Shown: piece by piece, positions 1 to 64,000 of the stretch
Numbering within the stretch: position 1 is the first letter of the stretch
Layout of the letters: every line of letters begins with the position of its first letter
Origin: a virus
Taxonomy: Duplodnaviria > Caudoviricetes
Strand: one strand, 5' to 3'
DNA: 64,000 nt
Virus record (IMG/VR): IMGVR_UViG_3300035520_001075
Span: 64,001-128,000 of that record
Translations under genes and position numbers: made by a program
The notes under the pieces: generated by a model
Told to the model about the DNA's origin: nothing
Database searches by the model: none
Seen by the model: the letters and a program-made list of their open reading frames with translations, nothing else

Positions 1-1868
1 TTGGTATCACCCATTTTATCTGAATCATGGAGTTCAAATTGAGTAGTTAAATCTCCGTTTGGACTTCTCATTAAGGCATTAGTATCAAATGGAGAATTAT
101 TATACATCATTACTCCTGATGCGTGTTGACCTCGGCGGCAGACTAATCCTTCAATTGATTCTATTATTTCTAAAAGACCAGGATATTTATCAAGTTCGTT
201 GACTAAAGCTTGAATTGGCTTCCAATCTTTTTCTTCATTTCCATAAACTGAATCATGAACTGAACGTAAAAAACCTCTTTCAACAGGAATTAAACTACTT
301 AAATATTGAGTTGTTTCAACTTCCAATCCATTTGGAAATTCTTTACTTCGATAACCTCTCCCTGCCGCCGCAATTGCACTACGTGTGCCTTCTGTTCCAA
401 ATGTAGCAACTTGAACTACATTTAATTCTCCTCGCTCTTTTCTAATTTCTTCAAAGATTTTTTTGCGTTTTGTTGGCGTTAAATCTATGTCGATATCAGG
501 CAATTCCACTCTTTCTTTATTTAAAAATCTAAAGTAAGGTAGCTCCCATTCAATAGGGTCTAATTGAGTAATACCTAACAAATAATTTGAAAGATAGCAA
601 ACAGAGCTTCCTCTTCCTGGTCCAACGATTGAGCCACAATCCCAGAATAAATCTATATAATGTTGAAAAGTATTGAAATACTCAAAAAGACAATTACCTA
701 ATTTTTCGCCAACTGTTTTTATTACATCAGCTTCAATTTCAATTCTTTCTATATAATTATCTTTTACTAAATTTTTATTATATAAACCTTCTAAACATTG
801 ATTAATCCAATATCTTTCTTGATTATTTCCTTTTAATAAAGAAGTTATTATTGGATATTTTGACAAATTTATATCTTGATATTGGATTTGAATTGGATAT
901 TCTTTAACCCTAACTTGTGGAATAATTGGATTATGATATAAATTATAACTCTCAATTTTGCCGTAAATTTCCATTGTATTACTACATATCTGTTTGAATT
1001 CATTTTCAGAATAGAAGTCTTTTAAGTTTTCATATGCTTCATTATTATCCATCATATGAGCGTCCCAATAAAATTCATCAACCTCTCTTTCACCCTCTTT
1101 TGAATTAAGATAAGCTTTATGAATTGGGCGTTCTTTTGCTGTTAAATAATGAGCATCAGACCCTATTATTATTTTTAAATTATATGCTTTTGCAATTGAT
1201 TTAATTCTTTGATTAAAAAGCCTTTGGTCTTTTGAACTTCCTGCAGCAATTTCAAGATAGAAATCATCATGAAATAAATTAATGTTCCATTTAATAAAAT
1301 CATCAATTTTTAATTTAATTGAGTAAATTTCATCTTCATTATTCTCTTTTTCTTCCGCTTTGATTAATTGCAAAACTAAATTATCTAATTCTGACCCTAA
1401 GCACGCACTTGAAGCTACTAATGAATTTGGATATTTTTTAATAATTTCTTCTAATTCATTCTTTTGAGTAGGAACTCTTGTCATTCCCCTTGAATTATAA
1501 CTATAATACCATGCTTTAGAACTTAATTCCCTTAAAGCTCTATGTCCCTGATTATTTTTAGCTATTAAAATATAGTGCCAATATCTTTCAATATTATACC
1601 TATCGTCAACTAAATAAATTTCATTTCCTAAAGCAACTTTAAAATCTTCTGGAAGTTTATTCTCTTTTTTTAATTGTTCTTCTGTTTGAAGCATTTTAAG
1701 ATGGCCGCAAAGGCATTCATGGTCTGTAAGAGTCAAACCTTTCATACCCAGATTATATGCTGTAGTGAGCATATCTGGTAGTTTATTGATTGCATCAATT
1801 AGACGGATATTTGAATATTCACTATGACAATGATTATCAAAACGAGGAACTAAATTTAAATTACTCAT
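1..1868 (-). CDS. dnaE: DNA polymerase III alpha subunit (5' part; runs off window start)
   Basis: Absent from ORF track because it is truncated. ATG at 1868 after GGAGG. PHP motifs HCHSEYS and LTDHE; VGPGRGSSVCYLSNYLLGITQLDP; LPDIDID. Confidence 0.93.
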   Translation of the reverse strand, partial: MSNLNLVPRFDNHCHSEYSNIRLIDAINKLPDMLTTAYNLGMKGLTLTDHECLCGHLKMLQTEEQLKKENKLPEDFKVALGNEIYLVDDRYNIERYWHYILIAKNNQGHRALRELSSKAWYYSYNSRGMTRVPTQKNELEEIIKKYPNSLVASSACLGSELDNLVLQLIKAEEKENNEDEIYSIKLKIDDFIKWNINLFHDDFYLEIAAGSSKDQRLFNQRIKSIAKAYNLKIIIGSDAHYLTAKERPIHKAYLNSKEGEREVDEFYWDAHMMDNNEAYENLKDFYSENEFKQICSNTMEIYGKIESYNLYHNPIIPQVRVKEYPIQIQYQDINLSKYPIITSLLKGNNQERYWINQCLEGLYNKNLVKDNYIERIEIEADVIKTVGEKLGNCLFEYFNTFQHYIDLFWDCGSIVGPGRGSSVCYLSNYLLGITQLDPIEWELPYFRFLNKERVELPDIDIDLTPTKRKKIFEEIRKERGELNVVQVATFGTEGTRSAIAAAGRGYRSKEFPNGLEVETTQYLSSLIPVERGFLRSVHDSVYGNEEKDWKPIQALVNELDKYPGLLEIIESIEGLVCRRGQHASGVMMYNNSPFDTNALMRSPNGDLTTQFELHDSDKMGDT

Positions 1869-1924
1869 AATTTCCTCCTTTTCCTTATTTTCTATATTTA
1901 TTATATCATAATTTAAAAGAAAAG

Positions 1925-2911
1925 TCAAATATTATTTAACTTATTATATGCCATTGTTAAAATTTGATAGGCTTCTATAAAGCCAATTCTTTTTCTATTG
2001 TTATCTCGATAATTTGTTAAGCAGATATTATAAGTTGATTTTCTAAAATCATTTAAAATTTGATTGGCTTCCTTAATTAATTCCTTTTGAAAATCTTCAG
2101 AAAGTTTTTCTTTATAAGCAATTGTAGCCAAATTTCTGTCAGTTTGTTTGCCTATGATAGTATTTGTACTATAATAAAAATTAATTTTTTCATTTCTTTT
2201 ATCAATACACATAACATTAATATTTGTTGCTTGGCTTTTATTGTTTTCTATTACTCTTGAAAATATAGGCTCTGTTTGATTTAATTCATAAAAAAAATCG
2301 CCGCCAATTCTATAATCGTATAATTCTTCTAATGACAGCATTGTTTCTTTAATTTCGTTATCTCCATAAAGAAAAGTTTTTATAAGATTAGAATTATTAT
2401 TTTCTCTTCTTTTAAAAACAAAACTACAGACATTGTAATTAGTTTTTTCAAACATTGAATCGAAATAAATATTAAGTCTTTGTACTGAAAAATTTTTAAA
2501 GAAAAGTTTTCTGATATTTTTAGATTTTTCGTCTGCAAAAAAATTGATTGGAATTATTAAGATGCCGCCACAGCATTCTAACATTGTATTGATTGCTATT
2601 TTATATAAATCATCAAAATTATTATTAATAAAATATTTTTTATCTTTAGCTTTGTTTTTGGCTAAATAAGGTGGGTTCGTTATAACCCATTTATTTCTAT
2701 AATCTGGCGGATTTAATAAGGTATCTCTATAATGCTCTGATTCCTTACTAAAAGAAATATCGTAGTATTCTTTGATTTTTATATCCCTTACCATATCGCC
2801 CCTTCCATAAAAAGGTTCGATAATATAGGCATCATTAGGAATAAAATCTAATAAGCCATCTAATAATAGACTATTTATCGAGTAATGTTTTGTTTTTTCT
2901 ATATCAGTCAA
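1925..2911 (-). CDS. Amino-(N6-adenine/N4-cytosine) DNA methyltransferase-like protein
   Basis: EPFYGRGD (motif I-like) and ITNPPY (motif IV). Confidence 0.75.
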   Translation of the reverse strand: MTDIEKTKHYSINSLLLDGLLDFIPNDAYIIEPFYGRGDMVRDIKIKEYYDISFSKESEHYRDTLLNPPDYRNKWVITNPPYLAKNKAKDKKYFINNNFDDLYKIAINTMLECCGGILIIPINFFADEKSKNIRKLFFKNFSVQRLNIYFDSMFEKTNYNVCSFVFKRRENNNSNLIKTFLYGDNEIKETMLSLEELYDYRIGGDFFYELNQTEPIFSRVIENNKSQATNINVMCIDKRNEKINFYYSTNTIIGKQTDRNLATIAYKEKLSEDFQKELIKEANQILNDFRKSTYNICLTNYRDNNRKRIGFIEAYQILTMAYNKLNNI

Positions 2912-3494
2912 ATACTATTCCTCCTTGAAGAATTTCATCTACACTAAAAATCTTTACCTTACTGTTATTTTGAAAATATTGTTTTAATTCATCTCTTTTA
3001 CTATCCCAAAAATCTCCATCTAAAATTGCCGCAACATAATGCTTGATACTTCCTTTGATTAAAAAAGAAACAACATCATTATACTGATTATCCTGCGACC
3101 CACCACAATCTTTTGTATATTTTTGCGTAATATAAGTGTTATTAATTTTAAAATCTGCTGATTTTGTTGTATTGATTTCTTTTTTATTAGTTATTTCTCC
3201 ATTATCATTAAATCTAATGGCGTTTTTACCGCTTTGAGGCAATGTTTTTGTATTTAATAAATCCGCTACTATTTTTTCAATATAATTTTGCTTTAGTGGG
3301 TTCTTTATAAAATATGATGCAACATAATCATTACACATAATTTGATTATTTAAATCGTCAATATTAAATCCATAAAGTTGACAATAATTTTTAACTTTAA
3401 GTTGGTATTCATCTGAAAATAGATTTTTTCTTAATTCTAAAAAATTATTTTTTATTAATTCTTTTCTCTTCTTTTCTATAATTTCTTTTAACAT
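2904..3494 (-). CDS. Putative restriction-endonuclease-like protein coupled to the MTase
   Basis: Overlaps the MTase start. KSADF...QKYTK..GGSQDNQ resembles a PD-(D/E)xK variant. Mostly inferred from context. Confidence 0.4.
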   Translation of the reverse strand: MLKEIIEKKRKELIKNNFLELRKNLFSDEYQLKVKNYCQLYGFNIDDLNNQIMCNDYVASYFIKNPLKQNYIEKIVADLLNTKTLPQSGKNAIRFNDNGEITNKKEINTTKSADFKINNTYITQKYTKDCGGSQDNQYNDVVSFLIKGSIKHYVAAILDGDFWDSKRDELKQYFQNNSKVKIFSVDEILQGGIVFD

Positions 3495-3738
3495 TTTAAA
3501 ATTTTCCTTTCTTATCTATTATTAATACTATATCATAATTTAAAAGAAAAGTCAAGACAAAATCTTGACTATTCTCTTTTATTCTAAAATCTCATCAATT
3601 TTACGAATCAATTCTTTTGCATCTTGTGATAATTCTTTTCTTTTCTCAAACTGATTTAATAGCTTATCAATTTGATTAATTTTCTTTGCATATCTTTTTG
3701 CTCTTGCTAATATTCTCTTATCAAATAACCTCATAATA

Positions 3739-3927
3739 TTACCATACCTTAACTAACTTAACAATATAATATAAGTCGTCTTTCTTTTCTTTTCTTGTTG
3801 AAGAATATGAAGTTAATTCATATCCTTCATTGTCTGGGTCTTCTTTTGCTTTCCTAATGAGGGCTTCTGCCTCTTCCTCAGAATTTGTTCTCCATTCTTC
3901 TGTTCTTTTTAAAATTATTTCTTCCAT
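3739..3927 (-). CDS. Hypothetical protein
   Basis: ORF with GGAG RBS downstream of a promoter. Confidence 0.6.
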   Translation of the reverse strand: MEEIILKRTEEWRTNSEEEAEALIRKAKEDPDNEGYELTSYSSTRKEKKDDLYYIVKLVKVW

Positions 3928-4044
3928 AATATTTTCTCTCCTTTTTTTCTTATTTACTATAATAATTATAGCATAATTTATTTAAAATGTAAAATCTTAT
4001 GATTAAGATAAAAAAATTACGTTCTATTTAGTATTTTGCATATT

Positions 4045-4509
4045 TTATAATGGCATTTTACTAAGAATCTCTTCAGGAGTTTCCCAATAATCTTTTTCTT
4101 CGTTATAACAAAAAACAATCGCATTGTTGTTGTTGTTGTTTGTTTTGTGGCAAAGAAGATTGTTTTTAAGACGACAAAAAAGACTTTTTTCTTTGTTTTG
4201 ATATTCCTTTTGTGTTTGTTCAAACAAATCTAATAAAAATTTTTGACAATCTTGATTACCAAAATAAATGGCCGTAATATTACTATTTATCTTTGTTAAA
4301 AAATCTTCAAAATTTTCGGGTGTACTTGTTAACATATCAAATTTTTTATTACTAATATCATTATCATAAAAATCTTGTTTTAACAAAATTGTATGAATAT
4401 TATCAAAAAAATTATCTTTGTTTATTTTATTCTCTTTTTTTTTCTTATCATAGTTCTGAAGAACAGAACTTTGAATCATCAAAGCTATATACGTTAATCT
4501 AGTTTTCAT
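4045..4509 (-). CDS. Hypothetical protein
   Basis: ORF with GGAGG RBS. Confidence 0.55.
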   Translation of the reverse strand: MKTRLTYIALMIQSSVLQNYDKKKKENKINKDNFFDNIHTILLKQDFYDNDISNKKFDMLTSTPENFEDFLTKINSNITAIYFGNQDCQKFLLDLFEQTQKEYQNKEKSLFCRLKNNLLCHKTNNNNNNAIVFCYNEEKDYWETPEEILSKMPL

Positions 4510-4559
4510 TATCCTCCTTAAATCTGTTTATAATATATTTTAATATTTTTTGAATAAAA

Positions 4560-6904
4560 TTAAAATGAAACATCAATAATTTCCATCTCATCTGCTAATA
4601 TCTGCGGCTTTCTCTGGCCGCCCCATTCATTTATATTTGCTCTACCAGCAATCGTAATCATTAAATCATCACTAATATTATCAAGCATTTTAATTATTTC
4701 TTCTGCTTTAAATTTTATATAAGTAATTCCATTGTAAATAAGTCTTATAGTATCATGATTTTTACCAATTACAGAAATTTCATTTTTATTAATCTGAATG
4801 TTTTTTATAATAATAATTGGCTCATCATTACCTTGCGACCATAGGGCTTTTCCTTTATCCATTTCCTCAATTAAAGTGGATAATGCAGGATAGTTTCCGT
4901 TAACAACAAAATCAGCTTCATAGAATCCTTCATTGAAATTGATATCCGCCAATTCATAATTAGCATAATTAGTTAACTTATCAATATTAGAAATTTTAAC
5001 TGATTGCCCAAAAGCTTGAGAATGTCCTTCTGCAAAATCCATATAGCCACTATCTAAAAGAAACTGTCTAAAGTCCTGTAATTCGCTCCCATTGCGGCCG
5101 CGGCCTGAGCCTTTTAAAAATCCATCTGGACTTGTTCTGCCAAGCAGCACTGGCTTCTTATATTTAGCACTAACTCCCATTGCTATTAATCCTGTCAATG
5201 AATTAGGAACATCTAATTCATCAGCATTGAGAATTAATATTTTATTTTCATCTAAGCAATTTTCAAGAATTTGAATATCAAGTAATTCCATTGCTTTTTC
5301 TTTTTCTCGATTTTGTTTTGATTTTGCATTTACGCAATTTCTTACACTTTGGACGCTAACTGTTTCAAGTAGTCCTGATTCTCCTCTTTTTGTAGATGGA
5401 ATTTCTTTTGTGCCATTAATAAAAGATTCAAAAAGTTTTTCTTTTTCATTCATTGTTCCCACTCTTATTAAAGCATTAATAAGTGGGGTTAGATAAAATG
5501 CCACTCCTGTTGGTGTTAGCGGCCCAGTGCCTAATGAATAGGATTGTTTTTCAATTAAATCTTTTAGGAATTGATTATTGATGTGATTTAAACCATACTG
5601 GCAAATATAACGATTTTCAAGCGTTGTTAAGTAGCACATATCGCTTATTCAAGTACCCCTAAATTTCTTTAGGGCTTTGACTATATTTTACAATTAATAA
5701 TTGTACATCTCTTTCGGTTCTCATTAGCTTCGTTTCCTAAAACTAAAATACGTATTAATAGTATTCCTACTCCCCAGCTTTCCAACCTAAGGGATAGTCG
5801 ATACAGGTTAAATGTTTTTGTACATTTAAAAGAGAAAAAAACATTCATTCCCACGGTATTAGCATATTTTTCAACTTAGCCTTCACCGTTAGCCATTTTA
5901 AATGACTCTTATTAATAAAATAAGTAAAGATGTATTAGCACAATACTCTTATGCCTAATGCCACTAAATCTAAATACTTATCTGCGGCATTACCCAAATT
6001 AAATTGCTCATCACAATATTGAAGAAATTTATAAACAACTCCAACACCGCTTAGCTCTTTATTAGGATAGTTCTCAGATAATTGATTATTAATTACAACT
6101 GCATTTTCACTATAATGCGTTGTAAGATGGTGGTCTTCTACTAAAATATCATATCCTAAATCTTTGAGTATCTGATGCTCTTCAAAATCATTACTGGAAG
6201 AATCGGGGCAGACAATTAAATCACATATTTTTCCATTAGTAAATTCGTTCATAATCGTTGAAAGACCATGGGCTTTTGCTTCTGGGATATGATATTTAAT
6301 TTCTACATTAGGATATTTTTCTTTTAGATTATCATTAAAATAGTTAATAAAGATTGATGAAGAAGTGAATCCGTCAACCATTTATACCCTGCATTTCTGC
6401 ATATTTAAAAAGGGGATTAGACTATATCTTTTTAATCTTCTATTTCGAGAAAAACTCTACTCTACTTACACTTTCTGCTTTCGATAGTCGTTGAACATTC
6501 TACTCATTAGAGTTAGCTTTGCTGCGGATTATCCAATTCTTAATGATTTTACTATACCTTAGTCATTACCCTTGCCACTATATTATTACTAATATAGTTT
6601 AGTTATTAAGACTCTAAGGACGTTCCCGCAATTTAAAGGATTTTATTTTATGATTGAAACCTTGACTGAATTAATCACAATCAATAACAAAATATATTGT
6701 ACTATCATTATCTAAATGCTTTTTAAATAAACTAAAGCCTTCTTCCATATTATCTAATAAAGTTGGCTCTAATAAAAAACTTTTCTTAGGATTTGTAAAA
6801 TTCTCATAACTTTCATTAGAAGAGGTAATGATTTCTCTATCAATTAATAAATTCCTAAGAAAGTCGCTATTTATCTCTGTCTTAGTCTTTCTTACATACT
6901 TCAT
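4560..6904 (-). CDS. recJ: RecJ-like DHH ssDNA exonuclease, spliced: join(6904-6674, 6378-5951, 5649-4560), about 582 aa
   Basis: Splicing restores DCD|VDG and DLVALGI|ISDM. EDHH, KGSGRG and EGHSQAFG motifs present. Confidence 0.88.
5650..5950 (-). mobile_element. Group I intron 2 in recJ (301 nt, no ORF)
   Basis: U|...G boundaries; GUAUCGACUA and AAUAUAGUC elements; frame restored. Confidence 0.88.
6379..6673 (-). mobile_element. Group I intron 1 in recJ (295 nt, no ORF)
   Basis: 5' exon ends in U and intron ends in G. Core elements GUUCAACGACUA and AAGAUAUAGUC. IGS can pair with both exons. Frame restored. Confidence 0.9.
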
Positions 6905-6922
6905 TTTAAATTATCTCTCCTC

Positions 6923-7981
6923 TTATAGCCATATCGTATTATTATATAATTTCATAAATGTTTCTTTTCCCTTGTCAGTCGGGCTTTCTTTTAAAGACAA
7001 TAGATTTTGGAAGTCATAAATAAAACCCATATTACAAATGTTTTTATAACGACTACAAATTGTCTTCAATTTACTATAATATTTTTCTTTTTTCTTCCAA
7101 TCTTCCCCTTCCTTATCAAAAGCTAAGATAACTCTTTCTGCACCAGCGGCCAGCAGTAATTCAAGTTGATATTTATGAAACGAACTTCCGCAGGCCGCCA
7201 CAGCAATATTTTTATCATGACCTAAGATTGTATTTAATTGTAGAACTCCTTTTTCACCCTCTGTTATAATTGCTGTTTTAAATTTTTTAATATTACCCTT
7301 AATAAAATTTAACCCATATAAATTATAACCTAATGGGTGAGAATAGAGTTTACCTTCTATTTGAACAGGCATATATTTACCAACTTCAATATCATCTTCA
7401 TTAAGAGAACGACCTCTAATTCCAATTAAATAACCATTTGAATCATAATGAGGAATTATAATCTTATTTTCAAGAGAAGAATAGCGGATTTGATATTCTC
7501 TCATTGTCTGCTCGCTAATTCCATCACTTAACCATTCTATTGTTGGATAGAATTCATAGATATTTAAAAGAGCAGGGTTAATTTTAGGAATATTAACTTC
7601 TATCTTCTGTCTTTTATATCTATCAAATTCTGTTTCATATTTTTGAACAAATTCTAATCCTTTTTCCTGATAATTATTACCAGCTATTTTCAAAACAATA
7701 TCCTGATAGAAATTATATTTAATTCCTAATAATTTATATCGTTTTTTAAATAATTCAAAAATATTAAAATTTTCTGAGCACTCAGTGAAACAATGGAATT
7801 GTTTATTATTCTTATAATAATAAAGCTTTAAACTCGCTTCCGCAGGGTCAATATTATGACAGATTGTTTTAAAAATAATTGCATTTGGAGTATCTTTATA
7901 CTCATCTGAGCCCAACTCCATAACCAACTCGATAATTCTTTCATCATCAAGACTTTGCTCTAATTCTTTTAAATCTATCAT
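6923..7981 (-). CDS. DNA primase (Zn-binding + TOPRIM)
   Basis: N-terminal ICHN...HCFTEC; IIIPHYD..G.LIGIRGR; TEGEKG; adjacent to helicase. Confidence 0.8.
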   Translation of the reverse strand: MIDLKELEQSLDDERIIELVMELGSDEYKDTPNAIIFKTICHNIDPAEASLKLYYYKNNKQFHCFTECSENFNIFELFKKRYKLLGIKYNFYQDIVLKIAGNNYQEKGLEFVQKYETEFDRYKRQKIEVNIPKINPALLNIYEFYPTIEWLSDGISEQTMREYQIRYSSLENKIIIPHYDSNGYLIGIRGRSLNEDDIEVGKYMPVQIEGKLYSHPLGYNLYGLNFIKGNIKKFKTAIITEGEKGVLQLNTILGHDKNIAVAACGSSFHKYQLELLLAAGAERVILAFDKEGEDWKKKEKYYSKLKTICSRYKNICNMGFIYDFQNLLSLKESPTDKGKETFMKLYNNTIWL

Positions 7982-9675
7982 AATAAATCTCCTATCTCAA
8001 CATCTTGTAATCGTTTCTTATTATCTTCATCATCACCAAATGCTTTCTCCACTGACTCTAATAAGCTTTCTGGCGGCTCTTCTGAAACCATAGTCAAACT
8101 CTCATCAAAATCTGGAGCGGCGATAATTTCACCATCATTGTAAATAGCTTCTAATTCTCTTATCTTTTTCGTATCTATTGATTCAAAATCAACGATTTGG
8201 AAGTCTTCAATTGGTTTATTGTCTGCCGTTGTGATAAATAAGTCATAAGTCCTACAAGTTCCCAAATCTTTTCTCGACCAAATTCTCACCATATTCCAGC
8301 GGCCGCGTCTATTTTTAAAGACATCGGTTATACAATTTGGGGTGAAGTTATAACGTTTTTGGAAATTTGCTATTTCTTTTAGTTCTTCATTTGATGGTCT
8401 TGACATTATACATCCGCAATCGACAAGGTCTGATATAGAACGTGAACCTCGAATTCTTTTATAATCTCTAAATCCGCCATTTTCGTCATCATCACCGCTA
8501 ATCTGAGTACTTGTTAAAATAAAAGCATTTAATTCAACTGCTAAATTCTTTAACGTTGTTGTAAACAAACGTAAACAAACGTGTTCTGGCAATTTTAAAT
8601 CTCTATACTCATTAAGCATTGCTGGAGATGAGAAAATATAATCGTAGAAAAAATTTTCAACCCCATATTGAAAACTATATTTTCTAAATAAATTTTTAAT
8701 AACTGAGGCACAGGGGTCTGGAACTCTTGCAAACAACATATTATCTTTATAAGTTTCCATTATACGGATAGCTTTATTAATTCGTCCCATATGTTCTTCT
8801 GTGTAAGTTCCATAGAGAAACATTTCTTCATTATAGCCCGTTAGATAGGCTAAAATCATCGTTTGAATTTCTGCTGGGTCTTGTTCTGTCATTACGTATA
8901 GAATTTTTTCTGAATGACCTGTTGCGACCCATCTTCCAATTTTTGGCTCATAACGAATTGGATAGGCAATGTTGCAGGCATCACCAACCATTGAACGGGT
9001 CTTGCCTATACTCGTTGAGCCTGACCTCAAATACATTTTTCCCTTGCGGCCGCCCCTAATAATTGTATTAAAAATATCACCTTGTAAAGGGCATCCAACT
9101 TCTGGAATCGTTTTTAATTCTTCAATTAAATCTTTAACACCATCATAAGCATTACTTTCTTCAATTACGCTATTTAAAACATATTTATTTTCAAAAGTTG
9201 CTATTTCTCCTTTTAAAGAATTAATTATATCTTCTGTGGTCATTACTTCAAATTTCTCATTAATTTTATTATAATTAGCATCCAGCGGATTTTCAGAATA
9301 GAATTCGCTAATATCTCTTCCAGCTTTTTGCAAATCTCTTAATAAATTAATTTTCTTTAGTTTTGAGTAGTAATAATTAAAATTTTCAATTTCGCAATAA
9401 GCTTCACAATCCTGCAAAAAACCAATTCCATTTTCTTTTTGCATGATATCTTTGGCTAAAGAATTTGATTGTAGGTACATATCTATATCAATTGTGTGTA
9501 TACTTTCTGCACCGCCTTGATATAGGTTATAAATTGCAGAGAAGACAAACTTATCTAATTGGTTTGTAAAATCGCTAACTTCTAATTGATATTTATCAAT
9601 ATCGCTTAAGATTTGTGGTCTTTTCATTAGACAGCCAAGAATTTGAACTATTATTTTTCTATCAGTTTTAATCAA
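7978..9675 (-). CDS. Replicative DnaB-like helicase
   Basis: Walker A SGSTSIGKTR; FFYDYI; STQ; RGSRSI; KNRRG. Confidence 0.85.
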   Translation of the reverse strand: MIKTDRKIIVQILGCLMKRPQILSDIDKYQLEVSDFTNQLDKFVFSAIYNLYQGGAESIHTIDIDMYLQSNSLAKDIMQKENGIGFLQDCEAYCEIENFNYYYSKLKKINLLRDLQKAGRDISEFYSENPLDANYNKINEKFEVMTTEDIINSLKGEIATFENKYVLNSVIEESNAYDGVKDLIEELKTIPEVGCPLQGDIFNTIIRGGRKGKMYLRSGSTSIGKTRSMVGDACNIAYPIRYEPKIGRWVATGHSEKILYVMTEQDPAEIQTMILAYLTGYNEEMFLYGTYTEEHMGRINKAIRIMETYKDNMLFARVPDPCASVIKNLFRKYSFQYGVENFFYDYIFSSPAMLNEYRDLKLPEHVCLRLFTTTLKNLAVELNAFILTSTQISGDDDENGGFRDYKRIRGSRSISDLVDCGCIMSRPSNEELKEIANFQKRYNFTPNCITDVFKNRRGRWNMVRIWSRKDLGTCRTYDLFITTADNKPIEDFQIVDFESIDTKKIRELEAIYNDGEIIAAPDFDESLTMVSEEPPESLLESVEKAFGDDEDNKKRLQDVEIGDLL

Positions 9676-9679
9676 ATTC

Positions 9680-10369
9680 TCACTCTCCTATCTCATTTAA
9701 ATTGATTAGTTTTTTCTTCTTATTACTTCTCTTGCCACTTGGGTTATATCTAATAGTAAGTCTACCTTTCTCTAACTGCTTCTGAATCGCAGCATCAATT
9801 TCATCTTTTCTTTTTGCCTCTTTCTGATAATACTGTTTAGATTTATCCCAAATATATGGGATTATTCCGATTGAGCCGTTAGCTTTTTCAATTGGGCTTT
9901 TCTTAACCTCAAAAAAATATTTTAAAGCTAATAATTGTCCTCTATATGGCATTCCTTGTTTTTTAAAACGGTTCATTTGAACTAAATTCCAAGAACTTAC
10001 TGGTTGTTCTTTTGAACATTCACCAAATAAGTCGCAAATGTAATAATATAGAGCTTCTTTATCATCGCCTTGTTTTGACAAAATTTCTAAACTTTCTTCG
10101 TTAAGATGCTTTTTTACTGTTGATGTCGCACAGCCAAGTTCCCTTGCAACCATTGTTATTTCCTCATATTCTTTAAATTTTTCATTAATCAATTTAATTG
10201 TCTCTTCATCAATTCTTACTTTGCTTCGCGGCGAGTCGATATTTGATAGAGCCAAATATTTGGACACCGTTTGTGCTGAAATACCCATTTCTTTAGCTAC
10301 TTTAGCCTTACTACCAAGTTCATTATAAAGCTTAATCATTTCTTGAATCTTTTCTTCGTTTATCTTCAT
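9680..10369 (-). CDS. Tandem HTH protein, possible replication or helicase-loading accessory
   Basis: Two HTH-like repeats (VAKEMGISAQTVSKYL, VARELGCATSTVKKHL); lies upstream of the helicase. Confidence 0.55.
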   Translation of the reverse strand: MKINEEKIQEMIKLYNELGSKAKVAKEMGISAQTVSKYLALSNIDSPRSKVRIDEETIKLINEKFKEYEEITMVARELGCATSTVKKHLNEESLEILSKQGDDKEALYYYICDLFGECSKEQPVSSWNLVQMNRFKKQGMPYRGQLLALKYFFEVKKSPIEKANGSIGIIPYIWDKSKQYYQKEAKRKDEIDAAIQKQLEKGRLTIRYNPSGKRSNKKKKLINLNEIGE

Positions 10370-10467
10370 AATTTTATCACCCTTTCTCATTTACTATAAT
10401 AATTATATCATAATTTGTGAAAAAAGTCAAATATTTATAAGGGAGGCATATTGCTATGCCTCTCCAT

Positions 10468-11742
10468 TTAAAGAATTTCAGAATCTTCTAACCACTCGGC
10501 TGCCTGTGCAGTAAAACTGCGTTCAGTTTTAACAAGATTAACAGCAGCGAAGATTTTTGAATATAATTTTGAAAGTCTTAATTTAAAAAGAGATTTCAAA
10601 CCATTTTTATTCTTAAAAGTTTTCTTATCAATTTGATAGAGGCTTCCATCAAAGAATATACGAGTTCCTTCACCGCATCTTGCTATTAAAAGCTTAATAT
10701 GGGATTCTGTTAAATTTTGAGCTTCATTTACAATAATAATACTATTATTAAAACTTCTTCCTCTCATATATCCTATTGGACATATTTCCAATTTTTCATC
10801 TTGAATTAATTTTGAGACATAATCAATTCCAATTAAATCTGTTAGTGTTCCAAACATTGGAGCTAATTTATCTAAAGCTTCTCCAGGCAGAGCACCTATA
10901 TCCATAGAGTCTTCTGTATAAGAGTTGTTAGGTACGTAGACTATTTTCTGGATATTTTCTTTTTCTAATTCTTGGAGGGCATAATTGTTTAGGATAAAGG
11001 ACTTTCCTCGTCCTTGCTTGCCGCCAGCACAGATAATTGAAATTTCTTTATTATTTAAAGCTTCAAATAAACACATCTGTTCCGTATTTCTTGGAACAAT
11101 ACAATTAATCCATTGATTCTTGATTTTAAGATTATCAACATAATGAAGTTTCTTATTTCGATAGACGAAAGTTGCCATTACTTCATAATCTTCAATTCCA
11201 TATTTATCCTTAATAACAGAATTCTTATTTTTAACAATTAAATATTGATTTTCAAACAGCTCTATATCCTCAGGCTTTTCTCCTGTTTGAAGAATATTAT
11301 CCAATATTTCATTATAACCATTCTCATCAAATTCCAGAATTAAGTATTCAATTCCAGTATAATTTTCCTTAATACTATATCCCTTAGTACTAATTCCATG
11401 AATAATAGCTTTAACCTTTAAGTAAACATCGTTAGTAAGTAAAATCCCATTAACTTTTTCTGTTATTTTAAGTAGCTGGTCATCAACTGGAATTTTCTGC
11501 CAATCTTCATTCTCACATTCATAGAACCAAGTTAAATTATCCAAATTATTTGAAATATAAACTGCTGCTTTTCTTGCGGCCGCCGCCGTCTCAGGATTAA
11601 TATTCTTTTTAAGTCCATCTAATTCCCTTAATACGCTTGTTGCAATTATCAATTTATTATCTGTCTTCTCAACTATTTGTGGATATTCTAAAAGTACACA
11701 AGTATCTATTACATAATTCTCAGCATTTTCGTAAGTTTCTAT
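10468..11742 (-). CDS. phoH: PIN-PhoH ATPase (probable non-ATG start at 11742)
   Basis: GKQGRGKS, YMRGRSF, NEAQNLT, RCGEGTR. The frame extends upstream through the PIN motif YVIDTCVLL. Confidence 0.85.
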   Translation of the reverse strand: METYENAENYVIDTCVLLEYPQIVEKTDNKLIIATSVLRELDGLKKNINPETAAAARKAAVYISNNLDNLTWFYECENEDWQKIPVDDQLLKITEKVNGILLTNDVYLKVKAIIHGISTKGYSIKENYTGIEYLILEFDENGYNEILDNILQTGEKPEDIELFENQYLIVKNKNSVIKDKYGIEDYEVMATFVYRNKKLHYVDNLKIKNQWINCIVPRNTEQMCLFEALNNKEISIICAGGKQGRGKSFILNNYALQELEKENIQKIVYVPNNSYTEDSMDIGALPGEALDKLAPMFGTLTDLIGIDYVSKLIQDEKLEICPIGYMRGRSFNNSIIIVNEAQNLTESHIKLLIARCGEGTRIFFDGSLYQIDKKTFKNKNGLKSLFKLRLSKLYSKIFAAVNLVKTERSFTAQAAEWLEDSEIL

Positions 11743-11795
11743 TTTAATTCCCTCCTTAAATAAAAAAAGAGATAGGATTGCTCCTATCTCCTTAA

Positions 11796-13013
11796 TTAGA
11801 ATAATTCCTTTATCAAGATAAGAGTTTCTTTTAGCTTGTCAATATCTTCTGGCTTAATTTCTGAAAACTTTGTTGGTTTTCCAAAAACTTCTGCTAAAAT
11901 TCTCTGAGCCTCCTCTATCTTTTCATTTACAACAGCTTTATTCCATAATTCTTTTGCTTCTGTCATTAATTCGTCAAAATCCTGAACTAAATATGGATTT
12001 TTATCTTCTGAACTTTCACCGCCGCTATGAGCAACTTCTTCATCAATTGCGTCATGAATAGCATTAACAAAAGCATCATAATCCAATTCAATTTTTGGTG
12101 CTATATATTTAAAACGAGATTTACAAAGGAAACGCTCATCTCCCCTAAAGAACATATAACGTTTTCTTTCAATCTTATCTCCAATTTCAGTTGAGATTTC
12201 TCTTATATAACCAATTATATCAACCATTTTATTAATTAAATTAAATGGTCGATTCGGAAGAGCAGGAATTATTTTTGAGTATTCCTGACCTTTATCATCA
12301 GTGTAGGTTTTTTCTGTTTCATGAGAAATAAATACTATACCATAACCAGCATAAGTTAAATCTCTAAAAGGAGTTATGAAATTATCATCAAGCATCTTAT
12401 ATCCACCGCCATATGCCGCAATATCTCGTACTTGCTCAACTCCTGCTTGAGAACAAGTCCATTTCTCACAAAGCTTAAAAGCTTCATCAACAGTATCAAT
12501 AACTAATACGTTGAATTTTTCCTGCAATTCTGGCTTTTTAATTAACTGAGAAGCCATCTGTCGCCAATCCTGCCATGTTTTAACTGGCTGGACATAGATA
12601 TTATTTAAGGCGTTTGTCCTTTCTACCGTTCCTTTCGGAATACTTTAACACCCCTTAAGGGTCGGAGTAGACTATATCTTCTTCATTTTATTAATGAAGC
12701 GTAATATTTCAAAATAATTAATATTTTTACTTCCTAATGGAATAGTCGTTGAACCTTTCACTGGTTAAGTGATTTGGCTGCTGATTACCATATTAATTAA
12801 TTTAGGCTTTCCAGCAATTAATTACGTTATTCAATATATATTACTATATAAGGGAGCTACCAATTAACCCTGCTCGAATCCGCATATAAGTGCTTTGTCG
12901 AACTTCGATGCGAATGTTGTTTTTCCGCATCCAGGCTGTCCATAAATAAGAGAAAACTTCCCTCTTAAATCTCTACTAATTTTCTGTGGCTCTAAATTAA
13001 GTAAATCTATCAT
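11796..13013 (-). CDS. Phage AAA NTP-binding protein (AAA_24/Sak4-like), spliced: join(13013-12867, 12617-11796), about 322 aa
   Basis: Exon 1 has Walker A GQPGCGKT; junction FEQG|TNAL; exon 2 has Walker B LVIDT; next to SSB. Confidence 0.82.
12618..12866 (-). mobile_element. Group I intron in AAA ATPase gene (249 nt, no ORF)
   Basis: GGU|UAA...G boundaries; GUUCAACGACUA and AAGAUAUAGUC; frame restored. Confidence 0.9.
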
Positions 13014-13063
13014 TTAATAATCCTCCTAAAAACAAAAAATCTAAAAGTAAAACTTAGGATTAA

Positions 13064-13954
13064 TTAAAATCCTAAGTCTCTTTTGACTGATTTGCTCTGA
13101 GGCTTACTTGAAGTCTTACTCTTTGCAATAAGCTCTTCATTACGAGCAGAACGTTCGCTAAGTACCTGCTTAACTGAATCTGCATCATATGAAAGAGATT
13201 CTTCAAGACCGCAAGGTGAACCGCCTGTGATAAGAAGTTCCTTTCTTGACTCTGTTCTTGAACGAGTGATTGGTTCTCCAAATCCCTGCTCTTCTGTCCA
13301 AGTGACGATTTTCTTGGTCACGTTAATTCTGCCAGTGACCTGAACTGTATCACCAACGTTCCAGTTAGTTTCAATGTAATCTCTCTTAGAACCATCAGCT
13401 ATCAAATCAATACGATTTGCCTTGCCGTTATAACCAATAACGATAAACTGAACAATTGCTCTACCTGTTTCCTCGCCTTCTCTATTATATTCTGGAATTA
13501 TTTTTCCAACTACTCCAGAGAAAATGAACTTCGCAGCCTCTTCATCTGAATCTCTTTTGTTGTTAATAAAGTTAGAAGTAAGCTGCCATGTAGAAACAAG
13601 CTGTCCATCCTTTGAAACAAAAGGATTCTCTTCAATCTTGGCGGAAACCGTTACCCTCGATGCCTGACTTTCGTCATCAGCGGCCGCCAGAGAAGTAAGT
13701 CTATCCTTATAACTTGCAATTATATCATAGATTTTATTATCTGAACCATCTTTCTTAGTTCTCATTGAAAACATTTTAATAGGAACAATATCTTCTGTCA
13801 TCTGACCATTTATTTCCTGATCAATTTTAACATTTGCTGTTCCTCTTATCCATTTTCTGCCGTCTTTTGTAATTCCTTCTACTATATCAAGTTCATTCAA
13901 AATACCGCTTACATATACTTCATTTTTACTTTCTACTTTTCTAATATCTAACAT
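13064..13954 (-). CDS. Probable single-stranded DNA-binding protein (two OB-fold-like halves)
   Basis: NEVYVSG and GDTVQVTGRI segments; DLGF C-terminus; replication context. Confidence 0.6.
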   Translation of the reverse strand: MLDIRKVESKNEVYVSGILNELDIVEGITKDGRKWIRGTANVKIDQEINGQMTEDIVPIKMFSMRTKKDGSDNKIYDIIASYKDRLTSLAAADDESQASRVTVSAKIEENPFVSKDGQLVSTWQLTSNFINNKRDSDEEAAKFIFSGVVGKIIPEYNREGEETGRAIVQFIVIGYNGKANRIDLIADGSKRDYIETNWNVGDTVQVTGRINVTKKIVTWTEEQGFGEPITRSRTESRKELLITGGSPCGLEESLSYDADSVKQVLSERSARNEELIAKSKTSSKPQSKSVKRDLGF

Positions 13955-14039
13955 AAATTAATTTCCTCCGACTTTTCTTTTAATTTTAATTTTAATTAAT
14001 AGTAGAAGAGAGGGTTAATCCCTCTCTAAATTAGTTTAA

Positions 14040-14309
14040 TTACTCAGCATCTTCTGGATTGTAAGATACTCCTGCTTCGTTAAGTGCAAAATATTTAACT
14101 TCCTTAATCTTACCATTTTCATCTTCAACAGATTCTACGAATCTTTCAATAAGACCTTTCTTTTCAAAACCTCTTACTGAACCTACGACTGCACCAGCCT
14201 TTTCAAAACCAAGTGCTGTCTGAACATCCTTAACTGTGAACTTTACTCCTGCACCTGCTGCCTGTAAGTAATTTAAAACCTTTGCTGAATTTTCTGTAAT
14301 TTTTGCCAT
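14040..14309 (-). CDS. Small winged-helix-like DNA-binding protein
   Basis: KVLNYL...VRGFEKKGLIER pattern. Confidence 0.45.
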   Translation of the reverse strand: MAKITENSAKVLNYLQAAGAGVKFTVKDVQTALGFEKAGAVVGSVRGFEKKGLIERFVESVEDENGKIKEVKYFALNEAGVSYNPEDAE

Positions 14310-14533
14310 AATAACAATCACTCCTTTAAAAAATTAATTAATTTAAAATATTTTTTTATAAATAAAAACTAATAACAGGTGTGATGAGATTTCATCAATT
14401 TTGCTATTGTTTTATTTTCTATTAATATTATATCATAAATTATTGATAAAGTCAAATAGTTTACTTTTGTTAATTTTTAATAAAATCTGGAAATTAGCTT
14501 TATCTCATTTACTATAATAATTATAACATAATT

Positions 14534-14929
14534 TTATTCTAAAGTCAAGTCTTTTGGTATTTCAGACATTAACTTTTCTGTGATATCCTCAATTTCCTCG
14601 CAAGCTTTAGTTATTTGTTCTACTTGTTTCTGCATTTCGAGTTTGCTATAATAGAACACAATACCAATTCTTGCAATTTCAGCGAGAGATAAATTAAAGT
14701 CATCTGATAAGATTTTCTGTCTAACAATTTCAAATCCAGTTGCTTTTTCTCGAAGGTCGAGAAGGTAAGTTTCAAGTTTTTCATCTCGTTTTAATCCTTC
14801 TTTTAATTTATTATCCTTATCAAAGAAAGTATCTGTCATATTATAAATTTTATCAAGATATCTATTAAAAGCGGCAACAGCCGCATCTTTATTTTCTTTA
14901 ATTAAAGATATTTTTTCTTCTACCGTCAT
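14534..14929 (-). CDS. Hypothetical protein
   Basis: ORF directly downstream of gyrA. Confidence 0.6.
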   Translation of the reverse strand: MTVEEKISLIKENKDAAVAAFNRYLDKIYNMTDTFFDKDNKLKEGLKRDEKLETYLLDLREKATGFEIVRQKILSDDFNLSLAEIARIGIVFYYSKLEMQKQVEQITKACEEIEDITEKLMSEIPKDLTLE

Positions 14930-14939
14930 AAAATAATGT

Positions 14940-17900
14940 TCACTCCTTTATTAAATCAATAGCAAAATCTCCCTCACCTAAATCAATACCCTTAACTCCA
15001 ACGGCTGTTCTTGATAAAGGTCTTAATTCAGAAGTTGAAAATTTAATGCATTTCTTATTTACTATAATAATTATATCACAATCTGTTGAAATAGCCAAGC
15101 ACTTTATTATTTTATCATTGTCTTTTACATCAGATATTCGCTTACCTTTAATTCCTCGATTACAAGTTGGAAAATCATTAAGACTTGCTTTTTTAATTAT
15201 TCCTTCTTTTGAGAGGGTTATTAGATATTTGTCTGTTTCTTCAACTAAATGAGCATCAATTATAAAATCGTTCGTAGCCAAATTCATTGCTTTTACACCA
15301 GCGGCCACTCTGCCAATAGCATTAATTTCTGTTGAGTTAATTATTATATAGTTGCCATTATTAGATAATATTCCCATTCGTTCGTTATCTAAAAATAGAA
15401 CTTTTACAACTTCATCATCTTCTTTGAGATTAATTGCTTTGATAGACTTTCCTCTACGAATATTATATTCTTTCGCCTCGGTTTTCTTTATTAAGCCTTT
15501 TTTAGTTAGGAATACATAATATTTCTTAGAGTCTTTCTTATTAAATGATGTAATTGCAGTTGGGCGTTCATCACCATTAAAGTCAAATAATTGATTTATA
15601 TTAATTCTACCATTAATTGGCAAATCGTCTATTGAAAGATGATACATTTGACCTTTATTGGAGAATACTAATAGAGAATTAAAGTTGTCATCTCTAATTG
15701 TTTTAATAATTGCTTCATTATTAGCTAACTTAATTTTCTTACCTGAGCCGCCACGTTTTGAAGTTAAAAGAGTTGTAGTTTCTTGGGTGTAGATATTACC
15801 AAGATTTGTATAGTGGATTAAGAGCTCTTTCTTTTCAATTGGTTCTGCATCTTCTTCTTCGGAAGTAAAGTCGAGATTTATGCATTTGGTTTTTCTTTCA
15901 TCTCCATATTTATTTTTAATTCTTAAAATTTCGTCTATAACAATTTTTTTAAATTTATTCTCATTTGTAAGAATAATATTAATATCATTAATATTATTAT
16001 TCAATTCAGCTCTTTCATCAATTAATTTTTGTAATTCTAAATTAGCAAGTCTTGAAAGTTTTAAATTTAAAATTGCTTGACTTTGCTCTTCTGATAAATT
16101 AAAATTTTCTTGTAATTTTATTTTTGCAAGAGATGTTGAAGGGGATGACTTAATAATTTTAACTACTTCCTCAATATTCTGAATAGCGATAATCAATCCA
16201 TCTACAATATGAAGTCTTTGTTTTAATTTCTTTAAGTCAAATTCATATGATTTTCTAAGGACGTTGCAAAGATGTTCCAAGTATGTTTCCATCATTTCTT
16301 TCCATGTAAAACACTTAGGATATTTCCCATCCGCGAGCATATTCATATTGATTCCATAGCTACCCTGTAGTAAAGTGTGCTTATATAATAATTTAGTAAT
16401 TCTGTTTACATTAGCGTTCTTTGATAATTTTATAACTATTTTTACTCCGTCAAGGTCTGTTCCGTCAAATACGCTTTCAATACCATAAATTTTCCCTTCA
16501 TCTATTGCATTCTGTATAGAAACTGTAGCATTAGAAGAAAATACCATATAAGGAAGATTGGTTGCTATTAATTCATTTGCATCTTCATCATATACCATAT
16601 CTGCTCTAATAATAGCAGCCTTTCCAGTTCCTCTTTTATGACTTTCTTTAACTTCTTCGGAATTAATTATAGTTCCTCCTGTCGGAAAATCAATTGGACA
16701 GTAAATTTCATCAAAATCAATCTCAGGATTATTTAATAATTTTATTAAAGCATCTGAAACCTCATTTAAATTATGAGAAGGAATAGAAGAAGCTAAACTT
16801 ACTCCAATTCCAAAGTTTCCATTCACTAAACTATTTGGAAAAGTTGTTGGGAAATAAGTTGGATATTCTTCTTCTTCCGTATAATTAAGTTTCCATTTAT
16901 CAATAGTTTCCTTTTGTAGCAAATTCGTCATTTCATCTGCAATTTCGCCGCTTCTCATCTCAAGATATCTATCTGCTGCATAATCATTGTTGTGCATTAA
17001 ACTGCCATTATTTCCATGAGTATCAATTAAAGGATAACGCAAAGAAAAGTCTTGACTCATTCTTACAGCATTTCCATAAATACTTGCATCCATATTATTC
17101 CCACATTTCTGTAGGTATCGACTATATCTTATCTATAAAATAGAAATACCCATTTCAGAGAAAATAGTTCTCTTACTCCTTCGTTCCAAGGATAGTCTGT
17201 ACAGGTTTTAATTTATTTCTTTATAGGTTTTTCTTGTTAGCATTTGCCTAAAAGCACTATAAGAGCATTGTATATTATATTTATCATAAAGTATTTTTGA
17301 CTGATGTCCATTATTGTTATACTCTTCTCGATACTGCTTGACTTCATCATCTGAGAATATTCTTCTAGCCCCTTTTTGCTTAAAAACTCTAATTGGATAG
17401 GACATATTCTCGTGCTTATAAGTAATACCATGATTAATTTCAGAAATAGCATTAAAGCAAATATTATATCTTTTAGCTATCTCTCTATCACTTAAAATAT
17501 TTTCTTTTAATAATTTATATATTTCTAATACTTGCTCTTCTGATAACTTTGCCCGAGAAGCTTTTTCTCCTCTGGCAACTTTGCAAACTTTTTTCACCGT
17601 ATTATATAACAAATTTTTATCATATTTATTAATTTCCTCTTGCTCTTTTTCTTCCAGTTCAGAAAGTTTACATTCACAGAGAATTTCAAAAGTAAAATTA
17701 TCAATACCAAAAGTATACATATCATTATATAATTTATTAATTCTTTTATCATTATAAGTTTTACCAAATCTAAAATGATATTCTTTTCTATCTTCTATAT
17801 GAGAAGAGCTTCCTATGTAAACCATATTATTTAAAAGATTAGTTATTTTATAAATTCCAACCATTTTTTCACCTCCTTTATTTTAGTACAAAAAAGAAAT

Positions 17901-18235
17901 AAATTAATTCCCACGGGATTAGCATAGAAACCCTTAGCTTTCCCCGTTAGCTTTTACACCCTCATTACTGAGAAAAGGTATAACAGGCAATATTATTTAC
18001 CATGTGGACTGAACATCATTGCTGCTGATTTTGTAGCTGTGGCTTTTCTTCTTTTGTTCTTAAAAGTATTCTTATTTTTATACTGAGCGTATAAAATAAA
18101 ACGTGCTCCTGTTTTTAATCCATCTCTTGCATCTGGTAATGCTCTTGTTTGAATTACATACGATGCATAAGGAACATAAAAATTAGGAAGAGCATCAGAT
18201 ACTTCTAATTCTCCATCTATAACAATTTCTCTCAT
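14940..18235 (-). CDS. gyrA: Type IIA topoisomerase subunit A (gyrase A-like), spliced: join(18235-17999, 17090-14940), about 795 aa
   Basis: RALPDARDGLK; SPHG|DASIY junction; AADRY catalytic Tyr; C-terminal pinwheel repeats. Confidence 0.93.
17091..17998 (-). mobile_element. Group I intron in gyrA (908 nt) carrying a homing endonuclease
   Basis: GGU|...G boundaries; GUACAGACUA and AAGAUAUAGUC elements; internal ORF. Confidence 0.9.
17208..17864 (-). CDS. Intron-encoded GIY-YIG homing endonuclease
   Basis: GIYKITN...VYIGSS; located inside the gyrA intron. Confidence 0.88.
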   Translation of the reverse strand: MVGIYKITNLLNNMVYIGSSSHIEDRKEYHFRFGKTYNDKRINKLYNDMYTFGIDNFTFEILCECKLSELEEKEQEEINKYDKNLLYNTVKKVCKVARGEKASRAKLSEEQVLEIYKLLKENILSDREIAKRYNICFNAISEINHGITYKHENMSYPIRVFKQKGARRIFSDDEVKQYREEYNNNGHQSKILYDKYNIQCSYSAFRQMLTRKTYKEIN

Positions 18236-18297
18236 ATAATCACTCCTTTTTTTTACTATATATTTATTATATCATAATTATAACAAAAAGTCAAATA

Positions 18298-20393
18298 TTA
18301 ATCAAGGGCATCAAAGTCTGCATTTTTACTAATATATTTTTTACGTTCTTCAATATTTTCTCCGAGCAATACATCAAAATAATAATTTGCTTTTTCCGCA
18401 TCTTCAAAACTAAAAGGAATATATCTGCCTTTTTCTGAGAAAAGTGTATTCTTAAAATCTTCTGGTTCAAGCTCACCAATTCCTTTTGCTCTTAAAATAT
18501 CACCATCTGGCAATGATTCAAGTTCTTTTTCTGTATACGCATAATAAATTTTATTCTGCTTAGTGGTGACTTTAAACAATGGTGTTTGTCCCCAAAATAT
18601 CTTTTTTTGTCTTAATAATTCTGGATAATATTTATACATAAAAGCCAGTAGCAAACACATGATTGAGTAACCATCTTCGTCTGCGTCGCATACAAAGACA
18701 ATTCTTCCATATCTCATTTTTTTCATATTAAAATTATGATTAAAGCCTGCTCCAATAGCAGTATGAAGATTTTTTAAAACTTCATTTGAGAATTGCTCAT
18801 CTTCTGTACTTTTTAATACATTAAGGATTTTACCAGTTAATGGAAAGGCGGCTGTATAATCACTATTTCTTGATTTTACTATGCCTCCAAGGGCTGACAA
18901 TCCCTCCACTACGATTAGTTGAGATTTTTCATCATGATATCTACAGTCAGCAAGTTTACCAGCTAAAACAGTCTTCTTTCTTAATTCTTTACTGATTTCA
19001 CTATCTTGCTTTAAAGCATTTTCTCTTGCTCTATCCGCTGCTTTTTCAGCCTTCTCAAATCTACTCATCATCTCAATAATATTACTACATTCTGGAATTC
19101 TTGAAAATTCTTCTAAGCCCTCTTTTAGAGCTTTAGTCGTTAGAGTTCCTAAAGAAGGATTTAAAATATTATTTTTTGTTTGATTAGAAAATGAAGGCTC
19201 TCTAACCTTACAATTAATAGCATAAACCAATCCTCGTCTTATTGATTCTGGAGAAAAAGATTGATTACTAATTTTCTTAATTGAATTTGTAAAAGTTCTT
19301 TTTGCCGCAGTTATAGGAGAGCCGCCAGAGCAACAATAGAGTCCATTTGCAAAAACATAACTATTTTCTGTTCCACCTGTCCAAAGAAAAGCAACTTCTA
19401 CTTCATCAATTCCATCAGTAGCGGAACAAATAATTGGCTTTTTCATTAAAGGCTTCTTTGCAATATCTACTATGAAATCTGCAATTCCATGTTCTGAATA
19501 GAATTCTTTTTTCTTTATTTCTTTATTATTATCATCAACTGCAGTAATATTAAAATAAATACCTTTATTGAGATAAGCAATGTTCTTAATTTCATCACAA
19601 ATTCTATCAAAAGAAAAATTCTCTGTGGTATTAATAAAGACTTCACTATCTGGTTTAAAAGTAATTGTAGTACCAGTTGGAAGAGTTGTTGACTCTTCTT
19701 TATATTCCATTAGTATACCTTGTTTAAATTTTGCTGTCGCCGCCGTCCCATCTCGTCTACTTTGAACAGTAAACTCATAAGAAGACATACAAACAGCTGT
19801 TCCTCCAATCTTACTATTCAGCAATACTCATTAATTTATTGCTCGTTAATAACCGCTTATAGTTTCCTATAAGAATAGACTATATCTTCTGTGGATTCTT
19901 TTTCGAGTTATTTAACTCTACTCTACTTTGATATTATTGATATCATTTCGATAGTCGTTGAACATTCCCCAACTTGTTATTACAGGGGCTTTGCTGCTGA
20001 TTCTCTTTTAAGAGTTCCAGCAATTAAAAATCTTTTATAACGGCTATGGTATTAACCGTTTAAACCACTACTATTTTTATAAGAATTTTTATCAAATTTA
20101 CCGCCAGTATGGGCTTCTGTAAAAATAGCAACAAGAGTATTATGTCCATTTTCGCAAGAGAATGGAATTCCACGTCCTTCATCTGTTATGCTAACATATC
20201 CGCTATTTTCATTAATCTGGATATCAATTTTATTTCCATATCCAGCCAAAGCTTCATCAGTAGAGTTATTAATAATTTCTTTTAAAGCTTGATACATTCC
20301 TTCTAAATCTGCACTGCCTAAATACATAGGAATCTTTTCTCGCATTGCTTCACGAGTATCAAGATGTCTAATACTATCTGCATTATAACTCAA
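18298..20393 (-). CDS. gyrB: Type IIA topoisomerase subunit B (gyrase B-like), spliced: join(20393-20055, 19809-18298), about 616 aa
   Basis: EIINNSTDE, DEGRGIP, HTGGKF, GLNG|IGG junction, VEGLSA, PLTGKILN, DADEDG. Confidence 0.93.
19810..20054 (-). mobile_element. Group I intron in gyrB (245 nt, no ORF)
   Basis: GGU|UAA...G boundaries; GUUCAACGACUA and AAGAUAUAGUC; frame restored. Confidence 0.9.
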
Positions 20394-20474
20394 TTAACTT
20401 CACTCCTTTTTTATTTTCTATTATAATTATATCACAATCTAAATAAAAAGTCAAGATTTTTAATCTTGACCATT

Positions 20475-21002
20475 TTAATCTTCTATTAATTCTTTAAAAA
20501 TTAAATCTTTAGGTAAAAAATCTTTACAAACATAAATACTTGCAAAACTAATTCCTTTTAAAACCTCTTTAGTTTCCCAATCGTTAAAAAAGTTAATTCT
20601 TTTATCAAAAATTAGTGCTTGACAGCCTTCTAAATATTTAAACCTTTTTCTCCCTTGTAATGAAGAAAGCGGCAATAAAATAGCGAAAGGCTTATTTAAT
20701 TCATATAATCTTCTAAGCACTTCATCTTTTAGAGAAAACGGAGCATTAGAGATAATACAGTCATATTCCTCCTCGGGCTCATATTTAAAGAAATCTTGTC
20801 CATTATCAATATGAGAATTAATAACCTTAAATCCTTTTGCCCTTAAAAGTTGAACATACTCACTTTGCTCCATATCAAAAGGACACCAAATTACAGAATT
20901 GGGCTTAATATATTCTATAATTGGTTTAACCGCATATGCAGGAGTATATTGTTCATCAGATTCTTTGGTTCTTTCTCTTTTTATATAACCCACATTAGCC
21001 AT
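20475..21002 (-). CDS. Small adenine DNA methyltransferase-like protein
   Basis: DEQYTP, IWCPFD, DFF, ISNAPFS (NPPF variant). Confidence 0.7.
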   Translation of the reverse strand: MANVGYIKRERTKESDEQYTPAYAVKPIIEYIKPNSVIWCPFDMEQSEYVQLLRAKGFKVINSHIDNGQDFFKYEPEEEYDCIISNAPFSLKDEVLRRLYELNKPFAILLPLSSLQGRKRFKYLEGCQALIFDKRINFFNDWETKEVLKGISFASIYVCKDFLPKDLIFKELIED

Positions 21003-21556
21003 TAATCTTCTCCTTTCTCCTTGAAATACTCATCACTTATGAAATACTCATCACTTATATTAAAATAGCCAATTACATCTCTACTTTCATTTATTATAGG
21101 GTGAATGGCTTTCTGATTAGTGCTGCCTCGATAGTCTAATCCTTTAGTCGGCTTTGTTTTATCATATCTACCCTCAATTAATATACTTATAATTGATAAC
21201 AAATGCATATATTTTTCTTTACCCCAAATTTCTTTTAAAGTATATCCAGTATAAACAATTATAGTAATGCCAGGAACATTCTTATAAATCTGTCTACATA
21301 ATTTAATAGTATCGTCTATATTTTTTGGATGCAAGGGGTCGCCGCCGCTTAGTACAAAATTTTTAATATGAGTGTTTTTTAAAGATTCAATAATTTCTTG
21401 GATTTTATCTTGTGTTAATTCTTTCCCACTATCAAAACTCCAAGTTTCCTTATTAAAACAATCTTCACAATGATGCTCACAACCGCTAATCCAAAGAACT
21501 GTTGATAGTCCTCTGGCATTTGCAGTATCAAAATAATTAATTTTTTGATAGTTCAT
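21002..21556 (-). CDS. nrdG: Anaerobic ribonucleotide reductase activase (radical SAM)
   Basis: GCEHHCEDCFN, LSGGDPL, YTGY, RGSTNQ. Confidence 0.92.
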   Translation of the reverse strand: MNYQKINYFDTANARGLSTVLWISGCEHHCEDCFNKETWSFDSGKELTQDKIQEIIESLKNTHIKNFVLSGGDPLHPKNIDDTIKLCRQIYKNVPGITIIVYTGYTLKEIWGKEKYMHLLSIISILIEGRYDKTKPTKGLDYRGSTNQKAIHPIINESRDVIGYFNISDEYFISDEYFKEKGED

Positions 21557-21986
21557 TCTTATTCACCTTTAATTTCTTATTTCTTTCATAAATGTTTTCA
21601 TTGTTTTCCGCCCATAAAATATCTCTTTTATCTGGATAAAGACGTGCATCATCATCAAATAAAGTTCTCCATCTATCATCAAGAAAATATTCTAGCTGAT
21701 AGATTTTTCTTTTTAAAATGTAGATTTTATTTGGGTCAGTTTCTTCTTCTAAACAACGATTATAATACTCATAATCTCTTTCAATAATTGCTGGTAGATT
21801 TTTATCAAATACCTTGTGATTTTTTGCTAAGTACTTGGAATCCTTTAATATCTTGTTCCAAAATTTTACACCAAATGGACTATCATAATCATGAATTCGC
21901 TGGTTTTCCTTTACCAAATTTTTAATTACGTTCTTACGAACACGCTTAACTGGCTTCTTCGGGCCTTTCTTTTTCTGCTGTTCCAT
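21537..21986 (-). CDS. Hypothetical basic protein
   Basis: ORF with GGAGG RBS. Confidence 0.6.
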   Translation of the reverse strand: MEQQKKKGPKKPVKRVRKNVIKNLVKENQRIHDYDSPFGVKFWNKILKDSKYLAKNHKVFDKNLPAIIERDYEYYNRCLEEETDPNKIYILKRKIYQLEYFLDDRWRTLFDDDARLYPDKRDILWAENNENIYERNKKLKVNKNELSKN

Positions 21987-22202
21987 TTTAATTTCCTCCT
22001 TAGTTTTTATTTTATTATATCATATTTTAAATAAAAAATTAAGTTATTTTATTATATTCCTCTTTATAATTTTTTAATTTATTAAAAACTCTACTTTTGT
22101 CTGTCTTTATGAATTGTGATATACGTAGGACTAACATTCCTTAAATCTTTTTTTTAAAAATTAAGTAAAAGATATATAATCTTTTACTATCTTTTTTATT
22201 GA

Positions 22203-22553
22203 TTAAAATAAAAGATTATTAAAAAAAAGAAATAAATGTGCTGTATTTTTCATTGTAATTTCAAATATTTCTCCTTCAGAACCTATGCCAGTTTGAAGAA
22301 GAATAGAATAGTCTGGCTTGCTTTTATCAAATCCTAAATTTGACTCATAAAAAATTTTATTCAAATAAGGAACTATACTTTTTTTACTATAATCCTCTCT
22401 TTCTTCTTGCGATGTAAAATAATCAGAATATTTTACTGGAGAAAAAGTTAAATAATATCCCAAAAATTCTATTAGTTCCTTTCTCTTTTGTTCATTTTCC
22501 TCTTCAAGAATATCATTAAATATCCTATCAAATTCAAAATAATTATACAACAA
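22203..22553 (-). CDS. Hypothetical protein
   Basis: ORF with RBS downstream of a promoter. Confidence 0.55.
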   Translation of the reverse strand: MLYNYFEFDRIFNDILEEENEQKRKELIEFLGYYLTFSPVKYSDYFTSQEEREDYSKKSIVPYLNKIFYESNLGFDKSKPDYSILLQTGIGSEGEIFEITMKNTAHLFLFFNNLLF

Positions 22554-22621
22554 TTCAGTTTCCTCCTTAGTTTTTATTATACTAATATTATATCATAACT
22601 TTAATAAAAAGTCAAATATTA

Positions 22622-23038
22622 TTAAATCTCTATTTGAAAGTCTTCATATCCTTTTACTTCTTTTGGACTTTTACTAATTAATTCCTTTAAATTAATTATT
22701 TCTGGTCTACTAAGTCCGCCTGCATTACACATCGGAATGGCTATTTCTTTGAAATAATCATCATCATCAATTTCATTATCCCATAGCATCAGGTGGCTGC
22801 GAAATCCTCTTGCATTCAAAGCTTCATATGAAAGAATTTGAAGCCTATTTTCTGAATATTTATAAATAAATTGTGAAACTTGTTCACAACGTTGAGTCAA
22901 AACATATTCTTTTTCAAGATAACTTTTAGTTTGTTTTACTCTTTGTAAATTTTTACAGACTATAGCTAAATTATAACCAATATTATGATGATATGATAGT
23001 AGTAAGTCTACTATCATATCAATTTTTTTATCTTTCAT
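22622..23038 (-). CDS. Hypothetical protein
   Basis: ORF directly downstream of nrdD. Confidence 0.55.
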   Translation of the reverse strand: MKDKKIDMIVDLLLSYHHNIGYNLAIVCKNLQRVKQTKSYLEKEYVLTQRCEQVSQFIYKYSENRLQILSYEALNARGFRSHLMLWDNEIDDDDYFKEIAIPMCNAGGLSRPEIINLKELISKSPKEVKGYEDFQIEI

Positions 23039-23040
23039 TT

Positions 23041-26000
23041 TTAATTTTCCTCAAAATTTAAATGTTTACATCTAAAATAAACGTCTTCTGACCTTCCTCT
23101 ATTCGGCGTGTAATTACTAATATCATTACTACCCTCAGTTTCCCGATATTTATTAGGGTTTAGACTATACCTTCATTATTATAATAATGTCGCTATTATA
23201 GTCGTTGAACGTCTCTCCTTTTCTTAAAAAGGAGATTTCGCTGCGTTTGGTTATCCAATCCTTAATGATTTTACTATACCAATCCCATTACTGATTGCCA
23301 TTATAATATTACTATTATAATTTAGTTATTAAGGCTCTAAGGACTTTCCCGCAGTTTAAGCGATTTAAAGTGACCTATTAGTTAAGCCACATATTCTATA
23401 GCTTGTTCTAACTTTTTCTGGGTCTTTTTCTCCACATTTTGGACATTGCCAGCGAATAGTTCCATCTTCCACCAAAATCTTCTTAAAATCATACCCTTCA
23501 AAGCCACAGGTCTTGCAGGAAGAAATTTCTGAGTTAATTTCTGAATATAAACAATTTTCTCCAATAAAATTAATTATTTGTAAAATTCCTTCGATATTAT
23601 TGCTCATATTAGGAACTTCCACATATGAGATTGAACCCGATGTGGTTTTATCGCTAAATTGTTCTTCATCTAAAAGTTTTGTAAAAGCATCTACTTTATC
23701 TCTTACGTGATGATGATAAGAATTAGTAAGAAAATGACTCTGAGTTCCATCGCCAATTTGACCAAAATTCTTAATACAAGCTTCTGCAAAATCATCTGTT
23801 GTTGATTCCATCATTTAATACCCTCGGTTTCCCGATATTTATTAAGGGGATTAGACTATATCTTCTTCCTTTAAAAAGGAAGCTCTACATTTCGATTTTT
23901 TGATATTATCTCATCTACATTTCGCCCTATTATTAAGCCTACTCGGTTCAGTTTTATAACTGCCTTTCCCTAGTCGTTAGACTTTTATTATTTTACTTAT
24001 TTACTTGATACTTTTAAAATTCTATTTTGTCATTTTATTTTTACTTCTTTTTTTTGTATTATTAATCATAAATAAGTAAAATAAATTTAGTACGGTATTA
24101 CCTCTATCCAAAGGACTTAGGCTCTCTTACCAGCTTATTATTAGTATTCAGCTATGACCGTTTAGTAGAGTTCGCATTAACAATTACTCATTAATGCCCC
24201 ATGTATATCTAGGAGTCCCATATAATCCTGCGGCAAGACCTGTTGTGGCTGTCAACTCGTCGTTCCTCTGATTCATATAATCAATAATTTTATGAGCTAA
24301 TTTATTACCTTTTTCACCGAATTGGTCTTCATCACAAATATAATAAACAGCTTCTCGCAGGCCCGCATAGCCCAAAGAAATTGAAAAATATTGATTATAC
24401 ACATATTTTTCAAGAGTCTCTTCTGGGTCAAGTCTTAGAATTCCGCCGTAAACAAAATGAAGAGGATTATCTTTTGCTTTTATTTTAGCTATATGATTAG
24501 CTCTCCATAACATATCTCTTTGAGCAATGTCAATATAATGAGATAAATTTTCAAATAATATTTTTTCGTCTTTATTAGGATTATTTTCCATTGCAATATA
24601 CGGAAGATTTAATGTCTGAACGCCGAGGTTTCCACGTCCAAAAACCACGTAATTACCATCTTCGTCTTGCCATGGATTTAACATACTTCTACACGTATTA
24701 TCCTTTATCGCTAAAGGTACTGACTATATTATCTATCACTTTTGATAGTCTTCTGCTTCGAGAAAAATCTCTACTCGGCTACATTCATCACCGATAGTCG
24801 ATACACCTATTAATTGGCACGGTCTCAACAATTAATGCCCTAACCGTTTTCAAAAGATTTTAAATGGGCTATAGTATTCGCTTACCCATTGGACAAGTTG
24901 GAACTTTTTTAAGCTCTCTATGTTTTTTAACACTTAAATAATCTGGAACTAATCTTTTAGCGCTACATTCTGCACAAAGCTTAGTAGTATTATAATATTT
25001 TCCGCCTTCCATAGTATTTTTATCAAGAAAATATAGAATTTTTGGAAAATTAGGATTTAAATAAGTTCCATCTTCTTGTCGCATTCCCTGTATTCTTTGT
25101 CTAATCATTTCTTCAAAAACAAGAATTAAATCTTCAGAATATTCTTCATCTTCACTAAGCCAACAACCAACACTTAAAAAGGCCGCCTGACCAGTTCCCG
25201 AACAAAGAGTATTTGTTTGATACAAGAATGTTTGAATTCCATCTTTAATTTCTTTCTTTAGTCTTTTTTCAGTAATTCTATTAATATCTTTTTCATTAGC
25301 AATTCCAACAGATTCTAACTCTTCAGCGACTTCTTTTTTAATTTTTTCTCTGCTAACACGAACAAATTTTGCTAAATGAAGTAAATTAATCGTTATACCT
25401 CCATATTGCGAGCTTGTTGCATGGGTCAGAGCCTGACTTGCTACTGTACAAGCTGTTTTAAAAGATTTTGGAGTTTCAATATAAATTCCATTAATATTAC
25501 AACCTTTAAACATCTCTTCTAAATTCCAATTGCAGCAGTTAAACATGGCTCGGGCACTATAAGAAAAATCATGGAATTTAACCACGCATCTATCATGAGC
25601 ATCTAAACAATCTTTTGGTAGTAATTTTCTCATCATTTCTTTACTTGGAATTTCCGCAAGATAGGCATTTTTAATATGAACTAAATGAGGATTTTTATTA
25701 CCATTTTCATGCTCAATTTCTGGATTAACATAAAGAACTTTCTCAATTTCTGTGGGGTTCTTTATTGCTCTCTCCTTATCCATCTTATAAGCACTATATT
25801 CTCTTGCTACATCTGGAACTTCACTATAGAGAACGCTCATAACAAAATTTTCAATTCTTTCAACTTCAATTTCATCCTTCTTATTATTTTTGGCTTCTTT
25901 CTGTACCAAAATGTTAACTACATTAACCAAATCATTAATTTTATTAAAGTCTGGATAACCAATCTGATTCCAAGCTTGAGTTATTGCGTGCTGAATTTTA

Positions 26001-26044
26001 GTATCATCATAATCAAATTTTCCAGTTTTCTTTATTACTATCAT
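23041..26044 (-). CDS. nrdD: Anaerobic (class III) ribonucleotide reductase, spliced: join(26044-24884, 24693-24211, 23811-23385, 23123-23041), about 717 aa
   Basis: ATP cone; junctions restore PMG|CRS, YGTP|MES and RICG-Y (glycyl radical motif); Zn CxxC pairs. Confidence 0.93.
23124..23384 (-). mobile_element. Group I intron 3 in nrdD (261 nt)
   Basis: GGCU|...G boundaries; GUUCAACGACUA and AAGGUAUAGUC. Confidence 0.88.
23812..24210 (-). mobile_element. Group I intron 2 in nrdD (399 nt)
   Basis: CCU|...G boundaries; CUAACGACUA and AAGAUAUAGUC; AT-rich internal insertion. Confidence 0.87.
24694..24883 (-). mobile_element. Group I intron 1 in nrdD (190 nt, minimal)
   Basis: GGU|...G boundaries; GUAUCGACUA and AAUAUAGUC. 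Confidence 0.87.
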
Positions 26045-26129
26045 TCTGAAAACCTCCTTTTCATTTACTTTACTATAATTATATCACAAATAATAGAAAA
26101 AGTCAAGAGATACTCTTGACTTAATCTTT

Positions 26130-26573
26130 TTAAAATTCTTCCCATTCTTCCATATTTTGTGTTATTGTTTTTACATAAGAATTTCCATTAAGACGGGTAT
26201 ATCTTTCATATAAAGAAAGCCAGTCCTATTTGGCTCGTGTTGGAATTCGTTTTTCATCCTTATAAGCGACATACAGAGTAGTAATCTCGTGTCTTAACAT
26301 TACCAAATCATTTTGATTCTGAGCATTTAGCTGTCCCTTAATGTCATCTAAAACAGCCTTAATATCACTCATATCCTTATTAATCTGATTAGTATTCTCG
26401 CCTTCTTTAATTCCTCTTTCCTCATACGCTTCTGCGGCGGCCTCTTTGGCTATTTTCTTAATCCAATCTCTTGGCTTTTTAAAAACCATCCCCCATAATG
26501 CCGCTAAAGTAATAATTGCTCCAGCCGCTCCGCCAATTGTTTTTAGTATTTCTAAAAAATCTAACCAACTCAT
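26130..26573 (-). CDS. Membrane-anchored phage protein (holin/lysis-accessory-like), 1 in-frame TAG, 147 aa
   Basis: N-terminal TM helix. TAG at 26228-26226 reads through to DWLSLYERYTRLNGNSYV..., ending at TAA 26130. Confidence 0.7.
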
Positions 26574-26574
26574 T

Positions 26575-26988
26575 TCAAAAACCTCCATGTGATATAATAT
26601 AATCATTATGATATATATCCCTCACACGATAAGAAGGTTCTGTTATTATTTTGCCCAAAGTTAATCCTTCTAAATCCCAATAAGGAATTCTTATCAATGG
26701 TATATTATGTAGTATGCAATATTTGTTTTTACGTCTATCCCATTCTCGTTGCTTTTTAAAACCGAAAATGTTCTTATGAAAATGTTTTGTAAATTTGTAG
26801 TGTTGAATCCCATCTACTTCAAGGAGAAATAATATTTTATTATTCTTATAAACAGCAAAGTCAAATCTTAATGGAACTTGCTTTTTACCTACTAAATCAG
26901 TAAATGATATTTCCCTTTTAAATGCTATTCCGTTCTTATTAAAAATATCAATAAGTTTTTGTTCACCTTTAGAAGTCTTAATACTCAT
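26575..26988 (-). CDS. DUF559/Vsr-like PD-(D/E)xK nuclease
   Basis: SKGE, LRFDF, EVDGIQHY, LIRIPYW. Confidence 0.65.
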   Translation of the reverse strand: MSIKTSKGEQKLIDIFNKNGIAFKREISFTDLVGKKQVPLRFDFAVYKNNKILFLLEVDGIQHYKFTKHFHKNIFGFKKQREWDRRKNKYCILHNIPLIRIPYWDLEGLTLGKIITEPSYRVRDIYHNDYIISHGGF

Positions 26989-27781
26989 CTCTATCTCCTC
27001 TTCTAATAGGCTTTTCTCTGAATTCTGTAGGAACTGGATAAGGCGGCAAAACGCAAGGAAAACCAGTAGGGATTTCTTTTGGTTGTTCCATTTCCTTAAC
27101 TTTATGCGGCTCAATATGATATGTTGCCACATGATGAAGGTGTGGATAATCTTCTGGTCTTTTCTTTTCTTTATTAAATTCGTAGAACTGACAATCTAAT
27201 TCAGCAGTGAAGTAGGTTGTGTTAATAAGGTCTAACTCTTTTCCGTCTTTTTCTTTTTTCTCCATATCTTCTCTCCAAACTAATAAGTTAATTTGGAAAT
27301 TCTCTACGGTTTCATCGGTTAAAGTATATTTTAAATGATAAAAGATTTCCTTGCCTTCACTAATATCATATTCATTTGTCTTATCGTTCCAAATAGCAGT
27401 TATTATTGCTAAATAATCTTCAAAATCACAGAGGAATTGTATAAAGTCTTTATTGTGATATTTAACTTCTTTTATTGAGCCAGATTCTTTCTTATCCTGT
27501 ATTGTGGCGGCCATATCAAAGGTAAAATAATCAGCATAGTTTTCTAAATCAAATCCTTCAAAGTTTGGCAGCGGTCTTGGAAAATACTTAGATTTGTACC
27601 ATTTAAGCTCTAAATCCTTATTTGGATTACCAAGCAAATTTTCAATTAATGAAGCCGCTTTTAAATAATCCTTACGAATTGAACAAATAGGAAACTTCTT
27701 ACAAGAATAACATTTTGGCTGAACTTTCGTAGGCTCTGGCGGCACATTATTAGCTGGCTTTAAATAACAATTATTTCTCAT
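26978..27781 (-). CDS. Hypothetical protein with Cys/Pro-rich termini
   Basis: ORF with RBS. Confidence 0.6.
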   Translation of the reverse strand: MRNNCYLKPANNVPPEPTKVQPKCYSCKKFPICSIRKDYLKAASLIENLLGNPNKDLELKWYKSKYFPRPLPNFEGFDLENYADYFTFDMAATIQDKKESGSIKEVKYHNKDFIQFLCDFEDYLAIITAIWNDKTNEYDISEGKEIFYHLKYTLTDETVENFQINLLVWREDMEKKEKDGKELDLINTTYFTAELDCQFYEFNKEKKRPEDYPHLHHVATYHIEPHKVKEMEQPKEIPTGFPCVLPPYPVPTEFREKPIRRGDRDEY

Positions 27782-27862
27782 TCTATCACCCCTTTACATA
27801 AAATAAAGAGAAAAATCTCTTCTCTATGTTAAGTAAAAGGGCTTCTTTTAAGTTCTAATATT

Positions 27863-28996
27863 TTAATTATTTTCAATTTGCGACCAATCACAGTCGGCGG
27901 CCGCTTTATCAGGACGTTCTTGGACTATTTTACCATGTCTTAAAGAATAGTGTCCTGATATATATTCAAGCTCCATGCAAGTAAGTTCATAGACCTTATT
28001 AAGGTATTTCTCAGGATTTTCAACAATTCCTTGCTTCATTTCATCTGTAATTCCAGAAATCCAGCCTATACGAATTGGTTTTCCATCTTTCATTACTGAG
28101 AACGAAATTGCACTTGCCCAGCCATAATAATAAGCTTTTGTAATTGGAGTTAAAGCTCTACCTTGGTAATAATCATAGTACATATTTTTATTAATCTTTT
28201 CTCCTGTTTTATCATTAATCCAGTAATTCCAATTCTCAATTTCTTTGCCATTATATTCTTTAGTAGGGCTCTTATATTCTCCATCAATAAAAGCGTCTAT
28301 TGTCTGTTCTATTTCCATTTTAACTTTAAGAGTTTTTCTACTTGTTCTCTTGCCTGGCTCAGCAATTCCGTTCTTTTTGTAAAGTACCATTCCTTCGTCG
28401 CCACGTTTTAAAATTTCACCTAATTCATTCCAAGCCTCTTCTCCTTCTAAATATTTAGCTATATCTATATATTCTTTTCCCTTACTGGCGGCCGCTATAA
28501 AAGTATCTAAATATTTTCTAATTCTATCTTCAAATTTAGTATTGAGTAGACTTTTTCCATTATAAGCCCAGACATCAAACACATAGTAGTGGAGTTTCTC
28601 ACCTTTTTCTTGTCTATCAAGAGCTTTATTAAGTAAACACCCAAGTATTGTTCCTACTTTACGACTTCCTCTTTGTTCAGGAAGATATAATTCTCCAAGT
28701 AAACAAGTTCCATTAGGTAGACTATCAAAGAATTCTTGGCACTGAGGTGTCCATTCTATTTTATTTAAATATCCTCCTTCTACACTTTCAGAGCGGCCTT
28801 GTAATCTCATGTTTCCATTATTATCTTTTATAAATCTTGCATAGTGGCCATCATTCTTTAGAGCTCCAAGGTACTGTTTAGAGAGGAACATTTGTTTTGT
28901 TTCTTCTTTTTTATTACCTTTATAGGATTTAGCAAATGACCAATAACGTTCTGCAGGAAGTTCTTCAAAATCTACATTATCAATTATCATACTCAT
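27863..28996 (-). CDS. ATP-dependent DNA ligase
   Basis: KNDG (motif I), LGELY, YYVFDV, EGMVL, LKVK, SLRH...RPDK. Confidence 0.85.
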   Translation of the reverse strand: MSMIIDNVDFEELPAERYWSFAKSYKGNKKEETKQMFLSKQYLGALKNDGHYARFIKDNNGNMRLQGRSESVEGGYLNKIEWTPQCQEFFDSLPNGTCLLGELYLPEQRGSRKVGTILGCLLNKALDRQEKGEKLHYYVFDVWAYNGKSLLNTKFEDRIRKYLDTFIAAASKGKEYIDIAKYLEGEEAWNELGEILKRGDEGMVLYKKNGIAEPGKRTSRKTLKVKMEIEQTIDAFIDGEYKSPTKEYNGKEIENWNYWINDKTGEKINKNMYYDYYQGRALTPITKAYYYGWASAISFSVMKDGKPIRIGWISGITDEMKQGIVENPEKYLNKVYELTCMELEYISGHYSLRHGKIVQERPDKAAADCDWSQIENN

Positions 28997-29112
28997 ATTT
29001 TATCTTATCTCCTTATTATTATTATTATTATTAATTATATTATATATTATATACTAATGATAATATATAATAACCAATATCAACCAACCTATTTCTTTTC
29101 TCCAAAACTTAT

Positions 29113-29184
29113 GTGAACGGCTACGAGCGGAGCGAGTAGCGTTCACCGCCACTCGATGCACAACTTGTTGTGCATCCTGTGGCG
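29113..29184. repeat. Two adjacent GC-rich hairpins (candidate origin or primosome signal)
   Basis: GTGAAC-GCTAC...GTAGC-GTTCAC and CGCCAC-GATGCACAAC-TT-GTTGTGCATC-GTGGCG, next to a very AT-rich tract. Confidence 0.6.
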
Positions 29185-29289
29185 TTTTGTGTAGGCATAT
29201 CAATGTAGGCACATCAGTATTGAAAAGACGGCATTAAATGTTGTATGCCCTATAGGCTACTGATTTTTTGATATTTCACCCATCACAAG

Positions 29290-29905
29290 AAATAAAAAAA
29301 AGAATTATTGAAATTCTTTATTTCACTTTCAACTATCGTTAATTTAGTTTCTTACGAAATCTCTGATACTTAACAGTTCAATTAACAGTTGCCCTTATAG
29401 CGTTCTCCTTTAAGGGAAAGTATTTTCTAAAACTATCGCCCCAACCTCAACTTTTATTATAATACGTTTATAATAGGTTTTAACTACCTTTTTGACGATT
29501 AAGATTACGTTGAGATTCATAACCGCTTACGAGTTATTAGGCATACTAAATATTTAATCTTAATAGAAAATAAATGTACCCTCAAATACAGAGTAAGAAT
29601 TGTTCTCAAATTCTTAAACGAGTAGATTTACGCTGCAAGGCTTACCAAACCATAAAGACGTAGAAAAACAGAGCCTATCATCTCGACAGTCCCTGTTTCC
29701 CTTTTTGATATCGCAGTGTCTTTTACAGTGTCATCACTGCGTTAAGGTATAATCTAACTTTAATCTCCACAGAGAGTTGAACATTGACCTTAAATTTGAA
29801 TGTACAGTGGTATAATCCTTTTGTTATATCAGTTCCATTCTATTCAATTGTTAGCCGTAATTTACGGAGATAATCAGGTTTTAATAACCAGAAATGAGTT
29901 TTTCT
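29290..29905 (-). ncRNA. Candidate large (about 600 nt) structured non-coding RNA
   Basis: No long ORF; own TTGACT/TATAAT promoter (about 29920-29948); terminator-like hairpin plus U-tract near 29295-29320; several internal stems. Confidence 0.55.
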
Positions 29906-29953
29906 CATTTATTATAATAATTATAACACATTTTTATTTAAAAGTCAAGTAGT

Positions 29954-30508
29954 TTAGTATAATGACTTGGCGGCCGCAGCAGTTTTAATTACAGAATAGA
30001 TTTCTTCCCAATCATTACATCTATGAATAGAGGGGTCAATAACATTCTTATTCCACGGATAAGCAAGACAAATTTTTAATGGTTGAGTTGTACTAAAATT
30101 GGATAAGCAATCATCTATTAAAGCATCACCAATGACCATACTTTTATCATAACAAACAATCAGATGCTTTCTTATATCCATATAAGGGAAAATTCTTTGG
30201 AGATAAGATTCTTTTTTAGGAGCATTCTTCATTTCTGTTTTAGTACAAAAATAAATTTCGTGTCCATCATTAAATAATTTTGCCATATATTTCTGAACAT
30301 TTGGTACTAATTTCATTCTATTCCATGTTCTTTTATCAAGAAAATAATGATAGAATGTTTCCTTATACTGCGGCTTGACAAAATTTTCGATATTATACTT
30401 AGTAATTTTATCTACAGTAAGATTATCTTCACTATCTTCATTATAAACATCTAATACTGCTGTAGTTAAGTCTCCTACTACATTATCAACATCACATAAA
30501 ATTCTCAT
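29954..30508 (-). CDS. 5'(3')-deoxyribonucleotidase (HAD family)
   Basis: CDVDNVV, LIDD, YPWN. Confidence 0.82.
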   Translation of the reverse strand: MRILCDVDNVVGDLTTAVLDVYNEDSEDNLTVDKITKYNIENFVKPQYKETFYHYFLDKRTWNRMKLVPNVQKYMAKLFNDGHEIYFCTKTEMKNAPKKESYLQRIFPYMDIRKHLIVCYDKSMVIGDALIDDCLSNFSTTQPLKICLAYPWNKNVIDPSIHRCNDWEEIYSVIKTAAAAKSLY

Positions 30509-31057
30509 TTAGTCCTCCCATCTTAGCCTAATAATACTACAATTTCTCATTTTTCCATCTACATATCTTTTTGATTCTACTACATCAAAGCCTTTAGAGA
30601 TAATTTCTTTTTTGACAGTATTCCATTTTAAGATATTGCCTCTTTTATCTTTGATTTTAAAGAATTGACTTAATTGGTCTTTATCTTCTTTAAATAATGG
30701 CTTTTCAAGTAAAGAAGTTATCATTCTAATAATTTCTTTTTTGGAAGGCGGCAAAGCCTTTTTTGAGTCAAAAATATTCTGGGCGGCCGCTATCTTATTA
30801 TAGCCATTATTAATAGTATCGTACTTTTCAATATAATATTTTTCTTTATCACTTAGCTCTTCTTCTTCACATAATTCTATAATAGAAAAAGTAAAGTTAT
30901 TAGAATTGTGATAAAGATTAAAATGGAATTCGTCATCAATAGAAGTAGAATATTTACCTTGTTCTAAATGCTCATTCCATCTACGAAAAATATCAATTGA
31001 TTTTCCAATATACTTCTTTTGAGTAGTTTTATTTTCTATACAATAAATACCAATCAT
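30509..31057 (-). CDS. GIY-YIG endonuclease (free-standing)
   Basis: GIYCIEN...YIGKS...RWNEH...GYN. Confidence 0.82.
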   Translation of the reverse strand: MIGIYCIENKTTQKKYIGKSIDIFRRWNEHLEQGKYSTSIDDEFHFNLYHNSNNFTFSIIELCEEEELSDKEKYYIEKYDTINNGYNKIAAAQNIFDSKKALPPSKKEIIRMITSLLEKPLFKEDKDQLSQFFKIKDKRGNILKWNTVKKEIISKGFDVVESKRYVDGKMRNCSIIRLRWED

Positions 31058-31124
31058 TTTTATTGTCCTTTCTTAACTTACTATAATAATTATAACATTA
31101 ATTATAAAAAAAGTCAAAACTTTT

Positions 31125-31637
31125 TCAGTTTTGACCTTTAATAAACAATTCATAAAATGTTGTAGCTTCTTCTTTTAATTCTTCAATGCCTTGTGTATTA
31201 TCAATTTCAATATCATAGCCGCCTTCTCTAACATTATCATCAGCTCTATTACCATAGGATTGTTCTTCTACATCTCTTTTAATAGTAAGAGTTAAAGCAT
31301 TATAGTCTTTAGATAGTCTTTCAATGTCTTTATCTTCTCTACAATCTACAAAAACCGCTTTAGAGCCTAATTTTCTATGTTGTTCTATTTTAGATATCAA
31401 TTCTCTATAAGGGTAATCATTCCATTCTTCTAAAACATCTTTTAGGTCTGCAAGCATTTTTCTATCATTAGCATCTTTTTTCCCATTCCAACCAGCAAAT
31501 AGTGCTACATCTTTAATACTATCAACAATAGAAAGAACTCCCACATCATCTCCATTATTGGCGGCTGCCTCTCTGACAAAGGACTCAAAAAGAGTTTTTC
31601 CTGTTGTTGGTTTTGAATTTACTATAAATACTTTCAT
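31125..31637 (-). CDS. Putative dNMP kinase (P-loop)
   Basis: SKPTTGKT, GWNGKKD..DRKML, VDCRE. Confidence 0.65.
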   Translation of the reverse strand: MKVFIVNSKPTTGKTLFESFVREAAANNGDDVGVLSIVDSIKDVALFAGWNGKKDANDRKMLADLKDVLEEWNDYPYRELISKIEQHRKLGSKAVFVDCREDKDIERLSKDYNALTLTIKRDVEEQSYGNRADDNVREGGYDIEIDNTQGIEELKEEATTFYELFIKGQN

Positions 31638-32623
31638 TCAAAAATTTCCTCCTCTAATTCTACAAATTTTCCATCTATATATTTATAAGGACGTTTAATG
31701 ACTTTATCATCTTTCCAATGAACTTCTATAATTTCATTTCCCCATCTTTCGGCTAAATATTTAGGTATGCTTAAATCATTATAATTGTAATATTCCAATT
31801 TTGGTATATTTGTTTTATTCTTCAAATATAAAGGAAAATAGCTCTTACTGATGATTTCTGGCTCTTCTAAACTGTCATACCACATATAGAATATCATATC
31901 ATTTAAGTCTTGCACTTTTTGAGCAATTTTTTTATCAATCTCAAAATTATTTTCCCAAAAAACAACGTAAATTTTTTTCTCTGTATGCCAAGTATAGCCG
32001 AAACTTTTTATTTCTTCTGAGAGTTCCATTTTATTACAGAAATTAATAATCTTATTCTTAATTTCCAAAATATCTCCATTATTATATCTCTTAGTAATAT
32101 CCTTACTATATTTAATATAACCAATATGATAAAATAATTGGGCCATACTAATTTCATCAGGGGTAAAATTCTTCATTGGATATAGCATATCACATGGGAA
32201 TTTATTAAAAACTTTATTACTTGCAAACACTTTATAGATAGGATTAAAACAAGATATATAAACAATTTTATAACCACAATTTTTTATATATTTCTTTATT
32301 TTAGATAAAGGAATAAATTTTTCTCCTTTTTCTAAATATTTTTTAGTCTTACTCTTTTTTCCATATAAAAATAAATTCATTTTACTTAAAGAAGCAAGAT
32401 TTTTTAAAATCCTATAAGTAATTACACTTAATAAATCATCTTGATATTCCAAAATAAAGATTTTATTTTCAATATCTTTATTATATTTTTCAAGAAAATT
32501 ATTAATAAAACTTGCTATAATTTGATTTGTTTGAGCTTCTAAATTCATACTATCAATTTGATAATCTAAATTTAAGCAATAATGTCTTAATTTCCATTCA
32601 GTAATTTTTTTTATATTATCCAT
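31634..32623 (-). CDS. Hypothetical protein
   Basis: Long ORF with GAGG RBS downstream of a promoter. Confidence 0.6.
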   Translation of the reverse strand: MDNIKKITEWKLRHYCLNLDYQIDSMNLEAQTNQIIASFINNFLEKYNKDIENKIFILEYQDDLLSVITYRILKNLASLSKMNLFLYGKKSKTKKYLEKGEKFIPLSKIKKYIKNCGYKIVYISCFNPIYKVFASNKVFNKFPCDMLYPMKNFTPDEISMAQLFYHIGYIKYSKDITKRYNNGDILEIKNKIINFCNKMELSEEIKSFGYTWHTEKKIYVVFWENNFEIDKKIAQKVQDLNDMIFYMWYDSLEEPEIISKSYFPLYLKNKTNIPKLEYYNYNDLSIPKYLAERWGNEIIEVHWKDDKVIKRPYKYIDGKFVELEEEIFE

Positions 32624-32654
32624 AGTCTTTAGACCTCCTCATCATTTCTTATTA

Positions 32655-32740
32655 TAAGTATAACATGAATTTTTAAGAAAGTCAAGTATTTCGATTATAA
32701 TATTAATCTACTTGACTTTTTTAGAATATTGTGTTATAAT
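32655..32740. promoter_or_regulatory. Divergent SigA/sigma70-type promoter pair at the strand switch
   Basis: Plus strand: TTGACT-N17-TATAAT with extended TG (32712-32740). Minus strand: TTGACT at about 32680-32685 with a TATACT -10. Confidence 0.75.
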
Positions 32741-32764
32741 AATATTATAGGAGATGATGAGAAA

Positions 32765-33028
32765 ATGGAATGGAAAACAATTAAATGTACAATTACAACT
32801 GATATATTTAATCGTATAGCTACCAATTTCAATTATAAAATAAATGAATTAAAAAGTACAATTTTTATAGTAAGTGATGATAGATTAGCTAATGCTAAAA
32901 GTTTATTAGGTCTATTATCTTTACAGTTAAGAACAGGAGATATTATTGAAATAAGATTTGATGATAGTGAGGAAACAAGTAAAATAAAAGAAATAATTTC
33001 TGAAATAGCAGAAATAAAGGAGGGATAA
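32765..33028 (+). CDS. HPr-like protein
   Basis: ANAKSLLGLLSL (Ser46 motif); no His15 motif. Confidence 0.7.
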   Translation: MEWKTIKCTITTDIFNRIATNFNYKINELKSTIFIVSDDRLANAKSLLGLLSLQLRTGDIIEIRFDDSEETSKIKEIISEIAEIKEG

Positions 33029-33033
33029 AATAA

Positions 33034-33318
33034 ATGAACTATAGAATGTATAGTGGCGGCGCACCGTCAGGTAAAAACGTTGTTGAATTAATCAAGGAAG
33101 ATTTAAAGAAAATTGGTTATAATCAAGAACCATTCTATCTTGATTTTATAGGTTTTGAAGGTTCAACAGGTACAGAATTTACAATTAATAAAGATAATAC
33201 TTTAAAAATTCCTAAGTGTGGATATTTTATTACTCCATACACTACAGAAAGACATGAGAGAATTAATTCTTTAATTTTTACAAGTGCTTTTACTGGTAAT
33301 ATTTACTATATAATCTAA
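33034..33318 (+). CDS. Hypothetical protein
   Basis: ORF with GGAGG RBS. Confidence 0.6.
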   Translation: MNYRMYSGGAPSGKNVVELIKEDLKKIGYNQEPFYLDFIGFEGSTGTEFTINKDNTLKIPKCGYFITPYTTERHERINSLIFTSAFTGNIYYII

Positions 33319-33336
33319 TAAACAAGAGGTGATAAT

Positions 33337-35118
33337 ATGACTTTCTTTAATCCTTTTGTAGGCTCTTCAAGTGGCTCTGGAGGTTCTTCTGGCGGCAGCT
33401 CTGGTGCAGATGGAAAATCTGCTTATGAGATTGCTGTTGATAATGGATTTTCAGGCACACAGGCTGAATGGCTTGCTTCTTTAAAGGGTGCTGATGGTAA
33501 GGACGGTACTAACGGAAAAGATGGAAAAGATGGTACTAACGGTACTAATGGTGAAGATGGCGTTGGAATTTCATCAATTAATTTCGTTTCCAGTACTGGC
33601 GGCACAACAGCAGGAATAGCAGGAGCAGCAGATACCTATGAAATTGTGATGACAGATGGAACAAAGACTACTTTTACAGTTGTAAATGGTAATGATTCTT
33701 CTGTTCTCTTAGGTGTTGATGATTTCGATACATACCTTAGAGTTTCCTATGATGAAGGAAAAACTTGGACAAATCTCATCTCACTTGATTCTTTAAAAGG
33801 AAAAGACGGTGAGCAAGGGGTAGACGGCACAACTCCTTTACTGAGAGAAAACGGCGACAACATTGAAGTTAGCTATAATAATGGAAGCACTTGGAAAACT
33901 CTTTTCTCACTTAGCTCTTTAAAAGGCGAACAGGGTGAAAAAGGTGAACAGGGTGAAACTGGTGCAGATGGTGTCTCAATTACAGGTGCTACAGTTAATT
34001 CAGATGGCGATTTGATTATAACTTTCTCAACAGGAACAACTACAAATGCAGGAACAGTTAAGGGTGCAGATGGAACTTCTGTTAAAATAAAAGCTTCAGA
34101 AGACGAATGTACAGATGCAGGCGATGGATATATAGACGAAAACGGACATCTTCAAATTAAAGCCGAATCTGGCGAATTTGTTGATGCTGGAGCTATCAAA
34201 GGCCCAGCAGGTCGTGGAGTTTCACAGATTTATATCTCAGATGATGGACATTTATATGTGCTTTATGATGATTCTGATACTGCGGAAGATTTAGGTAAGG
34301 TAGTAGGTGAAGATGGAGAAGACGGTTATTCTCCAACAATTGAAATATTTAAGCAGGCAGGCGTTTGGAGAATTAATGAATCAAAAGCCCCATTAGCTTA
34401 TTTTGAAATTGATGGTGATACTACTACAAAACCAACAGAATTTGATTTGACAGGACTTGCTACTATTAGTTTTATAAATTGGTGGCAGAATGGTTCAGAC
34501 GATACTTATCCAGTTCAAATAATTTTCTATAAGAATGACGTTGCTATAGAAACTTTTGACGTTGATATGGAGCTGGAAGTTGAATATAAATATGAAGTTG
34601 AAAATTATGATAAGGTTGTTTTGAAAACCACTGGTAGTGATTACGCAACAGGTCAGATTATTTATAATGATGAAACAGCTGAATCTGGTTATTTCCTTAA
34701 GATTACTTATAAAGATGGCGATACTATAAAATCATATTTAACTGAGAGTATTAGGGGTTCTAAGGGTCTTGACGGTAAAGACGCTTATGAAACTTGGCTT
34801 AGTTTAGGTAATGAGGGTACGGAAGAAGAATTCATTGCTTATCTTAGAAATAACTTAATTGTTATTGAAACAGTACTTCAAGCTTCTAAATGGAATGAGG
34901 CAGGACTTTATACAATAACAAATACTAATATAAAGGCTGATAGCGTAATTCACATCGGGCCGCAGGAAGATATAAGCGAAGAACTTTATGACATTGCCGC
35001 CGAAGCAAAAATTATTTGTCAGTCGCAAGAAGATAATAAAATTGTATTGAAAGCATATGGCCCTGTTCCTGAAACAGACATACCAATTTATATTTCAATC
35101 GAAGATATTACAAAATAA
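33337..35118 (+). CDS. Collagen-like repeat tail fibre/structural protein
   Basis: GxxGxx repeats; GKSAYEIAV..GF.GT..EWLASLKG motifs. Confidence 0.75.
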   Translation: MTFFNPFVGSSSGSGGSSGGSSGADGKSAYEIAVDNGFSGTQAEWLASLKGADGKDGTNGKDGKDGTNGTNGEDGVGISSINFVSSTGGTTAGIAGAADTYEIVMTDGTKTTFTVVNGNDSSVLLGVDDFDTYLRVSYDEGKTWTNLISLDSLKGKDGEQGVDGTTPLLRENGDNIEVSYNNGSTWKTLFSLSSLKGEQGEKGEQGETGADGVSITGATVNSDGDLIITFSTGTTTNAGTVKGADGTSVKIKASEDECTDAGDGYIDENGHLQIKAESGEFVDAGAIKGPAGRGVSQIYISDDGHLYVLYDDSDTAEDLGKVVGEDGEDGYSPTIEIFKQAGVWRINESKAPLAYFEIDGDTTTKPTEFDLTGLATISFINWWQNGSDDTYPVQIIFYKNDVAIETFDVDMELEVEYKYEVENYDKVVLKTTGSDYATGQIIYNDETAESGYFLKITYKDGDTIKSYLTESIRGSKGLDGKDAYETWLSLGNEGTEEEFIAYLRNNLIVIETVLQASKWNEAGLYTITNTNIKADSVIHIGPQEDISEELYDIAAEAKIICQSQEDNKIVLKAYGPVPETDIPIYISIEDITK

Positions 35119-35135
35119 AAGAGGTGATTAATTAA

Positions 35136-37136
35136 ATGGCAGTTTTTATAGATTTTCCTTCTGGAACAGGAAATACAGGAGAAAAAGGCGAAAAGGGTGA
35201 TAAGGGCGATACTTTATACTCTGTAAAATTTGATACAGTACTTGCCGCAAGTGATTGGTCATCTGACGGAACTTATAAAATTACTTCTAATGAAATTGAT
35301 GCAGATAGCTTAGTTGACATTGGACTACAGCAGACAATTACAGAAACTCAGATAGATAGTTTCTTAGCAGGAAAAATTGTAGCCACAGACCAAGGCGATG
35401 GCTATATTACTTTGACTGCTTACGACGATGTTCCTACTGAGGATATACCAATTACTGTTGTTATTGAAGGCAGTCAGTTAGAAACAAAAGTTGTTGAAAA
35501 AGTAAGCGGCGGCGAAACAGATTATGGTACTATTGCAGTAAGTAATGACAATGAGATTACTATTTCTACAGCAATTGGTAAAAAGCATACATACACTTTT
35601 GAGACAACTCCTCCAGAGAATCCTACTACTACATATTCTATTGTACACAGAAATCATGTCGGCGAAGTTTTTAATTATGGCGACAAATGCTATGATTATT
35701 ATGAAGTTTTTAATGCGGACGGAACTGCACATACTGATGGAATTTTTGGCGGCCCAATCATAACTGGTACAAGTAAACCTTCTGCCAATGGAGCTTTTAG
35801 TCATGCAGAAGGATATAACTCTACAGCAGATGGAAATTATTCTCATTCTCAGAACCAATGGACAATTGCATCGAGCGATGCTTAGACAACAATGGGTAAA
35901 TTTAATGTAGAAGATACTAACGATACTTATGCTTTAATAATAGGTAATGGTTCTTCTAATTCAAATCGTAGTAATTTATTTGCAATAGGTTGGGATAGCA
36001 AACTCTACGTTAACGATTCTTCTGGAAACTTTGTAGGTATTGATATAACCCAATTATCCTCAAGCTCTGAAGGCTCTGGTTCAACCGTTTCTTGGGCTGG
36101 CACAACAACCTCAGGCGAAGAAATTGGTAAATTGACAGTAGATGGAACAACTTACACTCTCTATTCTTCAACCGCAGACGAAAAAGTTAAGAATATTCCA
36201 AGTACCACAACTAAAGCTTATTTAACAGGCACAAGTAGCACAACCCAGAATACTGGTTATCAATACTTTGATACTAACGTTTATATTGGTGAAGAGTCAG
36301 GCTCTCTCTATGCAACAACATTTTATGGAGCTTTGGACGGCAATGCTTCTACTTCGACAACATCAACTTATGCAACAGGCGTAAAAGTTGTTGAAACAAA
36401 TCCAACATCAATTTCATACTACTATCCATATTGGGGTTCAGAAACCACTACAACTGGAACTTCTGGAGCAACACTTAGAGATAATAGCGGCTTTAAATAT
36501 GCAACAAGAACAGGTACTACAAAACAGAATGGTTTATCTCAGATAATAGTTGGTAATTCCGTTAAATCAGGTACAGCAGGCAATGCGGAAGGTGCTATAG
36601 CTATTTATGGTTCAAGTTCAGGCTATAATTCACTAAGTACTAACAATTCTTCTACAACAAATTATAATAACTATTTACCAGCAGAGTCGGGAACTTTAGC
36701 TCTTTCGACCTCAACACAGGTTATTGAACTTGTTTCTGGAAAGGAAACTTTAATTGTTAATGGTCCAGTCGTCACGGTTATTTTTAACAACCTTTATCTT
36801 TCAGAATATGTTGCAATTGGTTCAGAGTATTTACCAACAACAGACGTAAGTTTCTTACTCCAGACTACTAATAGTGATACTGGTTATTATGAAATAGATG
36901 ATAAATCAACAACTCGTGGATATGTAAGTCTTTTTGAGCCTGCATATGGAACTATTACTTCTTCTGGTTTATCTGATATTATTAGAATAGACCAATCAGT
37001 CACGGCACCACTTGATTCAGAAATAATTTGGTCAGCAGGCGGATTAACTTCTACTCTATTAAAATCTCATTTCTCAGAAAACAATAAAGTAAGAATTACT
37101 GGTTCAGTGACTTACGTTAGAAATTATACAACATAA
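35136..37136 (+). CDS. Tail fibre/receptor-binding-like protein, 1 in-frame TAG, 666 aa
   Basis: Two track ORFs in one frame, joined at TAG 35883-35885: SHAEG...TIASSDA[Q]TTMGKFN...IIGNG. Confidence 0.78.
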
Positions 37137-37151
37137 GCGAGGTGAATAAAA

Positions 37152-38795
37152 TTGGCAGTATTAATACATCAACCATATAATAAAACTGTTATTATAGGGG
37201 AAGGCGGCATTGATACATCAGATGCAACTGCAACTGCCGCCGACATAAAAAGTGGCTTGACGGCTTATGTTAATAATGAGAAAATTACTGGTTCTGCTTA
37301 TACTATAAATCAAGAAGTTAGTATTACTCCAAGTACAGATGACCATTATCTTGTTAGCGGATTTTATAATGGAATTGCAATCCCAGGCGATGAGGATTTA
37401 GTAGCAGAAAATATTAAAGAAGGAGTAGAAATCTTTGGTATTACTGGTACTTTGGTTGAGAAAGGAGAAAACGATATTGATACAACAGATGCAACCGCCA
37501 CAGCAGACGATATTTTACTTAATAAAACCGCTTATGTAAATGGAGAAAAGCTAACTGGTACAATTTTATCACAGGAAGAACAGACCATTGTTCCTTCTAC
37601 AATTGATAAAACGATTAGTTCAGGAATTTACATAGCAGGCAAACAGACAATTAAAGGCGACGAAGATTTAATTGCAGAAAATATCAAAGCAGGGGTTAGC
37701 ATTTTTGACGTAGATGGTACTTTTACTTCTGATGGAAATATTACAGAATACGATATTCCAGAGGGTAAAATTGGTTATGCAAATGGAGAAAAAATTATTG
37801 GTACTGCTTTAACAATTGAAGATGAATTAATTATAACTCCAACCACTTATCCTTTTTATGTTGAAGAAGGAACTTTTGTTCAGACTGGTATAACAGTAAA
37901 GGGTAGTGAAAACCTTCTTGCAGAAAATATTAAAGAAGGGGTCGAAATTTTTGATGTTGTGGGTACTTATTCTCCAGAAGTTAGTATTGAAATTACTGAC
38001 GCAACAGCAACTTCCGCAGATATTTTAGAAGGTAAAATTGCTTATAATAATGATGGTAAGGTTATTGGTACTATGGCTTCTTTAGAAGAGACCATTTACA
38101 CTCCAACCACTTCCAATCTTGTAATTGATTCTGGCGTTTATCTTGCTGGAGACCAGATTATTGAGGGAGATGAGAATTTAGTTGCTGATAATATTAAATC
38201 AGGAATAACAATTTTTGGAATTACTGGTACTTATGAAGGCAGTGGCGGAGAAAGCGAAGAATCTTCTGAACTTGTTTTGTTTGATTCTGTTGATAGCACT
38301 TCAACTGATGATATTGTGAATAAGTATAGTGATTCAATCTATGTTTTCTCTGACTCAAAAGATGATTTCACTCCAATTCAAGCATATGATTATAATGATA
38401 CAACTCCTAATGTGATTTATAATAGTAGCTATGGTGCTGGTATTAATATGAATAAATTATCTATTGGTGCAGGATTTATAAACGATACTCCTATTACAAT
38501 TAAAAAGAGTACCGCTCTTTTAAAAAGAATGCATTATGTATCAACTTGGATTAATCCAACCGTCACGCTTTCCCTTATTGAAGCTTCTTCGTTTGCAGAA
38601 GCTCAGGAAAAAGTAGCTAATTCTGACTATACCATTACTACAACAATAACATTAGCCAATGTAAATAATAATGCTTATAGCTTTACTCAGTTAGAAAATT
38701 TACCAGTTGGAACATTTTATCCAGTAGTACAATGTGCTGAAAAGGCGGCAGGCAATGAAGCATTGATTAAATACTTAGGATTAATATTTATATAA
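37152..38795 (+). CDS. Repeat-containing structural/tail-associated protein
   Basis: Four repeats of DATATxxDI...AY.NGEKI.G and L.AENIK.GV.IF. Confidence 0.65.
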   Translation: MAVLIHQPYNKTVIIGEGGIDTSDATATAADIKSGLTAYVNNEKITGSAYTINQEVSITPSTDDHYLVSGFYNGIAIPGDEDLVAENIKEGVEIFGITGTLVEKGENDIDTTDATATADDILLNKTAYVNGEKLTGTILSQEEQTIVPSTIDKTISSGIYIAGKQTIKGDEDLIAENIKAGVSIFDVDGTFTSDGNITEYDIPEGKIGYANGEKIIGTALTIEDELIITPTTYPFYVEEGTFVQTGITVKGSENLLAENIKEGVEIFDVVGTYSPEVSIEITDATATSADILEGKIAYNNDGKVIGTMASLEETIYTPTTSNLVIDSGVYLAGDQIIEGDENLVADNIKSGITIFGITGTYEGSGGESEESSELVLFDSVDSTSTDDIVNKYSDSIYVFSDSKDDFTPIQAYDYNDTTPNVIYNSSYGAGINMNKLSIGAGFINDTPITIKKSTALLKRMHYVSTWINPTVTLSLIEASSFAEAQEKVANSDYTITTTITLANVNNNAYSFTQLENLPVGTFYPVVQCAEKAAGNEALIKYLGLIFI

Positions 38796-38809
38796 AGAGG
38801 TGAATTAGA

Positions 38810-39619
38810 ATGAGAATGATGTCTACTACTTCTGTTGAAGCTTATGAAACCGCTTTAATAAAGGACAATATTTATAAGGTTAAATTGAGAACAAATATAG
38901 AGCAGAAAATAAATGGATATTTCTACTATAACGAGTATTCTCTTATAACTGAATTAGATGATATAAGCGTTTTAGATGATATAGATACTTTTAATAAATA
39001 TCTCGAGGCCGCACAGTTAGAGGAAGAGGCTAAGAATAAAGAAAAGAAAATCAAAAATTTAAAACAGAATCTTGAAAATACTGATTATCAGGTTATCAAG
39101 AGCTTAGAAAATTATTCTTTAGGTTTAACTCTTCCATATGATTACTCTGCTTTGATTACTAAACGTCAGGAAATTAGAGACAATATTAATAATCTTGAAA
39201 GTGAAACTGATGAAATAGATGAATTATCACAAATTCAGCAACGTAAAATTAATGAAATGTGTTCAATTTGTCAAACTACAATTACAAACGGCATTGACTA
39301 TAACGATGAACATTATCGTCTTAATACCACAGATCAGATTAATTTAACTTCTCTCTATGCTCTTGCTCAGGTTGGTCAATCAGTTCCTTATCACGCAGAT
39401 AGTCAGGTTTGTAGAATTTACACTCCAGAAGAAATGATTGGCTTAGTCCAGACGGCAACAAGCTGGATTACTTACCACACTACTTATTATAATCTTTTAA
39501 AAAATCAAATTCTTGCAATGGACAATATTGATGAAATTAAATCAGTTGTATACGGAATGGAATTAAAGGAGGAATATCAGAGTATCATTAATTTGATAGT
39601 GAATAGCAATGCTCAGTAA
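38810..39619 (+). CDS. Tail fibre assembly-like protein (DUF4376-like C-terminus)
   Basis: LENTDYQVIK; DQINL...PYHAD...CR.Y; follows the fibre genes. Confidence 0.6.
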   Translation: MRMMSTTSVEAYETALIKDNIYKVKLRTNIEQKINGYFYYNEYSLITELDDISVLDDIDTFNKYLEAAQLEEEAKNKEKKIKNLKQNLENTDYQVIKSLENYSLGLTLPYDYSALITKRQEIRDNINNLESETDEIDELSQIQQRKINEMCSICQTTITNGIDYNDEHYRLNTTDQINLTSLYALAQVGQSVPYHADSQVCRIYTPEEMIGLVQTATSWITYHTTYYNLLKNQILAMDNIDEIKSVVYGMELKEEYQSIINLIVNSNAQ

Positions 39620-40067
39620 ACTAAAAAGTATTGTTAAATATTTGTTCCTTTTTCTTGTTGGCGGCTCTGCTTATGTCGGGACAGAGCTGCTTTACAGGGG
39701 TTATTCTCATTGGACTATGTTTATAGTCGGCGGCCTTTGCTTTATTTGTGTTGGTTTAATTAATAATATCTTTTCTTGGAATATATTACTTGAACTTTAG
39801 GCATTATTTGGGTCGTTGATTATAACATTATTAGAGCTAATTAGTGGAATAATTATTAACTTAATTTTAGGGTGGAATGTATGGGATTATAGCAATGTCC
39901 CCTTTAATTTCTTAGGATAGATTTGTCTACCATTTACATTCTATTGGTTTTTACTTAGTATATTAATTATAATCTTAGATGATACAATACGATATTTATT
40001 TTTCAAAGAAGAAAAGCCTCATTACAAAATTCTGTATTTTAAAATAAAAAAAGGGAACAAGATTTAA
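39609..40067 (+). CDS. Multi-TM membrane protein (PF06541-like), 2 in-frame TAGs, 152 aa
   Basis: RGYSHWTMF..GG; readthrough gives WNVWDYSNVPFNFLG[Q]ICLPF. Confidence 0.8.
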
Positions 40068-40091
40068 TCTTGTTCCCATTCCAATACTATT

Positions 40092-40277
40092 TTAATTTTT
40101 AATCGTAATATCAATTGTGCTAAGATTTTTAATATTGATATTTTCTACAGTATATGTATCATATATACTATCCTCAACTGAGAGAATTGTGGTAATGAAC
40201 TCGTCATTTATATAAATATGTATTGGAATTACATTAGTAATCAATGACTTTATATTCTGTAAACTCATTTTCATCAT
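40092..40277 (-). CDS. Small hypothetical protein with its own promoter
   Basis: AAGGA RBS and TTGACT/TATAAT upstream on the minus strand. Confidence 0.5.
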   Translation of the reverse strand: MMKMSLQNIKSLITNVIPIHIYINDEFITTILSVEDSIYDTYTVENINIKNLSTIDITIKN

Positions 40278-40352
40278 TCCTTTCTTTTCCGATTTTCTAT
40301 AATAATTATATCATAGTCTTTTTATAAAGTCAAACATTGTGAGGTGAGACCG

Positions 40353-40661
40353 ATGAAGAAAATAGAAACCTCTAAACTTTTGCTTTGCTTTGCTATTTTA
40401 ATTAGTTTAGGAATTACAGTATTTAGCTGTATTATGATGGTTGTTTTTTAGACATATGAGCCATTGTGCTATCTAATTCCCTCTATTTTTACAGAATGTG
40501 CGGCGGCTACAGGATTTTATTATAATAAATCTAAGCACGAAAACAAAATTAAAATTGTCTTAGGAGCAATTTCAGAAATTAGTGAGAAAAATAATGAAGA
40601 TGAATTAACTGAAAATGAAGTTAGAATCATTGAAAGTTTAAGTAATATTTTAAATGATTAA
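40353..40661 (+). CDS. Putative holin, 1 in-frame TAG, 102 aa
   Basis: GAGGTG RBS; two TM segments; TAG at 40449-40451; TGFYYNKSK.EN motif; directly upstream of the endolysin. Confidence 0.72.
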
Positions 40662-40674
40662 GGAGGAATTTTAA

Positions 40675-41925
40675 ATGAGTAATTTTTTAACACCAGATAG
40701 AACCTATAAAGCAAATGGATTAACAGTTAAAGAATTTCTTTTAACTAAATCAAAGAATAATCCAAATAAAATTGATATGCCAAGCGGCAATCGTAAGAAG
40801 ACAGTAGCTATTACTGTCCATAACACAGAAGCAGTTAATGTTTCTTCAAGTACAACAATGGCAGAACAGTATACAAGAGCAACATATAACAATGCTATGA
40901 AGACTGTTCGAGTACATTATTATGTTGATAATGTTTGTGCTTGGCAGAATTTACCAGATGACTATGTAAACTGGTCTTGTGCAGATGGTACTTCTGATGC
41001 TAATAGCGGTAATAATACTACTGTAGCAATTGAAGTAATTGGCAACTCGGCGGCCGCAGAAGCAAATGCGGTTAAGCTTGTGGCTTATCTTTTAAACAAA
41101 TATAACCTTGATGTTGCTGATGGTGTAAGAAGCCATACATACTGGCTTGCAAGAAAAGCGGGCAAATCAGGAACAATTGATACTATGTGTACAACAAAGG
41201 GACTTGCGAAATATTGTCCAATTTATATTTTGCCGCATTGGTCTACTTTTAAGAGTAATGTTGAAAAATCGCTTAATGCTCTTAAAGGAACATCGACAAG
41301 TTCAAGTTCAAGTTCATCAACTTCAAGCTCAACAGCTACATCTACCACAATAACCTATAGAGTTCGTAAAACTTGGGCAGATGCAAGTTCTCAGATAGGG
41401 GCTTATAGTTCTCTTGATAATGCTAAAAAAGCTTGTAAGGCGGGTTATAGCGTTTTTGATGAGAAAGGCAATGTTGTTTATACTAATAGTACTTCAACTA
41501 CTACTACTACTACTGTAAGTGTTCCTGATGTAAAATATAGATTGTATAGTAATGGTGCTTGGTCAAGTGAAATTACCAATGCAACTTCTTATGCTGGTAA
41601 AGATAAATATGCCGCAAATGGCTTCGCCGCAACAGTTTCAAAAGGCTCATTAAAGTATCGTGTTCATTTAAACGGCGGCGGCTGGTTAAGTTGGATTACT
41701 GCCTATAATATTAATGACTGGAATAAGGGTTGTGCAGGATTAAAAACTCAGCAGATTGATGCAATTCAGATAGAACTTCTTAATTGTAGTGGCTATCAGG
41801 TTAAATATAGAGTTTCTTCTACTGCTTCAAGTAATTACTATGATTGGGTTGAAGGAATTTCTGATTATGCAGGAGTTTTTGGAAAGCCTGTCGATAAGGT
41901 TCAGATTGAGATTATTAAGAAATAA
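40675..41925 (+). CDS. Endolysin, N-acetylmuramoyl-L-alanine amidase (Amidase_2) with C-terminal binding repeats
   Basis: ITVHNT, VHYYVD, AIEV, SH, CP; Ser/Thr linkers. Confidence 0.85.
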   Translation: MSNFLTPDRTYKANGLTVKEFLLTKSKNNPNKIDMPSGNRKKTVAITVHNTEAVNVSSSTTMAEQYTRATYNNAMKTVRVHYYVDNVCAWQNLPDDYVNWSCADGTSDANSGNNTTVAIEVIGNSAAAEANAVKLVAYLLNKYNLDVADGVRSHTYWLARKAGKSGTIDTMCTTKGLAKYCPIYILPHWSTFKSNVEKSLNALKGTSTSSSSSSSTSSSTATSTTITYRVRKTWADASSQIGAYSSLDNAKKACKAGYSVFDEKGNVVYTNSTSTTTTTTVSVPDVKYRLYSNGAWSSEITNATSYAGKDKYAANGFAATVSKGSLKYRVHLNGGGWLSWITAYNINDWNKGCAGLKTQQIDAIQIELLNCSGYQVKYRVSSTASSNYYDWVEGISDYAGVFGKPVDKVQIEIIKK

Positions 41926-41929
41926 TATT

Positions 41930-41965
41930 AATAGGGGAGCATTAGATTGTTCCCCTTATTTTCTT
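41930..41965 (+). terminator. Rho-independent terminator after the endolysin
   Basis: GGGGAGCA/TGTTCCCC hairpin followed by a T-rich tract. Confidence 0.65.
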
Positions 41966-42068
41966 ACTTTATATTGAAAGTCAAGGTATTGACTTTTAGA
42001 ATAATTTGAGATATAATATAATGAAAAGGTAATACTTTTTAAATTTATAATAGATGAGGTGAAGACAA

Positions 42069-45000
42069 ATGGCAATTAATACAAATGAAGCGGACCAGAA
42101 TAAAAATAAAGATAAGATTACAACTATTTCTGGTGCGACAGAGTATGAAATTAATTCTGAAAAAGAAAAGAATGAAATTAATTCCTTGAGATTTAAGCAA
42201 AGCTATTATGCTTTTTTAGAACTACTTTCTGATTTATATCCAAATGCGTTGGGTGTAAAAATGCTTGGTGTAATTGGTGATAATAGTCTTTTTGATTCAG
42301 ATTCACAGTCGAATTTAGATGCTGAATATTTAGATTGGCTACTTGATGTAGACCACTTTATGAAGGGCGTTAGAAGCGATAGAAATATTTCGCCAGAAAA
42401 ATTATTAAAATTATATCAAACAGCAATAGGGCTTTTCTTTGATTCAGACGATGCCGCACAATACTTACAAGATTTTGGCGATACAAAAGTATCAGATACT
42501 AATGGTGGAAAAGTAATAAAGTATAACGGTAAGTCATATCTTCTTTCAGATATGGAAAGCCGCTATAGTGATATGAAAACGGCGAAAGATACAAGTGCAG
42601 AAAAAGAAGGTAAAGAAAAAAATTATTTTAATATTCCAGCATTAACAGAAATAAATGAAGCTTACACCGCAGTTGCAAAAATGTTTGACTTTAATGGAGA
42701 TAACTTAATAGGCACAGACGATGCCGTAATTGCTCTCAAGTTTTTTGCTATTGACTTAACAGACGCAGAAAGAGCTTCTTCTATAAAAACGTATACTTAT
42801 GATGTTTCTACAATTCAGTCAGCAGGAGGCTTCGATGAGTGGCCAGCTTTAAGTCGTGATGGGTAGGATTTAAAAAATAGTGATGGAAAGAGTTATTGTG
42901 TAATCTCGAAAGGAGAAGGAAAGGTTTATTTTTATAATTCTTCAACATATTATACAGAAGCTTCTGCAAGTAAAATTGCAGAAAAACTTAAAGCGAAAGA
43001 AACTGACTTTAGAAAACTTCAAGCTAAAGAGTATACAACAGGTACATCAGATTCAAATAAGGCTTTAGATAAGAACATATATTCTGCATTAACAAGACTC
43101 TCGTTCCCTACTGGAGGAAAAACTTATAATTCCAGATGGGCAGTATCCTTATTAAGAACAATTAAAAAAATAAATATTCATAATAAGAAATCTTCATCAA
43201 CACCTTATGTTTCCGTAGCTGAATTTGCGGCTTATTTATATCAGAATTCTGACGAATATATAAACTTATTAAAAGATACCAGCAATATTTGGAATGAAAA
43301 TGGTGGAACAGAGGACGAAGAAATTAGCGAAGAAGGTTGGAACGAATCCATAAACAAATTATATGACTTAATTAAAGAATGGTGCTTAACCTATGGATTA
43401 ACAAGTGATTTATATCATGATTCCTTTAAAGATTGGATAGACGGACTAAGAAGAGCAGATGCAAAAGGTACAGAAGCTAATTACTATTTAGACCCAAGGC
43501 CATTAAAGAACGTCTTTGACCAAGTTTATACTCAGGCACGTGCTGATGAGATTAAGATGAATGTAGATAATATGGACTATACTAATCTTACAAAGGCTAT
43601 TGCAGATGAGGTTGCTAATGGAAACGTAAGCACCGATACTTTAAAGGCTGTCGTTAATTTATTAATGCCAGAATATAAAAGAAGAGTTGAAGTAGAAGAT
43701 TTGGATAAAAACTTCTGGGTAATTTCTCAGTTATTAAGTGCTATATTAAGCGTTCTTTTTGGCGATGATAATGGATTACAGGGAATTCTGAAAGGACAAA
43801 TGGCGGAAACAATGGAACTTTGGAATAATGTAAAATATTTATGGAACGTCACCCAAATGTAGGCAAGAATGATTGATAATTTAGCTAAGTCGCTTGAAAT
43901 TTTAAGTGGAGATGTTGACGAAGGCGATGATGCTTTTGAGATTTCTAAAGAAGTTTATCAATATACAGCAAAGGCAACAGATACTTCTAATATTAATTCT
44001 GATGAGTGGACAGGCTGGGCGTTAGATTTAGATGGAGATGATTCAGTTTCTTGGTATGATGCTTGTTTGATTTTAAAACTTTATGCCTGTTGGATTCTTT
44101 ATCACAACGATGAAGATATAACATATACAGATTTAAATGGATATGAGCAAAAAATTTTCCCAAATATTATTAAGGTAACAGAAGGAGAAACCTTTAAGAG
44201 TTATCAAGATTTTATAAATTGGTCTAAAAAAAGTACATGGGGGCTTACTTTAAATTATGTAGAAGAAGGAGAATATAAAGACAGAGCATTAATGATAAAA
44301 TGGAATTTTGATACAAAAACTACAACAAAGGATGGTACTTTACTTGGAACTTGGTTTTATCAAAAGATTTTTTCTAATTATGCCTATCCTTTAGATATCT
44401 AGAGTGGTATGTCATATGAGGAATTGGAGCTTTTCACCGGTGTGGGAGGCCTAACCGATACAGACACTGGAATGCCATTTTTTGGTTTTAATAATAAATA
44501 TTTATTAGAAGATGAAAAAAATGGTCTTACTATTTGTTCTAATGTACGAAACGCATATCTATCTTGTGGCGGAACAGATGACAATGCTACAGATAAAGAA
44601 AAATTTGCTTTCGTATTAAAACATTATGGAATGGATAATCGTTATTTTTCAGGCTTTTCTCAAACCGCCTATTGTGATAATGTATTAGATAAATCTGATA
44701 AGTACATATTTTATTATATTGGAGGTAGAAATTATCAAAGATATGATGGATTAAATACTTACAAAGTGATGTCGGCAATAATACTGAAAATGATGCAGGG
44801 TATAGCCACCTATTTCAAAGGAAGTTCAGACAGGACAGGAATTCTAAACTATGCCTTGTCGTCTATAGCTGGAAATGTTTCTTCCTTGTATTCTGATAAT
44901 GTCAGCTTAGCTCTTCATAGAATAAATTATTATCCAGCAGGTCAAAAAGAAGAATTTGATGGAAATGATATTAATAAGGATATTTATCGAGGAGAAAGAG

Positions 45001-45839
45001 CCTTAATAGTTCAATTTGCGAGTGACAGTACTGAAGAAGAATTAAAAGAGTCTGTAGTAAATTCCGAGCAAGGAATTGGTATTAAAAATACTTATTCAGA
45101 ATGTTTTGGAAAAACCAGCGACGTAAAAGGGATTGGCGGTGCCAGATTAAGAACATCAATAAGCGGATGTGATGTTGCTATATTTTTACAAGACGGAGAC
45201 TATTATAAAGAAAATGACAGTATAAATGAACTTGGTATAAAACTTTATAAAAAATATCTTTTAGTTTGTATGCTATTGGCTACAGAAGGTATCAGTACAG
45301 CAGATTCTCGACTTGCAGTCACCATATTACAAGTATTAAGTCAAAATACTCATTTATCTAATAAAAATTTCTGGAAGACTTTTAAAAACAATCAAAAGAA
45401 TTTTTCTCTGAGTAATCAAAATATGGTAAAAGCGTGTACAATTAGTGGTACAAAATCTGATTTGTCCGATTTAACATATATAATAGCCTTTAACTAGGAA
45501 TATACTATAAACGAATATAAACTAACACTTTATTCGGAAGACGGAAAAACAATTTCACGAATAGAAGGCGAAAATAATAATCCTACTGCAACATATACTT
45601 CAGAAATGTTGTTTGAAACACTGACATATAATGGGAAAAAAATTTATCCAGGCTTTACAGGGGCATTAAATGGAGAATACCCAGAATATATGGTAGGAGG
45701 AGCATATAACTCTCGATATGTTTATGACTATTCATTAAGCGATTTTGCAGAAAAAACAATAGATAATACTTCTGGACAGAAATATAATGAGGCAGAACAC
45801 AAAAGTTTCCATATTGTACAAACATCGTCTAACGGGTGA
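42069..45839 (+). CDS. Large probable virion protein, 4 in-frame TAGs, 1256 aa, two dockerin/EF-hand-like motifs
   Basis: Five track ORFs share one frame and are separated only by TAG (42864, 43860, 44400, 45495); ends at TGA. Confidence 0.75.
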
Positions 45840-45845
45840 TTTAAA

Positions 45846-47348
45846 ATGATAACAAATACATCATCCCTAACCTTTCTCCCATCTGACCTCTCCGATGCAA
45901 CTGCCCAATCTCCATCTCTCACAATCACTCTAAATAATAAAGATTACGAAATAACTAAAACAAAAACCTTAAAAATAGTAGCAACTCTATCAAGCAAATC
46001 TGACCCAAGCATTTCTTATTCCGATTCAAAAACAATCTATCTCAAAGGAATAAGTGAAATTGAAATTGAAGAAGAACTTCCAGAACCGCCAACAGTAATC
46101 AATGGCTCATTCCCAGAAGGCTTTACTTCTGATGACCTTGTAATTATCTATAATACCGATGAATCTTATTCTTCTACCTTAGATATTGATTCTTTAAATA
46201 AGATGGCATTAGATTATATGGCAAACATTGGCAAAGAAGTAGACTCAAATACAATTTACTACCAAAAAGATAGCTCTGGAAGAATTTACGTGCTTGTTAG
46301 AAAAGACGATACAACATCTTATGATAACGACCTAATAACCCTTGAAGATGGAACTTTATGTTATAAAGTCTATATTGACGGCAGTTGTGAAATAGTTGGA
46401 TTCCAAGACAATAGCGGCGGCTCTGATTTCAATCTTGAATTAGGTACTGGTTATTACTATGCGATAGCAAATCAGCTTTACTTATTTAACTGCGTTTCCG
46501 CAAGACTTGTCAATTACAACACGACTCAAACTGGATTCTGGTTAAATGGAGAAACAGAATCAGATATTAAAATGTTCACAGACCAAGAAACTTATAAAAA
46601 TCATGCATATTATCTTGCTGTTGGTAGTGGGGTGACGAAAACTCCACTCCCAGCAATATCATCAGACGAAAACGTGACTCTTTGTTTTACAGCAGGAACA
46701 ATGAGGAAATTAGTTATCTCTGATACAATTGAAACAATTGAATATTTTGCAGATATTGTTAATGCAACAGATGGTATTATTATTTCTTCTTCCGTTAAGA
46801 AAATAGGGGACTATGCTTTTTATGGAAGCTCAATAAGCGGACAGATAACAATCAACTCGCCGCAATTAGAAGAAATAGGACGCTATGCTTTTGCTAATAT
46901 GACAAATTTATCATTGCTTAATATTAATGCTGACGACAATGGATATTGTATTTTACCAAAGAATTTAAAAACAATTAAAGAATATGCTTTCTATAGAAGT
47001 TCAGGATTAAATAAAATAAGTTTTTCAAGTTGTGAGAAATTAACAACGGTTGAAAAAGAAGCCTTCTCGTCTTGTTCTAATTTGAGATATGTTAAATACT
47101 TAGAATCTCAAGTAGAACCAGACAATATAAGCTCAACTCAACTTTTGTACTTGCCGCCAGACCGTGGAACAGGCGGTAATTATGCTCCAAGAAAAACAAC
47201 AGATTCTTCAAACAACACAGTAATTACAGCTTTATATGCTTATGATTATACAAGTGAGTATGCTTATCCAAACACAACATAGGACGAAATTGAAAACAGT
47301 ACCTATACTTTTTTAAATTGTTCTAATATAGAATGGATTTGTGAATAA
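45846..47348 (+). CDS. BspA-type leucine-rich repeat (LRR_5) protein; TAG readthrough extends it to 500 aa
   Basis: IGDYAFY, IGRYAFA, IKEYAFY, VEKEAFSSC repeats; TAG at 47280 is followed by another FLNCSNI-type segment. Confidence 0.75.
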
Positions 47349-47435
47349 TAAAAGAAAGAAGTCAGGAGAAATCTTGACTTCTTTTTCTAATTGTGGTATA
47401 ATAGTTATAGAAGATTTGAAAAGGAGGATTTTGAA

Positions 47436-48536
47436 ATGAAATTAGATGCTAAACAAGAAAGAGTTGTAAAGGCTACAGATAATAAAATTCTTTGCTTGGC
47501 TACTGCTGGAGCAGGCAAGAGCTCTGTTATTGTCGAGAAGATTAGATATTTAATTACACGAAAAAGAGTTAATCCTGAGGATATTGTTGCAATTACTTTT
47601 ACCAATCAGGCGGCACAGGAAATGGTTGAGAGATTAGATGGTATTGCTGATAATATGTTTATTGGTACTATTCATTCCTATGCCAACAAAATTTGTTCGG
47701 CTAATGGAATTGATAATACTGAAAATATATTGCAACAGAACTTTGATAAGATTATTGAGAAAGCTTTGCTTTTGCCGCAAGAAAAATATATCCATATTAG
47801 GTATTTATTTGTTGATGAATGTCAGGATATTAGTAAGTTAGAATATAATTTTCTAATGGAAATTCCTACAGATAATATATTTTTAGTAGGAGATGAAAGA
47901 CAGCAGATTTATTCTTTCAGAGGAACATCAGATGTTTATCTTAGAGAAATGTATTTAAATGATGGGTATACTAAGTATTTTCTTGTAAATAACTATAGAA
48001 GTGCTCCAAATATAATTAAATTTGCAGAAGACTTTATTAAGAATTCTGAAAATCTTAGTCCTGCGGCCGTTCCAATTAAGACCAAAAATGGGGCTATTGA
48101 AGAATGTCCTTTTAATAATGCTGTAGATGAATTAGAATGGTCAGGAGATTGGGGCAATTGGGCAATTCTAACAAGAACTAATAATGAATTAGAAAGAGCA
48201 CAGGAAATTTTAAATGAGAGAGAAATACCTAATATTACTTTCAAAAAAGGAGATTTAGATAATACTATTTTAAAAAGTTTAATGGCTACTAATAGAGTTA
48301 AAGTACTGACGGTGCACGCATCGAAGGGCCTTAGCTTTCCAAACGTGATTGCTGTTGGGGAGAGAACTTATAACGAAGAAGAAAGACGAATTGCCTATGT
48401 CGCTGCCACCAGAGCAGAGCGAGTTCTCTATTGGTGCCCTACAATTGCTAAGAGGTCTATGGGAAAAAAGGATTTAAGCTTTAAGCAAAAGAATAATATT
48501 TTTAATAAATCCGCAATAGGAGTGATTGAATTTTAA
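47436..48536 (+). CDS. Compact UvrD/Rep-like SF1 helicase
   Basis: ATAGAGKS, TFTN, GTIHS, VDECQD, GDERQ, NYRS, TVHASKGL, YVAATRA. Confidence 0.9.
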   Translation: MKLDAKQERVVKATDNKILCLATAGAGKSSVIVEKIRYLITRKRVNPEDIVAITFTNQAAQEMVERLDGIADNMFIGTIHSYANKICSANGIDNTENILQQNFDKIIEKALLLPQEKYIHIRYLFVDECQDISKLEYNFLMEIPTDNIFLVGDERQQIYSFRGTSDVYLREMYLNDGYTKYFLVNNYRSAPNIIKFAEDFIKNSENLSPAAVPIKTKNGAIEECPFNNAVDELEWSGDWGNWAILTRTNNELERAQEILNEREIPNITFKKGDLDNTILKSLMATNRVKVLTVHASKGLSFPNVIAVGERTYNEEERRIAYVAATRAERVLYWCPTIAKRSMGKKDLSFKQKNNIFNKSAIGVIEF

Positions 48537-49054
48537 TGAAGAATTATGTATTATATGAAGATGATGAACTAAGAGTAGAATTAGACGGATTATTTCATAA
48601 AATGATAAAAGAAAGTCATGTTCAGACTATTAACCCAAACAAGAATACTACTAACTTACTATTATCATTAGCAGTTGCTGAGCTTAAAAAAAGAGGGATT
48701 GAGAAGAAAGGAAGAAAGTTCCTTTGCTGTTCAAACTCCCCAGTAATTTCTTATGGTCAGGGAATTGGCTTATCAGAGCCTTTTAATGTTTTTGATGCGG
48801 GCTTGAATTTTTTGGCTATGCAAGAAGATATTAATAGCAATATTGATGATTTAGAACAAGCTTTAAGCGATATGTATATGGAACATCAAAATAAAAAGGT
48901 TTATTGTAAAGTTTTTAAAAAGCCTTTTAATCAAATTAAAGGCTATTTGGTTGCTGAAGAAGAAGACCAATTTATAATTCTTTTTTGGGCTTATGAAGAA
49001 TTTGAAGATGATGATGGAGATTTTGAAGATGATGATGAAGATATTTTATTATGA
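48536..49054 (+). CDS. Hypothetical protein with acidic tail
   Basis: ORF coupled to the helicase. Confidence 0.6.
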   Translation: MKNYVLYEDDELRVELDGLFHKMIKESHVQTINPNKNTTNLLLSLAVAELKKRGIEKKGRKFLCCSNSPVISYGQGIGLSEPFNVFDAGLNFLAMQEDINSNIDDLEQALSDMYMEHQNKKVYCKVFKKPFNQIKGYLVAEEEDQFIILFWAYEEFEDDDGDFEDDDEDILL

Positions 49055-49155
49055 AAAAGGTGTAATTTTAGCACTTTATAATTAGTGTTCTTAATTGAAC
49101 ATTTTTAAGCGTGAATCCTTAATAGTCGAAAGACTTAATTAAGGAGGAATTTTAA

Positions 49156-50187
49156 ATGAAAAGAAAAATAATGTTAATTTGTGCTGGCTTTATAATATTT
49201 GTCAGTAGTATAGTAATCACAACCCTTGAAGCCACGGACTTCTTTAAGCAGAAAGATGATTATCTATCTGCAGCAAGTGAGTTGTTGAATGAAATTGAAT
49301 CTCCAATTGAAATTGAGGTTGGAGAAAAAACAACAATATCAACAGAAAATTATACCTACAGCATTAAAGATAATGACGTTGCCGCAATAACGAAAGATAA
49401 CCAACTTTTTGGCGTGGCGGCTGGCACAAGAGATATTCAAATAGAAAATGAATATGGACAAACACGTACTATAAAAGTAATAGTTAAGTCAAATAAGATA
49501 AAGAATAGCCCTAATACAATTACAATAGGCACCACTTCAACAACTTTATCATCTACACTCACCACTTCAACGGTCTTAACTACTACTAATTCTTCAACGA
49601 CAGAAAAAGTAATAACAACTATTAAAACAGAAAAAGAAACAATTGCAACTACAACAACAGAAAAAATAGTAGAAAAAATAGTTTATAAACCAAGTACTCA
49701 CTATGTTCACAGGTCAACTTGCCAGTGGGCATCTGAAGAGTGCTATGAGATTACAACGACAGAGGGTATAGAAGCTCGACTTTGTGATGAATGTAATCCT
49801 AACATTGAAATTATTACTTTATATGAAGAACCAATTACTTCTAATTTATCATTTGTAAAGACTTTTACAAGAGGAACTTATTATGCTTATGGCGGCGGTC
49901 GTTGTGGAGGCTCTGGTCGCTCATTAATAGATTGCTCTTGGGGTAATGGAACTGTTAAAGGTTCTATTGCAAGTTCTTATCTTTATAGTCTTTATGGATA
50001 TAATTACAACGGCCGCACAATGGTTTACTTAGAAGTAAAAGGTTATCCAAGTATGAATGGATATTATTACGTTGATGATTCTGATGCAGGAAATTCTAAT
50101 GTAATAGATTTCTTTTACTACTATGGCAGTAATTGTCAATTCCGTAATCAGGGAGTTGTATCAGTAGATTGCTATATAGTGAGATAA
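49156..50187 (+). CDS. Secreted/membrane-anchored protein with Ig-like domain, Thr-rich linker and 3D-like C-terminus
   Basis: N-terminal TM/signal; YYVDDSD..N.NVIDFF Asp pattern. Confidence 0.55.
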   Translation: MKRKIMLICAGFIIFVSSIVITTLEATDFFKQKDDYLSAASELLNEIESPIEIEVGEKTTISTENYTYSIKDNDVAAITKDNQLFGVAAGTRDIQIENEYGQTRTIKVIVKSNKIKNSPNTITIGTTSTTLSSTLTTSTVLTTTNSSTTEKVITTIKTEKETIATTTTEKIVEKIVYKPSTHYVHRSTCQWASEECYEITTTEGIEARLCDECNPNIEIITLYEEPITSNLSFVKTFTRGTYYAYGGGRCGGSGRSLIDCSWGNGTVKGSIASSYLYSLYGYNYNGRTMVYLEVKGYPSMNGYYYVDDSDAGNSNVIDFFYYYGSNCQFRNQGVVSVDCYIVR

Positions 50188-50421
50188 AAGGAAAAGGAAT
50201 TATGATTGGCACTCATAATGAAAAGATAAGCAATTGAAATTTGGCAAACTTCAATGCTTTTAGCAGAAAAGGTAAACAAAAGACAAAAGCAGAAAATATT
50301 ATTATGAGGATTCACGCACAAAGGAGAGCAGTTTTTAACTGCTCTTTTTCTTTTATATTTGACTTTTTGGGGAATTTATGGTATAATTATTATAGAAAAA
50401 TTGAGAAAGGAGGAATTGAAA

Positions 50422-50982
50422 ATGGTTTGGATTGCCGCAGATTTAAATTTCTTTTCTAAGGTAGAAGCAGATAATTTATCTTATTCTATTGAAGAATATA
50501 ATAATTTTATAATTAGGAATTGGAATGAAGCTGTAGAAGAAAATGACACAGTTATAATTCTTGGAAAAATTACTGAGAATGATGACGAAGAAGAAATGAC
50601 CAAAATTTTTTCTCAGCTAAATGGAACAATTAGCTATGAATGTATGAATAATGATAAAGATTTTGTTAAAAAATGGGAAAGAATTGGTTGTGAATTTATA
50701 GGAAATCTTAATAATTTTGTAGTGGGAATAATTGATGGTGAGGAAACATCTGTCAGAATTTATAATGATAAAATTTATTATCAAAGAGCTATAAAAAATA
50801 TAGGACTTGATAAAATTTTTATTGCTGTGCCGCAAAGTATTTCTAATATTGATGAGCCTTATAAAAATGGGGTCTTAAATATTAGTCTTAAAAAATGGGG
50901 TTATGCTCCTTTGTCTTACGATTCTTTACCTAACTTAATTAATAGCATGAGAGAATTAGAAGAAATGGAAAATTTTGAATAA
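50422..50982 (+). CDS. Degenerate calcineurin-like phosphoesterase
   Basis: WIAADLNF, WNEAV...D.V..LG; metal ligands partly missing. Confidence 0.55.
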   Translation: MVWIAADLNFFSKVEADNLSYSIEEYNNFIIRNWNEAVEENDTVIILGKITENDDEEEMTKIFSQLNGTISYECMNNDKDFVKKWERIGCEFIGNLNNFVVGIIDGEETSVRIYNDKIYYQRAIKNIGLDKIFIAVPQSISNIDEPYKNGVLNISLKKWGYAPLSYDSLPNLINSMRELEEMENFE

Positions 50983-50997
50983 GAGGGGAGGAAGATA

Positions 50998-51828
50998 ATG
51001 TTAGCAAAAAGATGGAATCAGAATGGAAAAGTTATAATTTTAAGTGAAACTACAGATGAACCAATTACTCTTGCTGGTGAAATGGCAGGAAAATGTTGGG
51101 CAGCTGATACTGCTTCTCATGAAAAGAATTTTAAAAGAGGACTTGATTGCTTAAAAAGTGGTCATGGTCGAGTTTTAGAGTATGCTCAAATTTATATGGA
51201 GATTAGCGGCTATTCAGCAAGAGTTATTAGAGAGTTTGAAAGACACATAGGCGGCAGCCCTACTTATCTTCAGGAATCAACACGTTATGTTCTTGATGAG
51301 AATTTTGGTTTTATTACGCCGCCGTCCATTAAAAACAATAACGAGGCTAATACAGTTTATAATAATGTAATGAATACTATTGCTTATGGGATTGAGGAAC
51401 TAAAGAAAAATGGCACTCCAAAAGAAGATATTAGCATGATGCTTCCTCTTGGAATGGAAACGAAAATAGTCCATAGAACTAATCTAAGAAATTTAATAGA
51501 TATGAGTAGAGTGAGATTATGTAGTCGAGCTTATTGGGAATATCGTCAGCTTATGAAAGATATTTTGGAGAGTCTTTCTATTTATTCAGATGAGTGGGAA
51601 TATTTAATTAAAGAGGAAAGAATTTTTAAGCCGAAATGTGAAGACGCAGGATATTGTAATGAGAAGTTTTCATGTGGTTATATTAATAAAATACAGAAAG
51701 ATAATAATAAATTAACCGAAGACCAAAAATAGCTTATCGAGTATGGAAAAGAACATCTGAATGAATATTGGTCGGTTTATCATCTTAGATATGATGAGGA
51801 AACTGGAAAGATAGTAAAAGATGAATAA
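50998..51828 (+). CDS. thyX: FAD-dependent thymidylate synthase (TAG at 51730 probably read through to TAA 51828)
   Basis: SGHGRVLEY, REFERH, QESTRY, NLRNL, RLCSRAYWE. Confidence 0.88.
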
Positions 51829-51837
51829 GGAGGCTAT

Positions 51838-52878
51838 ATGAATACAGCTATATTAATATTAATTTGCTTTGCTTGTGCGATTGGCGGTGCAGGGCTATTA
51901 GAAATTGCTTATCTGTTATTGCCTTTTAAGAAGACAAAATAGAACTTTTCTGATGAATAGGAAGCAGTAATTAAAGGCTTGACTAAGAAAAAAGATTCTT
52001 ATGAAAAAGAAATTACCGCAGAAATTTAGAATAATATTAGAGAAATTAAAGAGGAAGAAAAAAATCTTAAAGAGCATTTCGAGGAAAAACAATTTCAGCA
52101 CGATAGAGCTATTGAAGAGCTTGAAATTCATTATAAGAAAAAGCAAGATGCTCTTAATGCTTTAGAAGAAGCTGCCGCAAAAGAAAGACATAATGATTTA
52201 TCTAAGAAAATTGCCGATGAACAAGCAGCGGCTACTGTAGAATTAGGAAAAATCCAGCAAGATTATAAAGATAAAAAAGATGAAATAGAAAATGATTTTT
52301 TTCAATTCAGCGAGCAAATAAATTCTCAAAGGGCGACTCTTGAAGAAGAGCTTAGGCAATATCAGCAACAGCAAAAAGAAGTTATTGCTCGCTTTAAAAA
52401 AGATGAGGAAATTAGACAACAAAGAGATTTTTACCATATTACTATTACTGAAAATGCAAAACGAGATATTAAGAAATTAAAAGATTTGGCTCTTGAATTT
52501 TCTAAGCCAGAAGCCTTGTACAAAGTTATCTATGATGTTTACTATAAAAGTAAAGTTGAAGAGCTTTTTGATAGGGTATTAGGAGATAATAAAGATAAAG
52601 GTGGTATTTATAAGATTACTAATATTAATAATGAAAAAGCCTATGTTGGTAGAACTATTAACTTCAAAAATCGTTTCAAGGAACACGTTAAACGAGGTTG
52701 TGGGCTTGACGTAATTAATGGTAGAATTTATGATGTAATGTTTAATGAGGGCATAGAAAATTTTTCTTTTGAAGTAATAGAAGTTTGTGATAGAAGTGAG
52801 CAAGCCGCAAAAGAAAAATATTGGATTAATTTCTATGGAACATTAAGCTATGGATATAATTCTCGACAAGGCGGCTAA
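51838..52878 (+). CDS. TM + coiled-coil + C-terminal GIY-YIG protein, 3 in-frame TAGs, 346 aa
   Basis: GGAGG RBS; TAGs at 51940, 51958, 52027; continuous frame into GIYKITN..YVG. Confidence 0.78.
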
Positions 52879-53047
52879 GCTAAAAAGATTTTACTTTTTC
52901 TATAAACTATGATATAATTATTATAGTAAATGAGAAAGAGAGGATTAAAAGAATGATGACGATTATTGTTATAGTAATAGCATTCTTATTACTTTATAAC
53001 TTTTATAATTTTTTATTTGATTTATTTTTCTAAGGAGGAAAACATAT

Positions 53048-53293
53048 ATGTTTAATAGAATTGAGCTTGGTGGAATGACTGATATTAAGGACTTTGTTAA
53101 AGTTTGTGAATCGGTTGAAGGGAAAGTTGAACTTGTATCTAAGAAAAATGGGTATAGAGTTAATGGTAAATCAATCGTTGGTGCAATTGCGAGTTTGGAG
53201 TTTGATGACCTTTGGGTTTATTCAGAAGAGGACATCTATAGTAAAATTGAAAGATGGGTTATTACAGATGATAGTGTAAGTATTCATAGCTAA
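53048..53293 (+). CDS. HPr-like protein
   Basis: RVNGKSIVGA (Ser46-like motif); no His15 motif. Confidence 0.65.
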   Translation: MFNRIELGGMTDIKDFVKVCESVEGKVELVSKKNGYRVNGKSIVGAIASLEFDDLWVYSEEDIYSKIERWVITDDSVSIHS

Positions 53294-53319
53294 TATTACG
53301 TAAATAGGAGAAATAATTA

Positions 53320-54267
53320 TTGATTAAAATTATTGAACTCTTTTCAGGCGTTGGCACACAAATAAGAGCTTTTAAGAACGTCTATGATGACGTTGAATCA
53401 ATTGGGATTAGTGAAATTGATAAGAGAGCTATTAAAGCCTATAATATTTTAAATTCTGAAACGAAAAATTTTGGAGATATTACAAAGATAGAATCCTTAC
53501 CAATTTCTGATGTCTGGACTTATTCATTTCCTTGCACTGATTTGTCCATTGCAGGAAAGCAGAAGGGTTTTCAAGGAGAAAATTCCTCACTGCTTTATCA
53601 GGTTAAGAGATTGTTAATAAACTCTAATAAACCTAAAATTCTAATAATGGAAAATGTTGCTAATTTGTTAAGTCCTAAATTTTATGATGACTTTTCTGAT
53701 TGGGTTTCTTTTTTAGCATCATTGGGCTATGCTAATTCTTGGACTAAAGTTAGAGCTTGTGATTATGGAGGACTATCTATACGAAATAGGGTCTATATGG
53801 TTTCTGTTTTGGGAGACAGAGGATTAATTTTTCCACAAAATTTTACAAGTAAAACTATCGTTAAAGATATTCTTTTGCCGCCACAACCAGAATTCTTAGT
53901 TGATAGTGATACTTCTTTATATCATGAAATAGAACCTAACTATGGCAATTCAATTCGTATTGGAAATCTTCAAGGCAAAGAAGGACAGGGCAACAGAATT
54001 TATTCAATTTTTGGTCAAGCTATTACTTTAACTTCTAATGGAGGAGGTAAAGCTGGCTCAAGTGGCGGCTTATATGCACGAGAAACAGGAATTTATAAAC
54101 TAAGTGGAATTGAAATGATGAGGATAATGGGCTGGAGTTTAGAAGATTCTATTAAGCTGAATAGTGAAATGAGTTATAGGGCTGTTGGATTTTTAATGGG
54201 GAACTCTATAGATTTAACAGTATTAACCCGAATTGTAGAACAAATTAAAGCATTAGGGCTATTATAA
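53320..54267 (+). CDS. C5-cytosine DNA methyltransferase
   Basis: ELFSGVG, GDI, SFPCTD, MENV, RNR, GNS motifs. Confidence 0.9.
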   Translation: MIKIIELFSGVGTQIRAFKNVYDDVESIGISEIDKRAIKAYNILNSETKNFGDITKIESLPISDVWTYSFPCTDLSIAGKQKGFQGENSSLLYQVKRLLINSNKPKILIMENVANLLSPKFYDDFSDWVSFLASLGYANSWTKVRACDYGGLSIRNRVYMVSVLGDRGLIFPQNFTSKTIVKDILLPPQPEFLVDSDTSLYHEIEPNYGNSIRIGNLQGKEGQGNRIYSIFGQAITLTSNGGGKAGSSGGLYARETGIYKLSGIEMMRIMGWSLEDSIKLNSEMSYRAVGFLMGNSIDLTVLTRIVEQIKALGLL

Positions 54268-54278
54268 AGGAGAACTAA

Positions 54279-54581
54279 ATGAAAATTACCCCTGAAATTG
54301 CAGAGCAAATTAATAAATTATATAGGGAAATTGGGGTTAAAAGCCAAGTAGCGAAGATAATAGGTTGTTCTCCATCTACTGTTTCAAGATATATTGTTGA
54401 AGACTATGTAGAAAACACAACGCCTATTGCTGGCTTTTCAAAATCAATTAGTAATTGCGATAGTTTTAAAGCTATTATAACTGAACTTGGCGGCGGAGCT
54501 ATAGGTTTTTGTAAAGCTTGTAATTTAACAGAAGCAGAAAAATTAGATTTATTAGAACTTCAAAAGGAGATTTGTCTATGA
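54279..54581 (+). CDS. HTH protein
   Basis: VAKIIGCSPSTVSRY; similar to the HTH repeats of 9680-10369. Confidence 0.6.
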   Translation: MKITPEIAEQINKLYREIGVKSQVAKIIGCSPSTVSRYIVEDYVENTTPIAGFSKSISNCDSFKAIITELGGGAIGFCKACNLTEAEKLDLLELQKEICL

Positions 54582-54877
54582 AGTTTATACCTCAAGAGAC
54601 TTATACCAATGAATATATGATTGGAATTGATGAAAGTCCTTTCAGAGAAGATAAAAATTATTGCTATACAAGTTCTTACTGGGTTCTACAAGCACGCCTG
54701 TTAGGCTTAACCTATCCAGATTACCTACGTTATCTGCGTTCAAAAGGGGCTAAGTTAAAAGGAAAATGTGGTTATAGCTCTGCGGCTTTTGTAGAAAAAA
54801 GCAGTGCTTTGGAGATTTGCAAGATTTTGAATAAAGAATGGGATAAGATGGAAGATTTCTTTAGACTTAATTCATAA
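54578..54877 (+). CDS. Hypothetical protein
   Basis: Coupled ORF. Confidence 0.55.
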   Translation: MKFIPQETYTNEYMIGIDESPFREDKNYCYTSSYWVLQARLLGLTYPDYLRYLRSKGAKLKGKCGYSSAAFVEKSSALEICKILNKEWDKMEDFFRLNS

Positions 54878-54967
54878 TAAAACTCACTTAAAAAGTAGGA
54901 GAATTTTCTCCTACTTTTATTTTTATATAAAAATAAAGAAAAATAATTAAAAGGAGATGATTAAGTT

Positions 54968-55510
54968 ATGGCTATAGCAGACCTTGTATATCCATCAGAC
55001 CTTAACGGATATTATTGCTGCCCTCCAACAAAGAAGGCATCTACATCAACTGATTCAACAGCAAGTTCAACAACAACAAATTGCAACTGTCAGCCTCCAG
55101 AGTATCCATATCCATACCCACCATTTGGCTATCCATACCCTCCAGTGCCGCCACAGTCAGAAATAAAGATTAAAAAGAATTCTGTTGAATCTCAGATTTG
55201 CAAGTTATCAAAGAAATCTGCTGTTATTAAGAAAATGATAGAAGATTTTGAAGATAAAAATAAAGATGCTATACTGAAAATCGGAGCTTCGACATATAAT
55301 TTTGGAAGTTTTTCTGTGATTACAGTAGAAGATGATGGCTCTAAATCAGAGGACGAATCTGTTTACGGCGAAACAATTCTCACAGACCTCCTTAAAAAAG
55401 AGCTTGAAGCTATCAAGACTAAGCTTGTAGAACTTACAAGTGAACTCGAAGATGAGGTTGGGGAATCAACAACCGTTGAAACAACTGAAAAGACAATAAC
55501 TCAGTCATGA
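54968..55510 (+). CDS. Hypothetical protein with Cys/Pro/Tyr-rich N-terminus and coiled coil
   Basis: YYCCPP, YPYPYPPFGYPYPP. Confidence 0.6.
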   Translation: MAIADLVYPSDLNGYYCCPPTKKASTSTDSTASSTTTNCNCQPPEYPYPYPPFGYPYPPVPPQSEIKIKKNSVESQICKLSKKSAVIKKMIEDFEDKNKDAILKIGASTYNFGSFSVITVEDDGSKSEDESVYGETILTDLLKKELEAIKTKLVELTSELEDEVGESTTVETTEKTITQS

Positions 55511-55601
55511 GGATATAAGTCAGGGGTTTATTAGCCCTTGACTTTTTTTATTTATTATGGTATAATTATTATAGAAAATAAAGAAAAGGAATGATTGCGG
55601 T

Positions 55602-55883
55602 ATGCTTACAAAAAGAACAGTTCCATATGAAGAAACAGAGAGAATACTTTTGTTTTTAAAACTTCTAAAATTAGAATATAGGACTATTCGTATTAATAAT
55701 TGCACAAGTGCTTTTCTTAGCTTTCTAAGAACAAGTGGTTTCCAGTATAACATAGGAAAAGATTCTAATCAGATTGAAATAGCAGGTAATACTATAGGTA
55801 TTGTAGAGCTTGAATACACAGAAGAATCTTTAAAGAAGCGAATTAAATTTCATGAGTCTTTAATCCCAGATTTTCTTGAATAA
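55602..55883 (+). CDS. Hypothetical protein
   Basis: ORF downstream of a promoter. Confidence 0.5.
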   Translation: MLTKRTVPYEETERILLFLKLLKLEYRTIRINNCTSAFLSFLRTSGFQYNIGKDSNQIEIAGNTIGIVELEYTEESLKKRIKFHESLIPDFLE

Positions 55884-55911
55884 AATTATAAATGAACGGA
55901 GGAAAACCAAA

Positions 55912-56229
55912 ATGAAAATCTTTATAAGTCAGCCAATGAACGGCAGAACAGATGAACAAATCCTTAAAGAACGTGCAGAAACAGAAAATTTCCTACGAGA
56001 AAAGTTCAAAAAAGAAAAAGTTGACATAAGCATAATCAATTCTTTTATCACAAATGTAGACCCTAATGCTGGACCGCTTTACTATCTTGGTCGTTCCATC
56101 TCTTTATTGGCGGCCGCCGATGCTATTTATTTTATAGGGGAATGGTATAATTCTCGTGGCTGTAGAATTGAGTATGATTGTGCTAAAGAATATGGAATTA
56201 AAATACTTGACTTTTCTAAAGAATCATGA
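55912..56229 (+). CDS. DUF4406 / nucleoside-deoxyribosyltransferase-like protein
   Basis: IFISQPMNG, ADAIYF..W..SRGCRIE. Confidence 0.7.
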   Translation: MKIFISQPMNGRTDEQILKERAETENFLREKFKKEKVDISIINSFITNVDPNAGPLYYLGRSISLLAAADAIYFIGEWYNSRGCRIEYDCAKEYGIKILDFSKES

Positions 56230-56261
56230 TATAATTATAGTATAATAAAAGGAGGGTTAAA

Positions 56262-56672
56262 ATGAAAGAAATAACTCTTAAAGAAGCTTGTAAAGCCGCA
56301 AAGAAAGCGACTTGCCGCATATCTAAAAAAGATAAAAAGCGTTATAAAGAATCTAAAAAATTCTATAAGAAAAATGGTTTCTATTTTGAAGATAGCTGGA
56401 ATCTTGATGCTTCAATTGCCGCTTTTATCTTACCTCGCTTAGTCCAATTGCGAGATGTGGGACAAGGCTGTCCAAGCTCTTTGGTAAATAATGATAAAAG
56501 CCCAAATCAAAATGAATGCCATATAGAATGGCGTAAAATATTGAACACGATGATAAATGGTTATTACTTATATTGTACAAAAGAACATTTTGATTGGAAA
56601 GAAAAAGATTTTGAACTTTGGAGACAAACAAAGCAGCTAACAATGCAATATTATGAATCTCTTTGGGACTAA
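56262..56672 (+). CDS. Hypothetical phage protein
   Basis: WNLD..IA..ILPRL, W..IL..MI, LWD pattern. Confidence 0.6.
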   Translation: MKEITLKEACKAAKKATCRISKKDKKRYKESKKFYKKNGFYFEDSWNLDASIAAFILPRLVQLRDVGQGCPSSLVNNDKSPNQNECHIEWRKILNTMINGYYLYCTKEHFDWKEKDFELWRQTKQLTMQYYESLWD

Positions 56673-56740
56673 AATACTTTACTTTTATTCTCAATTATGA
56701 TATAATAATTATAGTAAATTAAAGAAAGGAGGAAATAAAA

Positions 56741-57043
56741 ATGGGTGATGAAAAAGTTTTTCGTGTTGTAAAATCAAAATTCATGATGAAAATAACTGAG
56801 CTTGAAGAAGTTGAAGCTAAAGATGAGAATGGTGAAACTACGAAAGAATTAAAAGTAATCAATTCTAAATGGATTCCAATGAGGGGTAAAGAATTTTCTG
56901 AGTCGATGAAAGAAGACTATGACAGAGGAATCAAGCATCAGATTACAATTGTAAAAGATGAACCAGATAAGTTCCAGTTCAATCATATCTACATTCACGC
57001 TCTTGGAAAGAAAGCTTGGACTTATATTAAGAAAGAAGATTAA
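56741..57043 (+). CDS. Hypothetical protein
   Basis: ORF with promoter and GGAGG RBS. Confidence 0.6.
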   Translation: MGDEKVFRVVKSKFMMKITELEEVEAKDENGETTKELKVINSKWIPMRGKEFSESMKEDYDRGIKHQITIVKDEPDKFQFNHIYIHALGKKAWTYIKKED

Positions 57044-57115
57044 AAAGTAAACTACTTTACTTTTTAAGAAAGTTATGGTATAATAATTATAGAAAAGTTA
57101 AAGGAGGGAAAGCAA

Positions 57116-57241
57116 ATGGGAAAAGAAACAACATATGAAGTGGTTTGTGAAAAGTGTGGCAAAGTTTTTGAAGCTCATGATGAGAATTGTGTGCTTTGTA
57201 ATGATTGCTGGGAAAAAATAATTGAAGATGAAGGAAAGTAA
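57116..57241 (+). CDS. Small Zn-ribbon protein (41 aa)
   Basis: GGAGG RBS; CEKC...CNDC. Confidence 0.55.
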   Translation: MGKETTYEVVCEKCGKVFEAHDENCVLCNDCWEKIIEDEGK

Positions 57242-57318
57242 ACTACTTTACTTTTTAAGAAAAATATGATATAATTATTATAGTAAAGATAAAAAAGAGT
57301 TTTATCTTTACTTTAGAT

Positions 57319-57393
57319 TTGGGATTAGTTTAGTCAGTAAAACGCAAGACTTTGGATCTTGAATGGTGTGAGCGTAGCATACATCCCAAGCCA
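57319..57393 (+). tRNA. tRNA-Gln(UUG) with atypical D and T loops
   Basis: TTGGGAT/ATCCCAA acceptor, G73, CCA; CAAGA-CTTTGGA-TCTTG anticodon arm. Confidence 0.82.
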
Positions 57394-57449
57394 CTAAAAA
57401 TTTTTCTTAAAGAAAGAAGCTAAATTAAATTAGCGTATACTTAATATAT

Positions 57450-57589
57450 TGGCAGGTAGACGAATTGGTAAAGTCCTCGGTCGGCTTATAAAAAGTTTTG
57501 GCAGGGGCAGTACCTGCATAAGCCACCATCTAAAACCGAAGACGGAAGGGAGACCTTCCATAGGAGTTCGAAGCTCCTCCTGCCAGCCA
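57450..57589 (+). tRNA. Amber suppressor tRNA (CUA) interrupted by a 46-nt intervening sequence at 57483-57528
   Basis: TGGCAGG/CCTGCCA-G-CCA acceptor; D arm; spliced anticodon arm TCGGT-CTCTAAA-ACCGA; long variable arm; AGGAG-TTCGAAG-CTCCT T arm. Confidence 0.85.
57483..57528 (+). ncRNA. Nested tRNA-like minihelix inside the suppressor anticodon loop
   Basis: GGCTTAT/ATAAGCC 7-bp stem, GCAGG-GGCAGTA-CCTGC 5-bp arm, ACCA end. Confidence 0.82.
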
Positions 57590-57616
57590 TAGTACTTTTT
57601 TGAAAGGAGAATTATA

Positions 57617-58276
57617 ATGAGAACATAGAAGTGTAATATTTGTGGAGAAGTTAAACCAATTGAAGATTTTTATTTTCGCAAAGATTTAAACACATACCGA
57701 AAAAATTGTAAAGAATGCCATAACAGAGGTAGGTCTAAGAAAAATAAGAAAGGCGGCTCATGTGGAATTTACAAAATAGTCAACAATATTAATCACAAAG
57801 TTTATATTGGACAGTCAATTAATATTGAAAAAAGAATTGCTAAACACCAAAGTATGGCAAAAAGCGGAGGTGAAATGCCGTTATATTGTGATATTAGAAA
57901 GTATGGTGTTGAAAATTTCTCATTTGAAATTATTGAATTATGTGATAAAGATTCTTTAGATAAAAAAGAAAGAGAATATATAATTCAATATCAAAGTTTA
58001 GTATCTCAAAATGGATATAACATTGATGAAGGTGGACAGAAAGGTCGAAATTATCACCCAGAAAGTGATGGAATGGCTAAATTAAACTGGGACATGGTTC
58101 ATCAAATTAAACAGCAGCTAATAATAGGCACTCCAAAAAGAGAATTAGCTGAACAATTTGGCGTATCAGTTTATGCAATTGATGATATAAATAGAGGTAA
58201 GTCTTGGAAAGAAGACGATTTAATATATCCAATTTATAGTTTTCAAAAACATAAGTCAAACAATCCAATTGTTTGA
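57617..58276 (+). CDS. Zn-finger + GIY-YIG endonuclease with TAG at codon 4, 219 aa
   Basis: AAGGAG RBS; MRT[TAG]KCNICG...CKEC...GIYKIVN...VYIGQS. Confidence 0.8.
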
Positions 58277-58333
58277 CTTCTATAGTAAATTATGATATAA
58301 TTATTATAGAAAGTTAAAAGAAAGGACTTAAAA

Positions 58334-58588
58334 ATGATTATTTCCGTAAAATTTAAAGATAAAAATAAAATCTTTAAAGGTCGTTCATACGATTATAAGC
58401 TTAATAGTGATGAACGAATTCCAAAAGTTGGTTCAATAATACGAATGATGAACAATGACTATTCTTTCCGCTGTAATGGAACAAGAGTTAGAGTTGAAAA
58501 TGTTCGTAAAGAATCAATTGAAGATAGCGGGCTTGAAGAAATTCGTTATTTGGAATCTTCATTAGAAGAGCCAAGCTTTACTTTATAA
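58334..58588 (+). CDS. Hypothetical protein
   Basis: ORF with promoter and RBS. Confidence 0.55.
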   Translation: MIISVKFKDKNKIFKGRSYDYKLNSDERIPKVGSIIRMMNNDYSFRCNGTRVRVENVRKESIEDSGLEEIRYLESSLEEPSFTL

Positions 58589-58967
58589 CAAAATTGTGGT
58601 ATAATTATTATAGTAAGTGAGGAAAGCAAAATGATTGAATTTCTTTACTTCGCCGCAAAAGCATTGATTATTATATTTGGCATGAAATATTTGTCGAATG
58701 TGTTGATAGCTTTGTTTACTGGCGAAAAATTTAAGTCTAAAATTTTTAACACTTCTCATTTTAAAGATGAGGATTAACTAAGCTAAAAAGAGTAGTTAGT
58801 GTGATTTCCTTTGATTACGCATTCCTTTGTTAGTCTACATTTGTATTCCTCCAAGATATATACATGACACCATCGTACTAACTACTCTTTATATAAATAG
58901 AACAATAGTAGTTTGTTGTAAATATTGTTCGCTCACCGTTGGCGACTAATAAATATACGGTTTAAAT

Positions 58968-59035
58968 GCCATTATAGTGTAGTGGAAAGCACGGGAAATA
59001 TTTCTATTGTGCCAGTTCGATTCTGGCTAATGGCA
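58968..59035 (+). tRNA. tRNA-like element lacking an anticodon loop
   Basis: GCCATTA/TAATGGC acceptor; D arm with TGG; GCCAG-TTCGATT-CTGGC T arm; anticodon arm reduced to GGAAATATTTCT; no CCA. Confidence 0.65.
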
Positions 59036-59399
59036 AACTTAGGTCGGAGTCGCAGAAATTCCTTACCCTGTAGATAAAAGTTAAAAATATTCGGCGGCAA
59101 AATTTAGGAAGTTTTTATTTTGCTTCAAAGAAAAACACAAAGCTTTTGGTTTTTTGGTGATTAGTACTGGTTCACCTTTGCAGGTTCCTTAAAAAAATAA
59201 AAAACAGTACTACGGTGCGTATTCTGTATCAAATGCGTGAGTTTAGTTTCAACTCGGAGGGAAACTACTGAGGACGCTCAGGGTTATAGTACTATAATTT
59301 TCTCTAAAGATTCAGGTTTAGCTTCTGCAGAAGCCCTATCTAATCTTTAGAACTTTTAGTGTCGTGGCGAAAGGGCACTATAAAACTTCTTCGCCTCAT

Positions 59400-59473
59400 G
59401 ACTCATTGGTCAAGTGGTTAAGACGCTATCATTTATGATAGAATCACGGGTTCGTTCCCCGTATGAGTTTCCA
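59400..59473 (+). tRNA. tRNA-Glu-like element with a 6-nt anticodon loop
   Basis: GACTCAT/ATGAGTT acceptor + CCA; TGGTCAAGTGGTTAAGAC D arm; CTATC-ATTTAT-GATAG anticodon arm. Confidence 0.65.
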
Positions 59474-59527
59474 AACCCTTTTAAAATAGGGAACTTAGAA
59501 ATTAAAGTAAAGGAAGGTATAATACAA

Positions 59528-59653
59528 ATGGAAAAAGAAAGAGCAATTAAGGATTTACAGATTAGAATTGATATTTTAAGAGCTAAAGACCCAGTTAGTA
59601 ATGCGAGAATTATTAAGAAGTTAGAAAGAAAAATTAGAAGCCTTGAAGGTTGA
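59528..59653 (+). CDS. Small hypothetical protein (41 aa)
   Basis: GGAAGG RBS; the longer track ORF overlaps the tRNA-like element. Confidence 0.5.
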   Translation: MEKERAIKDLQIRIDILRAKDPVSNARIIKKLERKIRSLEG

Positions 59654-59793
59654 GAAAGGAGAAGAAGTCAAGAATTGAGCTAAAAATTCTTGACTCTTTT
59701 TTTTATTTTAGATTATGGGGCGGACGATATTTGACTTTTAACTTGGGTTATGATATAATTATTATAGTAAGTTAAGAGAGGAGAAAAAAAGTT

Positions 59794-60861
59794 ATGAAAC
59801 TTATTGAGTATATAGTAAATCATAAGGATTGGAAAAATGAATTACAGAAGCCGCCATATTCTTTGTCTATAAAAGAAAAAGGCTCATTAATTATGTTTAA
59901 TTATACTGTTGATTCTATTCCTTCTGAAATCGTTAACGAAGCAAGGGGTTTAATTCTTGAAATTGGAAATAAGATTAATGTAATTCGTTATGGCTTTTAT
60001 CGCTTCTATAACTATGTTGAAGAAGGGGCGGCGGCTTTAAACATGAAGAAAGTCTTTGCAACAGAGAAAATAGATGGGTCAGTTATAATGCTTTATTATT
60101 ATAAAGGAAACTGGTATATTTCAACTCGTAATACTTTCGATGCTTTCGATGCTCCACTTGGAAATTCAGAAAGAACTTTTGGAGATTTAGCTATTGAAGC
60201 AATGAAATCTCAGGGGATTATTCCTTCTCAGCTTTTGCCGCAGAACACTTATGTTTTTGAGTTAGTATCTCCAGAATATCAGCACGTTGTTAATTATGAG
60301 GATACCAAGCTTTATTTCTTAATGGCAAGAAATAATAATACTTATAAAGAAGTCGACGTTAAAACTGACTGGTTAAGACCTCGCCGCATTGAAGTTTCTT
60401 CTTATGAGCAGATTATTAACTATGTTTCTACTTTTGATGGAAAAGAATTTGAGGGCGTTGTGCTTCAGGATAATTATAATAATAGAGTTAAGGTTAAGAA
60501 CTTAAAGTGGTTAAAGCTTCATAAACTACATAATAATGGAAATTTAACTGTAGAGGCAGCTCTTAACTTAGTTGATATGGGTGAGATGGACGAATATTTA
60601 GCCTATTTCCCAGAGAAAAAAGACTTTGTTAATAGAATTCTATTTTGGAAGCAGACATCAATGTCTTATGCCTTATCTCTTGATATGATAGACTTGAAAG
60701 AAAATTATCCTGATAGAAAAGATTATGCAGAAAAAGTGCTCAATTCCTACGCACCTCATGAGCAGTTTTTAATGTTTAAAGCATATGATAATAGAGCTTA
60801 TGAGTATATGACTTCACTATCTAATAAAAAATTAGCAGAATTATATGCAATTGAGCATTGA
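59794..60861 (+). CDS. T4 Rnl1-like ATP-dependent RNA ligase
   Basis: EARGLI, RFYNY, EKIDGS, FELVSP, EGVV, RVKVK; adjacent to Pnk. Confidence 0.85.
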   Translation: MKLIEYIVNHKDWKNELQKPPYSLSIKEKGSLIMFNYTVDSIPSEIVNEARGLILEIGNKINVIRYGFYRFYNYVEEGAAALNMKKVFATEKIDGSVIMLYYYKGNWYISTRNTFDAFDAPLGNSERTFGDLAIEAMKSQGIIPSQLLPQNTYVFELVSPEYQHVVNYEDTKLYFLMARNNNTYKEVDVKTDWLRPRRIEVSSYEQIINYVSTFDGKEFEGVVLQDNYNNRVKVKNLKWLKLHKLHNNGNLTVEAALNLVDMGEMDEYLAYFPEKKDFVNRILFWKQTSMSYALSLDMIDLKENYPDRKDYAEKVLNSYAPHEQFLMFKAYDNRAYEYMTSLSNKKLAELYAIEH

Positions 60862-60929
60862 ACAATATTTGACTTTTATCTCGGATTATGATATAATTAT
60901 TATAGTAAATGAGAAAGAGAGGTTTATTT

Positions 60930-61814
60930 ATGGCTACATTATTTTTAATGATAGGATTGCCTTACTCAGGAAAATCAACACTCGCAGAATCCTACAAAAA
61001 TTATAATAGAACAATGGTAATTTCTTCTGATGAAATTCGTAAGGAATTATTCGGAGACGCAGGCGACCAGTCTAATAACGAGCTTGTTTTTAAAGAATTC
61101 CATACACGAGTTGTCAATGGTTTGAAAATGGGATATAATGTTTTTGCAGATGCAACTAATTTAAATCGTAAGAAGAGAATGGCTTTCTTGGGCTCAATGC
61201 CAAAAGGAACTTTTAAAGTTGGAGTTATGATGGCAACACCTTTAGAGTTAATTTTTGAGCGTATGGAGAAGAGAGAAAGAAGAGTTTCTAAAGAAGTCGT
61301 TATGAGAATGCTGAAACAATTTCAGCCGCCGACTGAAGGAGAGGGCTTTGACTTAATTAATATCGAATTAAATCGCCCTTTTCATTCTTTAGAAAATTAC
61401 TTAGAATTAAATTTAATTCCTCATGATAACCCTCATCACAAGCTTGATGTTGCTGAACATATGTTGGCGACTTCTAACTTAATTAAAGAGTGGTTGGAGG
61501 GAGATTCTTACGACAAAAGAAAAAACAATTTAATGACCGCCGCACGTTATCATGATATTGGGAAATACTTGGTAAAGGAATTTGATGACAAAGGAATTGC
61601 TCATTACTACTATCATGCCAACGTGTCTGCTTACTTATACTTAACTGCAGAGCGTTTCTCTCGTCAGGAAGACGTAATCTATAGAGCTAACTTAATTTAC
61701 GAGCACATGACACCTTTTAACTCGAACTTCCCACCAAAGAGAATGTCGATTTATCCAAAAGAATTTATTGAAGACTTATTACTTTTACATAAGGCAGATG
61801 TTCAGTCTGCCTAA
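60930..61814 (+). CDS. Polynucleotide kinase (AAA_33) fused to an HD phosphohydrolase
   Basis: GLPYSGKST, SSDEIR, DATN; C-terminal H...HDIGK...H...D. Confidence 0.85.
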   Translation: MATLFLMIGLPYSGKSTLAESYKNYNRTMVISSDEIRKELFGDAGDQSNNELVFKEFHTRVVNGLKMGYNVFADATNLNRKKRMAFLGSMPKGTFKVGVMMATPLELIFERMEKRERRVSKEVVMRMLKQFQPPTEGEGFDLINIELNRPFHSLENYLELNLIPHDNPHHKLDVAEHMLATSNLIKEWLEGDSYDKRKNNLMTAARYHDIGKYLVKEFDDKGIAHYYYHANVSAYLYLTAERFSRQEDVIYRANLIYEHMTPFNSNFPPKRMSIYPKEFIEDLLLLHKADVQSA

Positions 61815-61828
61815 GAAATGGAGAATAT

Positions 61829-62533
61829 ATGGAATTAAGTAATGAAAAATATAATCCAGAAGAAATTAAAGCAATTTTAGAAATAATGCTTGGAGATGAT
61901 GTTGAAGGAATTTTTGTAGCACAGGAATTATTAGATGACAATGATGATGAAATGCCAATTTATTCTAACTGGACTACAGCCTATGAAATTCAAGAAACCT
62001 ATTGCTGTAAGATTAGCTGCGGCTGCACTAAGCTTGTGATTATTCCAAGAGATAAGGACTATGTAATTAAATTACCTATTACTCATATTTATGAGGACGA
62101 AGAGATTACAATGCAGTTAGACCAAGAAGAAGATATTTTTGCAGAAGAAAAAGCTTTATATGATAGCAGTACTGAAACACTTCAGAACTTCATTCTTCCA
62201 AACTATTATATCGGGGAGTATCAGGGCATACCAGTTTTTGTTCAAGAAAAAGCTGAATTTGATATAGCAACTCCGCTGTCAGAAAAAGTCTTAGTCTCAG
62301 ACCAAATAGTCAGCTCTATTAGAGAAGAAACAGACTTCTATAGCTTTTCTGTTGCTTTTGTAAAAGATATGGTAAGATATTTTGGACAGATAGAGACAAA
62401 AGAATTAATTGGAGAACTTTTGGATTATGAAATTGTTGATTTACATCGTGGTAATTATGGCTACACTCTTGAAGGTAAACCATGCTTAATTGATATTGGC
62501 GGCTACCGTGAAGATAGGTGGGCGGTTTATTAA
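61829..62533 (+). CDS. Protein-kinase-like fold protein
   Basis: GCTK, VIKLP, DLHRGNYG, IDIG. Confidence 0.6.
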   Translation: MELSNEKYNPEEIKAILEIMLGDDVEGIFVAQELLDDNDDEMPIYSNWTTAYEIQETYCCKISCGCTKLVIIPRDKDYVIKLPITHIYEDEEITMQLDQEEDIFAEEKALYDSSTETLQNFILPNYYIGEYQGIPVFVQEKAEFDIATPLSEKVLVSDQIVSSIREETDFYSFSVAFVKDMVRYFGQIETKELIGELLDYEIVDLHRGNYGYTLEGKPCLIDIGGYREDRWAVY

Positions 62534-62561
62534 TAAATAAATTAAAGGAGAGATTAGAACA

Positions 62562-62771
62562 ATGAGTCGAAAGAATAGGAAGAATGGAAATCTTCCAAAT
62601 TATGATAAGGCTTCAAAAAAGAAAAGACGAGAAATGGATAAACAGAAAAGAGGAGATTGGGGCAATACAAACCCCATCACTAAAATTCAAGGTAATAAGA
62701 ACGATTATCGTCGCCGCAAACAGAAAGAGCGAGAAGACGATTTGAGTGATTATGATTATAATTTTGATTAA
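62562..62771 (+). CDS. Small basic hypothetical protein
   Basis: ORF with RBS. Confidence 0.55.
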   Translation: MSRKNRKNGNLPNYDKASKKKRREMDKQKRGDWGNTNPITKIQGNKNDYRRRKQKEREDDLSDYDYNFD

Positions 62772-63334
62772 TGGAGAGGATTTTAACTATGGAAAAAATT
62801 ACTAACTATGAATGCCCAATTTGCAAAAAGAGCCACCCATCTATTTATTCGCTTAGTGAGTGCGTGCAGAGACATGAAATCGAAGAGATTGAGAGAGAAG
62901 AAGAACTCACTAATATTGAATGCTGTATTGATGAAGCTTATAAAGAGCTTATAAGATACATAGAAGAATATAATGAGGCGGTAGGTAAGGAAATTTATTC
63001 TGTTTCTCTTTCTAAAATCGGTTCTAAGGAATCTGAGCAGAATATTGTTAAATCTTTTGACACGGCGGCGAGCCCAAAAACAGAAACAAAATCAGAAGTA
63101 AAAAATGAGCCAAGAAAGTCCGCATCATCTGAGGATTCATCATCTAAAAATTCTTCAACTTTTAAATGCTATTTTAATGGCAAAGATATTACTAAGGAAG
63201 TAGAAAAAGCAGTAGATGAACTTAGCAATACTTCCCCAAAAGAACTTGAAAAATTTATTAATAAGAAAGGAGTAAAATTAGACAAAGACTCGGACGATTA
63301 TCTTTTTAATTTCATTAACACTCTTTTTGATTGA
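62771..63334 (+). CDS. Hypothetical protein with C2H2-like N-terminus
   Basis: YECPICKKSH...C..RH. Confidence 0.55.
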   Translation: MERILTMEKITNYECPICKKSHPSIYSLSECVQRHEIEEIEREEELTNIECCIDEAYKELIRYIEEYNEAVGKEIYSVSLSKIGSKESEQNIVKSFDTAASPKTETKSEVKNEPRKSASSEDSSSKNSSTFKCYFNGKDITKEVEKAVDELSNTSPKELEKFINKKGVKLDKDSDDYLFNFINTLFD

Positions 63335-63390
63335 TGGAAACTTTCGTATATGATAACAGAAAATTATCTACAATAAGGAGGAAATATAAA

Positions 63391-63615
63391 ATGAAAAATA
63401 TAACATGGCATATCGCAGAAATTGAAACCCCAAACATAGCAGAACAGGTAATTGTTCAGTGCAAGGAACTTCCAGACCCTACGTTTGCAACTTATAAAGG
63501 TGATGATAAAGGCTGGGAATTTGACGATATTGTTCTGTCGCAGCATATGGTAGATGATGTTGACTTAACAATAATTGCTTGGACTGAAATGCCAGAACCT
63601 TATAAAGCAGATTAA
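63391..63615 (+). CDS. DUF551-like protein
   Basis: W....P...V; IAWTEMPEPY; GGAGG RBS before MKNITW. Confidence 0.6.
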   Translation: MKNITWHIAEIETPNIAEQVIVQCKELPDPTFATYKGDDKGWEFDDIVLSQHMVDDVDLTIIAWTEMPEPYKAD

Positions 63616-63685
63616 TTTTTAAGTAGAAAGATTAGAAGAAAGAAAAAAAACAACAAGATTAGATAATAATTAAGGAGAAAATTTT

Positions 63686-64000
63686 ATGTTATCATTGGTG
63701 ATTCTATCAGTCGGTTCAGTTATTTGTCTTTTCTGTGCAATAATACAGGTTATCCTTTGGTGGAAGTCAAAACATATAGACTGGTTTAATATATTTGTAA
63801 GTTTTATGGTATTGTTTATTTATATATTTCAGCTATTTAAATTGTTTACTTTTGATGGAAGGATAACCAAAAAGGAGTCATTGTTTATCCCTGTCGTAGC
63901 TTATGTCTACGATTCGGATAGCGGCGACCATATATTGCAGAGTGGTAATAATTATTATTTTACCGTAAAGAATAAAGGCAAAACATATACAATCGTTGTC
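63686..64000 (+). CDS. Membrane protein (runs off window end)
   Basis: AAGGAG RBS; two hydrophobic segments; frame open to the end. Confidence 0.5.
   Translation, partial: MLSLVILSVGSVICLFCAIIQVILWWKSKHIDWFNIFVSFMVLFIYIFQLFKLFTFDGRITKKESLFIPVVAYVYDSDSGDHILQSGNNYYFTVKNKGKTYTIVV

Follow-up and report, generated by a model that had tools for sequence, protein, structure and literature searches.

Reading of TAG as Gln in the late genes of phages is already published. Code-15 gut phages (crAss-like, Lak, Agate and others; 10.1101/2021.08.26.457843) have low GC, encode their own tRNA(CUA), carry TAG in structural and lysis genes, and keep replication genes in the standard code. Homing and intron endonucleases are preferentially recoded in these phages, and lysis membrane proteins most strongly. 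A TAG suppressor tRNA is present in only ~40% of TAG-recoded phages (Borges et al., bioRxiv 10.1101/2021.08.26.457843). In phAss-1, of the proposed 'Phassvirus' group, ~28% of ORFs, those for TerL, portal and tape measure among them, read TAG as Gln. Its 36 tRNA genes include three intact tRNA-Sup(CTA), and it has no dedicated aminoacyl-tRNA synthetase (Babkin et al. 2023, PMC10607447). Theta ribozymes, small structured RNAs attached to the suppressor tRNAs of recoded gut phages, occupy the tRNA 3' end, where they trim off the trailer. Genomes with a theta ribozyme-suppressor tRNA are enriched in RNA ligase genes, and the ribozyme was proposed to contribute to triggering the code switch (Kienbeck et al. 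2024, PMC10879173).

The window analysed here, a 64,000-nt stretch of IMG/VR record IMGVR_UViG_3300035520_001075 (positions 64,001 to 128,000), is part of a complete tailed phage genome of 157,483 bp with a GC content of 31%. The phage shares all of the features listed above for code-15 gut phages, but differs from them in lineage, having a terminase of SPbeta/YonF type with its nearest cultured relatives in phages of Bacillota. It also differs in that we found no release factor gene and no GlnRS or GluRS gene in its genome, and in that its candidate suppressor gene is interrupted. Like phAss-1 it is a large siphovirus-type gut phage with a YonF-like TerL and no dedicated aminoacyl-tRNA synthetase, although TerL identity between the two is only ~30%. 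Its only ordinary tRNA gene is Gln-UUG; it also carries two aberrant tRNA-like genes and a single interrupted tRNA(CUA). The interruption of this sole tRNA(CUA) by a conserved RNA cassette is the unusual part of the recoding system. The explanation that best accounts for the data overall, and which we consider likely to be correct, joins TAG read as Gln and a late-gene bias to a presumed late timing and a maturation step for the suppressor.

In-frame TAG codons in the window and across the genome

A sequence-only reading had proposed 15 in-frame TAGs in nine genes of the window, and all 15 were recovered in position and frame, the site at 26226 being the minus-strand codon 26228-26226. Thirteen of the sites must be read through; the other two (47280 and 51730), both at C-termini, are ambiguous and could still work as stops. 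The run-on of open frames past TAG is far above chance and specific to TAG: among segments of at least 80 open codons, 28 of the 47 closing in TAG continue for at least 50 further open codons, against 8/153 for TAA, 6/54 for TGA, and a baseline of 3% of all stop-to-stop segments reaching 50 codons. Treating TAG as sense lifts greedy ORF coverage from 0.777 to 0.858. The 178 ORFs in that set end in TAA (n = 145) or TGA (n = 33), both of which remain stops, and reading through either rarely lengthens a frame.

The whole genome holds ~97 robust in-frame TAGs, 18 of them in a 1953-codon gene just upstream of the window, and genes fuse genome-wide when TAG is sense. Conserved essential genes, TerL among them, carry in-frame TAGs beyond which the frame stays open. 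Group I introns are plentiful (an Rfam RF00028 match lies at 12648-12876) and the NrdD gene is split; the TAG at 24871, which we rejected as the stop of a replication-block gene, lies where an NrdD exon gives way to an intron. Such cases might suggest that the in-frame TAGs are real stops that mark split genes, pseudogenes, misassembly or intronic sequence. We consider this exceedingly improbable, as the continuation effect is restricted to TAG, homolog alignments cross the TAGs uninterrupted, independent assemblies carry the same TAGs, and TerL and other essential genes would be destroyed.

The sole robust TAG of the minus-strand replication block lies in a 158-aa protein of unknown function (26130-26606, minus strand), where a phrog_4105 match at residues 94-153 spans the TAG at codon 127. 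The other eight TAG-bearing genes of the window are on the plus strand. A tail-fibre-like protein of 666 aa (35136-37136) has 416 open codons beyond TAG 35883 (codon 250). A CmpB-type multi-pass membrane protein and holin candidate (39609-40067) contains TAGs 39798 and 39918, both crossed by PF06541 and phrog_20274 matches, and a small membrane protein, the second holin-like gene (40344-40661), contains TAG 40449 at codon 36, crossed by a phrog_17876 match at residues 4-72. Neither has a CAA or CAG codon, all 3/3 Gln-type codons of the two genes being TAG, and the amidase-type endolysin (40675-41925, plus strand; phrog_15001, E = 5.9e-70) is TAG-free with eight ordinary Gln codons (0/8). TAGs 42864, 43860, 44400 and 45495 fall in a 1256-aa protein of unknown function (42069-45839) with homologs of 1178-1408 aa.

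The two ambiguous sites follow. In a BspA-type LRR protein (45846-47348; PF13306), TAG 47280 is 21 codons ahead of TAA, and we found no homolog support for the extension past it. In ThyX (50998-51828), TAG 51730 (codon 245) comes after the complete PF02511 domain at residues 17-193; homolog alignments stop at or before residue 229, the ThyX of a 53%-identical relative terminates ~14 residues earlier, and the TAG may be a working stop early in infection. Read-through at 51940, 51958 and 52027, in a GIY-YIG homing-endonuclease-like protein (51838-52878; PF01541 at residues 254-335), is supported because the last of these TAGs is followed by 152 open codons without ATG, GTG or TTG. The last site, TAG 57626, is codon 4 of a GIY-YIG endonuclease directly 3' of tRNA(CUA) (57617-58276). 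Its true start is ATG 57617, preceded by the Shine-Dalgarno sequence GAAAGGAG; the ORF as listed starts at 57449 and overlaps the tRNA. Code 11 would put the first start codon at 57854, at the cost of the GIY motif.

As the earlier reading had it, virion, lysis and homing-nuclease genes hold most of the TAGs, and the replication block has almost none. TAG makes up 9.6% of Gln-type codons in head/tail genes, 7.6% in the tail-fibre/lysis block of the window, and 0.3% in the replication block, where the 35 ORFs contain a single robust TAG (Fisher p = 1.5e-9). Nearly all in-frame TAGs fall in genes that are expected to act late: those for packaging, head and tail that lie upstream of the window, and those for tail fibres, the two holin-like proteins, the 1256-aa protein and free-standing GIY-YIG endonucleases; the minus-strand replication/nucleotide-metabolism block, the endolysin, an RNA ligase and a kinase-HD gene are readable in the standard code. 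Two suggestions made from the sequence alone did not hold. TAG is not sparse, given the genome-wide total and a late block in the window that matches the rest of the late region in TAG share (7.6% vs 9.6%, p = 0.61). Nor is the recoding at an early stage, because relatives at 61-72% TerL identity are also recoded, with 5-12 TAGs in TerL.

Glutamine at TAG and the tRNA(CUA) gene

The assignment of TAG to Gln, also made from the sequence alone, agrees with homologs that show Q encoded by CAA or CAG at 35883, 39918, 43860 and 45495. The motif TIASSDA[Q]TT around 35883 has Q (CAA) in the tail spike of the cultured Flavobacterium phage immuto_3-5A, and FNFLG[Q]ICLPF around 39918 has Q (CAA or CAG) in 4/4 homologs. 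Within the 1256-aa protein, 43860 is Q in 8/8 homologs, the codon being CAG in one that lacks TAG and CAA in a second, and 45495 is Q in 5/8. Codon 92 of TerL, a TAG here, is Q in 6/6 cultured standard-code phages, and TAG and CAA/CAG interchange at invariant Q columns of this protein. Three sites align with other residues: 39798 with K in 4/4 homologs, and 42864 and 44400, which lie in variable columns, with non-Gln residues. That TAG is read as Gln with a bias towards late genes is, in our view, close to certain.

An ordinary tRNA-Gln(UUG) lies at 57319-57393 (plus strand; ARAGORN and Rfam, 43 bits). The genome's only CUA-anticodon tRNA, a candidate amber suppressor detected by ARAGORN with introns allowed, lies at 57450-57589 (plus strand) and is interrupted in the anticodon loop by 46 nt. 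Its body is perfectly paired and of Gln type (U1:A72, G2:C71, G3:C70, G73) with CCA encoded, and the minimum free energy fold keeps all arms (z = -3.8). With an extra variable-arm hairpin removed, the identity of the body to the tRNA-Gln(UUG) of a relative is 74%, and its D-arm is common to tRNA-Gln; judged by sequence, the sole tRNA(CUA) is a tRNA-Gln relative. With the hairpin included, the ARAGORN cloverleaf is 94 nt long and class-II-like, with a variable-arm stem of 6 bp; together with a G73 discriminator like that of tRNA-Ser, this would suit Ser, Leu or Tyr at TAG. Any of these residues is highly unlikely, as the TAG columns are Q (invariant in TerL, GQIC in the membrane protein, NV..xQ.KMI in the 1256-aa protein), TAG codons of relatives align to Q in this phage's own proteins at 32/55 positions and to S at only 5, and the acceptor pairs, G73 and D-arm are all shared with tRNA-Gln. 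The same tRNA(CUA) gene is present in three other assemblies. A long variable-arm hairpin such as this one is not typical of tRNA-Gln and could influence charging.

The cassette in the anticodon loop

The insert (57483-57528, plus strand) is a structured 46-nt cassette between tRNA nucleotides 32 and 33, composed of a 7-bp outer stem, an A/U-rich linker, a 5-bp inner stem with the loop GGCAGUA, and a 3' tail ACCA. The same architecture occupies the same 32/33 site in four other tRNA contexts of relatives; across the family every stem position covaries and 59 of 60 cells are paired. In one recoded relative, whose TerL contains five TAGs, the sole CUA tRNA that we found has the cassette at this site. 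A tRNA-Leu(UAA) occurs with the cassette in relative G002 and without it in G001, placing the junction exactly at C32|U33. Because a conserved structured cassette interrupts its anticodon loop, the suppressor most likely needs maturation. Two known classes of tRNA intron do not fit the insert. A group I intron requires a self-splicing core (P3-P9) of at least ~200 nt, and we rejected this class for a 46-nt insert with no RF00028 match at tRNA(CUA). Archaeal and eukaryal tRNA introns form a bulge-helix-bulge, usually at 37/38, that is cut by splicing endonuclease; a protein-spliced intron of this kind was rejected as every copy is at 32/33 and resembles a minihelix with an ACCA tail.

The interrupted tRNA(CUA) might instead be dead. 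TAG would then be read either by a suppressor acting in trans, from the host, a co-resident prophage or a helper phage, or, once the phage had disabled RF1, by near-cognate Gln tRNAs. We know of no bacterial pathway for removing such an insert, nor of a bacterial enzyme pair that takes 46 nt out of position 32/33, and IMG/VR yielded no insert-free allele of this tRNA(CUA). Recoding without a recognisable phage-borne suppressor is also common (Borges et al., bioRxiv 10.1101/2021.08.26.457843). However, the body is perfectly paired with an encoded CCA, the compensatory changes across four tRNA contexts are unexpected under decay, a second recoded phage likewise has only a split CUA tRNA, up to 18 TAGs per gene demand efficient suppression, and we found no release-factor-related gene in the genome. 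We consider a dead tRNA quite unlikely.

Theta or HDV-like ribozymes that are associated with a suppressor tRNA have a double-pseudoknot core with a catalytic C and cleave within 5 nt of the tRNA 3' end. The cassette was not assigned to this class, as it lies at 32/33 rather than at the 3' end, ends in ACCA, and matches no Rfam HDV-like family even at E <= 10 in a search of the isolated region. A minimal self-cleaving ribozyme of HDV-like or theta type, in place of an RNase P-type minihelix, would leave a 2',3'-cyclic phosphate and a 5'-OH and so explain a kinase-HD healing enzyme beside a ligase. Read from the sequences, the topology is like a nested double pseudoknot, with an outer stem beginning at the junction and an inner hairpin; base pairing is conceivable between the GG of the loop and the CC of the ACCA tail, both of which are invariant, the linker end is complementary to the anticodon region, and theta ribozymes are known beside suppressor tRNAs of recoded gut phages (PMC10879173). 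Against this, a P4 helix is absent, the catalytic C is not clearly placed, one family member begins with A and not G, the register of linker-anticodon pairing varies between families, and a single self-cleavage would not free the cassette. On balance a ribozyme appears unlikely.

RNA repair genes and a possible code switch

Two TAG-free genes lie 2-3 kb downstream of tRNA(CUA) on the plus strand: a T4 Rnl1-type RNA ligase (59794-60861; PF09511, E = 7e-14) and a polynucleotide-kinase-like (AAA_33) protein with an HD phosphohydrolase domain (60909-61814; PF13671, PF01966), a candidate RNA end-healing enzyme judging from these matches. Rnl1 with a kinase/phosphoesterase is a classical counter-defence against host anticodon nucleases. 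As in the T4 Rnl1 and Pnkp repair system, an Rnl1-family ligase and a polynucleotide-kinase-type protein lie side by side, beside phage tRNA genes, with a GIY-YIG endonuclease inside the tRNA cluster, the counterpart in T4 being SegB. Unlike T4 Pnkp, the phosphoesterase module predicted from domain matches is an HD domain and not the T4 Pnkp phosphatase, and the proposed substrate is not a host tRNA severed by an anticodon nuclease but the interrupted tRNA of the phage itself.

We hypothesize that TAG would still terminate translation early in infection, leaving late proteins, above all holins, incomplete, and that these proteins would be completed once enough suppressor tRNA, charged with Gln by host enzymes, had accumulated. 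Excision of the cassette would require one cut at C32|G and another behind the ACCA tail; the neighbouring Rnl1-type ligase would rejoin the tRNA halves, whose ends the kinase-HD protein would heal where necessary. RNase P is plausible for the 5' cut because the cassette resembles an acceptor/T-arm minihelix ending in ACCA; we identified no nuclease for the 3' cut. We infer both the late timing and the excision from gene content and RNA structure, and offer cut-and-seal maturation tentatively, as a possibility open to slightly more doubt than belief. If the cassette model is true, the code switch works only once the cassette is cut out.

The Rnl1-type ligase family is present in 5/5 relatives tested. 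Since these include relatives with an intact suppressor, the presence of the ligase here does not require a splicing role. The ligase gene is TAG-free in both phages with a split suppressor and TAG-bearing in G002, whose suppressor is intact.

In-frame TAG codons and the residue they encode

The phage genome is a single 157,483-bp contig of 31% GC, of which the window forms bases 64001–128000. IMG/VR marks this virus record as complete and bearing direct terminal repeats. Its large terminase (TerL) is of the SPbeta YonF type, and the proteins closest to it among cultured phages come from Geobacillus virus E3 (39% identity) and from phages of Enterococcus, Bacillus, Brevibacillus, Lactococcus, and Clostridium. 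The lineage is probably Bacillota-infecting and SPbeta-like, with the host judged from these TerL relatives. TerL of the recoded gut phage phAss-1 is ~30% identical to that of the window phage. Metagenomic relatives number in the hundreds, many of them contigs of 140–185 kb, and a DNA similarity search of the 42–47 kb region against GenBank phages returned no match.

The sequence-only reading had placed 15 in-frame TAGs in nine genes of the window and read TAG as glutamine (Gln). All 15 are present and in frame, and frame continuation is TAG-specific. Among open segments of at least 80 codons, 28 of the 47 ending in TAG were followed by at least 50 further open codons, compared with 8 of 153 ending in TAA, 6 of 54 ending in TGA, and a background of 3%. 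The signal is stronger beyond the window, in ORFs of 1953, 838, and 1876 codons containing 18, 13, and 5 TAGs, respectively. Within the window, translating TAG as sense joins 35136–35885 to 35892–37136, merges four standard-code fragments at 42069–45839 into one gene of 1256 codons, and restores two small membrane proteins and two GIY-YIG endonucleases. In the first GIY-YIG gene the third TAG is followed by 152 open codons without any start codon, so translation must begin upstream and pass through all three TAGs. In the second, TAG lies three codons past an ATG that has a Shine-Dalgarno sequence, and use of the next start would remove the GIY motif. Two sites are positionally ambiguous. Site 47280 lies 21 codons short of the TAA of the LRR protein (45846–47348), with which a relative's counterpart is not collinear. 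Site 51730 lies downstream of the complete domain of ThyX (50998–51828); no homolog alignment extends past residue 229, and the ThyX of a relative at 53% identity stops ~14 residues sooner.

TerL codon 92 is Q in 53 of 53 full-length database homologs, a result that is partly circular because these homologs had been translated with TAG as Q. We replaced it with cultured standard-code phages and codon-level checks. Column 92 is Q in all six cultured phages, which have E at column 155 and K, Q, or A at column 150, and invariant TerL Q columns are TAG in one clade member and CAA or CAG in another. Window sites behave similarly at several positions: 39918 (GQIC motif) is Q, encoded by CAA or CAG, in 4/4 homologs; 35883 is Q (CAA) in the tail spike of a cultured Flavobacterium phage; 43860 is Q in 8/8 homologs, the codon being CAG in a TAG-free gene and CAA in another; and 45495 is Q in 5/8. 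Columns at 39798 (K), 42864 (F or N), and 44400 (I or N) are variable. Where TAG codons of relatives align with residues of the window phage (n = 55), 32 are Q and 5 are S, with every other residue at three or fewer, which argues against serine as the TAG residue. This independent comparative evidence points to Gln at TAG, and the initial assignment of TAG to Gln appears correct.

Distribution of TAG along the genome

Robust TAGs were defined as those flanked on each side by at least 20 codons of an ORF of at least 80 aa. The packaging, head, and tail block (genome 1–60.9 kb) contains 68 of them, with TAG in 20 of 39 ORFs and in 9.6% of Gln-type codons, and the tail-fibre and lysis block of the window contains nine over 11 ORFs (7.6% of Gln-type codons). 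The replication and nucleotide metabolism block, which fills most of window positions 1–32.6 kb on the minus strand, contains one, in 1 of 35 ORFs (0.3%). The late blocks differ from the replication block with an odds ratio of 30 (p = 1.5e-9), with no difference between the two late blocks (p = 0.61). This bears out the initial impression that TAG is concentrated in lysis, tail/virion, and nuclease genes and missing from the long replication genes. The distribution matches a published model in which recoding affects structural, lysis, and intron-endonuclease genes and spares replication genes (Borges et al., bioRxiv 10.1101/2021.08.26.457843). The sequence-only reading had called TAG sparse and taken this to suggest regulatory placement or early-stage recoding. 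Given the TAG share of the late blocks and the 5–12 TAGs within TerL of relatives at 61–72% TerL identity, TAG is not sparse and the recoding is not early-stage. TAG-to-Gln recoding of late phage genes is already established, so this genome adds one more lineage.

The two holin-like genes (39609–40067 and 40344–40661) contain three TAGs and no CAA or CAG, a clean example of genes in which every Gln codon is TAG. The adjoining endolysin (40675–41925) has eight ordinary Gln codons and no TAG, and on that basis the code switch seems aimed most tightly at the lysis cassette. A sigma-factor-like gene outside the window (genome 1106–2293, phrog_5767) contains five in-frame TAGs; a suppressor-dependent transcription factor of this kind is possibly a further layer of timing.

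A TAG at 24871 was considered as the terminator of an early gene in the replication block and dropped, since the first half of NrdD ends there and runs into an intron. The first NrdD ORF (24869–26044, minus strand) covers only profile positions 5–394 of 718, and the gene is therefore split. A group I intron lies at 12648–12876 on the minus strand (Rfam, 75 bits). A C-5 cytosine DNA methyltransferase (53320–54267, plus strand; PF00145, E = 2e-45) has no TAG. GCGGCCGC is reported to be over-represented in the genome.

An interrupted candidate suppressor tRNA and its cassette

Beyond published work are an interrupted Gln-type candidate suppressor and the conserved cassette that it carries. No release-factor gene and no GlnRS/GluRS gene was found in the genome, and standard tRNA finders report only a tRNA-Gln(UUG) and two aberrant tRNA-like genes. 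With introns allowed, ARAGORN identified a tRNA with a CUA anticodon at 57450–57589 (plus strand), perfect in its 7-bp acceptor stem and its D, anticodon, and T arms, and ending in an encoded CCA. It is interrupted between C32 and U33 by a 46-nt insert (57483–57528, plus strand), whose removal restores a canonical C-U-CUA-A-A loop. All arms are retained in the thermodynamic fold of the 140-nt precursor (z = -3.8), and three other assemblies have an identical copy of the gene. Serine identity was considered on account of a long variable-arm hairpin and G73 and was rejected because the acceptor (U1:A72, G2:C71, G3:C70, G73) and D-arm match tRNA-Gln. With the hairpin removed, the tRNA is 74% identical to a relative's tRNA-Gln(UUG). 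U1:A72 begins all suppressors and Gln tRNAs of the clade and is absent from the Tyr, Leu, Lys, Glu, and Trp tRNAs compared. A metagenome scan with an anticodon-stem pattern gave chance matches only.

Two further genes lie downstream on the plus strand. That at 58968–59035 (Rfam tRNA, 48.9 bits; missed by ARAGORN) has good acceptor, D, and T arms; the anticodon arm consists of a bare GGAAA/UUUCU stem capped by only 2–4 loop nucleotides, making it a tRNA-like gene without an anticodon. After ~365 nt of apparently structured non-coding sequence follows a tRNA gene at 59400–59473 with encoded CCA and a 6-nt anticodon loop (AUUUAU), for which ARAGORN left the anticodon undecided between Lys(UUU) and an ochre-type UUA.

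Intact tRNA(CUA) genes were found in three relatives (G001, G002, and G004) and in an ENA scaffold. G005 is a complete 162-kb recoded phage whose TerL contains five TAGs; a single CUA tRNA was found in it, interrupted by 51 nt at the same 32/33 site, and this second recoded phage appears to depend on a split suppressor. A 47-nt version occupies tRNA-Leu(UAA) in G002 and four other contigs, one contig has the cassette in a different tRNA with anticodon UAA, and the homologous Leu tRNA of G001 has no insert. All copies share a 7-bp outer stem, an A/U-rich linker, a 5-bp inner stem, a loop GGCAG(U/A)A, and a 3' ACCA tail. Of 60 stem cells, 59 are paired, with two to four pair types at 10 of 12 insert-stem positions; pairs were counted by script on a hand register, and a MAFFT alignment mis-gapped the window phage's copy. 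A strict pattern recovered copies of the cassette; a looser one gave, among the matches listed, chance hits only. Judged from these copies, the cassette is a recurrent, structured, site-specific element.

In plan the cassette is similar to an acceptor/T-arm minihelix with an N-CCA end, the minimal substrate of RNase P. Compared with Rfam, the cassette matched no family, HDV-like ribozymes included, even at E ≤ 10. Full-text literature searches found no description of such an element, the closest published element being the theta ribozyme, which sits at suppressor tRNA 3' ends (PMC10879173).

A different kind of anticodon-loop insert, 66 nt long, occurs in a tRNA-Met(CAU) of a 174-kb relative (ENA ERZ922478 scaffold_11; L076:10873–11014). 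This insert alone reaches 35 bits with the Rfam tRNA model and is therefore a tRNA-like element nested in a tRNA. Other ARAGORN insert calls were tRNA-Phe i(38,38) in G004 and Pro, Ser, and Leu tRNAs in another relative, G003.

Neighboring RNA enzymes and a possible maturation gate

A T4 Rnl1-type ligase (59794–60861) and a kinase-HD protein (60909–61814), neither with an in-frame TAG, are encoded downstream of the split tRNA, at a distance of 2.2–3.3 kb. Each of the five relatives tested has a gene for an Rnl1-type ligase. That of G005, which has a split suppressor, is TAG-free, and that of G002 (C1:13832–14425, minus strand), which has an intact tRNA(CUA) and a split tRNA-Leu(UAA), contains an in-frame TAG. 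In this small sample, the pattern is consistent with a ligase made before the suppressor works. Rnl1-type ligases and kinase-type enzymes are just as much the classical answer to host anticodon nucleases, so their presence alone is no proof of a role in splicing.

A candidate suppressor that standard tRNA finders miss because of a conserved insert, beside RNA-joining enzymes readable in the host code, gives a concrete, testable timer model. We suggest, tentatively and with somewhat more doubt than belief, that the switch from the host code to TAG as Gln is gated by tRNA maturation, and that the cassette represents a hitherto undescribed class of tRNA 'mini-introns' in bacterial viruses, small, mobile, and dependent on proteins. 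The sole phage suppressor would be made as an inactive precursor holding the 46-nt minihelix-like cassette between nucleotides 32 and 33. The cassette would then be excised and the halves sealed by the phage's own standard-code Rnl1-type ligase, and only then would the suppressor be functional. The field asks what flips the code mid-infection and why most recoded phages seem to have no suppressor. If the model is true, the cassette would explain some TAG-recoded phages in which a suppressor tRNA could not be found. Such phages call for an intron-aware mode in gene callers and tRNA scanners.

RNA-repair genes also adjoin a tRNA array in the ~13 kb around the Rnl1 gene of the 174-kb relative with the nested tRNA-Met insert (L023/L076). 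This cluster encodes the Rnl1-type ligase, a Thg1-like 3'-5' polymerase, a kinase-HD protein, and a second ligase (PF09414), and the same relative has an Rfam 'drum RNA' match (49.9 bits) between two tRNAs.

Follow-up and report, generated by a model that had tools for sequence, protein, structure and literature searches.

A tRNA-shaped mini-intron splits the only amber suppressor tRNA gene of a TAG-recoded phage and suggests removal by tRNA-trimming enzymes

The window, a stretch of 64,000 nucleotides of phage DNA, carries on its plus strand an amber suppressor tRNA gene (57450-57589) whose anticodon loop is split by a 46-nt insert (57483-57528). The gene is confirmed as a real split gene, with a tRNA top-half minihelix placed exactly between C32 and N33, and its sequence reads as the initial annotation had claimed. 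The structure of the insert, the family to which it belongs, its exact boundaries at the DNA level and the dependence of the phage on a CUA tRNA are observed. The ends of the insert, as they appear in the sequence, suggest, without proving it, that ordinary tRNA-trimming enzymes remove it and that the two halves are then re-sealed. That this 46-base tRNA-shaped mini-intron in the phage's only amber suppressor is removed by RNase P and a cut after CCA, and sealed by an Rnl1-type ligase, is a proposition for which we consider the chances evenly balanced.

Architecture of the split gene and TAG recoding

The 5' exon (57450-57482, plus strand) consists of the acceptor strand TGGCAGG, a 3-bp D stem, the anticodon stem strand TCGGT and C32. 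The 3' exon (57529-57589, plus strand) starts with U33 (57529) and the anticodon CTA (57530-57532), followed by A37, A38 and the stem strand ACCGA; the remainder of this exon comprises a long variable arm, the canonical T loop TTCGAAG, the acceptor strand CCTGCCA, G73 and an encoded CCA. As initially read, the canonical loop C-U-CUA-A-A forms only after removal of 57483-57528. The spliced tRNA is then a cloverleaf with a 7-bp acceptor stem, a D arm, a 5-bp anticodon stem and a 7-nt loop with U33 and a purine at position 37, and the splice junction of the 94-nt tRNA predicted from DNA joins TCGGTC to TCTAAAACCGA. ARAGORN run without introns misses the suppressor gene; all that it reports here is a tRNA-Gln(UUG) (57319-57393) and an unusual tRNA-like gene (59400-59473). 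Rfam tRNA matches lie at 57319 and 58968. When introns are permitted, ARAGORN reports a tRNA(cta) whose intron is 46 nt long, and after manual deletion of 57483-57528 it calls a 94-nt tRNA(cta).

The insert itself, identified from its fold, the ARAGORN intron call, family comparison and covariation, has the shape originally drawn for it on the plus strand: a 7-bp acceptor stem (57483-57489 paired with 57518-57524), an 11-nt linker (57490-57500), a T-like 5-bp arm (57501-57505 paired with 57513-57517), the 7-nt loop GGCAGTA (57506-57512) and a terminal ACCA (57525-57528). Folded alone, it adopts the same shape at -15.7 kcal/mol (82% of the ensemble), an energy that is only mildly unusual (z -1.98). 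The whole 140-nt precursor folds into a cloverleaf with a protruding extra helix (-53.1 kcal/mol, z -3.8; none of 200 shuffles is as good). The reality of the split gene rests more strongly on comparative evidence than on the fold energy of the insert.

This comparative evidence begins with three other IMG/VR contigs, from other samples, in which all 140 nt are unchanged. Over 14 kb, these sister contigs and the window diverge at 1.4% of sites, yet the interval 57292-57699 is free of differences. Given this identity among contigs that diverge elsewhere, and the occurrence of homologous inserts in many other assemblies, an assembly artefact or chimera, which had been named as a possible refutation and for which no support was found, is so improbable as to be practically negligible. 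Among the loci fetched for the family analysis described below, a BLAST search detected an uninterrupted orthologue in a more distant phage (positions 209-302 of locus L022), which is 94 nt long, is called tRNA(cta) and is identical to the window gene in its first 29 nt. In the anticodon stem of the orthologue a G:C pair is replaced by A:U, a compensating change, and its loop reads CCCTAAA; because it is uninterrupted, the insertion point can be placed exactly between positions 32 and 33. An exact search of IMG/VR with the anticodon arm identified no uninterrupted copy with an identical arm. When the same database was searched with the 17-mer of the insert's arm, the matches were confined to the same gene and to free-standing tRNAs whose T arm has this sequence; the lack of a second insertion site gives no direct sign that the window copy is mobile.

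The window corresponds to bases 64001-128000 of a complete 157,483-bp record with terminal repeats (genome G000), which is a metagenome assembly. No close cultured relative was found among the nearest cultured phages. TAG is a sense codon in this genome. Reading it as such extends the longest open frame from 889 to 1956 aa, and several long frames are interrupted only by TAG, for example 42063-47282, with TAG at four internal codons. ARAGORN detects three tRNAs in the whole genome, and the sole CUA tRNA is the split one, on which the phage depends. Where TAG positions can be aligned with relatives, the most frequent counterpart is Q (19 cases, compared with 3 for Y, 2 for S and 2 for L), and the suppressor probably inserts glutamine. 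Its acceptor end carries U1:A72, G2:C71, G3:C70 and G73, the identity set of E. coli GlnRS, but it has a long variable arm, which is typical of Ser, Leu or Tyr tRNAs and unusual in tRNA-Gln, and the orthologue in L022 has A73.

A family of CCA-ended inserts and their boundary rule

The insert in the window is a member of a family of 16 distinct inserts (15 besides that of the window), all located in anticodon loops of phage tRNAs, 45-143 nt long, CCA-ended and tRNA-shaped. To assemble this set, phages related through the Rnl1 ligase were fetched and analysed using ARAGORN with introns and with no condition on intron shape. This procedure yielded eight distinct short inserts, that of the window among them, located in Leu, "Met" and other tRNAs. 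Each combines a 7-bp stem and NCCA with a 5-bp arm that carries a 7-nt loop. A loop-pattern scan of IMG/VR, which is independent of Rnl1, added four inserts in three contigs, including a 77-nt insert of nearly full tRNA shape within a tRNA-Glu; scanning with a second loop pattern (GGTGCAAWTCC...ACCA) produced no new nested elements. The tRNAs that carry members of the family include ordinary Leu, Ile, Lys, Gln and Glu tRNAs.

All 16 elements share one plan, from base 1 of a 7-bp acceptor-like stem, through a stacked 5-bp arm with a 7-nt loop, to NCCA, and they form a size series from nearly full tRNA shapes (77, 66 and 64 nt) down to the bare acceptor/T minihelix with NCCA. For the counts of stem pairing and covariation, the elements were anchored by their fixed-length ends in a script. 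Pairing was detected in 186 of the 192 cells and double-sided changes in 11 of the 12 pairs, statistics that are partly circular for the elements obtained with a pairing descriptor but not for the subset derived from ARAGORN. N73 is A in 14 of the 16 elements; CCA was a search condition for part of the set, but NCCA is likewise the end of the elements in the subset found without it. The loop follows the pattern N-K-C-A-N-N-N and in most elements reads GGCAGYA. The closest parallel to the window is a 47-nt insert in the tRNA-Leu(UAA) of four phages, likewise between C32 and U33, which has the same loop GGCAGTA and the same ACCA; its stems are different in sequence but mutually complementary.

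Thus, the covariation foreseen in the initial annotation is present, but the fixed position between 32 and 33 is not, because the inserts occupy four sites (32/33, 34/35, 35/36 and 36/37). A variable position had been listed as a refutation of the proposal; it argues instead for recognition that is autonomous to the intron, the ends of which are fixed by its own structure. In every member of the family, a loop of 7 nt results when the piece that begins with acceptor base 1 and finishes with the A of NCCA is cut out. This boundary rule was tested by removing the 7-bp plus 5-bp minihelix with its NCCA and asking ARAGORN for an ordinary tRNA across the junction; among 7987 loose candidates, a junction-spanning tRNA was obtained only for family members. 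Some of the inserts delimited by ARAGORN ended in AC followed by CA in the exon; when these are read as ACCA, both junctions shift by two bases and the loop still has 7 nt. The restored loop agrees with uninterrupted orthologues both for the window (compared with L022) and for tRNA-Leu(UAA) (compared with L036 and L025). Because the ends are constant relative to the structure of the insert while the position in the loop varies, recognition would have to read the insert rather than the exon context. Ends at acceptor base 1 and at the A of NCCA are those expected from tRNA end-processing enzymes, the opposite of the logic of bulge-helix-bulge and group I introns. The rule is not universal, given that for a 71-nt class lacking CCA (L026 and L029) a simple RNase P / RNase Z cut gives no 7-nt loop and the two-cut scheme fails.

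The rule also uncovers suppressors in other genomes. In two related complete genomes that are clearly TAG-recoded, G001 and G003, ARAGORN reports no CUA tRNA. Application of the rule converts the ARAGORN calls Leu(CAA) in G001 and Ser(CGA) in G003 into the only CUA tRNA of each genome. The loop predicted for G001, CTCT/AAA with the slash marking the junction, is the same as the CTCTAAA loop of the uninterrupted orthologues in L045 and L048 (89% and 85% full-length identity, respectively), in which there is also a compensating stem change. Hence the only CUA tRNA gene is split in each of G000, G001 and G003, within different tRNA bodies and at different positions.

These findings bear on a reading in which a selfish insertion has inactivated the gene and TAG is read by a host suppressor or by near-cognate reading. 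The presence of uninterrupted suppressors in relatives fits this reading, and two aberrant tRNA-like genes in the same cluster as the split gene (described below) make tRNA gene decay at this locus conceivable. However, three independent, near-complete TAG-recoded genomes have the split gene as their only CUA tRNA, and the exons still form flawless cloverleaves whose stem differences from the orthologues compensate one another. Furthermore, the region has accumulated zero substitutions among sister contigs that diverge elsewhere, and the precise ends of the inserts always restore a 7-nt loop with U33 and A37. We therefore regard inactivation as distinctly improbable.

A candidate removal route and its gene neighbourhood

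We infer every enzymatic step of the removal route that we propose. The precursor would form a cloverleaf whose anticodon loop bears the minihelix as an outward extension. Host RNase P would take the minihelix with its ACCA as a substrate and cut 5' of the first acceptor base, so that the 5' half would keep a 3'-OH. A second endonucleolytic cut, in the style of the Thermotoga-type tRNase Z, would fall directly after the A of CCA, and the 3' half would start at U33. The halves would be held together by the body of the tRNA while the phage Rnl1-type ligase sealed the nick in the anticodon loop, with a kinase-HD protein joining in if the ends need healing.

Several properties of the enzymes concerned are compatible with such a route. 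The minimal unit conserved in the family, the acceptor/T minihelix, is a known minimal substrate of RNase P, and bacterial RNase P RNA pairs with RCCA. The ends produced by cuts of the RNase P and RNase Z types, 3'-OH and 5'-phosphate, can be joined by an Rnl1 ligase without prior healing. For a cut exactly behind CCA there is a precedent in the T. maritima tRNase Z, which is reported to cleave after A76 (PMC1540738). In most cases, though, bacterial RNase Z is blocked by a CCA end. No RNase Z-like protein (Lactamase_B_2) or CCA-adding enzyme was detected in G000, G001, G003, G006 or G008, and no RtcB in G001, G003, G005 or G006. Two features of the window insert also speak against the route: its proposed RNase P site is a single unpaired base (C32) away from the anticodon stem, which makes a poor RNase P leader, and the T-like loop GGCAGUA lacks the canonical UUCRA. 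An ATP-dependent RNA ligase is encoded in all four near-complete insert-bearing genomes tested, one of which (G006) was found without the ligase as bait; the link to Rnl1 is nevertheless biased, since this ligase served as the bait for most of the loci. Moreover, large phages often carry RNA ligases for the repair of tRNAs.

Another possibility is a true RNA-level intron that leaves by a dedicated route, through a phage endonuclease that reads the minihelix or through cleavage and ligation intrinsic to the RNA, and borrows neither RNase P nor a 3' tRNA nuclease. The N-K-C-A-N-N-N loop departs from the canonical T loop and could be a specific protein recognition site, the phage genomes searched yielded no known nuclease that cuts after CCA, many small ORFs without a Pfam family lie near the split tRNA, and the CCA-less 71-nt class is unfit for a simple P/Z cut. 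However, this loop is not intron-specific, being shared by ordinary free-standing tRNAs of phages, of several isotypes, and by permuted tmRNAs, and Rfam detects no match to a ribozyme family. The size series, moreover, ends at the minimal acceptor/T minihelix with NCCA, which is what tRNA end-processing enzymes need. We consider a dedicated route fairly unlikely.

The genes around the split tRNA include candidates for the later steps of the route based on end-processing enzymes. The promoter-like site, the tRNA-Gln gene and the three protein genes described here are on the plus strand. Upstream of the tRNA pair, a consensus scan located a promoter-like site, TTTACT-17-TGnTATAAT (57247-57275), and the same kind of scan found no terminator-like site on this strand between the promoter-like site and the endonuclease gene. 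The first gene of the pair (57319-57393; ARAGORN, Rfam tRNA 43 bits) is an uninterrupted tRNA-Gln(UUG) with the non-canonical T loop AGCGUAG. Beginning 27 nt 3' of the split tRNA and preceded by a good ribosome-binding site is a gene for a free-standing GIY-YIG (SegE-like) homing endonuclease (57617-58276; Pfam PF01541, E 7e-10), codon 4 of which is an in-frame TAG (57626-57628). A T4 Rnl1-family ATP-dependent RNA ligase (59794-60861; Pfam PF09511 and PF09414, precomputed for the identical protein P0002) is encoded 2.2 kb downstream of the tRNA. Its gene is open under code 11, with no in-frame TAG, and the protein, which has 1089 homologues at E<=0.001, is a candidate for the enzyme that would seal the tRNA halves. 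A further gene, 3.3 kb downstream of the tRNA and also without an in-frame TAG, encodes a fusion of a polynucleotide-kinase-like P-loop domain and an HD phosphohydrolase (60909-61814; Pfam AAA_33 1.1e-21, HD 1.4e-07), a candidate RNA end-healing enzyme. The cluster also contains the two aberrant tRNA-like genes, one with a collapsed anticodon loop (58968-59035) and one with a 6-nt loop (59400-59473).

Homologues of the GIY-YIG endonuclease (39% identity) are encoded just downstream of the split tRNAs in the window and in L020. Collaborative homing of the insert with the adjacent GIY-YIG gene was considered and rejected as a specific partnership: the same genes flank the uninterrupted suppressors of L045 and L048, and five copies are present in G000.

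The distribution of TAG among the neighbouring genes is relevant to an additional reading, compatible with the others, in which the split suppressor acts as a timer, such that TAG-bearing late genes and the endonuclease would be translated only after the TAG-free ligase and kinase. Recoding has been proposed earlier as a brake on late and endonuclease genes (bioRxiv 10.1101/2021.08.26.457843). The lack of TAG in the Rnl1 and kinase-HD genes, the TAG at codon 4 of the endonuclease gene and the split suppressors of three recoded phages all fit this idea, but the same suppressors are uninterrupted in the close relatives L022, L045 and L048, and the same type of insert is found in ordinary Leu, Ile, Lys, Gln and Glu tRNAs. 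For these reasons, the insert looks like a passenger rather than a dedicated switch; a passenger element seems more likely than a dedicated code-switch timer, and a role in timing is, in our assessment, unlikely.

Relation to known tRNA introns and implications

Group I introns have a conserved catalytic core (P3-P9) and usually exceed 190 nt. Like the inserts described here, they are found at more than one position of the anticodon loop, cause gene finders to overlook tRNA genes, are patchily distributed among relatives and occur near homing endonuclease genes (Williams 2020, bioRxiv 10.1101/2020.01.27.920355). In contrast, the insert in the window is a 46-nt minihelix without a catalytic core, and Rfam reports no match at it. 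Over 57000-59900, neither the gathering threshold nor E<=1 brings up a group I match in Rfam, which does recognise a real group I intron (RF00028) at 12648-12876 of the window. The assertion that the insert is neither a group I nor a group II intron is thus borne out.

The bulge-helix-bulge introns of archaea and eukaryotes, which the splicing endonuclease cuts at this motif, resemble the proposed mini-intron in that they are short, interrupt the anticodon loop, require proteins for removal and leave two halves that need a ligase. Bulge-helix-bulge sites involve pairing between exon and intron that forms a 4-bp helix flanked by two symmetric bulges of 3 nt. Here, by contrast, the structure lies wholly inside the insert, the 5' cut abuts the helix, the 3' cut falls 4 nt past it, and the same insert type occupies four different loop positions. 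The reported lack of a bulge-helix-bulge is upheld by the predicted fold, in which the helix of the insert itself directly adjoins the 5' junction and a single-stranded stretch of 10 nt contains the 3' junction. The hosts of the insert-bearing phages appear to be bacterial, as indicated by ribosome-binding sites and sigma-70-like promoters.

The similarity to tmRNA without G3:U70, noted at the outset, also holds, the loop GGCAGUA being the T-loop consensus of alpha/permuted tmRNA. In permuted (two-piece) tmRNA, a T arm GG-GGCAGUA-CC is followed by the 3' strand of the acceptor and ACCA inside a longer transcript, RNA beyond the internal CCA has to be removed, and RNase P defines the 5' end. 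Unlike in the window minihelix, which has C3:G70 and the normal strand order, the strand order of this tmRNA is permuted, its pieces are not re-ligated, and G3:U70 is present. Neither ARAGORN nor Rfam detects a tmRNA match at the insert, and the shared features are only the T loop GGCAGUA and ACCA; this loop also occurs in ordinary free-standing phage tRNAs and is therefore not diagnostic of tmRNA.

In phage T4, Rnl1 and Pnkp repair the tRNA-Lys that PrrC nicks in the anticodon loop, and such a nicked tRNA is the natural substrate of Rnl1. The window similarly encodes an Rnl1-family ligase and a kinase/phosphoesterase within 2-4 kb of the tRNA. The difference is that in T4 a host defence nuclease breaks a mature host tRNA, whereas here two programmed cuts would release the insert from the phage's own precursor, with a role for the ligase that we infer.

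The closest precedents are the tRNA introns of Lak megaphages (Devoto et al. 2019, PMC6784885), which, like the insert in the window, are tRNA-shaped, sit in anticodon loops and occur in phages that read TAG as sense. The Lak inserts are also identical across samples and have no Rfam family and no known removal route; they were called "enigmatic", one of them containing a possible tRNA (PMC6784885). A 2026 survey of jumbo phages mentions tRNA introns that "could encode another tRNA" (PMC13037316). However, the Lak introns are 79-114 nt long, lie near 37/38 and have a hairpin leader of ~30 nt before the nested tRNA (PMC6784885, Table S6), and they have canonical GGTTCGA T loops and no CCA. The window insert, by comparison, is a bare 46-nt minihelix that starts with acceptor base 1, closes with ACCA and interrupts the suppressor tRNA. 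Thus, the question of precedent, left open in the initial annotation, has a divided answer: tRNA-shaped phage introns had already been described in both papers, but the CCA-ended minihelix form is in neither, and neither gives a boundary rule or a mechanism. Our literature search found no paper on CCA-ended minihelix introns or their mechanism. The insert of the window is distinctive in that it resides in the only amber suppressor, is of minimal size for the family and comes with a boundary rule, and its kind has scarcely been described before.

Self-splicing introns were hitherto the only kind recognised in tRNA genes of bacteria and their phages. CCA-ended inserts of 45-80 nt in functional, even indispensable tRNAs imply a previously undescribed removal route for bacteria or phages, and, given the boundary rule, the proposed route can be put to a direct test using RNase P, a 3' nuclease and Rnl1. 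The broader claim that large phages use a third kind of protein-dependent tRNA splicing, in which a minimal-tRNA intron sets both splice sites by its own tRNA shape alone and is released by end-processing cuts and a phage ligase reseals the tRNA, with the code switch of TAG-recoded phages depending on it, falls slightly short of an even chance in our estimate. Standard tRNA finders miss the split genes or misread their anticodons, as in the case of the two suppressors called Leu(CAA) and Ser(CGA), so that a finding of 'no suppressor tRNA' in a survey of recoded phages may mean that a split one went unnoticed. If the proposal is true, phage Rnl1-type ligases would gain a role beyond the repair of damage caused by host defence.

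Unusual counterparts of the insert in related phages

The family of CCA-ended, tRNA-shaped inserts in phage tRNA anticodon loops includes elements of unusual size or context. A 45-nt element with the loop TGCAAAT and a terminal ACCA (phage locus L036, positions 17352-17396) has no recognizable tRNA around it and is possibly a relic, or a copy that stands alone. A 143-nt member with a 108-nt linker is encoded in G001, a related TAG-recoded complete genome (139097-139315, the same as contig L041, 1686-1904); its host tRNA is Met(CAU) according to ARAGORN vs Lys(UUU) according to the end rule, that is, removal of acceptor base 1 through the A of NCCA. Two further loci (L026, 10378-10519; L029, 20213-20355) carry a 71-nt insert that is a complete tRNA-like structure with a canonical T loop, but without CCA. 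Under the simple end rule, removal of this insert yields an 8-nt loop, and the anticodon of the host tRNA is read as UUU or UCU depending on the placement of the insert ends.

Genes surrounding the suppressor tRNA

In several phages, a suppressor or Leu tRNA gene, split or not, is directly followed by a gene for a GIY-YIG endonuclease. These mutually homologous genes are located at 57617-58276 in the window, where codon 4 is TAG, and in contigs L045 (2919-3188), L048 (1285-1554) and L020 (742-1488). The complete genome containing the window encodes five copies. Elsewhere in the window, a group I intron is present at 12648-12876 on the minus strand (Rfam RF00028, 75 bits).

The tRNA-Gln(UUG) gene adjoining the suppressor (57319-57393, plus strand) has the non-canonical T loop AGCGUAG. 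Two tRNA-like genes lie downstream on the same strand. The first (58968-59035; Rfam tRNA, 48.9 bits) is not called by ARAGORN and lacks an anticodon because about 4 nt cap the anticodon arm in place of a 7-nt loop. The second (59400-59473), with a 6-nt anticodon loop and an encoded CCA, is reported by ARAGORN as 'tRNA-??? (tt)', and a call of the same kind was obtained in an unrelated phage contig (L124, about 4713-4786).

In a 174-kb relative (L012, 12531-14541), a Thg1-like gene is flanked by genes for an Rnl1 ligase and a kinase-HD protein; its predicted activity is 3'-5' nucleotide addition, in tRNA 5'-end repair.

Sequence motifs shared by the insert and tRNA genes

The 5' acceptor strand of the suppressor tRNA, TGGCAGG (57450-57456), occurs again within the insert (57499-57505), spanning the linker end and the arm. 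This copy could pair alternatively with the 3' acceptor strand of the suppressor. Such a recurrence is absent from the other family members checked and, therefore, may be due to chance (about 0.2% expected).

Permuted, two-piece tmRNA genes, the by-catch of a loop-pattern scan, were detected in viral IMG/VR contigs (L126, 1366-1804; L129, 12630-12977; L135; L165; L175; L214), and the 3' half of the window insert matches them in the T arm and ACCA. The arm of the insert, GCAGG-GGCAGTA-CCTGC, also occurs unchanged as the T arm of free-standing phage tRNAs of several isotypes (L233, L234, L235, L239, L244 and others). The GGCAGUA T loop is a variant that recurs among phage tRNAs.

Follow-up and report, generated by a model that had tools for sequence, protein, structure and literature searches.

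A tRNA-shaped insert in the sole CUA suppressor tRNA gene of a TAG-recoded phage and the possible sealing of the tRNA halves by a neighbouring Rnl1-type RNA ligase

Bacteriophage T4 counters the anticodon nuclease PrrC by tRNA repair with Rnl1 and Pnkp. The nicks that T4 Rnl1 seals lie in the anticodon loop of tRNAs and have 3'-OH/5'-P ends, and together with Pnkp the ligase can replace Trl1 in yeast. A kinase-HD arrangement has reportedly been described for Rhodothermus phage RM378, in which an Rnl1 homologue was also found. Interrupted tRNA genes are known from the Lak megaphages, TAG-recoded gut phages with short 'enigmatic' tRNA introns, one of which is said to 'itself encode a possible tRNA'; insert-bearing and insert-free alleles both occur, and bacterial tRNA finders miss the tRNAs (Devoto et al., 2019; PMC6784885). 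In code 15 gut phages, TAG is enriched in late/lysis genes and homing endonucleases, with the early genes in the standard code (bioRxiv 10.1101/2021.08.26.457843). The window analysed here, a stretch of 64,000 nt from a gut phage of the Caudoviricetes, carries a split CUA suppressor tRNA gene together with genes for an Rnl1-type ligase and a kinase-HD protein (Pnk-HD). A first-pass annotation had read this as a candidate genetic-code switch, in which both enzymes could mature the suppressor and TAG readthrough would thereby be delayed.

The split suppressor gene and its insert

ARAGORN with introns allowed found a tRNA(CUA) at 57450-57589, where the first-pass annotation had placed it, interrupted by an insert of 46 nt (57483-57528; Table 1); both ARAGORN in default mode and the Rfam tRNA model missed it. 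The 5' exon comprises the acceptor strand with U1, G2 and G3, the D arm, the anticodon stem TCGGT and C32. The 3' exon starts with U33-CUA-AA and the anticodon stem ACCGA, followed by a long variable arm (GGAAGG/CCTTCC), the T arm, the acceptor strand, G73 and an encoded CCA. Excision of the insert leaves a tRNA of 94 nt, in which a 5-bp anticodon stem again closes a 7-nt loop, CUCUAAA; U33 is in place and position 37 is a purine. An intron-less orthologue in the relative L016 (209-302) aligns with a gap of exactly the insert; the 5' exons are 94.7% identical, and the variable-arm helix covaries between both genes. Judged from its bases, the acceptor stem (U1-A72, G2-C71, G3-C70, plus G73) is of the Gln type, and it is found together with the long variable arm.

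Table 1. Features of the suppressor-ligase region (positions in the window)
Feature	Position	Strand	Evidence
Early-type promoter of tRNA-Gln, split suppressor and GIY-YIG gene	57248..57283	+	Promoter-family match
tRNA-Gln(UUG), uninterrupted	57319..57393	+	ARAGORN; Rfam tRNA 43 bits
5' exon of tRNA(CUA)	57450..57482	+	ARAGORN with introns; sequence
tRNA-shaped insert, 46 nt	57483..57528	+	Sequence, fold, scanner, ARAGORN on spliced product
3' exon of tRNA(CUA)	57529..57589	+	Sequence; ARAGORN; L016 comparison
Free-standing GIY-YIG homing endonuclease	57617..58276	+	Pfam GIY-YIG 7e-10
Early-type promoter of rnl1	59731..59767	+	Promoter-family match
Rnl1-type ATP-dependent RNA ligase, 355 aa, TAG-free	59794..60861	+	Pfam PF09511
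Early-type promoter of pnk-HD	60870..60905	+	Promoter-family match
Polynucleotide 5'-kinase with C-terminal HD phosphoesterase, 294 aa, TAG-free	60930..61814	+	Pfam AAA_33 and HD

The insert folds into a 7-bp helix (GGCTTAT/ATAAGCC), an 11-nt linker and a 5-bp helix (GCAGG/CCTGC) with the 7-nt loop GGCAGTA. It is a tRNA acceptor/T-arm minihelix with contiguous 3' strands and ends in ACCA, and its boundaries follow a rule of cuts before the first insert base and after the insert CCA. A group I self-splicing intron was rejected due to the length of 46 nt, compared with at least about 200 nt expected, and the lack of a ribozyme core (P3-P8); the Intron_gpI model gave no match in 57200-59800 at E values up to 1, and the same model detected a real group I intron at 12648-12876. 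The insert is far too small for this class and cannot splice itself. An archaeal/eukaryal endonuclease-spliced intron was likewise rejected, as sequence and fold lack a bulge-helix-bulge at the exon-intron junctions: these lie 1 nt (5') and 6 nt (3') from the anticodon stem, and no 4-bp helix flanked by 3-nt bulges is seen. In all respects tested, namely the restored loop, the minihelix with NCCA and an insert-free allele, the insert corresponds to a tRNA-shaped (Lak-type) intron.

Scanning for such inserts, with a tail of 0-5 nt allowed after the acceptor stem and each spliced product checked with ARAGORN, led to 21 nested inserts, 18 of them with an NCCA end although the tail length was free. 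Around 20 inserts from other phages obey the same excision rule, one of them in a second, unrelated CUA suppressor. The excision frame is not circular, since most ARAGORN inserts of 38-143 nt, found without the minihelix criterion, show it as well. Members of the family also interrupt Leu, Lys, Thr, Ile and other ordinary tRNAs, and same-frame inserts of 445, 465 and 862 nt contain ORFs. The ORF of the 862-nt insert (L054) is a GIY-YIG endonuclease, to which the GIY-YIG protein of the window, with TAG as codon 4 (57626-57628), is 37% identical (1e-23). L016 is syntenic and has the same suppressor, yet lacks both the insert and an adjacent GIY-YIG gene. The comparison of relatives thus indicates a mobile element that is optional among them, and the intron probably arrived as a selfish element along with the adjacent endonuclease.

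TAG usage, the ligase and Pnk-HD

Counting only ORFs that do not overlap and have at least 100 codons, the genome holds at least 95 in-frame TAGs, some of them in genes of the virion region, and reading TAG through lengthens the largest open frame from 888 to 1955 codons. Virion genes and homing endonucleases hold most of the TAGs, the density per 1000 codons being 2.3-7.2 in the virion region compared to 0.4-0.8 in the replication region. Alignment of 87 TAG positions to relatives gave 20 Q, 10 K, 7 N and 7 TAG, and Gln is the most likely reading of TAG. An intact suppressor elsewhere, named by the first-pass annotation as counter-evidence, was looked for throughout the 157-kb genome, and two methods found no other TAG-reading tRNA. 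The split gene might be dead, inactivated by the insertion, with TAG read by a host tRNA, by near-cognate decoding or by a missed gene; contigs of three gut metatranscriptomes do not cover tRNA(CUA), and the neighbourhood holds two further odd tRNA-like genes. The intact exons with a perfect loop, the conservation of the 5' exon in L016, the retention of the same split gene in all 98.7%-identical relatives, the number of in-frame TAGs and the lack of another CUA tRNA by both methods make this very improbable.

The ligase and Pnk-HD genes had been annotated at 59794-60861 and 60930-61814, each with its own promoter and free of TAG, and all of this holds; they lie 2-3 kb from the tRNA. The ligase matches Pfam RNA_lig_T4_1 (PF09511; 7e-14, 52.6 bits, cut-off 28.3) and PHROG 562 (8e-38), and its family profile matches the T4 Rnl1 structure 2C5U (7e-24) and also 5TT6. 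The nucleotidyltransferase motifs I (K92-x-D94-G95), III (E156), IV (E220-G221) and V (K233-x-K235) are invariant in 24 homologues and align with KEDG, FEFVAP, EGYVA and KIK of T4. Towards the C-terminal tRNA-specificity domain of T4 Rnl1, the profile alignment extends to residue 331 of 375 at low similarity. Pnk-HD matches PHROG 505 (polynucleotide kinase), and its kinase domain matches AAA_33 (1e-21), the structure of the C. thermocellum Pnkp kinase (4GP7, 1e-9) and Pnkp1 4XRP. Its translation shows the P-loop GLPYSGKST and the motif YHDIGK, and the HD domain (PF01966, 1.4e-7) covers residues 181-297 of the ORF scanned from 60909. This longest ORF starts with an ATG within the conserved promoter motif, and the annotated start at 60930, the one with a ribosome-binding site, is preferred. 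In relatives, the rnl1 cluster additionally holds Thg1-like genes.

The promoter family was defined by the 14-nt -10 core TATAATTATTATAG with one substitution allowed, giving 39 matches in the genome, most with a TTGACT/TTTACT-like -35 element and an extended -10. One copy lies ahead of each enzyme gene (core starts 59754 for rnl1 and 60892 for pnk) and another ahead of tRNA-Gln and the suppressor (core start 57270; TTACTT -35, TGnTATAAT extended -10, TATTATAG), so that one early-type promoter is common to the suppressor tRNA, rnl1 and pnk. Both enzyme frames are open under the standard code and therefore TAG-free. The late-gene rate would predict about 2.6 TAGs for both genes, and TAG is missing from nearly all genes of the early and replication groups, which makes its absence here weakly informative as evidence for a timer.

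Joining of the tRNA halves and the question of a timer

As the intron resembles the upper half of a tRNA, with an acceptor stem on a T arm and ACCA, it is probably excised by end-processing nucleases. RNase P, whose upstream product ends in a 3'-OH, would cut before the first intron base, and a candidate 3'-end nuclease would cut after the intron CCA; inhibition of RNase Z of Firmicutes by CCA counts against this 3' cut. The halves of the tRNA would remain base-paired, and phage Rnl1 would seal the nick that separates C32 from U33; Pnk-HD would heal the ends first if the 3' cut leaves a 5'-OH. Cuts of the RNase P type, as predicted from the insert shape, would give ends joinable only by a 3'-OH/5'-P ligase such as Rnl1, and phage Rnl1 and Pnk-HD probably rejoin the split tRNA. 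The earlier claim that these enzymes mature the suppressor gains from the sole suppressor, the lack of self-splicing and the co-occurring ligase, and is partly supported. The analysis shows the anatomy of the locus, where the insert would be cut out, that the intron is dispensable among relatives and that genes for ligase and end healing exist; we infer the cutting nucleases, the end chemistry and Rnl1 as the ligase used. Our overall reading, to which we assign a probability of about one half, is that the sole suppressor carries a mobile tRNA-shaped intron that end-processing nucleases excise and phage Rnl1 seals. TAG decoding would then depend on the phage ligase, which we read as a by-product; Rnl1/Pnk-HD is a widespread cassette, which would serve tRNA repair and let such introns persist.

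The co-occurrence of insert and rnl1/pnk, suggested as a check by the first-pass annotation, was borne out in part. An ATP-dependent RNA ligase was present in four of four near-complete insert-bearing genomes examined (G000, the phage studied here, G038, G039 and G022), and Pnk-HD in all three that were checked for it. This ligase is Rnl1 in G000, G038 and G039; G022 (92% complete, three nested inserts, found independently of any ligase) has no Rnl1, and its Rnl2-type ligase adjoins Pnk-HD. No ligase was found in the insert-bearing G008, which is only 42% complete. The test is weak, because most insert-bearing genomes were found via Rnl1, G022 as the only independent near-complete one has an Rnl2-type ligase, and two of seven near-complete control phages carry a PF09414 ligase.

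Rnl1 and Pnk-HD might instead only mend tRNAs that host anticodon nucleases have cut, as in T4, with other host or phage enzymes splicing the insert and the proximity reflecting the usual clustering of tRNA-related genes. The conserved pairing of both genes, with the kinase within 10 kb at 49 of 82 Rnl1 loci and fused to HD in 38 of these 49, would fit such ordinary repair. So would the roughly 70 of the 82 loci with no nested insert within 10 kb, from which another main role of the cassette follows, and the many Rnl1 loci with intact CUA suppressors (in other phages, at least 11 such tRNAs lie no more than 10 kb from rnl1). The Thg1-like genes of the relatives fit a tRNA-repair toolkit, and splicing in G022, if any, happens without Rnl1. 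However, none of the near-complete insert-bearing genomes lacks an ATP-dependent RNA ligase, and RtcB, which requires ends other than 3'-OH/5'-P, was found in none of five phage genomes tested; we know of no bacterial enzyme outside this ligase superfamily that joins 3'-OH/5'-P tRNA halves. Ordinary repair alone is thus a possible, though rather unlikely, account.

The switch proposed before, an evolved timer in which the insert is kept so that TAG decoding awaits the ligase and lysis, tail and nuclease genes are delayed, was not supported and appears improbable. It would agree with the only suppressor being split, with the TAG-free rnl1 and pnk and with the concentration of TAG in virion genes and homing endonucleases. 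It would also agree with G038, a complete 161-kb genome with strong TAG recoding (long-ORF codons rise from 22,909 to 37,219 with TAG read through), whose only CUA candidate is also minihelix-split: the suppressors of G000 and G038 are unrelated and carry different inserts at different loop positions. About four of the 11 tRNAs of G038 carry inserts, however, and a split suppressor is therefore expected there by chance. Moreover, insert-free orthologous suppressors occur in related, Rnl1-bearing phages, namely L016 and, for the G038 suppressor, L054 and L063, which confirm the loop CUCUAAA. The interruption of ordinary tRNAs by the same insert type, its arrival with a homing endonuclease and the intact CUA tRNAs near rnl1 in other phages likewise argue against a timer. 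As tRNA, rnl1 and pnk share the early-type promoter, any added delay would be short, only the time to make the ligase. From these comparisons, the insert in the suppressor has the look of a selfish element that the phage tolerates rather than of a timer shaped by evolution. We give a slim chance to a co-opted delay, with TAG decoding gated by host RNase P/3' nuclease and early Rnl1 splicing; if true, virion and homing-endonuclease production would be gated by protein-catalysed tRNA splicing.

Comparison with known systems

The locus shares with T4 tRNA repair the ligase family and its motifs, the pairing with a 5'-kinase/phosphoesterase and an anticodon-loop nick as the (here predicted) substrate. 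The healing enzyme of T4 is a kinase-HAD protein, whereas it is kinase-HD here, and the T4 break is made by a defence nuclease instead of the proposed processing of a genomic insert. With fungal and plant Trl1 (Rnl1-like ligase, kinase and phosphodiesterase), the predicted route has in common a protein-dependent splicing and the same three predicted activities. It differs in that neither a splicing endonuclease nor a bulge-helix-bulge is present, the tRNA-like shape sets the splice sites, and RNase P would leave the 5' exon with an ordinary 3'-OH. Group I introns of tRNAs are similarly mobile, optional, located in the anticodon loop, sometimes equipped with a homing endonuclease and tolerated without a regulatory role, and they also hide a suppressor from tRNA finders; in contrast to these, a 46-nt insert without ribozyme core needs proteins for cutting and joining. 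Like the code 15 gut phages (Borges et al.), this phage has TAG-free early genes and encodes its suppressor tRNA, but its suppressor would have to pass through one more protein-dependent step to become mature, and the suppressor combines a Gln-type acceptor stem with a long variable arm.

Most similar are the Lak introns, which are also short inserts in tRNA genes of TAG-recoded gut phages, with optional alleles and missed by tRNA finders. The Lak paper (PMC6784885) gives no mechanism and no ligase and does not report a split suppressor, whereas the sole CUA suppressor is interrupted here. What goes beyond Lak is the NCCA excision rule, the family members that carry homing endonucleases, and the neighbouring ligase and healing cassette.

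The interrupted suppressor and its insert

The source genome, of which the window covers bases 64001-128000, comprises 157,483 bp with 31% GC and direct terminal repeats. In default mode, ARAGORN reported only a tRNA-Gln(UUG) and an odd tRNA from the region under study; once introns were allowed, it called a tRNA(CUA) with a 46-nt insert where the first-pass annotation had placed a split suppressor (see the table for coordinates). That annotation had named an intact suppressor elsewhere as an alternative source of readthrough, and a search of the whole genome with ARAGORN and the Rfam tRNA model gave no second CUA tRNA. Reading through TAG extends the longest open frame from 888 to 1955 codons. 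TAG occurs 2.3-7.2 times per 1000 codons in the virion region versus 0.4-0.8 in the replication region, and the TAG-containing products in the window are a 1256-aa protein, an LRR protein, a CmpB-like membrane protein, ThyX and two GIY-YIG nucleases.

Unusually for a tRNA with a Gln-type acceptor stem (U1-A72, G2-C71 and G3-C70, with G73), the suppressor has a long variable arm and hence a class II shape; the helix of this arm covaries between the window (57529-57589) and L016:209-302, a syntenic relative. Together with G73 the arm had hinted at a Ser identity, which was dropped for Gln as the likelier one because of U1-A72, G2-C71 and G3-C70 and because Q is in excess where relatives align with TAG: among 87 such positions, Q was the commonest residue (20/87), ahead of K (10), N (7) and TAG (7). 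At position 33 the L016 suppressor carries C in place of U, and at position 73 A in place of G.

Two stems make up the insert: one of 7 bp (GGCTTAT/ATAAGCC) and, after an 11-nt linker, one of 5 bp (GCAGG/CCTGC) that closes a 7-nt loop; their 3' strands are contiguous, and ACCA forms the end. A tRNA acceptor/T-arm minihelix with discriminator and CCA has this same geometry, and excision from its first base through CCA (the NCCA rule) leaves C|UCUAAA, a canonical loop. ARAGORN's own intron boundaries, which take the CA of CCA as exon and lead to Leu-CAA, Met-CAU or Gln-UUG calls, were rejected because intron-less orthologues and canonical loops fit the NCCA rule. With 46 nt the insert is far too small for a ribozyme; the Rfam model that detects a group I intron at 12648-12876 gave no match in the split-tRNA region at E up to 1, and a bulge-helix-bulge junction is absent from the insert.

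Features of the locus and of the wider window (window coordinates; minus strand where marked)
Feature	Position	Remarks
Group I intron	12648-12876 (-)	Rfam, 75 bits
-10 core, tRNA pair	57270 (start)	
tRNA-Gln(UUG)	57319-57393	ARAGORN, default mode
Split tRNA(CUA)	57450-57589	ARAGORN, introns allowed
Insert	57483-57528	46 nt
GIY-YIG endonuclease gene	57617-58276	
tRNA-like element	58968-59035	Rfam tRNA, 48.9 bits
Abundant RNA	58983-59395	~400 nt, intergenic
Odd tRNA	59400-59473	encoded CCA
-10 core, rnl1	59754 (start)	
rnl1, Rnl1-type RNA ligase	59794-60861	PF09511, 7e-14
-10 core, pnk-HD	60892 (start)	
pnk-HD	60930-61814	P-loop polynucleotide kinase fused to HD phosphoesterase

Ligase, kinase and promoters

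Both enzyme genes predicted earlier, for an Rnl1-like ligase and for Pnk-HD, were borne out, the former by its PF09511 match and the latter by the fusion of a kinase with an HD domain, and both are indeed free of TAG and open under the standard code. A profile of 24 Rnl1 homologues matched T4 Rnl1 (structures 2C5U and 5TT6, ~1e-23), the alignment taking in motifs I, III, IV and V. Among deposited phages, tblastn with Rnl1 found only 19 records, all distant, and blastn of the locus or of a split tRNA-Leu against 50,697 records gave nothing useful. In relatives (L004, L006-L008), a Thg1-like gene lies between rnl1 and pnk-HD (L004:12531-13331), and rnl1 is adjoined by DUF2828 and VWA proteins, one of them interrupted by a LAGLIDADG-like ORF; such neighbours suggest a larger tRNA/RNA-repair neighbourhood.

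Each enzyme gene has its own promoter, as had been claimed. The 14-nt -10 core TATAATTATTATAG is nearly invariant, with 39 matches genome-wide when one substitution is allowed, most of them accompanied by a TTGACT/TTTACT-like -35 element and a TGnTATAAT extended -10. Nearly all fall within the replication and small-gene regions (window 3958-60892 and beyond), the virion region having only one (genome position 490). By consensus, this suggests that the family would be served by the host sigma-A/sigma-70 polymerase and belongs to early genes. The motif also settles the pnk-HD start in favour of the position proposed before, 60930, since the rival ATG at 60909 sits within it.

In three animal-gut metatranscriptome runs, contigs match parts of 57000-62000 outside the tRNA; they show no joints and are uninformative on splicing. 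They revealed an abundant RNA, flanked by a tRNA-like element on one side and the odd tRNA on the other, at a depth of 36-73, against 2-4 for rnl1 and pnk. Rfam gave no match to this RNA, the fetched loci contained no homologue, and its fold z-score is only -1.6. The tRNA-like element has normal acceptor, D and T arms, an anticodon arm of only ~14 nt and no encoded CCA, and was missed by ARAGORN. The odd tRNA is kept by near-identical relatives; its 5-bp anticodon stem carries a 6-nt loop (AUUUAU), so that ARAGORN is unable to name the anticodon.

Recurrence and mobility of tRNA-shaped inserts

In L016 the suppressor is followed, in the same order as in the window, by a homologue of an 84-aa ORF and then by the same promoter and a small membrane ORF. 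Over the 5' exon stretch it is 94.7% identical to the window suppressor (36/38 aligned nt), and exactly 46 nt are missing. The GIY-YIG gene, which in the window begins 28 nt past the tRNA, is missing from L016 as well. Its product is 37% identical (1e-23) to an endonuclease encoded inside a nested insert of L054, and its codon 4 is TAG, so that its expression needs the neighbouring suppressor. As judged from sequence comparison, this pattern is the signature of a putative selfish intron moving with a free-standing homing endonuclease.

In the surroundings of 82 Rnl1 homologues, drawn from IMG/VR and other assemblies, ARAGORN called further split tRNAs. A scanner requiring a nested minihelix, leaving the tail length free (0-5 nt) and verifying the spliced product with ARAGORN yielded 21 cases, of which 18 end in NCCA and one (L083) is a likely false positive. 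The tRNAs affected are Leu(UAA), Lys(UUU), Ile(UAU), Thr(UGU), Glu and Gln. Same-frame inserts of 445, 465 and 862 nt have ORFs placed after the 5' strand and ahead of the T arm; in the 862-nt insert (L054) the ORF encodes the GIY-YIG endonuclease. The complete, strongly TAG-recoded 161-kb genome G038 is related to the window phage (proteins 30-74% identical), and its sole CUA candidate, a class I tRNA with U1-A72, is interrupted after position 35 by a different minihelix. The NCCA rule is confirmed here by L054 and L063, whose orthologues are intron-less and show the loop CUCUAAA. Such inserts can conceal suppressor tRNAs of recoded phages, ARAGORN then misassigning the anticodon (in G038, CAA instead of CUA).

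Other tRNA-shaped elements were also observed. In one tRNA-Lys(UUU) the insert (L076:4450-4524) is an entire tRNA, so that one tRNA lies within another: it is 75 nt long and cloverleaf-like, has all four arms (acceptor, D, anticodon and T) and terminates in ACCA. Two 71-nt tRNA-like inserts (L021:10412-10482, L025:20247-20317) lack CCA and restore a 7-nt loop only when 2 nt follow the acceptor stem, which points to a different 3' cut rule in that subgroup. The unusual T-loop GGCAGYA is a genuine recurring motif (L091-L210, IMG/VR), with a perfect flanking 5-bp stem in 117/121 pattern matches; these include free-standing full-length phage tRNAs, and many are minihelices or larger tRNA-like RNAs with CTCCACCA ending.

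Proposed excision and sealing, and a possible role of the ligase

Bacterial RNase P cuts acceptor/T-arm minihelices with a 3' NCCA, leaving the upstream piece with a 3'-OH; RNase Z-type cuts leave a downstream 5'-P, and anticodon-loop nicks with 3'-OH/5'-P ends are sealed by T4 Rnl1. On the basis of this chemistry we infer that tRNA end-processing enzymes would excise the insert and that Rnl1 would then seal the exons, Pnk-HD being required only where the 3' cut leaves a 5'-OH. The enzyme for the cut after CCA is the weakest link of this proposal.

The suggested test of co-occurrence between inserts and the enzyme genes gave a statistically weak answer. An ATP-dependent RNA ligase is present in 4/4 near-complete insert-bearing genomes, of which G022 is the sole one found independently of a ligase; the type is Rnl1 in G000 (the window's own genome), G038 and G039, and Rnl2-type (PF09414) in G022. 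Pnk-HD is present in G000, G038 and G022, and RtcB was absent from 5/5 genomes tested. PF09511 had no match in 37 control records, positive controls giving matches as expected; among controls at least 90% complete and with no known insert, PF09511 was found in 0/7 and PF09414 in 2/7. A ligase-independent scan with the T-loop pattern GGGGCAGYACC-N10-ACCA added four insert-bearing records (L098, L103, L122 and L133), a number too small for statistics, one being near-complete and two fragments. On the other side, neighbouring Rnl1 and Pnk-HD genes are widespread (49/82 loci), mostly with no nested insert within 10 kb. The co-occurrence, weak as it is, is consistent with the proposed excision and sealing.

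It is plausible from the gene content that TAG decoding in this phage depends on the phage ligase. The first-pass annotation had proposed from this a candidate timer, which would delay TAG decoding until the ligase rejoins the suppressor. The insert-free suppressor of L016, the at least 11 intact CUA tRNAs near rnl1 in other phages and the mostly insert-free surroundings of the gene pair argue against it, and as the tRNA and both enzyme genes share one promoter type, any delay would be brief. The comparative data instead point to ligase dependence as a probable by-product: a mobile intron resides in a genome that, as it happens, has a repair ligase.

If true, the removal of a tRNA-shaped intron by the usual tRNA-trimming enzymes, with resealing by a phage ligase, would represent a new splicing mechanism and a second role for phage Rnl1 besides anti-defence repair. 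The locus lends itself well to tests: the interrupted tRNA being an amber suppressor, its splicing could be read directly by a TAG reporter, and L016 offers a natural intron-less allele. To our knowledge, all characterised tRNA introns of bacteria and phages are self-splicing group I ribozymes. In the literature we found no description of protein-dependent tRNA splicing in bacteria or phages, nor of a splicing mechanism for tRNA-like introns or their link to Rnl1. 'Enigmatic' tRNA introns, one of which 'may itself encode a tRNA', were described in Lak phages with no mechanism given (Devoto et al., 2019; PMC6784885).
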